41,531 bases of DNA from Octopus bimaculoides (GCF_001194135.2 NC_068988.1:37754396-37795926), one strand, 5' to 3'. Positions 1 through 41,531 are shown, counted from the first letter of the stretch. Made by a program: numbers and translations. The notes: generated from the sequence alone by a model not told the origin.

Positions 1-207
1 GTGGCCGTTTTCGTGCCGGTGACACGTAAAAGCACCCACTACACTCTCTGAGTGGTTGGCGTTAGGAAGGGCATCCAGCTGTAGAAACTCTGCCAAATTA
101 GATTGGAGCCTGGTGTTGCCATCCGGTTTCACCAGTCCTGAGTCAAATCGTCCAACCCATGCTAGCATGGAAGGCGGACGTTAAACAATGATGATGATGA
201 TGATGAT
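1..207 (+). mobile_element. RTE LINE 3' end with (GAT)n tail
   Basis: About 6 mismatches over about 187 nt, by eye, against the 3' UTR of the copy ending at 28433, so a young family. Confidence 0.85.
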
Positions 208-3200
208 ATATATATATATTTATATTTATATGACAGGCTTCTTACAGTTTCCGTCCACCAAATCCACTTACAACCTTTTGGTCACCCGAGACTATAATGA
301 AAGATACTTGCCCAAGGTGCTATGCACTGGGACTGAACCTGGAACCATGTGGTTGCCACAAGTGATAGCTTCTCTCTACAAGATAGCATGAAACTAATTC
401 ATGACAGATTTACTAGTAACATTATTTTAGCAAATACCAAAATATGATTCTTTTTCCTTTCTTTTTACTTGGCTCATAAAATTAGTTGGTAACTGGACAC
501 ACAAATTCCATATAACTCAATAAATTATCTGCAGACAGAGTATCGTTAGTAATTTGATATCAGGAGCTTCATAAAATAATTTAAATATCTCTGAGTTTTA
601 AAATGTTTTAAAAACACAACTGGCTGTTTGAGTTAGATTGGTCATACACTTTCAGCAGAGTTTTGTATACACAGCTGAAACCATTTCAGCTAAATTACAC
701 AGTGAAACATGTTATAATTCTATTGAGTTATATTATAAGATGTTTTAATATCAGTTTACTTGCTTCCCATATGTAGACAGTTTTATATAAGTCTTCTTTT
801 ATATTTTATGTTTTTGATATTTTAGATATGTTTTAATAGTGATACTACAGACTGACATAGATGAACATACACACACAAACACCCTCACACACACACAAAT
901 ACTCTGACACAGACATGTTAACATTAACATCACACACACACTTGTGTATATGCAGACATATACACATATACATACACTTGTGTACATAGACACATATATG
1001 CATGTGCACACACACACACACACATTAAAGCATATAACAAACTATTCATTAAAATTAAGCTCTTAAAACAACAAGATGTTAATTCTGTTAGAATCTTGCT
1101 TAATGAAACTATTAATAAAAATCCCAGACAAGCATGTCTCAAGTGATCACGTAGAACACAGCCCTCTTCTCCCCCACACCTTCAGTGATTATACGGAGGC
1201 TCCCTTGTTAGCTTGTAGCTCTCTAAGTACATACCACAGGTCAAGTAACCCACATAATGAGCCATTAAATATGATTTTACCTCATTAATGTCAGTCATAA
1301 TTAAAGTTTTTTTGTTGTGTGTTTTATTTTTTTGCCTCCAAGCTGTTCTTAACCTTTAGTGTTTACATTACTCTGTCAAATGTAATGCTTATTTATTCAC
1401 ATTGTTTTCAATTAATCATGCGTTATCTTGTAGTTTTGAGATTTTGGCAATGTGATTGTTTATTTTTACATTGACATTATAGGGTATGTGTAGGAGTCTG
1501 GATCTGGTCAGTTTGAATATAAAACAGGCAAAATATTTGGGCTATATATAGCCAGTTTAAATGATAAAGAGCTAAAGAGTGGATTGGATTGTTATACAAC
1601 AAAACTTCATATATTGTTGTTGCTCTGATTTAGCAGAATTATGATGAAAGCTCTTACAGCCATGACCAGTCTGTTTTTATTAGTGTATCTATGACTACAT
1701 CATCCAATGTGTCATCCTTTTTTCTTTTTTCTTTTTTGGTGTGATTTGAGAGAGATTTGTCCGATATTTCTAGCAGTTTGAGTAGGTTTTAGTCTGATTG
1801 AGGTTGAGTTAGAGCTGTAATAACAACAAACATTAAAATCAGCAAGAGAGTATGTGGAGCTGAGCTGCAGGTTGCCACACACTAAAGATTGGCACTCAAA
1901 AAGGTGCCTATTTATAGACCTTATTAGGAGAATTTTCTAGAAGCTCCTAGCATGATCTATCACATGATGTCTCTGTTCACTTGACCAAGCTGTTGCTGTG
2001 CTGTGATTTTAACTTGGGAATTTGTCAACTCAGGTTCGAGTCTTGTAATACCTGTATCATCCATTCAGATTACAAAGCCTTGTGGGTGGATTTGGTAGAT
2101 GGAAGCTAAAAGAAGCCCATTGTATATCTATGTATGTGTGAGTAGTATGTATGTGTGTGTCTCCATGTCTTGACATTGTGTGACGGCTGTAAATTAATAT
2201 TACTGTCACACAAGCAGTGTCATTCACTTCCAATATTCTACCAGAACACGTCTGGTCATGGAGGAATATTATCTTGTTTGGAAACAAGTAGGGGTTAGTG
2301 ACAGGAAAGGCATCCAGCTATAGAAAACCTGACTCACTGAACTCTGACCCATTCAAGCATGGAAAAAAAGTGGTCATTAAATGATTATGATTCCCGTAAA
2401 GTCATCTCTTCTGCATACTTCAACCAAATGTTTTTGATTCTCTGTAATTTTCTTGTAAATTAATGATTTCAAATCTTGGCATTAAGCCATAAATTTTTAG
2501 TGGAGTGGGGCAATTCAATTACATTGATCCCACTGCTCAAATAGTACTTATTTTATTGGCTCTGAAAGGATAAAAGACAAAGCTGACTTCAACACTATTT
2601 AAACTCAGAATGTAAAGAGTCAGAAGATATGCCACTAAGCATTTTGTCCCATCTAGTAACAATTCTTAGCAGACCTTAGGGTTTCAAATTTTGGCACAAG
2701 GCCATCATTTTTTTTTTCTGTGGGGGTGGGAATAGGGGGTATAAGTTGATTATATTGACCCCAGTTCTTGGTTGGTACTTATTTTATTGATCTCATAAGG
2801 ATGAATAGCACAGTCAATCTTAGAAGAATTTGAACTCAAATTGTAAAGAGCTGGAAGAAATACTACTAAGCATTTTGTCTGATGCACTGATGCTTGTGTC
2901 AGCTTACCACCTTTTCCTTGTAAACTGATACTGCATACTCATCATCCAACATTATGCTTGACTTCTCCTTCTAACTGCTCTTAATTCCTCCATATACATT
3001 ATTACATTTATCATGCATGCCTTGTTTAGTTTTCTTTCAAATGATCAATCAGACTTACAGCACACAGTGAAGTTTATGAGTTTGGATAAGTTTGTATATT
3101 GTAAGGAGAAGAATGTGGCATCTTGGGAAAGACTTTTTGTCTGGGTGAGAAAAGTATTTTCTGCTGAAGGGTCAGTGCTGAAATACAAGCTCCTCTTTTT

Positions 3201-3831
3201 CTTTCTTCCTGCCTTCCTTCCTTCCTTTCTTTCTTTCTTATCCAAGATAAAAACTCTGCCCTTTTACTCACCTTAGCAGCATTATAGGCCCCTGAGCAAA
3301 TCAACACATAGGGCTCTTAAGCCTGCGAGGCCCCCAGGTAACTACCCAGTCTGCCCATGGCTTAAGATAGCACTGCCCTTAACAATTTAACAATGTTCAG
3401 ATGATAGAGCCTATGAGGGAGTTTCTGTAGAGCTGTTTTGTCAGTGTTACAGACTAAAATGTTCTTCAATAAGTACCCTATCATTCTGAAATTAGGGATC
3501 ACCTGTTTGTAGCATCAAAATCTTAGGACACTATTACTGATCAAAATTAGGCCATCCATCAAACTGAAGATGACCTTTTGGTAACCCAATCAAGTATTTG
3601 TTGAACATTGATAGAACGTTTCATTTGATTAGCTATCTCCATATCATAAGGCTGGTTAAGTAGAGATGATAAAGATGTTACAGCAACAACAACAACAATA
3701 ACATCATGTGAACTGTACTGGATCAAATATCTCGCTCTTCATGAAAAATATTGACAGTTCTAAAGTGAAGTTCTTTTTGATAAAGTTACCACTTCTAAAT
3801 AAATTCTTCTAAAGTACAATATCTTGTTGAT

Positions 3832-4041
3832 TTAACCATTTAGCATTCAGATTATTTTGTCTAATGTAATGCTTGAATTCATCATGCATTATCTTGTAGC
3901 TTTGAGATTTTGATGATATGATTGCTTATTTTTGGAATGACATTGTAGGACAGATGTAAGAGGCCAGATCTGGCCAGTTTGAATATAAAACAGGTAGAAT
4001 ATTTTATCCAGATATGACTAGTTTAAATGCTGAAGGGTTAA
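3832..4041 (+). mobile_element. piggyBac-like MITE (about 210-225 bp), representative copy
   Basis: The family has TTAA-CCCTTTAG...CTAAAGGG-TTAA ends. Other copies: 1349-1575, 11113-11569 (interrupted), 25139-25347, 25393-25574, 25839-26058, 29041-29264, 33501-33667 (truncated) and 37062-37266. Confidence 0.8.
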
Positions 4042-4429
4042 TAAATGACAATACTAAACATTTTTTTTTCCTCATTCTGATACTGAAAATAATTTGTTAT
4101 CATCAAAGATTGGTAAAGTCAATAGATCAGCCTGCCATTTTGTACAAAAATCATATCTCTTCAAAAGATACTGTTTTGTCTCTGTTATCCAAACAAGGAA
4201 GGCAGGGAGCATTTTGTTTGGTCTAAACATAATCACTTACAAAAACAAAGGAAGCCTACTAACAAACATTTTGAGCTGTTCAATCGATAAAACGTTCACA
4301 GACACTGGATATTGCTTAACAATTCGTAATATTTGACAAACAGAATCACATAATGTCTTTGTAATTATAAAATATGCATTTATATGTATTTGTACAAGGA
4401 GTTCACAGAGATCATTCAAAATGTTAAGT

Positions 4430-4910
4430 TCATGTAAATAAAATTAATTGAGGTGGTGGTTGATCATTATCTTGCAAAGAAAATATCCAGTTGCTGTTAG
4501 TTAGTTCAGGTGCTTGTTCCTTATATTTTACTAGCTGTAACATTTGACTAAGCGGTATCAACTTAACATTGACTTCCTCTTGTTCAACATGCCACTCCAT
4601 GAACAGTTTCAAACTGTCAGCAGCTTTGCTAATGGGCACTGGAGGAGGAGTCAGTATGTCATTCCTCTTTATATCCTTAGCATCTGTACTTTCCCAGACT
4701 TCCATCGACTTTCTTTTTTAATGCATTTAAGGTGGCTGAGTATTTCCCAGTCACCAGTCAAGGCTGTCTTGATGTTGAACACTGTTGATTTTTCTAATAC
4801 TGGGCTCTTATGAAATCTTTGTTTTTTCTCCACACTCCAGATACTGTAAAATCTTGCTTTTTCTGTTCAATTGGCAGTGGTGTTCACTTTCTTTTCATTG
4901 ACATAGTAAC
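4430..4910 (-). mobile_element. Possible internally deleted pogo/Tigger-like transposase relic
   Basis: On -, MSMKRK*TPLPIEQKKQ resembles a CENP-B/Tigger N-terminus and ..TPPPVPISKAADSLKLFMEWHVEQEE.. resembles a Tigger C-terminus. No TIRs identified. Confidence 0.4.
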
Positions 4911-5270
4911 AGCAACAAACTTAGTTACTTCTAACAGATATGTACTCAAAATAAAGTTCTGCATTTATGTGTTGAAATTATTTTAACGATTAAAAGTAAC
5001 TGACTGAAATGAAACTAATAAACCAACCAGACAAATATTGGAGGCAGCTATCAGGTTAGCAAGACCATGAATCTGCACATGTTGGCAGAACAACATACCC
5101 TGTGGCTACAGGAACCTACGTGTGAATGACAATCCTGGCTGCTGTGACTTCATTTGAAGGTGCTATTCAAAAGTTTTGTCCTGATGTTTTTTTTTTTCCT
5201 TCAGACCAATACATAGTACTTTTAATAACAGTAAACAAAAGATATGATCATTACACTACTACAGATATCT

Positions 5271-6069
5271 CGGATCTTTTTTAAAACGGGGGCCACATTT
5301 TTCATTAACGNNNNNNNNNNNNNNNNNNNNNNNNNNNNNNNNNNNNNNNNNNNNNNNNNNNNNNNNNNNNNNNNNNNNNNNNNNNNNNNNNNNNNNNNNN
5401 NNNNNNNNNNNNNNNNNNNNNNNNNNNNNNNNNNNNNNNNNNNNNNNNNNNNNNNNNNNNNNNNNNNNNNNNNNNNNNNNNNNNNNNNNNNNNNNNNNNN
5501 NNNNNNNNNNNNNNNNNNNNNNNNNNNNNNNNNNNNNNNNNNNNNNNNNNNNNNNNNNNNNNNNNNNNNNNNNNNNNNNNNNNNNNNNNNNNNNNNNNNN
5601 NNNNNNNNNNNNNNNNNNNNNNNNNNNNNNNNNNNNNNNNNNNNNNNNNNNNNNNNNNNNNNNNNNNNNNNNNNNNNNNNNNNNNNNNNNNNNNNNNNNN
5701 NNNNNNNNNNNNNNNNNNNNNNNNNNNNNNNNNNNNNNNNNNNNNNNNNNNNNNNNNNNNNNNNNNNNNNNNNNNNNNNNNNNNNNNNNNNNNNNNNNNN
5801 NNNNNNNNNNNNNNNNNNNNNNNNNNNNNNNNNNNNNNNNNNNNNNNNNNNNNNNNNNNNNNNNNNNNNNNNNNNNNNNNNNNNNNNNNNNNNNNNNNNN
5901 NNNNNNNNNNNNNNNNNNNNNNNNNNNNNNNNNNNNNNNNNNNNNNNNNNNNNNNNNNNNNNNNNNNNNNNNNNNNNNNNNNNNNNNNNNNNNNNNNNNN
6001 NNNNNNNNNNNNNNNNNNNNNNNNNAAAACATTAATGAAAAATATGGCCCCCGTTTTAAAAAAGATCCG
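5271..6069. repeat. 38-bp inverted repeat (37/38 match) flanking a 715-nt assembly gap
   Basis: 5271-5308 CGGATCTTTTTTAAAACGGGGGCCACATTTTTCATTAA versus the reverse complement of 6032-6069. Confidence 0.85.
5311..6025. other. Assembly gap (715 N); further gaps at 9287-9296, 14456-14465 and 27913-28112
   Basis: N runs in the sequence. Confidence 1.
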
Positions 6070-7181
6070 ATATCTCTTTGATGTAATATTTTTGGCATGT
6101 TTTTTTTTGCTTTTTTTTATATTTGTTTCAGTCATTTGACTGTGGCTATGCTGGAGCACCACCTTTAGTTGAATAAATCAACCCCAGGATTTATTCTTTG
6201 TAAGCCTAGTACTTATTCTATCAGTCACGTTTGCCAAACCACTAGGTTACAGGGACGTAAACACACCAACATCGGTTTGTCAAGTGATGGTGGGTGGGGG
6301 ACAAATACAGACACAGAGACACAAATATATATTTACACACACATATATACACGATGGGCTTCTTCCAGTTTCTATCTACCAAATCCACTCTCAGGGCTTT
6401 CGTCAGCCTGAGGCTATAGTAGAAGACACTTACCCAAGGTGCCATGCAGTGGGACTGAACCCGGAACCATGTGGTTGGTAAGCAAGCTACTTAGCACACA
6501 GCCACTCCTGCACCTATGTTCTTCAGTAATTTAAATTATTGGTTTCAAACTTTGTCACAAGGCCAGCAACTTCAAGGGAAGGGTTACTTAACTGGTATTT
6601 ATTTTATCAACTGCAAAAAGTAAAGTCACCCTCAGTAGAGCCACAAGAAATGCCATTAAGCATTATGTCTGATGCACTATCAATTTTGCAAGCTTGCTGC
6701 CCAAGTAATTTGAATTATTATGAACAGAATATAAACTGCTAGTATTATTCTTGAGATGGAGCTACACAGTTTGATTAAGGAAATATTCACAGTCCTTTGA
6801 GATCTCATCTTGATAGTCATTCAGATTATTTTGTGGTTACCATTTGACATACAGTATTGCATTTATTTTTGGATGGTAATATACAATATTTTCTCATATA
6901 TAAGTTACATCCATAATTTAGTGCTAAATCTTGGTGCAAAATGTTCTCCCTTTATAGTTTTAGTTTTAGTCCATGTATAAGTTGTATCCCAGTCTTTTTG
7001 TTTTTTTTCTCAGTAGTTAAAATCAAGAATAAAATATTCAGACTTATTATAGAAGTAGATGCTGTACATTGGCTAAAGATATGCTTGCACTTGCACATTC
7101 AATTGCACCACTTAATAAGTCTGATGCTTTTTTATCAGTCTCTTTTTGTAAAACTGTTAAGTTATTGGAACACAAACAAGC

Positions 7182-7570
7182 CCACACGTATACTCAGCCA
7201 GTGGTCAGAAATCAGATAAAAGATGACTCGTCTGAGAAAATAACATTCTTCCACTGCTCTAGGGACCAATTCTGTAGGTTTTTACTCCACTCTAATCACT
7301 TTGCAACATTTGTTTTTGAAAGCAGTAGTTTTCTGATTGCAGTCTTCCCATGAAATCTGGTTTTGTGCAGCACTCGACGAACAATTTTTGTGGGAACTGG
7401 GTTCTCAAGGTGGTCATTAGCCTCTGCAGAAATTTTGGGAGCTGTACTTTTGTGATCCTTTCTAACAATTTGCATAAGAGTCCAATGGCCTCTATCTGAA
7501 AGTTTTGATTTTCTACCGGAGTTTTATTTCAATGAGGAGGTTTTCCCTCTTTCTCAAAGGCTGTCATTAC
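7182..7570 (-). mobile_element. Tc1-family transposase fossil (HTH and start of DDE domain)
   Basis: On -: ..NSGRKSKLSDRGHWTLMQIVRKDHKSTAPKIS..PVPTKIVRRVLHKTRFHGKTAIRKLLLSKTNVAK*LEWSKNLQNWSLEQWKNVIFSDESSF. WxxVIFSDES is the Tc1 first-Asp motif. Confidence 0.85.
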
Positions 7571-7578
7571 ACATATAT

Positions 7579-7649
<71 letters not shown>

Positions 7650-9855
7650 TATATATACACACATATATACAAACACACATACACACACGCACACACATAT
7701 ATAAAATGAAGGAAAAATGATTCCTTCAAAGGGTTATAAAACATCCAATTCACAGTTGAATACCACAAAAAATAGGGGTATAAATACAAATTACAAATAA
7801 TAAATTAGAGAAATATGATTGACAATCTAACAATTTATTACATTATAATATAATATAATATACAACAGTATAATATAATATAAATGTAAGATAAGGTAAG
7901 GTAATATAATCATGTAATTTACGCAATTTTCTTGCAAAAATTAAAATAAACGTTAGCAGGTGCATAAATTACATGAGTAGATTGTTTCCAGAATTTTTTT
8001 TGAAATTTTTTTTGTTGAAAAAAGACATACAAAACATAAACATCCGTACTGGAAGTTGACTCATTTAATGTCAGAATAGATTTTCAGAGAAGAAAATAAT
8101 GGCTTAAACATAATGAAGTTGACTTTTATTTATGCTAGACGGTATAATGCTTACTTTTTCTGTATAAATTTACTAAAACCACTTAATGGTTAACTACTTT
8201 TTGAAGTCTGACATTCATGCTGGTAAACACAGTCTGGGCCATATTTTACATTGCTTGCTTGGAGTTTCTACCTATTGCAATGGGGCACCATTGACATACA
8301 TAATGATATGGATATTCCTGACTGAAAAAAAATGTAATGATATGGATAATCTTGATTGTATTCTTTCATTTTTTTTTTTTTTATTACTGTTTACTCCAAT
8401 TTCAAACATTGGCTTCATTAACATTAAAATGCCTTCTGCCAGCTTTATTGTTACGTTCAAATGCATATTCAACATATTTAATTTCTCCTTCACAGTAAAC
8501 GACTCATAAGTTCTGCCCATAGTGGTGATAACAGTAATGACAAATTTTTTAGTTTGGTTGACATTTTATAAGTGTGAAAGGGATTAAAATTTCGATACTC
8601 TGATCAAAGGGTCCAACAAACAGAAAAGAATTCTGTTTACATAATTAGTTTGATCGGTCACCTTCCTCTGTCAGTTGAGTAAAGTGTCATCCAAGCTGAT
8701 GTTTATTGGTAATTAAACTTAATTTGCAACACCTGTGCGCATTTATCAGCTTTATTTTTGTTGATAATTCTTATCAACAACTTTTCCTGTGATCGTGAAT
8801 TGAGAAGACATACAACAATATGCTAAAGACATAATCTTTTGAGGGTAAGAAATGTAAAATAAAGTTTATTATAAACAACACAAACACTTTATAATTTGAT
8901 AACTTTCAATGTGTGATACCTGTCAAACAGAAATTATTTTTATTTCATGAAAATTTAAAAAAATCTAATCATAAGTAAGTTAAATCATGCTAAAATACAA
9001 CTAAACTGAAAATCTTTTTCCCTGGCCATATCAGCAATTCTGAAAACTTTTGGGTGTGAATTTTACATGAGTAGAAGCTTTTTTTAACAAATTTTATCTT
9101 GAAAATCTACTGTGTAAATTACACAGATGCGCAAATTACATGGGTTTTTACGGTATTCTTTTATTCTTTTACTTGTTTCAGTCATTTGACTGCGGCCATG
9201 CTGGAGCACTGCCTTTAGTCGAGCAAATCGACCCCAAGACTTTTTCTTTTGCCGAACCATTAATTTACAGGGATGTAAACACACCANNNNNNNNNNGACA
9301 CACAAACATATACATATATACGATGGGCTTCTTTCAGTTTCCATCTACCAAATCCACTCACAAGGCTTTGGTCGGCCTGAGGCTATAGTAGAAGACACTT
9401 GCCCAAGGTGCCACCCAGTGGGACTGAACCTAGAATCATGTGGTTGGTAAGCAAGCTCCAGGGCCTTGGTTCAAAAAGATAGGCAAAATTCCATGTAAAA
9501 GGACTGCCAGATTACACAATACTGTTTCAAAATACCCATGTTTGGTAGCATGAGAGTTAACAATTGAATTGTTAATGCTGGTGATGGTTGGTAACAGGAA
9601 GGGTATCCAGCCATAGAATATCGACTTAAACAAATTCTGTCCAACTCATAGAAGCATGGAAAAGTGAACATTTAAATGATGATAAAATATATTCATTTTT
9701 TTTTCATAAAGTCAAATATATTAAGGATACTTTTGCGCTATCTGTGTTTGGGCATGTAAATTTTGACTTTGTTTCAACGACCACTTCTTTCCTTTAAAGT
9801 ACTGTTATCCTCTCACCATGCATACACTAAAGTACTTTTGTTCCTTTTATTTCAG

Positions 9856-10435
9856 TACAAGTTGGGAATTCCAAGAACTAACCAGCAATAAACAGCCAAT
9901 GATTAGTGACTGCGACGGTTGTTATTATCCATGGTATGGTGCTCGAGATGAAACGGTTGTTTTTCATTGCCCTTCATTAAAAACACAGGAAACTACACTA
10001 GTAATGAATGACAATTTCCATCCACATGTAACGTGGCGAAATCCAGCCAATGAAAACCAAATAGAACCAAATCTCACCAATATCATTCGCAACCAAAGTT
10101 TCTATGTTTGGTTACTTGCATGGAACATGACTACAGGAAAATCTTACATCCTGATGAACATATACTGGACTATGAACTTAGAAATTGTTGTTGACCCACA
10201 CAAGAAGCTTGGCGAACGCGCCATGTTAGTCAGCCCTCAATTCCCAGAACAGCCTATTATCCTCAAAGAGAAAATACCAATACCTCGTTGTGCTCTTTCC
10301 CCACCGAATGCAAACAGTGCCCAGAGACTGGTGTGGAACCCAAAACGGGGTCGGCCTGTTGTGATTATCCCCCCTGTATGGAACAGTAAAAAATCGGCAG
10401 AGAGTCAGATACAAAAACATGACAGTAAATTATGA
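9856..10435 (+). CDS. FAM78: FAM78-family protein (FAM78A/B-like), last coding exon; upstream exon(s) not found in the window
   Basis: Acceptor ttccttttatttcag ends at 9855. The exon reads (x)TSWEFQELTSNKQPMISDCDGCYYPWYG...MNDNFHPHVTW...LTNIIRNQSFYVWL...PNANSAQRLVWNPKRGRPVVIIPP...KL* with TGA at 10433-10435. These motifs match human FAM78A as I recall it (SSWELPDL, ISDSDGVNYPWYG, MNDNFYPSVTW, LTNIYRDQSF, PNANDAQVLMWRPK). The track's ATG at 9818 is intronic. Confidence 0.9.
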
Positions 10436-10454
10436 TGAACTGCTGATTATATAA

Positions 10455-10484
10455 TTACATACATACATAACTTACATTCATACA

Positions 10485-10518
<34 letters not shown>

Positions 10519-10586
10519 AATACACATATACATAAAAACATATGTATATATATAGAGAGAGAGACATATACATACATTCATATATT

Positions 10587-10619
<33 letters not shown>

Positions 10620-10714
10620 TTTACTATAAATATTTTAAGCATTCCAAAAGTTTAAACTCAAAAATATTTACTCATAATTTTTTAAACAATATTTTCACAG
10701 ACACAGACACACAC

Positions 10715-10761
<47 letters not shown>

Positions 10762-10800
10762 ATATATATATATATATATACATATATATATAAAATATTC
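10455..10800. repeat. (TA)n/(CA)n microsatellite cluster in the probable FAM78 3' UTR
   Basis: Long TA and TG runs directly after the stop codon. A similar compound microsatellite lies at 7571-7703. Confidence 0.85.
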
Positions 10801-11220
10801 GTATAAAATTTTTTTTTTTAATGAGTCATATCTGTATGTATGTGTATAGATAAAACATACAACAGGCTCTGTTTAAGTTGAATGTGAATGTATATATAAT
10901 ATTAACACACGGTAACAGAATTTAAAAGCTGCAATTCTGTGAGGAAATAACAAAGACATAATGAATAAAGCCACACAATTGTTATCATCTAAACTATCCA
11001 GGTCATTTGATATCTAAATGTACAAGAAATGATAAAAAGCATTCGGGTACATTTTTGCAGGAATAAAAAATATTTTTAAGATATATTTAATTGGTTTTGT
11101 TACCACCACCTATTAACTATTTGTCATTCAGATTACTCTGTCAAATATAATGCTTATTTAGTCAAAATGTTTTGAATTAATTCATACATTATTTTGTAAC
11201 TTCAAGATTTCAGTGATGTG

Positions 11221-11460
11221 GTTCTATATTTAAGAGACGGGGAATTATGTACATTATTTACATTTGACGGATATTTGTCTTCATTTCGGCTGATATACCC
11301 TCCAGCCTTCATCAGGTGTCTTGGGGAAATTTCAAACCTGGGTTCTCATTCTTAAGGTATTATTATTATTATTATTATTATTCAGGTCACTGCCTGGAAT
11401 CAAACTCAGAATCTTGGGGTTAGTAGCCCACGCTCTTAACCACTACGCCATATGCCTGTG
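11221..11460 (-). mobile_element. tRNA-headed SINE-like element with hammerhead motif, copy 1 (ribozyme 3' half deleted)
   Basis: On -: A box TGGCGTAGTGG (11450-11440), B box GAGTTTGATTCC (11407-11396), (AAT)n spacer, then GACAC CTGATGA AGGCTG..CAGCC GAAA. Inserted into a piggyBac-like MITE; TGTGGTT occurs at both junctions. Confidence 0.8.
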
Positions 11461-11729
11461 GTTGTTTATTTTTAGAATGACATTGTAGGATCAGTGTGAG
11501 AAGCCAGATCTGGCCAATCTGAATATAAATTCAGGTAGGATATGGCTGATTTAAATGCTAAAGGAATAAGGAACTTTCAGCTTTTTTTTAAATATTACTT
11601 TGGGTTTTAATGGTCATATAAATTTAAATATTTATAAAAATGATGTAAGTGCTCATTTTGTAGGATTTGCTTTGACCATTCTTATATTGTCATTGAATAT
11701 CATTATAATAGAATTTCATCATCATAAGC

Positions 11730-13525
11730 ATCACTAGCACAATCTCCTCTCTTGCACACTGCAAATAATTCCTCTCAATACATCTATGCTCTGTTCTACA
11801 TGCATACTGATATTGCACATCCAGTGGATCATACCAATTTCGTTCTTGTCCAACCTTTGCATGTCCTTCTACATTCAGGGCCCACATCTCACCACCATTC
11901 AGTATTGCAGTTCATACATATGCATCATACAATTTTCCCTTCACTTGGAGACAGAGAGACACCTTTGGTTGCCAACAGGGGTAAAAGTTCTCTGAACTTT
12001 CTCTATCCTATTCTTATTCTAGCAATTATAGTTTCTGTACAACCTCCTTCCTCTGTTGCTAATTAGGTTTCTTAAGTAGCAAAAATTATGTACAACTTTC
12101 AGAGATCCACCAGGACAGTTAAGAAAATCAGTTTCTCATGTATCTGTCGTAGTTATAACTCCCACACATCTTCCTCATACAAATACTACTTTCTCTGTTA
12201 ACCTTCCTACTATTCCACTGCATCTCTTGTGTGTCCATAGCTTGCACTGGGTACATCGAATAGAATTTCTGCCTATACATTTCCTACATATCAAGCAGGG
12301 CTATTTAGTGGAAGAGTGAAGAATCCTGTCCAATTTCTTGCTTACTAGGACCTTGGACTTTGCTAAGTTTACTTTAAGAACCTTTGATTCTAGGTTCTGT
12401 TTCCACACCTGGAATTTATTTTCTAATTCTCTCGTGATGGCACCACCATTCGAGCGTGATCATTACCAGCATCGCCTTCCTGGCACTTGTGCCACAGCTT
12501 CGTGTTCCTGGCATATGAAAAGTCATTCGAGCGAGATCGTTGCCAGTGCCGCTGAATTGGCTCCTGTGCAGGTGGCACGTAAAATACACCATTTTGAGCT
12601 TGGCCATTGCCAGTACCACCTAGACTGGTCTTTGTGCTGGTGGCACGTAAAAGCACCCACTACACTCTCGAAGTGGTTGGCGTTAGGAAGGGCATCCAGC
12701 TGTAGAAGCTCTGCCAAATCAGATTGGAGCCTGGTGTGGCGATCTGGTTCACCAGTCCTCAGTCAAATCGTCCAACCCATGCTAGCATGGAAAGCAGACG
12801 TTAAATGATGATGATGATGATGATGTTTTAGATTCTGCTATCAGGGCAAGATCATCAACATATAGTAGTTCTCATGGGTTTCCAATCTTAAATTCCTCTG
12901 TTATGGTCTGGAGGACAATGGTGAGTAGCTGGGGGCTGAGGACCGACTTTTGTTGGAAATCTACTATCACACTAAATTCATCACTAAACTGATGGCCAAC
13001 TCTTACCTTACTAACAACCCAACTGTACATAGCTTGTACTGCTTTCACTTATCATTTGTCTATCTCTAGCTTCCTCAGAGCCCATTGTATAACAGAGCAA
13101 GGTACTTTGTCAAAGGCTTTCTCTAGATCAACAGATGCCAAGTACAACAGCTTGTTTTTAGCTTAATAATTCTCTTTAGTTGCCTGACTATGAAAATAGC
13201 ATCCACGGTGCTTCTTTCTGGTATAAAGCCGAACTGCATTTCATTTAGTATTGTTGTGTTCCTAATTAATATATAACTCTCTCTGCAACTTTCATCACTT
13301 GGTCCAGCAATTTGATGCCTCTATAATTATTTCTATCTAAGGTATCTCCCTTGCCCTTGTAGCAGCTGACTATGATGCTACTGTACCAGTCACTAGGGAT
13401 TACACCTTCCTGAATAACCTGATTAACTATGTGGGCAACTAGACTGTATTCAACTCTACCAGATATCTTAAGCATCTTGGCAATAACTCCTGATGGACCA
13501 GGGGCCTTCCCTGTCTTCATATCTT
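11730..13525 (-). mobile_element. Degenerate RTE-clade LINE, RT region, split by a younger insertion
   Basis: On -: KTGKAPGPSG..IPSDWYSSIIVSCYKGKGD..NNYRGIKLL; DLEKAFDKVP; LLYVDDLALIAES; then, after the insertion, KVNLAKSKVL..CTQCKLWTHKRC; QERRLC. Many stops and frameshifts. Confidence 0.85.
12434..12825 (+). mobile_element. Younger RTE LINE 3' end with (GAT)n tail, nested in the older RTE
   Basis: Ends ...ccatgctagcatggaaagcagacgttaaatgatgatgatg, the same tail as the copies at 1-207 and 28113-28433. Confidence 0.85.
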
Positions 13526-13577
13526 AGGTCAAGAGGTCAGTTAGCTTGATATATACATACACACGCACACCATTATT

Positions 13578-13795
13578 AATGACGAGTTGGCAGAATTGTT
13601 AGCATGCTGGACAAAATGCTTAGCTGTATTTTGCCTGCTACTATGTTCTGAGTTCAAATTCCACTGAGGATGACTTTGCCTTTCATCCTTTTGGGGTTGA
13701 TAAATTGAGTACCAGTGAAACATTGGGGTCGATATAATCAACTACCCCCCCCTCCCAAATTTCAGGCCTGTGCCTAAGTTAGAAATTATTATTAT
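13578..13795 (+). mobile_element. tRNA-derived SINE family B (Meta-domain-like centre), representative copy
   Basis: A-box-like TGGCAGAATTG, B box GAGTTCAAATTCC, centre GACTTTGCCTTTCATCCT..GATAAATTGAGTACC. Other copies on - at about 2465-2672, 2680-2912, 6542-6705, 16705-17005 (tandem partial plus full), 28625-28800, 29430-29600 and 35372-35505. The superfamily label is from memory. Confidence 0.75.
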
Positions 13796-14950
13796 TAAGC
13801 AGTGAGCTGACAGAATCATTAGCATGCCAGGGAAAATGTTTTGGTCTTGTGCCAAAATTTGGAATCATCATCATCATCATTATTATAAAAACCAAAACAA
13901 AACCTTGTAAAATATAGTGACCCAAGGATTCCTAACCAAAATATTAATTTATTATGTTATTTATCAAGCTGATAAAAACAAGGCAGTTTAGTAACTGCAT
14001 TTAATGCAGTCAGCATTTAAATAGACATGAGCATTTACCTGCCTGTTAAATGTCGAAATAAGTTAATATTTTAGCCAGGAAACCCTGGGTAGCTGTATTT
14101 CACAAGCCTCATAATCATATCTTTACTCTCTTAACTGACTGAGTGCTATGCTACTTATTGAAAATCATACCACACAGTATATATATGTATGTGTATATAT
14201 ACATACATATATATATGTTTGTGTGTGTGTGTGTGTGTATGTGTTTGCTTCCCAACTACATAGTTCCAGGTTCAGCCCCATTGCATGGCACCTTGGCCAA
14301 GCATCTTCTACTATAGCCACAGGTCAACCAAAGCCTTGTGAGTGAATTTGGTAGGTGGAAACTTAAAGAAGCCTGTTGTATATATATATCATCATCATCA
14401 TCATCATCGTTTAACGTCCGCTTTCCATGCTAGCATGGGTTGGACGATTTGACTGNNNNNNNNNNTGTGTGTGTGTGTATGTATGTGTATCTTTGTTTGT
14501 TCCACTCCCTATTACTGCTTGAGAACCTGTGTTGGTGTGTTTACACCTCTGTAATTTAGCAGTTTGGCAAAAGAGACTGATAGAATAAGTACTGAGAGTT
14601 GATTTGTTTAACTAAAACCCTTCAAAGTGGTGCTCCAGCATGGCCACAGTCAAATGACTGAAACAAGTAAAAGAATAAAAGAAATATATACATACATAAT
14701 AGGCGCAGTAGTGGCTGTGGGGTAAGTAGCTTGCTTACCAATCACATGGTTCCAGGTTCAGTCCCACTGCATTGCACCTTGGGTAAGTGTCTTCTTCTAT
14801 AGCCTCGGGCTGACCAAAGCCTTGTGAGTGGATTTGGTAGATGGAAACTGAAAGAAGCTCATTGTATATATGTACATACATTCCCTACTTTTAGGTCACT
14901 TTAAACAGAACCCTTAATTCAATAACACTGTGTATAAACTCTGTATTTGG

Positions 14951-15118
14951 AATGACCAATTTCAAAGACAGTTGGATTTTAATCATAGGGTATTGGAATT
15001 TTAATAATGGATTTACAAATGCAATGACCAATCTTAAAGACTATTGGATTTTACTCACAAGGTTTTGGAATCTTATATGTATACCATTCTGTCTAAACAA
15101 TGGATTTACAAATACAAT
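14951..15118 (+). repeat. Imperfect tandem duplication (72-bp unit plus a 96-bp unit)
   Basis: Both units start AATGACCAAT (14951 and 15023) and end AATGGATTTACAAAT. Confidence 0.75.
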
Positions 15119-15186
15119 ATCCTTGCATTCACTCTCTATTTCCTATCCTATCTAAATTAGTTATTGCTTAACCATCCTCTTACACC

Positions 15187-15234
15187 GTCTCCGATGAAGG
15201 GATATAATAAATATCCTGGAAACAGCTGTAAGAC
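15187..15234 (+). ncRNA. Degenerate hammerhead-like motif of a second, unrelated repeat (probable Penelope-like pseudo-LTR relic)
   Basis: GTCT CCGATGA AGGGATAT AATAA ATATCCTG GAAAC AGCT GTA AGAC. Stem I GTCT/AGAC, stem II GGATAT/ATATCC, palindromic ACAGCTGT. The core has U4 changed to C. Confidence 0.45.
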
Positions 15235-15720
15235 CTATTTATAAATGTTCTAAAATATACACAGCCTTGGTTTTTTTTATCTCATTACGAAAAGTAAACC
15301 CTTATATATGTGTGCGTGTGTTTGTCCCCCCACCATCGTATGCAGTTCGGCAAAAAGAGAACGATAGAATAAATACTAGACTTACAAAGAATGAGCCATG
15401 GGGTCAGTTTGTTTGACTAAGGGTGGTTTTCCAGCATGGCCACAGTCAAATGACTGAAACAAATAAGAGTATACATACACACACACACACACATATATAT
15501 ATGTTGTCAGAAGTTCATATGTCCAAAAAAAAGCATACTCTAAAGCATTAGAGCAGTAATATATTTTTCCAGGTAGTTAAAAGTTATGGCTAGTCATAGA
15601 GTGACTTTGGTTTCGCACCCATTAAGTGTTTAGCAGTATTGGCAAGTCTGATGAGTCATCTATACTGTTGCTTTATAGGTGTGAGACTAATAGTCACCAG
15701 GCATAACTTTTAACTTCCTA

Positions 15721-15970
15721 ATTATATACATTATTATGTACATTATTTACATTTGATGGATATTTGTCCTCATCTTGTTTGTTGTTAACACGTTTCTGCT
15801 GATATACCTTCCAGCCTTCATCAGGTGTCTTGGGGAAATTTCGAACCTGGGTCCTCATTCCTAAGGTATTTTTAGATATTATTATTATTATTCAGGTCAC
15901 TGCCTGGAATCAAACTTAGGATCTTGGGGTTAGTAGCCCGCGCTCTTAACCACTACGCCATATGCCCGTG
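15721..15970 (-). mobile_element. tRNA-headed SINE-like element with hammerhead motif, copy 2 (mutated)
   Basis: Colinear with copies 1 and 3. Stem II has a C-to-A change (CAGCAGAAA) and 3 nt are missing after GAAACG. Confidence 0.8.
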
Positions 15971-17218
15971 TATATTTGTAAATAATGTCCTAATTATATA
16001 TATCCATTTACTTTTGTTTGGGCAAAGGTCTAGGAAGCATTCTGAAAAGCTCCTATGCTCCTCTGTCACCTACCACCTGTTAATTCCACCTTCCAAGGTA
16101 ATCTGACGGTATGATTACATAGCATGGAACTCCTTTCAGCTTAAGATAAATATAATAACAATAACTTGTGGATGGAAATTCATAGTCTTTATTAATGCAT
16201 ATGTTTCTACACCACTCACATTCATTAAATAACAATTTTCCATGTTCCTAAGATATTAAGATCGCACTTAATATTTGTGAATTTGGAATTTTTTCAATTC
16301 CATTCCAATGTAGGTGTTTCCACAAGTATCACATTTTCGTTTGTGTTTTTGTGTTTTGTCTCTTCATCTCATACACAATTGTCTTATCATTTTATGACTT
16401 TATTTAACATATCTCTTTATCAGTGCAAACATAGTACTTGATTAACTTGGTTATTGTAAACTTATTTTATTTTTTATTCTCGATTCTTATATATGTATTT
16501 TACTTACAATTAATTGTAGGAAGTTTCTTCATTCTAAATCATTCTCACTCATGATCTCTTCTGTTCCCCACAAGCCACTTGCAAATAACAAAATAATATA
16601 ATTGAAATAAGTGAAGTACCTTCTGAAAAGTCACCTGACAAGGCACATTTGCACCGAATGATGCATCACAACCAATCATGCAGAATCATTAATAATAAGA
16701 AAAATCCTTTCTACTGAAAGCACAAGGCCTGAAATTTTGTGGGAGGGGACTAGTTGATTGCATTGACCTCAGTTTAATGGGTACTTAATTTATCAACCTC
16801 GAAAGGATGAAAGGCAAAGTCGACCTCATCACAATGCCTGAAATTTTGTGGGAGGTGACTAGTCGATTACATCAATCTCAGTGCCTAACTGGTACTTATT
16901 TTATTGACCCCAGAAGGATGAAAAACAAAGTCAACCTTGATGAAACTTGAACTCAGATCATAAAGTCAGACAAAATGCCACTAAGCATTCTGCCAGCTTA
17001 CTGCCTTGATAATAATAATGATATACAATGTTGCAAGTATTTAGAATATTGAAGAAAATTAAAAGGATATTAATATAATAATCAAAATAAAATAAAAACG
17101 AGAAAATATAATATAAAAACAAGACAAGTTTATGCACCAATGAGAAATTAGAGATGATAATAAAAATGTTAATATAACTAAATATACATACACACACACT
17201 CATCTATATATATCGTTA

Positions 17219-17761
17219 TTATTTTCTATAATAATGCCCCTTATATAAATATAAACGAATAATTATATTCTTGGGAATAGAAATTTCCCTTATGAATTTT
17301 TTTACACACTGGCTTCTTGATAAAATTCTTGTAAAAGAGTTTTATCCCTTTTTGAATTTACTTATCAAATATATACACGGAATATATTCAATGTTGAATT
17401 TTTATTCCTGTCCCCACATGGGTACCCAGAAGCAACCCGGAAGTATTCCCGCCTCCTTGATGAAGATATATACAGATAAACTTCATTCCCTTTACTCTGT
17501 CGGATACGTAGTGTGTTCGTTTTTGGTGAGGTGAGAATTCTGTTTATTTATATATATTTTTGGGACAATACTGTGCTGATGAACGAAATCTAGATTCATT
17601 CTAGTAATCGCGAAATCAGTCGATACACAGTTCAGTTTATTTAAAAGAAAGTTGGTCTTCTGTTGGTTGTTTTTCCTCGCATTAGGTACTAAATTGTGGT
17701 TATTTTGAGAAGTCCACTGTGTGGCGTTATTTTCTATAATAATGCCCCTTATATAAATATA
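17219..17761. repeat. Perfect 35-bp direct repeat pair (17219-17253 and 17727-17761) around a unique 473-bp segment
   Basis: TTATTTTCTATAATAATGCCCCTTATATAAATATA occurs at both positions. Confidence 0.9.
17435..17453 (+). promoter_or_regulatory. Candidate ETS (GABP/ELK-type) site with adjacent GC-box-like motif
   Basis: CCGGAAGT at 17437-17444 and CCCGCC at 17448-17453, in a locally CpG-richer island. A donor-like GAG|GTGAGA follows at 17530/17531. Motif evidence only. Confidence 0.3.
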
Positions 17762-18892
17762 TATATATATGCGCACACATATTACAGTATGTAGGTTACA
17801 GAAACAAGTATACTATGGGTTAGAGAATAACAGAACCAACCAGATTAATTATACAAAGCTTGGTACCAGTAGATATTACGTATCAAGTTTGAAGTAAGCA
17901 AATGTCCTTCCATAATGCAAATATTTCAACTTAAGTTCAGGTGTCTTATTAAGCAGGTTACCAAGATATTTTAATATTTCGTATAATTCAGAACAACACA
18001 TCCTAAAGTCTGTTGTTTAAATATGGGGACACTTTTCTATCTATACTCCAGGCGATTTCAAAACTGAGTTTTATTGTCACTTAATTTCCATACATTTTAA
18101 GCAAAGGATGTGATGCAAACTTTGCGATATCGGAAAGATAATTATATAAACTAGATTTAAAGTTACAAGAAGTTGGGCTTATATAGGTAAAGATATTAGC
18201 ATAGTCATTATATTATACTTGCAAACTATTATTTGCTAAACAGGTCCTACTGAGTGAATAGGTATCCATTATCACGACAGTTGTACATTCTGGGGGTAAC
18301 CCAGTGATTCTTATCACAATTATTATATAAATTGTGAAATATTAAGACTAATAGAATGATTCAAAGATTCAACCCTATTACTATAGTGTAATATAGAGTA
18401 GCATTGTTATTTACAACACTTAAGACATATATTTAATTGCATCAGAATTATTATAGTTATTAGTTAATACATGATATTTGTAAAGTTTGTGTTATCAACC
18501 ATTATTCTCATAGCCCCATCACCACTGTTTCCATGTACATGAGAAGGATTAGTGTTATTATTGACAAGGAATCACAAATTGATGACAATATCAACAGGTA
18601 CATGGCTGCTAGCAAGGGCATTCAAGCATGAATCATCCGAATTCCTACTACATTTTTTAGGTACGCAGTTAAGCACTCTGTTCTTATGGTTATTGGCTGT
18701 GCCAACAAAATTCTCCTGTTCTGTACAATCCCTCATATTGTTTATATTATTATTTATCTTATCTCTTATTTCTGCTCCAAAAAAATGTATAGCCACTTCC
18801 AACTTTAATTTACACATAGAGCAGCAATATCAATATCATATGAGCTAATTACTTTTATTTTTCTTAACGTTATTATTATTATTTGGAACAGA

Positions 18893-20002
18893 AAGCTGGC
18901 TGATGAACTAAGAATTCATGGTGGTGGTTTTGCTATTAAATTGACTCTACTTCACAAGTTGTCATCCATCCCTCAAGCTGTTAATGAGCATCTCTTGACA
19001 TTCTGTATACCCATAGGTAATTCTTCATCTATGCACGTTATCAGCATCCGAACAAGAACATAAGATTTTCCACTCCAAATTGGAGACAATTGTCAGTAAA
19101 ATTCCATATCATGACAATGTCATATTGATGGGCCATCTTAATGCCAGAATAGGTAACAAACACACACTGTGGTCAAAAGTAATAGGAAAACATGGAACAC
19201 GAAAGATGCATGTAAGTGGTTTATGACTGGTGTCTTTTTGCCAAAAGCTTAGTTTAACAATTACAAACACAACGTTTCAGCAGCCAGATAAATATAAAAA
19301 CACCTGGAAGGATCCCTGATCTGGTAGCAATAACAGTCAATCATATGCCAGCTAAGAACAAAGATTGCAATGATTTCAGATTAACCAGAACTCACAAAAC
19401 TCCCAAGTGTTACTTGGATCACACAATGGTTTGCACTTTAATCCAGTATACCTCTGAGAATGTGTCTTCTTTAAAAGAATCCAGAAATGACAAAAGATTT
19501 TAAAATACATCCAAATTCAAAGCTTGAGAATACAGAGGAAAGCAATGACCTTGAAGTTTTGTGGTGAAATATTTGCGACAGCATTAAATCATCTGCTAAA
19601 GTTTTAGGATTCGTAAAATGCAAGCATTAAGAATGGTAGGATGAGAACAATTCTCAAATCAAGCCTCTCCTAGAAACTATGCACAAAAGATACAAGCCAT
19701 GGATCTCAAACAAAACTTCACCAACACTCAGATGTCTATAAATCTCCTATAAGAAAACTACTCAGAAAGTAATGTGAGATGAAAAATTCTGCATGGGCAA
19801 AAAAACCCCAAGAATTCGAATGGGTTACTAACTCTCACAACTTGGGAGTTGTATGACAATTTGAAAGGTGTATTTGGTAATAAAAAACAAAAAAAAAAAA
19901 AAGGCTGGTACAGAACCTGTTCTTTCTAACAATGAGTCAAAACACTTAAGTAGCAAAGATGAAATTCTGAAAAGATGGGCAGAACACTTTAAATCCATAT
20001 TG
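18893..20002 (+). mobile_element. Old RTE/BovB-like LINE fragment (AP endonuclease and linker)
   Basis: Reads HGGGFAIKLTLL..INEH-like; LETIVSKIPYHDNVILMGHLNARIG..WSKVIGKHG..LTITNTTFQQPDKYKNTWKDP; KDEILKRWAEHF. Multiple stops. Confidence 0.75.
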
Positions 20003-20995
20003 ATCATCATCATCGGTTAACGTTCGCTTTCCATGATAGCATGGGTTGGACGATTTGACTGAGGACTGGTGGACCAGGTGGCTACACCAGGCTCCAATCT
20101 GACTTGGCAGAGTTTCTACAGCTAGATGCCCTTCCTAATGCCAACCACTCAGAGAGTATAGTGGGTGCTTTTACGTGCCACCGGCACGAAGGCCAGTCAG
20201 GCGGTACTGGCAACGGCCACGCTCACAATGGTGTATTTTACATGCCACCTGCACAGGAGTCAGTCCAGTGGAGAATGTAAAAATGAATATTTACACTTAA
20301 GAAAACCAATGTATGACCTCACCTGTGCTGGACCATAAATTGAAAGATGTGAGTATGGTATTGGTTCATCCATGTGTATAGGTATCTTGGTGTGGATATA
20401 TCTGTGTGTGTGTATATATATATATATATGTAGATATGTTTATTTGTTTGTGTGCTTGATGATATATGTCGTGCTTTGTGCATATGGACCTTCAGTTATC
20501 ATAACTGATCCTATTCTGATGTTTGTAACCTAGTGATCTGACATCAGCACACCCCTATTCTGTCTCTCTCAATGGCTTTATATCTTGCAATTCTTCTTCT
20601 GTCATTCTCTTAAATTGATGGTGAGAGATAAAGCTTAACAGAAATGATTTAGTGTTGTCTTCTAACTTAACAGGTTTACGATAATTACTTGTATGATAAA
20701 TGACCATGAGTTGGTACAGAGTCACTCTTTCACTAGTTTCCAAAATGAGAGGGTCAACACACACTCTATATTTTGATATTTTTTCAAGATGTATTTGGTG
20801 TATTCATCAATAAAAAGTACATCTGAAACAGCTGTAGTGAACTTCCCATCTGTGTTCTTCATATAAGTTAAAATATAGATATATGGACGCGCACGTGTGT
20901 GTGTGTGGGGGTGTAAAATGAATAATAAAATGGTTTACAACTGGTAACTTACTAATAAAGCAGTCACTTTCATTTGTCATATACGTGTGTGTGTG

Positions 20996-21026
<31 letters not shown>

Positions 21027-21858
21027 ATGTATGTATGTATGAGGTGTGGGAGAGGCAGTTGGATATACTCAGTTGCTTATGGTTGAGGGTAATGAGTAGA
21101 ATGTTCTTATCTATCGTAGGAACTGTTATATTTGTAGTTTTGTGGGGAGTAGAATTAGAATCTTATTGAGCTAGATAGTTCTTAAGCTTAATATTAGACA
21201 AGAATTTTTTTTTTCGCGAGAAACCACTAAGTGGAAAGTGCTTAAAATTTCTTTTTTAATTCATTCATTCCCAATGAACATACACTTTCACTAAGACTAC
21301 AAATTTAAAATTCTCTACTGAATCCTAATGCACTTTTTTCAAAAATGGAGTTAGTAACTTCTGTTATTGTTTGCCATGGCTTATCGAATTTCCATATGGT
21401 CAGATTTTTTTTCTACCCTGAAGACAGAGGCTCGATTTATCCAATGTTTATTTGCTTCCATTACCGGTTGCATATTCTGTTGAACTACATCTGCCAACAT
21501 CGTGAAGGAACTCCAAGCCTCCAGAAACAGCTGTCAGACTTGTAACACCATACCTTCTCTCCTTTAATATATAAATATATATTTATATACGAATATTCAT
21601 TGCTTGAGAATTTTCAGTCTTTGCTTTCTCTCTATTTATTATGTATACTTGCATATTTTTTTAATATCAAACCCAAGCAGTTTTATTTATTTATTTGCAT
21701 CAGTCTCCATATCTACTCACCTGGATTCCTCCTATAGCCACTGTTTACCCAGCAGACTTGGTTCCTCATAGACATTAGAGTGTAAGTTCAAATCATTTGA
21801 GCACTACAAAGTGTTTTCTATATTGAGAATCTCTGGATCCCATCTGTTGGCTCTATAC

Positions 21859-22022
21859 CAGTGCTCCACAACGGTATACCCTGGCACACTGGTGTGCCAC
21901 AGTAAAACCTGAACATAATTTTTTCCCTCCATACTTTTAGTTATATTTTTAGTTCAGGTGTGCCACTGAATTTTGAAAAGAATATAAGTGTACCGCAAAT
22001 GAAAATAGGTTGTGGAGCTCTG
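21859..22022. mobile_element. hAT (Charlie-like) MITE
   Basis: 14-bp TIRs, CAGTGCTCCACAAC and GTTGTGGAGCTCTG (13/14 match). Exact 8-bp TSD CTCTATAC at 21851-21858 and 22023-22030. Confidence 0.85.
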
Positions 22023-22572
22023 CTCTATACAAACATATATACACGAGAAAGTTAAAACAATGTTTACAATCTTGGAAATTTGCTATGTCAACATAAGAAA
22101 GTTTGTATGTCAACATACAATCATTTATTTAAAAAAACATCTTTCGATTGTTCAGTCTGCTTTTAGCAAATTAAAACGAAAAAAATTATGTACAAAATAA
22201 ATCAACAAAACAACAACAAAAGTACAAAAAAAATGGTAATGCAGAAACCAGTTCATAATGTTCTGTTATGTGTCCAATTCAATTCCTAGAAATAATAAAT
22301 GGAGAGAAATCCATCTCTTTGTCCTGCATTGTTTTGTCATTTAACTGTTTCTTTACTCATCTTCATCCAACTGCCTATACAACACCAGAGCACAAACACT
22401 ACCACCGTCATTATCATCATAAAGGTCTGTTTGAGAGAAGAAAGGAAAACCAAGCAAAAGGTATTTTAATATAACAAAGCTAATTAGACACAGGAATTTA
22501 AATGTGACTGATGGAGGATTTGGCTGTAGGTAGTACACGACAGGTATGTTAAATGGTATGAGAGAGAGACAC

Positions 22573-22603
<31 letters not shown>

Positions 22604-22706
22604 CATGTAAAAGAATGTGTTTGTCTGGAAGAATTTTCTTTTGTCAAAGAACCAGCAAAATGGTGATAAACTAAGTCTTTTAAATGGTTTCTTTGCTTCC
22701 AACCAT

Positions 22707-22740
22707 TCAGGATCGATAATCAGTGAAAGAAGCAGATTGC
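22707..22740 (-). CDS. NUP214: NUP214-like nucleoporin, last coding exon
   Basis: Acceptor attttattttttctttatag. Reads (G)QSASFTDYRS* with TGA at 22709-22707. The ending resembles the vertebrate NUP214 terminus ...GFGGWRS*. Confidence 0.8.
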
Positions 22741-24565
22741 CTATAAAGAAAAAATAAAATAAGCAATATTATAATGAATCATTGGAAATTTAGCAATGTC
22801 CACAAATTACATCATAACAATGATCCTGCCTACCCGCAGACACTTACATACTGAATCACCACAGTCCATATTTTCAATATAGATTATCTTTTACTTTATC
22901 TTGGATCAACATGGATTGGTGCTTACATTTGGCACCAGCACTGATGCTCACAGTCCTCTTATCTGTAATAACTATAGCTAAAGGTAACTTTAAGCTAAAT
23001 AAGCAGTGGGAAGGAAGGGCGGGTTTCTCAATATTTTGGTATTATTACTAATAAGTGTAGTATAAATAATGCATGTAAATACATGTTACACACATCAACT
23101 GTGGTTACACAATGAACCAGACTGGTGACCATGAGAATTTCAAGACCTCTCTCATAATTTATCTGCATTGAAGATGGTGTTGAACCCCTACTTGCTAGAA
23201 AAGTTGGTGTTAGTCAGTGGAGTCTTCTGCAAGTTCAAACATTTGCAGTCTTAATAAAGTAAAACAGTTTCCTTTCCCAAGTCACCCAACAAAGAACTAA
23301 AATTCACCACACTTCCTATCCTCTCATAGAAAGTTAGTGTAACAAATGATACTTATCAATGAAAGTTAATAAAAACTTGTTGATTCTGGAGTGTCCCACA
23401 CTTTTGATTTTGTCTCCCACGTTTTTCCTTCATCATCATCATTTAGTGTCTACTTTCTATGATGGCATGGGTTAGACAGTTTAACTGAAATTGGCAAGCT
23501 GGTTCCAATCTGATTTGGCATGATTTCTATGGCTGGATGCCCGTCCTAATGCCAACCACTTCAATAGTATAACAGGTACCTTTTACGTGCCACTGGCATG
23601 GGTGCCAATTACATGACACCAACATCGACCACGACTACGATTTCACTTGGCTTGACAGGTTTTCTCAAACATAGCATATCACCAAAGGTTTTGGACACTT
23701 GTCATTGCCTGTGTGAGGCCCAATGTTCAAAGGGTGCTTTTTACGTACCAGTTACATGACACCAGCATTGACTATGACTATGATGTCTATACATTAATTA
23801 CCCACTTGCAATCACCTCCAATAATACCAGCTTCAATGCAGATGTTATACCCCTTCATTCCCCTCTAATCTTCACACCGCACACAAGCCTTCTTCTGTAC
23901 ATGCAATCTAAATACCTCACGCCCCAAACTTGCACTAATTTCATGATTACAGACCTTCTAAGATTCTCCAATGATATCATGCAAATCATGTCCATCTTTG
24001 CCAGTTCAACAAGTAGTGAAGTGTTGCATGCCTCTGCATGGCCATAGTTGAAATGCAAGAGCCAGTCAAAGAGTAAATTTATATGCATATGTGAGAGAGA
24101 AAGAAAAGATTTTATGAGTCTTACAAATGAAGAATGGAAGGGATAATAGGTTATTGAAAATACTGCTTTCAAATTTTGGCACAAGGCCAGCAATTTCAGT
24201 GGATGTTAATGATTCTGCCAGTTTGCTACCTTAATTTGAGAACTAGAAATATCAACCCAAATGCTTTTAAATTAGATCCCAATGCTGGATGTTCAAGAAC
24301 CAAATGAAGGGCAGATTTTCAATCTCGGGATCATCCTGATTCCAAAAAGGTGTATGTCTATGTAAAGCAAATGTAGACTGAGATACAGGGATCCCAGAAA
24401 GTCAGACAGAATTTTACTTTTTATTATTATAGATATTAAATCCAACCCATGCCAGCATGGAAAACGGACATTAAATGATGATGATGATAATAATGATGAT
24501 TAAAAACTCAGCTTACAGCATCAGATTAGGCGTAGTGATTTTAACTGAAAACAAATATAACTTAC

Positions 24566-24590
24566 CCAAATGTTGGTGCAGAACCAAAAC
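24566..24590 (-). CDS. NUP214: NUP214-like nucleoporin 25-nt microexon
   Basis: Acceptor ttttctatttttttgtttttaag, donor GG|gtaagt, phase 1 to 2. Encodes GFGSAPTFG and is needed to keep the frame into the last exon. Confidence 0.8.
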
Positions 24591-26072
24591 CTTAAAAACA
24601 AAAAAATAGAAAAAAATTAGTGTTGAAAAATGAAAATGAAAATAAAGTAAAAGTGTGTGTGTGTGTGTGTAATGCATTCGTAAATTATTCCAGAATAAAC
24701 TCTTACTGTTAAACCATATTCTTTGAAGTACATTTTTTCATCTGTATTTTTTTTTTATGCAGCTAATCAAGCTAGTGTATAACCTCTAGAAAGCAACTAC
24801 TTAAGATTAAATACAAAGACACACACATACGTATATGTGACGGGCTTCTTTCTGTTTCCATTGACCAAATCCACTCACAAGGCTTTGGTCAGTCTGAGGC
24901 TATAGTAGAAGACACTTGCCCAAGGTTTCACACAGTGGGACTGAACCCAGAACCATGTGGTCAGGAAGCAAACTTCTTACCATGCAGACATGCTTGTGTA
25001 GTAAGTTTCTATTGCAGTTGGTGCATGGATGATACTAAATAGTATTTTTTTATGGTGGTAGTCATATTTGGCAATGAATAAATAAATCTATAATTAAAGG
25101 CTTTTCAGGAATATAACCTTGTTTTCAAAAGTAGTATATTAACCCTTTAGTATTTAAACTGGCCATATCCAATGCAAATATTCTTCTCATTTTATGTTCA
25201 AACTGGCCAGATCCAGCCTCTCATATCTATCCTACAATGTGAGAGGCAGGATTGAAATCTCCGAGATACAAGATAATGCAGGACTAATTCAAAACAATGT
25301 GAAAAGATAAGTATTACGTTAGAGTAATCTGAATGGTAATGGGTTAAGAAACACACTGGGAGTGTGTATTTTTTTTTTAAAAAAGGGGTGATTTAATTCT
25401 TTAGCATTTAAACCAGCTATATCTGATCAAAATCTACCTGTTTTATGTTCAAACTGGTCAAATCTGGCCTCTCACACTTACCCTACAATATCATTCTAAA
25501 AATAAACTACCACATCATCAAAATATTAAAGCAATGAGCAATTCAAAACAATGTGAATAACACTAAAGGGTTAAAGAACATTTGGGTACTACTTCAAGCA
25601 GGTTGAGAGACAGCATATCACTGTCTTTCCTCTATTACTTCCACAACTACCAATCCTTTGCTTTATGAGTGTTTCTCCACCATCACACTTATTCTGTCTT
25701 TATTCACCCTCACGGACATACTTGCCTTGAACAAATGGAGACTACATAGAGTAGAGGTGACTTTTCAGTCAGACAAGGAACATGGAAGGTCTAGAGCTAG
25801 TGTCATCAGTTAATAACCCAGGGAGGAAACTATAAGCCTTAATCTTTTAGCATTTAAACAGGCCATATCCAGCCCAAATTTTCTACTTGTTTTGTGTTCA
25901 AACCAGCTAGATCCTAGCCTCTCACACCTGTCTACAATGTTATTCTAAAAATAAACAATCACATCATTAAAATCTCTAAGATAATGCATGATTAATTCAA
26001 AACAATGTGAATAAAAAGGCATATATCTGACAGAGTAATGTGAATGCTAACGGGTTAAATAAAAACTTTTAC

Positions 26073-26215
26073 CTCCGGTACTTCCGCCTCCAAATGCAGA
26101 ACCTGAACCAAATCCACTGAAACCAGTATTCGGAGCATTAGCTGCTTCATTGAAACCTTGGACTGGAGAAGTCTGTGCTAAACTGCCAAACGTTGGACTG
26201 CTGCTCTGTGCAAAA
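26073..26215 (-). CDS. NUP214: NUP214-like nucleoporin exon (143 nt)
   Basis: Acceptor tatttgtatattcag, donor G|gtaaaa, phase 2 to 1. Reads (N)FAQSSSPTFGSLAQTSPVQGFNEAANAPNTGFSGFGSGSAFGGGSTG. PTFGSL and GFSGFGSG match the vertebrate NUP214 tail as I recall it. Confidence 0.9.
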
Positions 26216-26975
26216 CTGAATATACAAATAAATAAATAAATGAATTATACATGATTATGGAACAAAAATTTGTTTAATAGTGGTCTGGGATAAGACAACA
26301 AGTTAATAGAAATGGTACTGCACTAGACTAAATGCTCTGTACAATATTTTCCATTGCTTTGTCAGAAGGAAGGGACAGTGCTCATAACTTTTACAGTGCT
26401 TTCAAGGTTGATAAAATGAATATGACTGATAGTATTCAGCATATCTTATTTAACATGGAACCCATGCTAGCATGGAAAGCGGACGTTAAACGATGATGAT
26501 GATGATGATAATGTAGAAAGCCACAAAACTGCAATATTTATCTCGAGACAGTATCTATTATAGATGTAAAGTGTTAAAAAAAAGGACAGAACCTCTTTAG
26601 CAGGTATGGATTTTACACATAGGGTAGGAACAACTCAACACTAAGTAACAGAAGCAATGTAAAATCTGATGAGCATTTTATTAACATTAAGGGCTGGGAT
26701 CAGCTGCTCATAAATCCATCCTCACAATACACCACCACTTGGAAGGGATTTATACACACACACACAAACATTCTGCAAAGTAGCTGATATTAGGAAGGGT
26801 GTCCAGCTGTAGAAACGATGCACCAAAGCAGACAGAGCTTGGTGCAATCTTCTTACTTACCAGCTCTCGTCAAACCATTAACTTATGCCAGAAAGGAAAG
26901 CAGACATTAAATGATGATGACAAACACACATACACACTAATACACACAATTACATACATAAAGGTCTGTACTTAC

Positions 26976-27189
26976 TTAGCAAAACCTGGAGAGGCGTTAG
27001 AAGACTGCTGTCCAAAAACACCTGCTGAGCCACTGTTGAAGGAAGAAGAAAATAGCTGTGAAGCACCGCTTCCAAAAGTACTGCCAGTAAATGAAGCACT
27101 TCCTCCAAAAGCAGGCTTATTTCCAAAAGCTGGAGCTCCACCAAAAGATGTTGATGAACTGAAGCTTGGAGATCCACCAAAGGCACTGG
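26976..27189 (-). CDS. NUP214: NUP214-like nucleoporin exon (214 nt), dense FG repeats
   Basis: Acceptor tttatcatttcag, donor AA|gtaagt, phase 1 to 2. Reads (A)SAFGGSPSFSSSTSFGGAPAFGNKPAFGGSASFTGSTFGSG...GVFGQQSSNASPGFA. Confidence 0.9.
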
Positions 27190-27589
27190 CTGAAATGATA
27201 AACAGAAGTTACAAACAAATCTTAGTATGTCTCAAGTCTTGTATGTGTCAGTAAATTTATTTCGGAGATCTAGGATTAAGTTTGATGATAAAGACCGTGG
27301 TGATGGTGCTGCTACTGAAGATAACAAAAATTGTTTTGAATATAAGATGCAAGGCCAGAAATTTTACACAATTCAAATGACACTAGTCTTGACTTATACT
27401 TTATTTTACTGACCTAGGAAGTATGAAAGGCAGATCTGACGAGTGAAATTTGAACTTAAAACATAGACGCATAACATTTTATGCAACGTTCTATCAATTC
27501 TGCCAATTCACTATCCTAATGATGATGATAATGCTATACTGCTATTGATGATAATAATGGTAATGTCAGTGAAAAATTTAATGTTCTGA

Positions 27590-28404
27590 TTGTGTACGAA
27601 CAGCCATGCTACATGGCAGTGAAACATGGGCTGTGACTGCTGAGGACATGCTTAAGCTCGCAAGGAATGAAGCCAGTATGCTCCGCTGGATGTGTAATGT
27701 CAATGTGCATACCCGTCAGAGTGTAAGTATCTTGAGAGAAAAGCTGAACATAAGAAGCATCAGTTGTGGTGTGCAAGAGAGACGATTGTGCTGGTTTGGA
27801 CATGTGGTGAGAATGAATGAGGATAGCTGCGTGAAAAAGTGCCACACCCTAACAGTTGAGGGAACCCGTGGAAGAGGTAGGCCCAGGAAGACTTGGGCTG
27901 AGGTGGTGAGGCNNNNNNNNNNNNNNNNNNNNNNNNNNNNNNNNNNNNNNNNNNNNNNNNNNNNNNNNNNNNNNNNNNNNNNNNNNNNNNNNNNNNNNNN
28001 NNNNNNNNNNNNNNNNNNNNNNNNNNNNNNNNNNNNNNNNNNNNNNNNNNNNNNNNNNNNNNNNNNNNNNNNNNNNNNNNNNNNNNNNNNNNNNNNNNNN
28101 NNNNNNNNNNNNGCCAGTACCGCCTGACTGGACTTTGTAGGGTTTTCAAGCGAGATCGTTGCCAGTGCCCCTGGACTGGCTCTTGTGCGGGTGGCACATA
28201 AAAGACACCATTTCGAGCGTGGCCGTTTTCGTGCAGGTGACACGTAAAAGCACCCACTACACTCTCTGAGTGGTTGGCGTTAGGAAGGGCATCCAGCTGT
28301 AGAAACTCTGCCAAATTAGATTGGAGCCTGGTGTTGTCATCCGGTTTCACCAGTCCTCAGTCAAATCGTCCAACTCATGCTAGCATGGAAAGCGGACGTT
28401 AAAC

Positions 28405-28433
<29 letters not shown>
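27590..28433 (+). mobile_element. 5'-truncated RTE LINE: C-terminal ORF, 3' UTR and (GAT)n tail; spans a 200-nt gap
   Basis: ORF 27606 reads MLHGSETWAVT..NEASMLRWMCNV..QERRLCWFGHVVRM..EGTRGRGRPRKTW, typical of the RTE C-terminus. Tail (GAT)n at about 28405-28433. Confidence 0.88.
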
Positions 28434-28435
<2 letters not shown>

Positions 28436-29040
28436 GGCAGGTGATTATCAAGGCCTAGTTCTCAAATCCCTCCTATTATAATTCTCCAAACTATACCAAA
28501 GGACTTTAAGAATGACACTTAGTACTCCAAGCAGTGTCTGCAGAAAATTTAGAGAAGAAATTCCAGACATGGAAATAAAACCTGGATAATGATAGTAATG
28601 GTGATAGTGTTAATGGTAATAACAAGAATTTCAAATTCTGGCGCAAGGCCAGCAATTTTAGAGGAGGAAGTAAGTCGATAACATTAACCCGTGTTCAACC
28701 AGTATATATTTTATTGACCCAGGAAAAACAAGCAGAATTAACTTCGGCTGAATTTGAACCAGAAATGCTATATCCGACTTGCTAACAATTCTGTCAGGTC
28801 ATAGCAATACCATTGATTGTTTTTATTGCTGTTTAACACCAGGTTAGTACTCGTCAGGTAAGCCTGTGACAGAGGTGTTATAATCATGACCATTCTATAT
28901 TTTTTTTAATACTTAGGACTACACTGTGCAATCTATTCCTCATTAGTAAAGCTGTTATTGTTACCAACTACAACCACCACCACTGAAGGTGGCCACAGGT
29001 TCTCTCCAAATTTGTTCTGCATTAAGGCAGCAGCTTGACC

Positions 29041-29264
29041 TTAACCCTTTAGTATTCAAATTATTGTCAAATGTAATGCTTATTTATTCATATTTTTAGA
29101 ATTAATCATGCATTGTCTTATAGCCCTCTGATTTTTAGGAGATAACCGTTAGTTTTTAGAATGATACTATAGGGTAAGTGGGGAGGGGCAGACTTGGCCA
29201 GTATGAATTAAAACAGGTAGAATATTTTCGCTAGATGTGGCCAGTTTAAATGTTAAAGGGTTAA
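29041..29264 (+). mobile_element. piggyBac-like MITE copy with well-preserved ends
   Basis: Starts TTAACCCTTTAG and ends TTAAAGGGTTAA. Confidence 0.8.
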
Positions 29265-29995
29265 TCTCACAATTCACTGATACCCTTGCAATGGACATGT
29301 GCCTTGCCTTGGGCCTTCAATTCCTTGTTTAGAGTCACAGAAGTACCATTATGACATATGGCATGCCTTGGACAATTTTGGACTGGCAGTGCCCATCCCT
29401 CTCCAGATCTGATCACAACTGATTTCCTCCAAAACAGAGAAAGACAGACAGACAATAAAAGAGTGAGAGAAAGAAGAGTCGACGCCAATTCAGGACTGAT
29501 TATTTTATTGATCCTGAAAGCAAGAAAAGCAAAGTTGACTTTTTGGCGATTTGAACTCAGAGACTAGAGAGTCAGAACAACAACTGCAAAGTAATCTGTC
29601 TGACAGTCTAATAACTCAGCCAATTGGCCACCAAGTTTACACACATCACTGGATAAACTGTCGTAAAACAACCGGATTGCACATGTGTGTGTATGTACAC
29701 ACACACACACCTAGGTTACTCTTACAGGCATTACATTAACATTTTTCACACAAATACATGTACAGTCAGACAACTGTCATCTGAGCTATTTATCTATTTA
29801 CATGAAAAGAAACCTTAAATCCAACCTCTAATCAAGCTACTATGCAACAAGGCACACACAAAGATAGACATGCATGCATGCATGCACGCACACAGATGCA
29901 CGTCTACATTGCCACCACCCTCACTCCTCATCCAGCTATAAGATACCACTTCTAATTCATCAACCCTTTATCAATGTCCAAATAGAGCTACTTAC

Positions 29996-30166
29996 CTTGC
30001 TGCTGGGGTTGATTTGCCTGCTGTTGTTGGCTGATACTAAAGCCAGAACTGGCCACACTGCTGCCAGTGTTTGATGAACCAAAGCTAAAGGTGCTGCTCA
30101 GTTTAGAACTAGCCAAAGAGACGCTCTTGAAGCCTGATGCACTTGCCTGGGAACCAAACAAGTTAG
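29996..30166 (-). CDS. NUP214: NUP214-like nucleoporin exon (171 nt)
   Basis: Acceptor tttgcacacag, donor G|gtaagt, phase 1 to 1. Reads (A)NLFGSQASASGFKSVSLASSKLSSTFSFGSSNTG...QQQQANQPQQQ. Confidence 0.87.
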
Positions 30167-32019
30167 CTGTGTGCAAATACAAAGAGAAGAGCTTTAGTGA
30201 CATCATTTCTCAATCACTCCAATAAATTTCACAAGACACACACACACAAATAATAACATTCAAATCTAAGCTATTGTATGCATAGATAACCCTTTCTCTT
30301 GAAAGTTTTAGACTTGGGACACAATTCTCTAGAATCAATGACCTGGATATCATAATCTTGAATGCCTATGAAGTGACTGATGTTCATAAATGGATGCTGT
30401 TTTTCATGTAATGACAGGGACAACAAGATTATAATCTTTGCTATAGCAACCGAATATATCCAGGTGGTCATTGCTTTTTAGTTGTTTTTACTTTATTGCA
30501 GATGTGCTAAAAGGAAGTAGATTGAGTACATTCTGTTATGATGCATAGCACACCATTATGTTGTAGAGCAATTGGATCCCAAGTAAAACTAGAATGGTCC
30601 ATGATGGGCTGTAATATACTGTTTGTACACTATTATTGTGTCTTTCTGTTCACCAAACATAGTACCTGTGATTGTTCTAAGTAGGTCTGTAAACTGTTTT
30701 GTTTTCTTTACTGGGTCTTCTATCATCATCATTTAATGTCTGCCTTCCATGCTGGCATGGGTGGGGCGGTTTGACAGGAGCTGGTTAGGTAGAAGCCTGC
30801 ACCAGACTTCTGTGACTGTTTTGGCAGGATTTTTACAGTTGGATGCCCTTCCTAACACCAACCACTCAGCGCTTTTTACATGGCACAAGCATAGGTGAGG
30901 TCAGTTTTTGGCAAGGTTTTTATAGCTGGATGCCCTTCCAAATGCCAACCACTTTACAGTGTGGACTGGATACTTTTTAAGTGGCACCTGCACTGACAGG
31001 GTCACCAAGAACCTTGCGAAACAAAACAAAATAATTATAAAAAATTTTTCTTCTGTGTATGTACAACAGCCAAAACATTTTAAGGCCATTTCCTTTGCTA
31101 AGCTAAAGCAAAAGTTAGCCTTTCAAGGCCTGTGACAGTCTTCTCTTATTTTTGCCCTATCCTCTACAACTTCGTTGCTCTCATTACCTCTTCTACTATT
31201 CTTTAGCCATGTCTTGGTTTTCCTCTTTTACCTCCCTCTACATTTATTTCAGCCTTCCTCAGCATAGGACCCAATCATCTCATCTCATTTCTCCCATCAT
31301 GTCACCCATCACTGACTATTTCCATTATTCTCTGTAATTCTTTAACTTCCCCTCTTTCAGTAATATTCTTCTCATCCACTGAACAATTCTCGTTCTTGTT
31401 CTTTCCAATCCTTTCATCCTCATTGCCCACATGTCTCACTTTCATAAATCGTAGCATTTCTCATACATATATGAGATGCCATAGGATCAAGAGGGTTGGT
31501 CATATACATATTACCTAACATATTATTCCAGCATGAAAATCACGGACAATAAAAAGATGAAGTCAAACCACTAGCTCTATAATAATTGAGGAGAAAATAC
31601 GTGAAAATGTTTTTTTTATTCAAATGCTTATAGTGTATTTAATTGTGGTTAGATTATCAAGAAAATTGTCAGTATTATAGAAAAGACTTCATTTTTTTTA
31701 AATGTAAATAGTTCTTTTTGATAAAAAAATAATGTTGTCCATGTTATTAGAAGTCTACACAAGTAGAAAAAAACCCATGTACATTAAAAAAACAATAAAG
31801 AGATATTAGTAATGTCTAGTAACAGACATGGACACACAAACATGATAAAAAAAAAATAAAAAAAAAGAAATGTTTTTCCCCACTAACTTTTTTGCAGCTT
31901 TTACATTATATAATTTATAGGACTAAGAGATACATGCAATGTTGGGTGAATTTGTGTTGTACAGAATATGAAGAGTTAACACAACACCCGTTCTTGAAGG
32001 CATCCTATTTTTATTTTAC

Positions 32020-32276
32020 CTGCATTCTGAGTTGTTGCTCCTGAATTGAACACTTGACTAGTATTGCCAAAGATGTTCTGGTTAGCATTCTCTTCACTTG
32101 GCTTCCCACCGAGACCACTGAAGAAGGGTGTGGATGCTCCAGATGAAAACAGACCTGCTGACATGCCACCAAGTGAGGCTGATGCAGTGGACGACTGGTT
32201 GTTGGTGCTGCCAAATATGCTGCCAGTACTAACACTGTTGCTGCCAGTAGTTGCAGGTTGACCAAAGACTGACGAA
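32020..32276 (-). CDS. NUP214: NUP214-like nucleoporin exon (257 nt)
   Basis: Acceptor tttgtaatttccag, donor G|gtaaaa, phase 2 to 1. Reads SSVFGQPATTGSNSVSTGSIFGS...FFSGLGGKPSEENANQNIFG...QNA. FFSGLGGKPS resembles a conserved NUP214 C-terminal block. Confidence 0.88.
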
Positions 32277-32441
32277 CTGGAAATTACAAATGCACAGAAG
32301 ATATACATACATATTAATATATTCATACAGTACAAGTTAAATCATAAATTTCTTGACAAATAACCAATTAAGAACTCCATATCTATTTCCTTTCATATAT
32401 TATCATTTTATCCTTTATTAAATTTGGGCCTTAGTATTACA

Positions 32442-32930
32442 TCGTCATCATCATCATCATCCTTTTAACGTCCGCCTTCCATGCTAGCATGAGTTGGACG
32501 ATTTGACTGAGGACTGGCAAGCCAAAAGGCTGCACCAGGCTCCAATCTGATCTGGCAGAGTTTCTACAGCTGGATGCCCTTCCTAACGTCAACCACTCAG
32601 AGAGTGTAGTAGGTGCTTTTACGTGCCACTGGCACGGGAGTCAGTCCAGTGGCACTGGCAATGACCTTGCTCGAATGATTTTCTAACGTGCCACCAGCAC
32701 AAGTGCTAGAAGGCAACGCTGGTAATGATTATGCTCAAATGGTGCTATTTACGGGCCACTAGCACGGAAGCCAGACAGCTGCTCTGACAATGAACAGGCT
32801 CAACAGTGCTGTTAGTGCTCCATTGGTATGGTGCCAGTCATTGAGTATGGTTCAATTACAATTTCACTTGAGCAGAGTTTAGTGTCCAATGAAGGAGAGG
32901 TTGGCATAGGTGCCAGTCGTCGGATTCGGT
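32442..32930 (-). mobile_element. RTE LINE 3' end (same family, - strand)
   Basis: Reverse complement of the (GAT)n-tailed 3' UTR. Other partial or older copies lie at about 20003-20270(-), 23430-23790(-), 26790-26925(+), 30722-31020(-), 33230-33480(+), 34500-34740(+), 34860-35010(+) and 39888-40165(-). Confidence 0.8.
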
Positions 32931-35626
32931 TCAATTTCAATTTCAGATTTCAAACACAGGGTATATTTAGAAAAGAAAAGAAACCAAATTTGTTTATAAT
33001 CTATTTAATTATTTGATGATTTGACAGTGGGTGCAGGTTGTATAATTTGCATTATATAACCAATAATGGGATGAAGCACTAAAGAATGACCTTAGAAAGA
33101 ATGCTGAACCGTTCAGGCGAGATGACAAAGAATGGAGATGCCTAGTGCCTTGCTGTGCTCAAAATCCGATCTCCACAGTAAAAGCATTAAACCAGTCCCC
33201 TCGTGGTAAAGATAGACTTGCAAGAGCGCTGTGTCAGTGCCATGTGAAAGTGCTTGCACAGGGCCACATAAAAGCACCCATGTGGTGTCATGTAAAAGTG
33301 CCTGTGTAGTACCATGTAAAAGCACCGAGCACACTCTGTAAAATGGTTGGTGTTAGGAAAGGCATACAGCTGTAGAAACCATGTCAAATCAGACTGGAGC
33401 CCAGTTTGCCAGCTCTGGTCAAATCACCCAACCCATGCCAACACAGACAATGGACATTAAATGATGATGACGATAATGAAACACATAAAATGTGGTGAAA
33501 TTAACCCTTAAGCATTTAGATTACTCTGTCAAATGCAATGCTTGTTTATTCACATTGTTTTGAATTAATCATGCATTATCTTGTAGTTTTGAGAGGCTGT
33601 ATCTGGCTGGTTTGAACATAAAACAGGTAGAATATTTGGACTGGATGTGGCCGGTTTAAATGCTAAAACCACCTTAAGTTTTATTTTATTTTCTACGTGG
33701 CTGTGTGGTAAGAAGCTTGCTTCCCAACCATATGGTTCCAGGTTCAGTCCCACTATGTGGCACCTTGGGCGTCTTCTACTACAGCCATGGGCTGACCTAA
33801 GCCTTGTGAGTGGATTTGGTAGACAGAAATTGAATAAGCTTGTCATACATGTGTATGTGTCTCTCCATCGTTGCTTGACAACTTGTGTTGGTGTGTTTAC
33901 GTTCCTGTAACTTAGTGGTTCAGCAAAGAGACCGATAGAATAAGTACTAGGCTTAAAAAGTAAGTCATGGGGTTGAACTGTTTGACAGAAATCACTTCAA
34001 GGCAGTGCTCCAGCATGGCCACAGTCAAATGATTGAAAAAAATAGAAGACACATATATATATATATATATATATATCTTGTATCTTTTATTTGTTTCAGT
34101 CACTGGACTGCAGCCGTGCTAGGGCATCACCTTCAAAACAGTATATACATAATAAATGGCTAAGATTTTAAACATAAATGATAGGCATAAACATGGCTGT
34201 GTGGTAATGCTCACTACATAAGCACGTGGTTTTTAGGTTTCTATCCCATAGTATGGAATCTTAGGAATATGTCTTCTATAGCAACATGCTGAGCAATCTT
34301 TGTGAGGGAAATTGGTAGAAATTGTATGGATGCCTGAAATGTGTGTGCAGAAGTGAAGATTCATTTACATTTGTCTTTGTATGACATTTTGGGGGTAAAG
34401 TGAGATCATGTTTACGACTAGTGTACATAACATATGCTGTAACTCAATGAAGACCAGTGGAATAAAAAGAATACCTTAGTTGTAAAGCAGATAAGGACTC
34501 ATCATCATCATCATGGTACATAAAAACGTTCATGCAGTAGCCCTACATAAAACATCCATGCAGTGCCACATAAAAGCATCCAGCATACTCTGTAAAGTGG
34601 TTGATGTTTGGAACATCCAGTCGTAGAAACCATGCCAAATTAGCCTGGAGTCTGGTGCAGCCCACCGTCAGCTTGCCAGCTCTGGTCACACTGTCCAGCC
34701 CATGCCAGCATGCACAAAGGATGTTAAAAGATGATGCCTAATATAGTGAAATATCACATTTCACTTCCATAATTACGATGAGAGTTAACTCACAAGAATA
34801 TAAACAGTATAAATTAACAGCTAAGATTTTGATGGAAATAATATAGTTCAGCCCATTCAGCGGGGTGGTTGGTGTTAAGACAGGCATCCAGCTGTAAAAA
34901 CTGTGCCAAAATAGACACAGAAGCGTGGTGATGGCTTCTGCCTGGCCAGTTCCTGTCAAACTGTCCAATTCATGCCAGGATGGAAGGAGGACGTTAAATG
35001 AAGATGATGAATATAAGACACAGGCACTAATTTGAGAAAGGAGAGGCAGCAGATAGTCTGTCATCTAAATGATAGCTGCATAGTAGGGCTCTCTTTTAAT
35101 TAAGTGGAAGAGCAGCACTCCTGACTACATAAAAGATCAGGTCAACTCTTATCAAAACACTTATGATCAAAGGTATACAAGCCGTGACCACCCTAGATTA
35201 TCCAATGCATCCTTTTGTTTTTTGATACAATAGAACCTGATTTTGAGAGACAATTGACTACTATTTCTTGCAGGTCAAGTAACTACATAGCATAAGATAG
35301 TACTCTATCTGAGTGTGACACTAGATCTCACAGACAAGTGATGTAGGATTGTAAAGGACACAGATATACTACACAGGTTTCAAATTTTGGTATAAGGCCA
35401 GCAATTTCGGGGGGAAAGGGCTAAGTCAATTACATCAACCCCAGTACTCAGCTGGTACTTATTTTATCGACCCCGAAAGAATGAAAAGCAAAGTCAACCT
35501 TGATGCAAACACTGATATACCATATTTGCAAACCTGTTTAAGCGATAACAGCATTAAATATGGATATGATGATGATGATAACGACATTGTTAATCAAAAT
35601 GGTAAATTTTAAAAATATCAACTTAC

Positions 35627-35698
35627 CTGGAAGGAGCCTGTCCAAAAACAGATGCTGTTGAAGCTGCTGATTGTACAAATGCATTTGTTTTGAAGGTA
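35627..35698 (-). CDS. NUP214: NUP214-like nucleoporin exon (72 nt)
   Basis: Acceptor tctcttacag, donor AG|gtaagt, phase 2 to 2. Reads (N)TFKTNAFVQSAASTASVFGQAPS. Confidence 0.85.
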
Positions 35699-35930
35699 CT
35701 GTAAGAGATTTAAAATATAATATTAAATGGAAAAAAAAAGGAAAAAAAAATTAAAACCAAAGCAACTCTAAGTACTTCTGTGTAACAATGTTTTAAATGT
35801 TACTCCTGTACAACATGATCCTGTGTTTGTAAATTTTTCACAAAGTCCTAAACTGGAGACATAAATGCTTACTTTTTTATCCTGGAGATTGATAAACCAA
35901 GAGCTACCAATAGCTTTTATATATACATAT

Positions 35931-36142
35931 ACTCTTTTATTTGTTTCAGTCATTTGACTGCAGCCATGCTGGAGCACCGCCTTTTTAGTCTAGCAAATCG
36001 ACCCCAGGACTTATTCTTTGGAAGCCTACTACTTACTCTATCGATTTCTTTTGCCGAACCACTAAGTTACAGGGACGTAAATACACCACCATCGGTTGTC
36101 AAGCGATGTTGGGGGGACAAACACAGACACAGACACAAACAT

Positions 36143-36173
<31 letters not shown>

Positions 36174-36344
36174 CATATATATGACAGGCTTCTTTCAGTT
36201 TCCGTCTACCAAATCCACTCACAAGGCTTTGGTCGGCCCGAGGCTATAGTACAAGACATTTGCCCAAGGTGCTACGCAGCGGGAATGAACCCAGAACCAT
36301 GTGGTTGGTAAGCAAGCTACTTACCACACTGCCACTCCTGTGCC
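35931..36344 (-). mobile_element. tRNA-derived SINE family A (CORE-like centre, internal (TA/TG)n), full-length copy
   Basis: On -: A-box-like and B-box-like (GGTTCATTCC) head, CACCTTGGGCAA centre, microsatellite, tail ending GACTGAAACAAATAAAAGA. Other copies at about 232-362(-), 2063-2170(+), 6115-6514(-), 9160-9455(-), 14255-14685(+), 14701-14875(+), 15305-15470(+), 24835-24995(-), 33697-34046(+) and 36745-36895(-). Confidence 0.8.
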
Positions 36345-37823
36345 TATATATATATATATATATAGGGGAGGCAGGATAGTGCTTGTGACTTCTTTCAGGG
36401 ACCCTGAGACTAGTTTAACAAAGGAAAGAAGCTGTCCTCCAGAGACCTGGCCCAAATGCTTGTGAAAAAGTGTGAAATGCTAAAGGAATGCAAGGACCAG
36501 ATGATGGTACTAAACTAAACAGAGCAAGTTTAACACCAGAATATGGTCTGGGATGCTTTCAGCATGTTGCAAGCATTCAAGTTGGGTCTCAAGTCTAAGG
36601 ATAAGTTGATATCTTGATGTGCTGTTTATTTCTGTATCATTGCTTTCTGTAGAGTCTCTTTGGTGCAGATTTCTGCTGGTGAACAATTTTTTTGTATACT
36701 CAAGTAGATACAAGAGCTGTTGAAACATAAGTATACACATATAACAGGTTTATCTTAGTATCTGCCTACCAAGTCCACTCATAAGACTTTCATCAGCCCA
36801 AGGATATAGTAGAAGACACTTGTTCAAGATGCTGTACAGTGGGACTGAACCTAAGACCACAGTTGGAAAGCAAGCTTCCTAACCACACAGCCATGCAAAA
36901 ACAAACATTAATTGAAGAATCATTCAATACCTTATGCTTTTTTTGTTTTTCACAAAGAAAAAGAAGACAATAACTTTAAAGTTTTGTCCCAGTCTAAGAC
37001 AAAAGCAACTAATCTAAAACTTCAAAGCCACCACTAGCACTTTTCCTTGTGAAAAATATAATTAACCCTTTAGCATTTAAACTGACCATATTCAGTCCAA
37101 ACACAAACTGTTTGATGTTCAAACCAGCCAAATCTGACCACTCACATCTATACTATAGTGTCATTTTAAAAGTAAATAATGACACCACTGAAATCTCAAA
37201 ACTACAAGAAAATGCAGGATTAGTTAAAAAAACAATGTGGATAAATAAGCATCACTAAAGGGTTAATATATTCATGTGTGCATGCTTATAATCTTTTGTT
37301 ATATATTGACAAAACAATCAGTGTTCTTTGAACAATGTCAAATGTGTCAGAAACTTTTGTGTCAGTCACACCCATCAGGTATATTGTGAATCAGTGATTA
37401 TCCCATTAGAAAGCTGTAAATAATGATGTTTACAAATTGCATTAATAAAATAGCATATTCCAGTTGGTGAGCGAGCCTATATGTTGTAGCCCAACATGCA
37501 AGAAACAATAGCTAAATCTCTCTAAAATCAAACCCTATTGTCACAGAAAGAACAAACAAAATGGTCGTAGTGGCTAATGTAATCCAAGTTATACTACATT
37601 TGAGAGAAAAAATTGGTCAGGTCATTTTGATTGTACATTTGCTCAATCAGAGTTGACCTTGGGTTAAACAACATCAACAGACATACATACATACATACAC
37701 AGGTTGAATTGAATTACAAGCCAGTTTACCCTATGTGGTTTGGGCAAAATAGGAAGAAAAACAACAAAACATAAAAAATGACAACGATGATGATAAAGTC
37801 CAAGAATATGCAGGTATACGTAC

Positions 37824-39810
37824 TTGTCTGTTGAACCAAAAACTGACTGATTAAATGCAGTCATTGGAGTTGTGCTCGTCTGCCCAAAAAGACCTGTAGC
37901 CTTGGTAGAAGCTGCAGGAGATGCTGAAGCCTGCCCAAACACAGACCCAGTTTTAGACTGAGAGAACAGTGTCTTGGCTGTACTGAAGGCAGCTCCAGTG
38001 TTGCTGGCATTTGAATCATCAATACTACTAGAGCCACCAATTGCTGTATTTGCAGGTAAGCTAGCAACTTGACCAAATAGTCCAGTGCTGCTGCTGCTGC
38101 TAGAGTCTTGACAAAACAGTCCTTTGGGTAAGGGGTTACTCGTGGATGATGTAGGAAATGTGCTTTGGGTGAACAGGTTAGAAGTTTGAGTAGTTGGTGA
38201 TTTGAATGGTTCAGCAACAGTTGATGGCGTTGAAGTGTTTGTTGTCTGTACAGGTAAACCAAAAAGTGTATTGGCAACGTTGGCAAAAATACTGGCAGTG
38301 CTCCCAGAGGGCATGTTTCCTGAGACTGTTGAGACAGCAACACCTGAGGTGGGATTACTGGTACTGGCTGGAGTGTTAAAACACATTGTGAACATATTAG
38401 TTGTGGTAGCTGCAAAGGCAGTTGTGGTTGACACGGAAAACGTAGATGGTGCTGTAGCTGTCGTAGAAGCAGACGAGGCACCGAACAAAGTACTAGGAGG
38501 AGTAGGAGCAGCAGTAATTGTAGTAGAAGTAGCTGCTGTTGGAACAGTTATAGATGTGGAAGCAAGAGCTGAGAAAGTAGTAGTAGGAGCAGCAGTTGCA
38601 ATAGAAGGAACTGTAAATGAAATAGTATTAGTAGTGGTGGTTGTCATAATAGGAGTGGTAGGAGATGAAGCAGCAAGTGTTGTCGGATCAGAGATAACTA
38701 CATTAGCCACTGGTGAAGTTAGTGAGGACAAAGCTGGAGAGAGAGTTGCACTTTTTGCAGTCAATCCTGAAGGTGGCGGGAAAGTCAAAGACTCTTCAGT
38801 TTTCAGTGAAGTCAGCTTTGGAAGGTTATTCAAGGCGGAGAACACAGGCACTTCATTTGAAGTTAATGATGTTGTTGCAGGTACTGCTTGTGCAGCTGGT
38901 GCTGTAGCTACTGCAGTAGGTGCAGCAGAAACTACCTCAGTTGCCGAAGGCATTACTGCATTTTGTTTGTCAGTAGTAACCTCAGATGTGGTGCTGCCAG
39001 CAGGAGGGAACGACTTGAAAATCGATGTGGTGGGCATTGTAAATAAACCTGCAGCAGGAGAAACAGCTGCAGTGGAGGTTGTTGTCTGATGGGACTGTTG
39101 TTGCGGCAAGCTTGTACCTGTAGATTCAATTCCAGTAGAGGTTACACCAAAAGAGAAACCCTCTGTTGGAGCTTGCAAGGGGTTTTCGTTAAACATCTGT
39201 AAATTGTTCAAACACTGTGATGTAGGTATCGGCTTCAACTTAGTGGTTGCAGCTGCATTTGGAATGGACGTATTTGGTGCAACTATTTCATTAGTAGCAG
39301 TAGAAGTAGTGGTGGTGCCAACTGTAGAAGGAACAAATGAAAAAATATTCTGAGCATTTTTAGTATCTGTAGCAGCAACTGCAGTGCCAATTCCAGTATT
39401 CTCTTGAGAAAATGAAAATATTGAGTGTTTTGAAGTTGGAGCAAGTGGCTTTGAGGGATCATTAGCTGAACTGGTATTAAACTTTGAACCAGAGAATGAA
39501 AATGTTGCTGTGCTATTGCCAAATAAGCCCTTGCTAGTTGATTCCTCAGATGATTTGGGGGTGGCAAGAAGACTTCCAAGAGTTGAAGATTGTTCTGGGG
39601 GCTTGAATATTTGTGACTGTGGCTTGTTAGTATTGGCTAAAGGTGGAGATTTGGTCATTTGTGTTGTTGTAAACTGATTCACCTTGGTTGATGTAGTTGC
39701 CAAAAAGGGGGACGATGCACCAAGCTTGTCAGCAACACCAACTACATAGGGAGGATTTGCAGCAGTTGGTAATTTCTGAGCAGATTTTGAAGACTCTTCA
39801 GTTGTTGCTG
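37824..39810 (-). CDS. NUP214: NUP214-like nucleoporin, 1987-nt S/T/A/P-rich and FG-repeat exon
   Basis: Acceptor tttcttttccctaattttattacag, donor AA|gtacgt, phase 1 to 2. In frame with track ORF 37664..39703. Contains FG motifs (GLFGN, FSFG, TLFGA, TLFGL, GLFGQ, SVFGQ, SVFGS). Confidence 0.88.
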
Positions 39811-40533
39811 CTGTAATAAAATTAGGGAAAAGAAATTAAAAACAAAAATTGAAGACATCTATGAAGATATAAGTTACAGAAATGAATGTCATCATCTTTA
39901 TTTAATGCCTGTTGTCCATGTTAGCATGGGTTGGACAGATTGACCAGAGCTAGCAAGCTGGGAAGCTGCACCAGACACCAGTCTGATTTGGCATGGTTTC
40001 TATGGCTGAATGCCCTTCCTAATGCCAACCACTTCAGAGTGTGCTGAGTGCTTTTACATGGCACCACACAGGCACTTTCGCATGGTGCTGCACAGGTGAT
40101 TTTATGTGGTGCCGCACAGAAACTTTTATATGACACTGCATGGCTGCTTTTATGTGGCAGCCACACATAAATAATAAAGGTTTCTTACTAAGGTACAAAA
40201 TCAACTTCAGTTGCGAAGAAGTACAGTCACACTGATACCAGTATTATAAATGGTAACATGTACACAGATGTACATAAGACAAACAAATACACTCTCTCAT
40301 AAAACAATATGTATGCAGTGTGAGGACCTGTAGAGTAATGATATCCTTTATTTGAAAAACAGTTTAAGGGTTGGTAACAGGAAGAGGATGCAGCTGTAAT
40401 GTAAAATCCTACCTTGAATAAATCCTCTTTCAAGCCCATGCTAGTCTAGGAAAAACGAACATTAAACAAATAAGGAGAAAAAAAAGCATAGAAAAAGGAA
40501 GAAAAATACGATTAAAGGAACACCTTTACTTAC

Positions 40534-40752
40534 CGTCAGCTTGCTTCTCTTCTGCTATGTCAAGAGCTGAATATTCTTCTACATCCTCTTCCTCTTCCTC
40601 TTCTTCGTCGTCGTCTTCCTCCTCTTCCTCTTCACATTCTTCTTCGTCTTCATCGTCATCCTCGTCGTCTTCCTCTTCTACTCCAAGACAGTCATCACCT
40701 GTCACAGATTCTGCTGAGGAGATGTCTTCTAGGTTGAGGCTACTGGCATAAT
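40534..40752 (-). CDS. NUP214: NUP214-like nucleoporin, acidic exon (first exon in window; gene starts beyond the right edge)
   Basis: Acceptor cattcctttaag, donor gtaagt, 219 nt, phase 1 to 1. Reads YASSLNLEDISSAESVTGDDCLGVEEEDDEDDDEDEEECEEEEEEDDDEEEEEEDVEEYSALDIAEEKQAD and joins in frame to the next exon. Confidence 0.75.
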
Positions 40753-40857
40753 CTTAAAGGAATGACACACATGAAATGCAGTAAACATAAGGAATTTTCA
40801 ACAGAACCAACTAAAATGTACCAAAATAAAACACTACTGCTATCACTATATCATTTA

Positions 40858-41340
40858 CAACGTGGTGTCAAAAAGTTCCCTGACTAGTTCTGTAGTGCAC
40901 CAACAGATGACAGCACATGGTTGTGTGCAGGATGAGAGCTAGCAGTGACCTTCATGAGGCAGTGTCTCGAGTGACATCACTGTGTTTACTTCCAAACTTG
41001 TGAAATTTGTGTTTTTGTGGTCACATGTATACTGTACTATGTGCTTTTTGTCATGGACAGGAAGCTGAAACAAAGGGCCAATGTGAAATTTTACATTAAA
41101 CTTGGGAAGTCTGCTACAAAGACTTTGAGCATGCTTTGGCAAGCTTATGGTGATGAGGCAATGAGTCGTATGCAATGTTTTGAGTGGAACAGGTACTTCA
41201 TAAGTGGAAGAACAAGCCTGGAAGATAATGAATGACCTGGAAGACCAGCCATAAGTGCCATCCCTGGAAATGTGGAGAAAACTCACCAGCTACTGCATGA
41301 GGATCATTGGAGGATGATCAACAACATTGCTGATAATACA
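40858..41340 (+). mobile_element. mariner transposon 5' fragment (left TIR and transposase N-terminus)
   Basis: TA|CAACGTGGTGTCAAAAAGTTCC TIR-like start. ATG 41053 reads MDRKLKQRANVKFYIKLGKSATKTLSMLWQAYGDEAMSRMQCFEW..SGRTSLEDNE*PGRP; the TGA is probably a decayed CGA. Confidence 0.85.
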
Positions 41341-41531
41341 GTTCTATATTTAAGAGATGAGGAATTATTTACATTTGTTGGATATTTGTCCTCATCTTGT
41401 TTGTTGTTAACACAACGTTTCGGCTGATATACCCTCCAGCCTTCGTCAGGTGTCTTGGGGAAATTTCGAACCTGGGTTCTCATTCCTAACGATGTTACTA
41501 TTATTATTACTATTATTAATCAGGTCGCTGC
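41341..41531 (-). mobile_element. tRNA-headed SINE-like element with hammerhead motif, copy 3 (head cut by window edge)
   Basis: Same body as copies 1 and 2 and the same end (gttctatatttaagaga) as copy 1. Abuts a mariner fragment. Confidence 0.8.
41409..41454 (-). ncRNA. Predicted minimal type I hammerhead ribozyme (Penelope-type, dimer-dependent)
   Basis: On -: GACAC CUGACGA A GGCUG GAGGGUAUAU CAGCC GAAAC GUU GUGUU. Full core, 5-bp stem II, 5-bp stem I (GACAC/GUGUU with one G.U) and palindromic AACGUU in place of stem III. Structure inferred by eye; activity not shown. Confidence 0.7.

Follow-up and report, generated by a model that had tools for sequence, protein, structure and literature searches.

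A convergent FAM78–NUP214 gene pair in Octopus bimaculoides as a probable remnant of an ancestral bilaterian gene neighborhood

The window analyzed here, a 41,531-nucleotide stretch of Octopus bimaculoides DNA, is the 3'-to-3' junction of two single-copy genes, the FAM78 pro-ortholog on the plus strand and NUP214 on the minus strand. We consider it very likely that the pair is a remnant of a gene neighborhood of the bilaterian ancestor, probably a three-gene block, that was stretched by repeats in octopods but stayed unbroken at this junction. Descent of the pair from the bilaterian ancestor has good support, and we infer common descent of the arrangement. FAM78 and NUP214 are unrelated genes, and an old inherited neighborhood such as theirs is of a well-known kind.

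Two genes that end tail-to-tail

An earlier reading of the window from its sequence alone had placed a FAM78-family gene (+) and a NUP214-like gene (−) tail-to-tail. This geometry was confirmed to the base, with stops at 10435 and 22707 that lie 12,271 bp apart, and the end coordinate given in that reading, 40752, coincides with the first base of NUP214's acidic exon. The coding exons in the window are as follows:

9856..10435, plus strand: FAM78 terminal coding exon, with 192 codons after a split codon; stop TGA at 10433-10435
22707..22740, minus strand: last coding exon of NUP214, where the frame terminates in ..QSASFTDYRS, followed by the stop TGA at 22709-22707
24566..24590, minus strand: NUP214 micro-exon of 25 nt (GFGSAPTFG), required for the frame between its neighboring exons
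26073..26215, minus strand: NUP214 FG exon, FAQSSSPTFGSLAQTSPVQGF...
26976..27189, minus strand: NUP214 FG exon, SAFGGSPSF...PGFA, which aligns with the human NUP214 fragment 5dis_D
29996..30166, minus strand: NUP214 FG exon, ANLFGSQASASGF...QQQ, which aligns with Xenopus and human NUP214
32020..32276, minus strand: NUP214 signature exon, bearing FSGLGGKPSEENANQNIFG
37824..39810, minus strand: large NUP214 exon, 1,987 nt in length, with abundant S, T, A and FG
40534..40752, minus strand: acidic (D/E-rich) NUP214 exon, the most upstream in the window, with a phase that fits the next exon (G+CA)

The FAM78 exon starts directly behind an acceptor AG at 9854-9855, and its 192 codons match the C-terminal 192 residues of the O. 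bimaculoides protein 'FAM78B isoform X1' (P0035) at 100%; identity to other molluscan FAM78 proteins is 53–65%, with E values down to 1e-102. This is the only FAM78 coding exon that the window carries. A tblastn search of positions 1-9855 found no match to earlier FAM78 coding sequence, and the annotated FAM78 CDS extends over 105 kb in O. bimaculoides. Family membership holds over the C-terminal two thirds, the conserved part of the protein: a profile search retrieved 264 proteins, from molluscs to mammals, that carry the name FAM78A or FAM78B, and the octopus protein has the invariant family motifs (for example, DCDG..YPWYG, NDNFHPHVTW and PPNANSAQ). A neighbor-joining tree of 32 FAM78 proteins, which is a distance tree without support values, matches the species tree, with the octopus protein among the molluscs and outside a single vertebrate-only clade that unites FAM78A and FAM78B. 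The octopus protein is 44–47% identical to FAM78A and FAM78B proteins alike. These comparisons indicate that octopus FAM78 is a single-copy pro-ortholog of the two vertebrate genes. Its fold is confidently predicted to be all-beta, and comparison of the predicted fold with solved structures returned no match.

On the opposite strand, the last eight coding exons of octopus NUP214 run from 40752 to 22707, all eight with AG/GT boundaries and compatible phases, and when joined they read as one uninterrupted frame, 1,015 codons long, in which FG dipeptides occur 24 times. The gene continues 5' past the window's end at 41531, which places its beta-propeller region outside the window. When the last 281 residues were compared with the PDB by phmmer, the top match was Xenopus Nup214 (7tdz_s, E = 7e-14), with query residues 5-277 aligned to residues 1777-2033 of 2037, collinear to the C-terminus. 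The other match in this search was an FG fragment of human NUP214 (5dis_D, E = 9e-5), and no other FG nucleoporin was matched. Where the octopus exon at 32020..32276 carries its signature, Xenopus Nup214 shows FSGLGAKPSQEAANKNPFG, and the pattern GLGG[KQ]PS..AN.N.F occurs once per locus in the octopus window, Haliotis and Lottia, in each case on the strand that converges with FAM78.

The Haliotis counterpart is a protein of 2,060 aa with PF16755 (Beta-prop_NUP159_NUP214), and its 3' exons match those of octopus exon by exon. Matching exon pairs with Haliotis and Lottia scored z = 4.5–13.7 over composition-preserving shuffles, none of 300 of which equaled the observed score, as against z = −0.6 to 1.6 for non-matching exon-pair controls in the same test. 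Within this range, the exon at 26976..27189 reached z = 5.3 with its Haliotis match, and the exon at 26073..26215 reached 4.5 with Haliotis and 6.4 with Lottia. The micro-exon ranked first in a phase-constrained search (donor GTAAGT, pyrimidine tract 0.85) and has a Lottia counterpart, AFGSSNNPPSFG, and the terminal exon shares its phase and type of ending with Haliotis (SSPQFTSYRG*), Lottia (SSSFSSYR*) and Glandiceps (QSFGGWR*).

When a 996-aa FG model was run in a standard large-database protein search, no match came out at E ≤ 0.001, an absence that we attribute to the biased-composition correction of HMMER rather than to non-homology, and Pfam Nucleoporin_FG stayed under threshold on the large exon (E = 0.007). 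The alignments identify the octopus nucleoporin as NUP214, a single-copy gene. Both gene identities proposed in the sequence-only reading hold up, that of FAM78 by identity to P0035 and the tree and that of NUP214 by the PDB matches and the exon-wise similarity to Haliotis.

The spacer and its assembly gaps

The DNA between the genes is rich in repeats, and no recognizable host exon was found in it. On either strand of the spacer, no stop-free segment of 45 aa or more contained a Pfam domain, Rfam and tRNA scans were empty, and the O. bimaculoides annotation (GCA_001194135.2) leaves the first 10 kb downstream of the FAM78 stop without a gene, in agreement with the earlier claim that no recognizable host coding exon separates the two genes. 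Repeats that also occur elsewhere in the window account for at least 23% of the spacer, which presumably includes the 3' UTRs of both genes. The features here, and a second gap within NUP214, are these:

10436..22706, no strand: spacer between the stop codons, 12,271 bp, with SINE-like repeats, a degraded LINE and microsatellites
11693..13523, minus strand: degraded LINE, assigned from motifs alone, with reverse-transcriptase-like open segments such as ...FGFIPERSTVDAIF...
14456..14465, no strand: assembly gap of 10 N, in the spacer, inside a nested repeat
27913..28112, no strand: assembly gap of 200 N, in the NUP214 intron between exons 30166-29996 and 27189-26976

The degraded LINE is split by a repeat of about 300 bp at 12526-12833, and none of its segments reached the Pfam threshold.

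Both gaps leave exons untouched and frames intact, but the window's sole physical link between the genes crosses the 10-N gap, both flanks of which are repeats, and a scaffolding error at this point could have created the adjacency. We judge such an error highly improbable. The left flank (14196-14389) corresponds to 36364>36171 of an intact SINE-like copy (35918-36364), the right flank (14466-14690) corresponds, with no change of orientation, to 36155>35918 of that copy, and the 68-bp end of a second repeat family adjoins the gap. Because the flanks are complementary, collinear halves of a single repeat copy, the gap is best read as the unresolved interior of a nested repeat in one locus, and the flanks support continuity across it, short of proof. 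In addition, in the independent octopod assembly of Argonauta hians, FAM78 is followed at 5.4 kb by a convergent gene of 2,106 aa, and Haliotis has the same arrangement unambiguously. As for the 200-N gap, codon phase fits across the intron that holds it (G+CC), Lottia has the same consecutive exons as those that flank it, and the human NUP214 alignment has no additional residues at the junction that spans it; by these comparisons, it conceals no exon.

The neighborhood in other genomes

We found the convergent FAM78/NUP214 adjacency in protostomes (Octopus and Haliotis, Lottia with an insert, and Argonauta by size and strand) and, very probably, in a deuterostome, the hemichordate Glandiceps. 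The order in the abalone Haliotis is PLPP6-like (−), FAM78 (+), NUP214 (−), with the latter two convergent and 1.9 kb from stop to stop, and in Lottia a GH10 gene is inserted between FAM78 and NUP214. The Argonauta neighbor of FAM78, identified by size and strand only, is very probably NUP214. In Glandiceps, a convergent 2,276-aa gene lies 6.6 kb downstream of FAM78 and ends in ...GQSFGGWR; three short low-complexity exons gave z = 2.7–5.7 against controls of up to 3.2, and its NUP214-like terminal exons suggest that it, too, is very probably NUP214. Stop-to-stop distances among the invertebrates sampled are 1.9, 5.4, 6.6, 7.3 and 12.3 kb.

In human, NUP214 and FAM78A are convergent immediate neighbors at 9q34.13. 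The cattle gene order is NUP214, FAM78A, PLPP7 (PMC12171144), with coordinates that put the ends of NUP214 and FAM78A 36 kb apart (PMC8391191), and in goose a single SNP is annotated jointly to NUP214 and FAM78A (PMC12757490); these papers give adjacency, and the vertebrate strand orientation is presumably convergent. Together with Haliotis, Lottia, Argonauta and Glandiceps, the vertebrate adjacency makes the pair look older than the protostome–deuterostome split, as the sequence-only reading had proposed.

Within the 10 kb around the FAM78 stop that was covered, no NUP214-like sequence was found in Ylistrum (scallop), Liolophura (chiton), Owenia, Lingula, Priapulus or Diadema. Because NUP214 is missing from this span in six lineages, the pair has been lost or separated by distance many times, and it was not seen to be retained in most of the lineages sampled.

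The other side of FAM78 is also informative. In six spiralians, FAM78 has a PLPP6-like gene upstream on the opposite strand, with 0.5–1.1 kb between the two coding starts. Because a PLPP6/7-type gene stands head-to-head with FAM78 in these six and cattle have NUP214–FAM78A–PLPP7, the ancestral unit was most probably a three-gene block of a PLPP6/7-type phosphatase, FAM78 and NUP214.

Origin of the arrangement and known parallels

In our preferred account, the convergent adjacency would be a surviving piece of an ancestral bilaterian neighborhood in which a PLPP6/7-type phosphatase lay head-to-head with FAM78, and FAM78 lay tail-to-tail with NUP214. Repeat insertion would have stretched this block in octopods, where the spacer is 12.3 kb and FAM78 exceeds 100 kb, and the FAM78–NUP214 junction would have stayed unbroken throughout.

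A separate origin of the adjacency in molluscs and deuterostomes would fit its absence within 10 kb in scallop, chiton, Owenia, Lingula and priapulid, but it is scarcely credible when the same convergent pair recurs in octopods, two gastropods, a hemichordate and vertebrates (the last with presumed orientation). In both gastropods and in cattle, FAM78 is flanked on its other side by PLPP6/7, and independent assembly of the trio is very improbable; by chance alone, independent convergent adjacency in several phyla has a negligible probability, about 1 in the gene number per lineage. Selection could instead be what keeps an inherited pair together, either because regulatory elements of one gene might sit within or past the other, as in a genomic regulatory block in which NUP214 is a large bystander, or through an interaction of 3' ends by shared termination or antisense overlap. 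We regard such selection as rather unlikely, even though the pair has been kept in at least three phyla for more than 550 million years, coregulation or regulatory blocks have been credited for many ancient pairs (Irimia et al. 2012, PMC3514665) and the ancient microsyntenies of cephalopods are significantly co-expressed (Schmidbaur et al. 2022, PMC9023564). Against it, stop-to-stop spacing varies from 1.9 to 12.3 kb in invertebrates and 36 kb separate the gene ends in cattle, repeats and transposon debris make up most of the octopus spacer, and blastn of this spacer against nine other loci (including Haliotis, Lottia and Glandiceps) returned two short simple-sequence matches only. Moreover, Lottia tolerates a gene between the pair, six lineages are without the pair within 10 kb, and convergent pairs are unable to share a promoter. 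FAM78 is not known as a developmental regulator, which also counts against constraint.

In our view, passive survival of a short unbroken junction is likelier than active constraint. The same variable spacing, repeats, insert and losses undercut the step that the sequence-only reading had taken from retention to shared enhancers or interacting 3' ends; no shared non-coding elements appeared in the blastn comparison of the spacer, and the clue to FAM78 function that it hoped to draw from the pair did not emerge. NUP214 is a component of the nuclear pore, and PLPP7 (NET39) of vertebrates is a membrane protein of the nuclear envelope. A broader idea is that the whole PLPP6/7–FAM78–NUP214 block persists through functional or regulatory ties, with FAM78 as a nuclear-envelope or nuclear-pore-associated factor. 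We find this quite doubtful; if it were true, the position of FAM78 would be a real clue to its function.

FAM78–NUP214 joins hundreds of already known ancient microsyntenies. In the mammalian NUP214–FAM78A–PLPP7 block (cattle BTA11, PMC12171144), the same two genes are immediate neighbors as in octopus, and a PLPP6/7 family member lies on the far side of FAM78, as in abalone and limpet. Vertebrates have two FAM78 and two PLPP6/7 paralogs, of which only FAM78A and PLPP7 adjoin NUP214, whereas octopus FAM78 is single; octopus also differs in that neither the window nor the 10 kb before the FAM78 start codon yielded a PLPP6-like gene. Head-to-head pairs with bidirectional promoters share their geometry with PLPP6-like/FAM78 in six spiralians, but FAM78/NUP214 is tail-to-tail, so a shared promoter is excluded as its explanation. 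The ancestral pairs of Irimia et al. 2012 (PMC3514665) are likewise unrelated genes that have been adjacent since the bilaterian ancestor. The names NUP214, FAM78, PLPP7 and PPAPDC3 are absent from the supplements of Schmidbaur et al. 2022 (PMC9023564), the published list against which the pair was checked. That study counted 275 ancient metazoan microsyntenies that persist in Euprymna and 216 that persist in a scallop, which makes retention in a coleoid less remarkable than the sequence-only reading had supposed, and its ancient blocks survive in coleoids alongside enlarged introns and intergenic DNA, much like the octopus pair.

Identity of the two convergent genes

The two tail-to-tail genes lie in AT-rich sequence (32-43% G+C) in which genes are spliced and microsatellites and interspersed repeats are abundant. 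Their coding exons within the window are as follows.

Coding exons of the convergent pair
9856 to TGA 10433-10435, plus strand: FAM78 last coding exon, preceded by a polypyrimidine tract and AG at 9854-9855
40752-40534, minus strand: NUP214 exon, acidic, D/E-rich
39810-37824, minus strand: NUP214 exon, large (1,987 nt), S/T/A- and FG-rich
32276-32020, minus strand: NUP214 exon, carries FSGLGGKPSEENANQNIFG
30166-29996, minus strand: NUP214 FG exon
27189-26976, minus strand: NUP214 FG exon
26215-26073, minus strand: NUP214 FG exon
24590-24566, minus strand: NUP214 micro-exon of 25 nt (GFGSAPTFG), found by phase-constrained search, GTAAGT donor; restores the frame
22740-22707, minus strand: NUP214 last exon, ending ...QSASFTDYRS, then TGA 22709-22707

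The open segment at 9857-10432 translates to exactly the C-terminal 192 residues of P0035, recorded as 'protein FAM78B isoform X1 [Octopus bimaculoides]', and a database search aligned the full exon with molluscan FAM78A-like and FAM78B-like proteins at 53-79% identity. A profile built from twelve molluscan FAM78 proteins retrieved 264 proteins that carry the name FAM78A or FAM78B and range from rotifers to mammals. The FAM78 tree (neighbour-joining, 32 family members; a distance tree without support values) agrees with the species tree and groups vertebrate FAM78A and FAM78B as one vertebrate-only clade, so octopus FAM78 is the pro-orthologue of both. Together, these results bear out the FAM78 assignment of the sequence-only reading. 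Upstream FAM78 coding sequence was sought within the window and not found; the annotated coding range is 105 kb in O. bimaculoides (assembly GCA_001194135.2, 97.8-Mb chromosome scaffold) and 113 kb in Argonauta. The remaining sampled molluscs have ranges of 1.4-12 kb, against 105-113 kb for the octopods. The octopod proteins P0035 and P0036 also carry an additional N-terminal stretch of ~90 residues, poorly conserved and modelled with low confidence.

On the minus strand, eight exons, all with canonical AG/GT borders and mutually consistent codon phases, splice into 1,015 codons in one open frame with 24 FG dipeptides. A model lacking the micro-exon was rejected, because joining 26073 straight to 22740 is out of frame and runs past the real stop; gene predictors easily miss such an exon. 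Its counterpart is ~36 nt in Lottia, and Haliotis has none.

Standard searches with the nucleoporin failed because its sequence is compositionally biased: a 996-residue FG model found no match in a large-database protein search, and the last 131 residues found none in the PDB. When the last 281 residues, including the GLGGKPS exon, were compared with all PDB chains by phmmer, only two distinct sequences were returned, both of them NUP214: Xenopus Nup214 (7tdz_s, 7vop; E = 7e-14, aligned residues 1777 to 2033 of 2037) and a human NUP214 FG fragment (entry 5dis; E = 9e-5). The non-repetitive signature aligns octopus FSGLGGKPSEENANQNIFG with frog FSGLGAKPSQEAANKNPFG. The Haliotis asinina gene convergent with FAM78 encodes 2,060 residues with Pfam PF16755 (NUP159/NUP214 beta-propeller), and its 3' exons correspond one for one to those of octopus; matching exons gave local alignment scores 4.5 to 13.7 SD above composition-preserving shuffles, against -0.6 and 1.6 for non-matching exons. 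The C-terminal peptides preceding the stop are similar in octopus (FTDYRS), Haliotis (FTSYRG), Lottia (FSSYR) and Glandiceps (FGGWR). Judged from these 3' exons, the beta-propeller part falling beyond the window, the gene is confirmed as the predicted octopus NUP214 rather than another FG nucleoporin, as had been proposed.

The neighbourhood in other animals

We compared the FAM78 loci of other animals, each with 10-kb flanks, and found a convergent neighbour downstream of FAM78 in gastropods, an octopod and a hemichordate.

Loci with a convergent gene downstream of FAM78
Haliotis asinina (gastropod): convergent NUP214, stops 1.9 kb apart
Lottia gigantea (gastropod): GH10 glycosidase gene (plus strand), then uncalled NUP214 exons (minus strand), which end ~7.3 kb from the FAM78 stop
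Argonauta hians (octopod): convergent gene of 2,106 residues beginning 5.4 kb past FAM78, judged by size and strand
Glandiceps talaboti (hemichordate): convergent gene of 2,276 residues, 6.6 kb from FAM78, ending GQSFGGWR and a stop

At the Lottia locus L001, the GH10 gene (15083-17780, plus strand) sits between FAM78 and NUP214 (20956-18720, minus strand); the called genes there do not include the NUP214 3' exons, which suggests that NUP214 is missing or truncated in the annotation. The last three exons of the Glandiceps gene are NUP214-like (z = 2.7-5.7 versus controls up to 3.2). Because the Glandiceps and Lottia C-termini found no match in the PDB, both NUP214 assignments rest on exon-wise shuffle tests and terminal peptides. 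Units of ~212 bp are repeated in tandem in the intron before the last three Glandiceps exons (locus L008, 21600-22618). NUP214-like sequence was absent within 10 kb of FAM78 in Ylistrum (scallop), Liolophura (chiton), Owenia (annelid), Lingula (brachiopod), Priapulus and Diadema (sea urchin), where this distance downstream of FAM78 holds other genes or nothing.

On its other side, FAM78 has a PAP2-family phosphatase on the opposite strand, 0.5-1.1 kb upstream of its start codon, in Lottia, Haliotis, Ylistrum, Liolophura, Owenia and Lingula. The four phosphatase proteins that we rebuilt are recorded under the names 'PLPP6-like' or 'phospholipid phosphatase 6'; vertebrates have PLPP6 and PLPP7 as paralogues.

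PLPP6-like genes at the six spiralian FAM78 loci, all minus strand
L001 (Lottia): 7518-9144
L002: 8196-9508
L003: 6195-8943
L004: 7025-9215
L005 (Owenia): 6609-9321
L006 (Lingula): 8265-9482

This divergent, head-to-head pair is kept more widely than FAM78-NUP214 and has the look of two genes sharing a bidirectional promoter. Octopod annotations show no gene in the 10 kb preceding the FAM78 start, and a search of the window for a PLPP6-like gene came up empty. Owenia and Lingula have a peroxiredoxin gene (AhpC-TSA) immediately past the PLPP6-like gene (L005 1-815, L006 1628-5862), which suggests an even longer conserved block in some spiralians.

For vertebrates, we take human NUP214 to lie on the forward strand and FAM78A on the reverse. 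The order in cattle is ...LAMC3, NUP214, FAM78A, PLPP7 (PMC12171144), with NUP214 at 101.323-101.414 Mb and FAM78A at 101.451-101.465 Mb of chromosome 11 (PMC8391191), and in goose a single SNP is annotated to NUP214 and FAM78A jointly (PMC12757490). Because a PLPP6-like gene adjoins FAM78 in spiralians and its paralogue PLPP7 adjoins FAM78A in cattle, the ancestral unit was likely a trio, with PLPP6/7 divergent from FAM78 and NUP214 convergent with it; the trio is intact in Haliotis and incomplete in Glandiceps, where PIN1 lies upstream of FAM78. Gastropods and mammals cannot credibly have assembled this convergent pair independently, each with a PLPP6/7 gene on the far side of FAM78, and common descent is by far the best explanation of the arrangement. 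An ancient origin, dated to the bilaterian ancestor, is well supported by Haliotis, Lottia with its insert, Glandiceps and the cattle and goose papers, and with it the proposal that the pair has stayed together since the protostome-deuterostome ancestor.

Spacer, assembly gaps and the question of constraint

The stop codons, initially placed about 12.3 kb apart, are separated by exactly 12,271 bp (10436-22706). Stop-free segments of at least 45 residues on both strands of this spacer gave no Pfam domain at E <= 0.01, Rfam and tRNA scans of it were empty, and the first 10 kb past the FAM78 stop is free of called genes in the octopus annotation; the initial observation of no recognisable host coding exon between the genes holds. 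At least 23% of the spacer is also present elsewhere within the window, and its last 2.3 kb, adjoining the NUP214 stop, is probably the NUP214 3' UTR. Besides a degraded LINE, the spacer holds several copies of a SINE-like element that has a microsatellite inside it, together with another repeat of ~300 bp.

Repeats and gaps
11693-13523, minus strand: degraded LINE, in the spacer
27606-27911, plus strand: LINE ORF2 tail (…RLCWFGHVVRM…), stops at the 200-N gap
41017-41232, plus strand: mariner/Mos1 HTH_48 fragment (Pfam E = 3.5e-7), within the intron that precedes the acidic NUP214 exon
SINE-like repeat, ~450 bp, internal microsatellite, at least 11 copies in 41.5 kb: 141-355, 2073-2170, 6097-6517, 9156-9457, 14195-14389, 14466-14877, 15345-15473, 24819-24981, 33697-34073, 35918-36364, 36732-36903
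Second interspersed repeat, ~300 bp: 1-207, 12526-12833, 20003-20271, 28145-28425, 32438-32636, 39889-40065, plus weaker copies
5311-6025 and 9287-9296: further gaps, in the FAM78 intron upstream of the last exon

ARAGORN and Rfam detected no tRNA-like part in the SINE-like repeat, and both 10-N gaps (9287, 14456) sit in its microsatellite core. Translations of the ~300-bp repeat recur as ...WLALGRASSCR.SAKSDWSLV... in several spurious ORFs and could be mistaken for a gene family.

Two gaps bear on the continuity of the locus. At 14456-14465 in the spacer, both flanks align in one orientation to the intact repeat copy 35918-36364, the left (14196-14389) to 36364>36171 and the right (14466-14690) to 36155>35918, and 68 bp from one end of the second repeat family adjoin the gap on its left. 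The simplest reading is one repeat copy with a nested insertion unresolved by the assembler, which would probably make the true gap a few hundred bases long instead of ten. This pattern supports continuity but is not proof of it; Argonauta and Haliotis lend independent support. Within NUP214, the exons on either side of the intronic gap at 27913-28112 keep the reading frame when joined, these exons are likewise consecutive in Lottia, and the human NUP214 alignment has no missing residues at their junction; a hidden exon was rejected on these grounds.

The sequence-only reading took retention of the pair to imply a constraint, such as shared enhancers or interacting 3' ends. The evidence leans against these specific ideas: the distance between 3' ends differs by a factor of more than six across the invertebrates sampled, the cattle gene ends lie 36 kb apart, the octopus spacer is largely repeat debris, that of Lottia carries an inserted gene, and close adjacency is gone in about half of the lineages sampled. 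Conserved non-coding sequence, a suggested check on the idea, was not detectable between the octopus spacer and the other loci. A regulatory block with elements inside NUP214 introns is a possible alternative.

FAM78 function and ancient microsynteny

The pair had also been offered as a clue to FAM78 function, which our results leave unsupported. Pfam holds no FAM78 model. The AlphaFold model of the octopus protein (32-sequence alignment) is all-beta, with pLDDT above 90 for residues ~115-370, and has no significant fold match among PDB solved structures (best E 0.02, TM <= 0.38), so structure yields no functional clue; the neighbourhood yields nothing direct. Because NUP214 is a nuclear-pore component and PLPP7/NET39 is, we assume, a nuclear-envelope protein, one could speculate from these neighbours that FAM78 acts at the nuclear envelope too, although we consider this quite improbable. 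The pair so far says nothing about the role of FAM78.

What the comparison does provide is a date, placing the NUP214-FAM78 neighbourhood, probably with PLPP6/7, in the bilaterian ancestor. The junction outlasted the large genome reorganisation of coleoid cephalopods and could therefore serve as an anchor for orthology and synteny maps. It also offers a concrete, testable pair for the question of whether regulation can hold tail-to-tail neighbours together.

Our literature search found no paper joining FAM78A, NUP214 and 'synteny', nor NUP214 and 'microsynteny', and the gene names of the pair are absent from the published microsynteny supplement searched. Ancient microsynteny is well documented, with 275 ancient blocks retained in the squid Euprymna versus 216 in scallop (PMC9023564), so the survival of one block in a coleoid is expected rather than exceptional. 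Because hundreds of such blocks have already been described, the general view of microsynteny is unchanged, and the FAM78-NUP214 pair adds to a well-known class a case that is new or at any rate not demonstrably listed.
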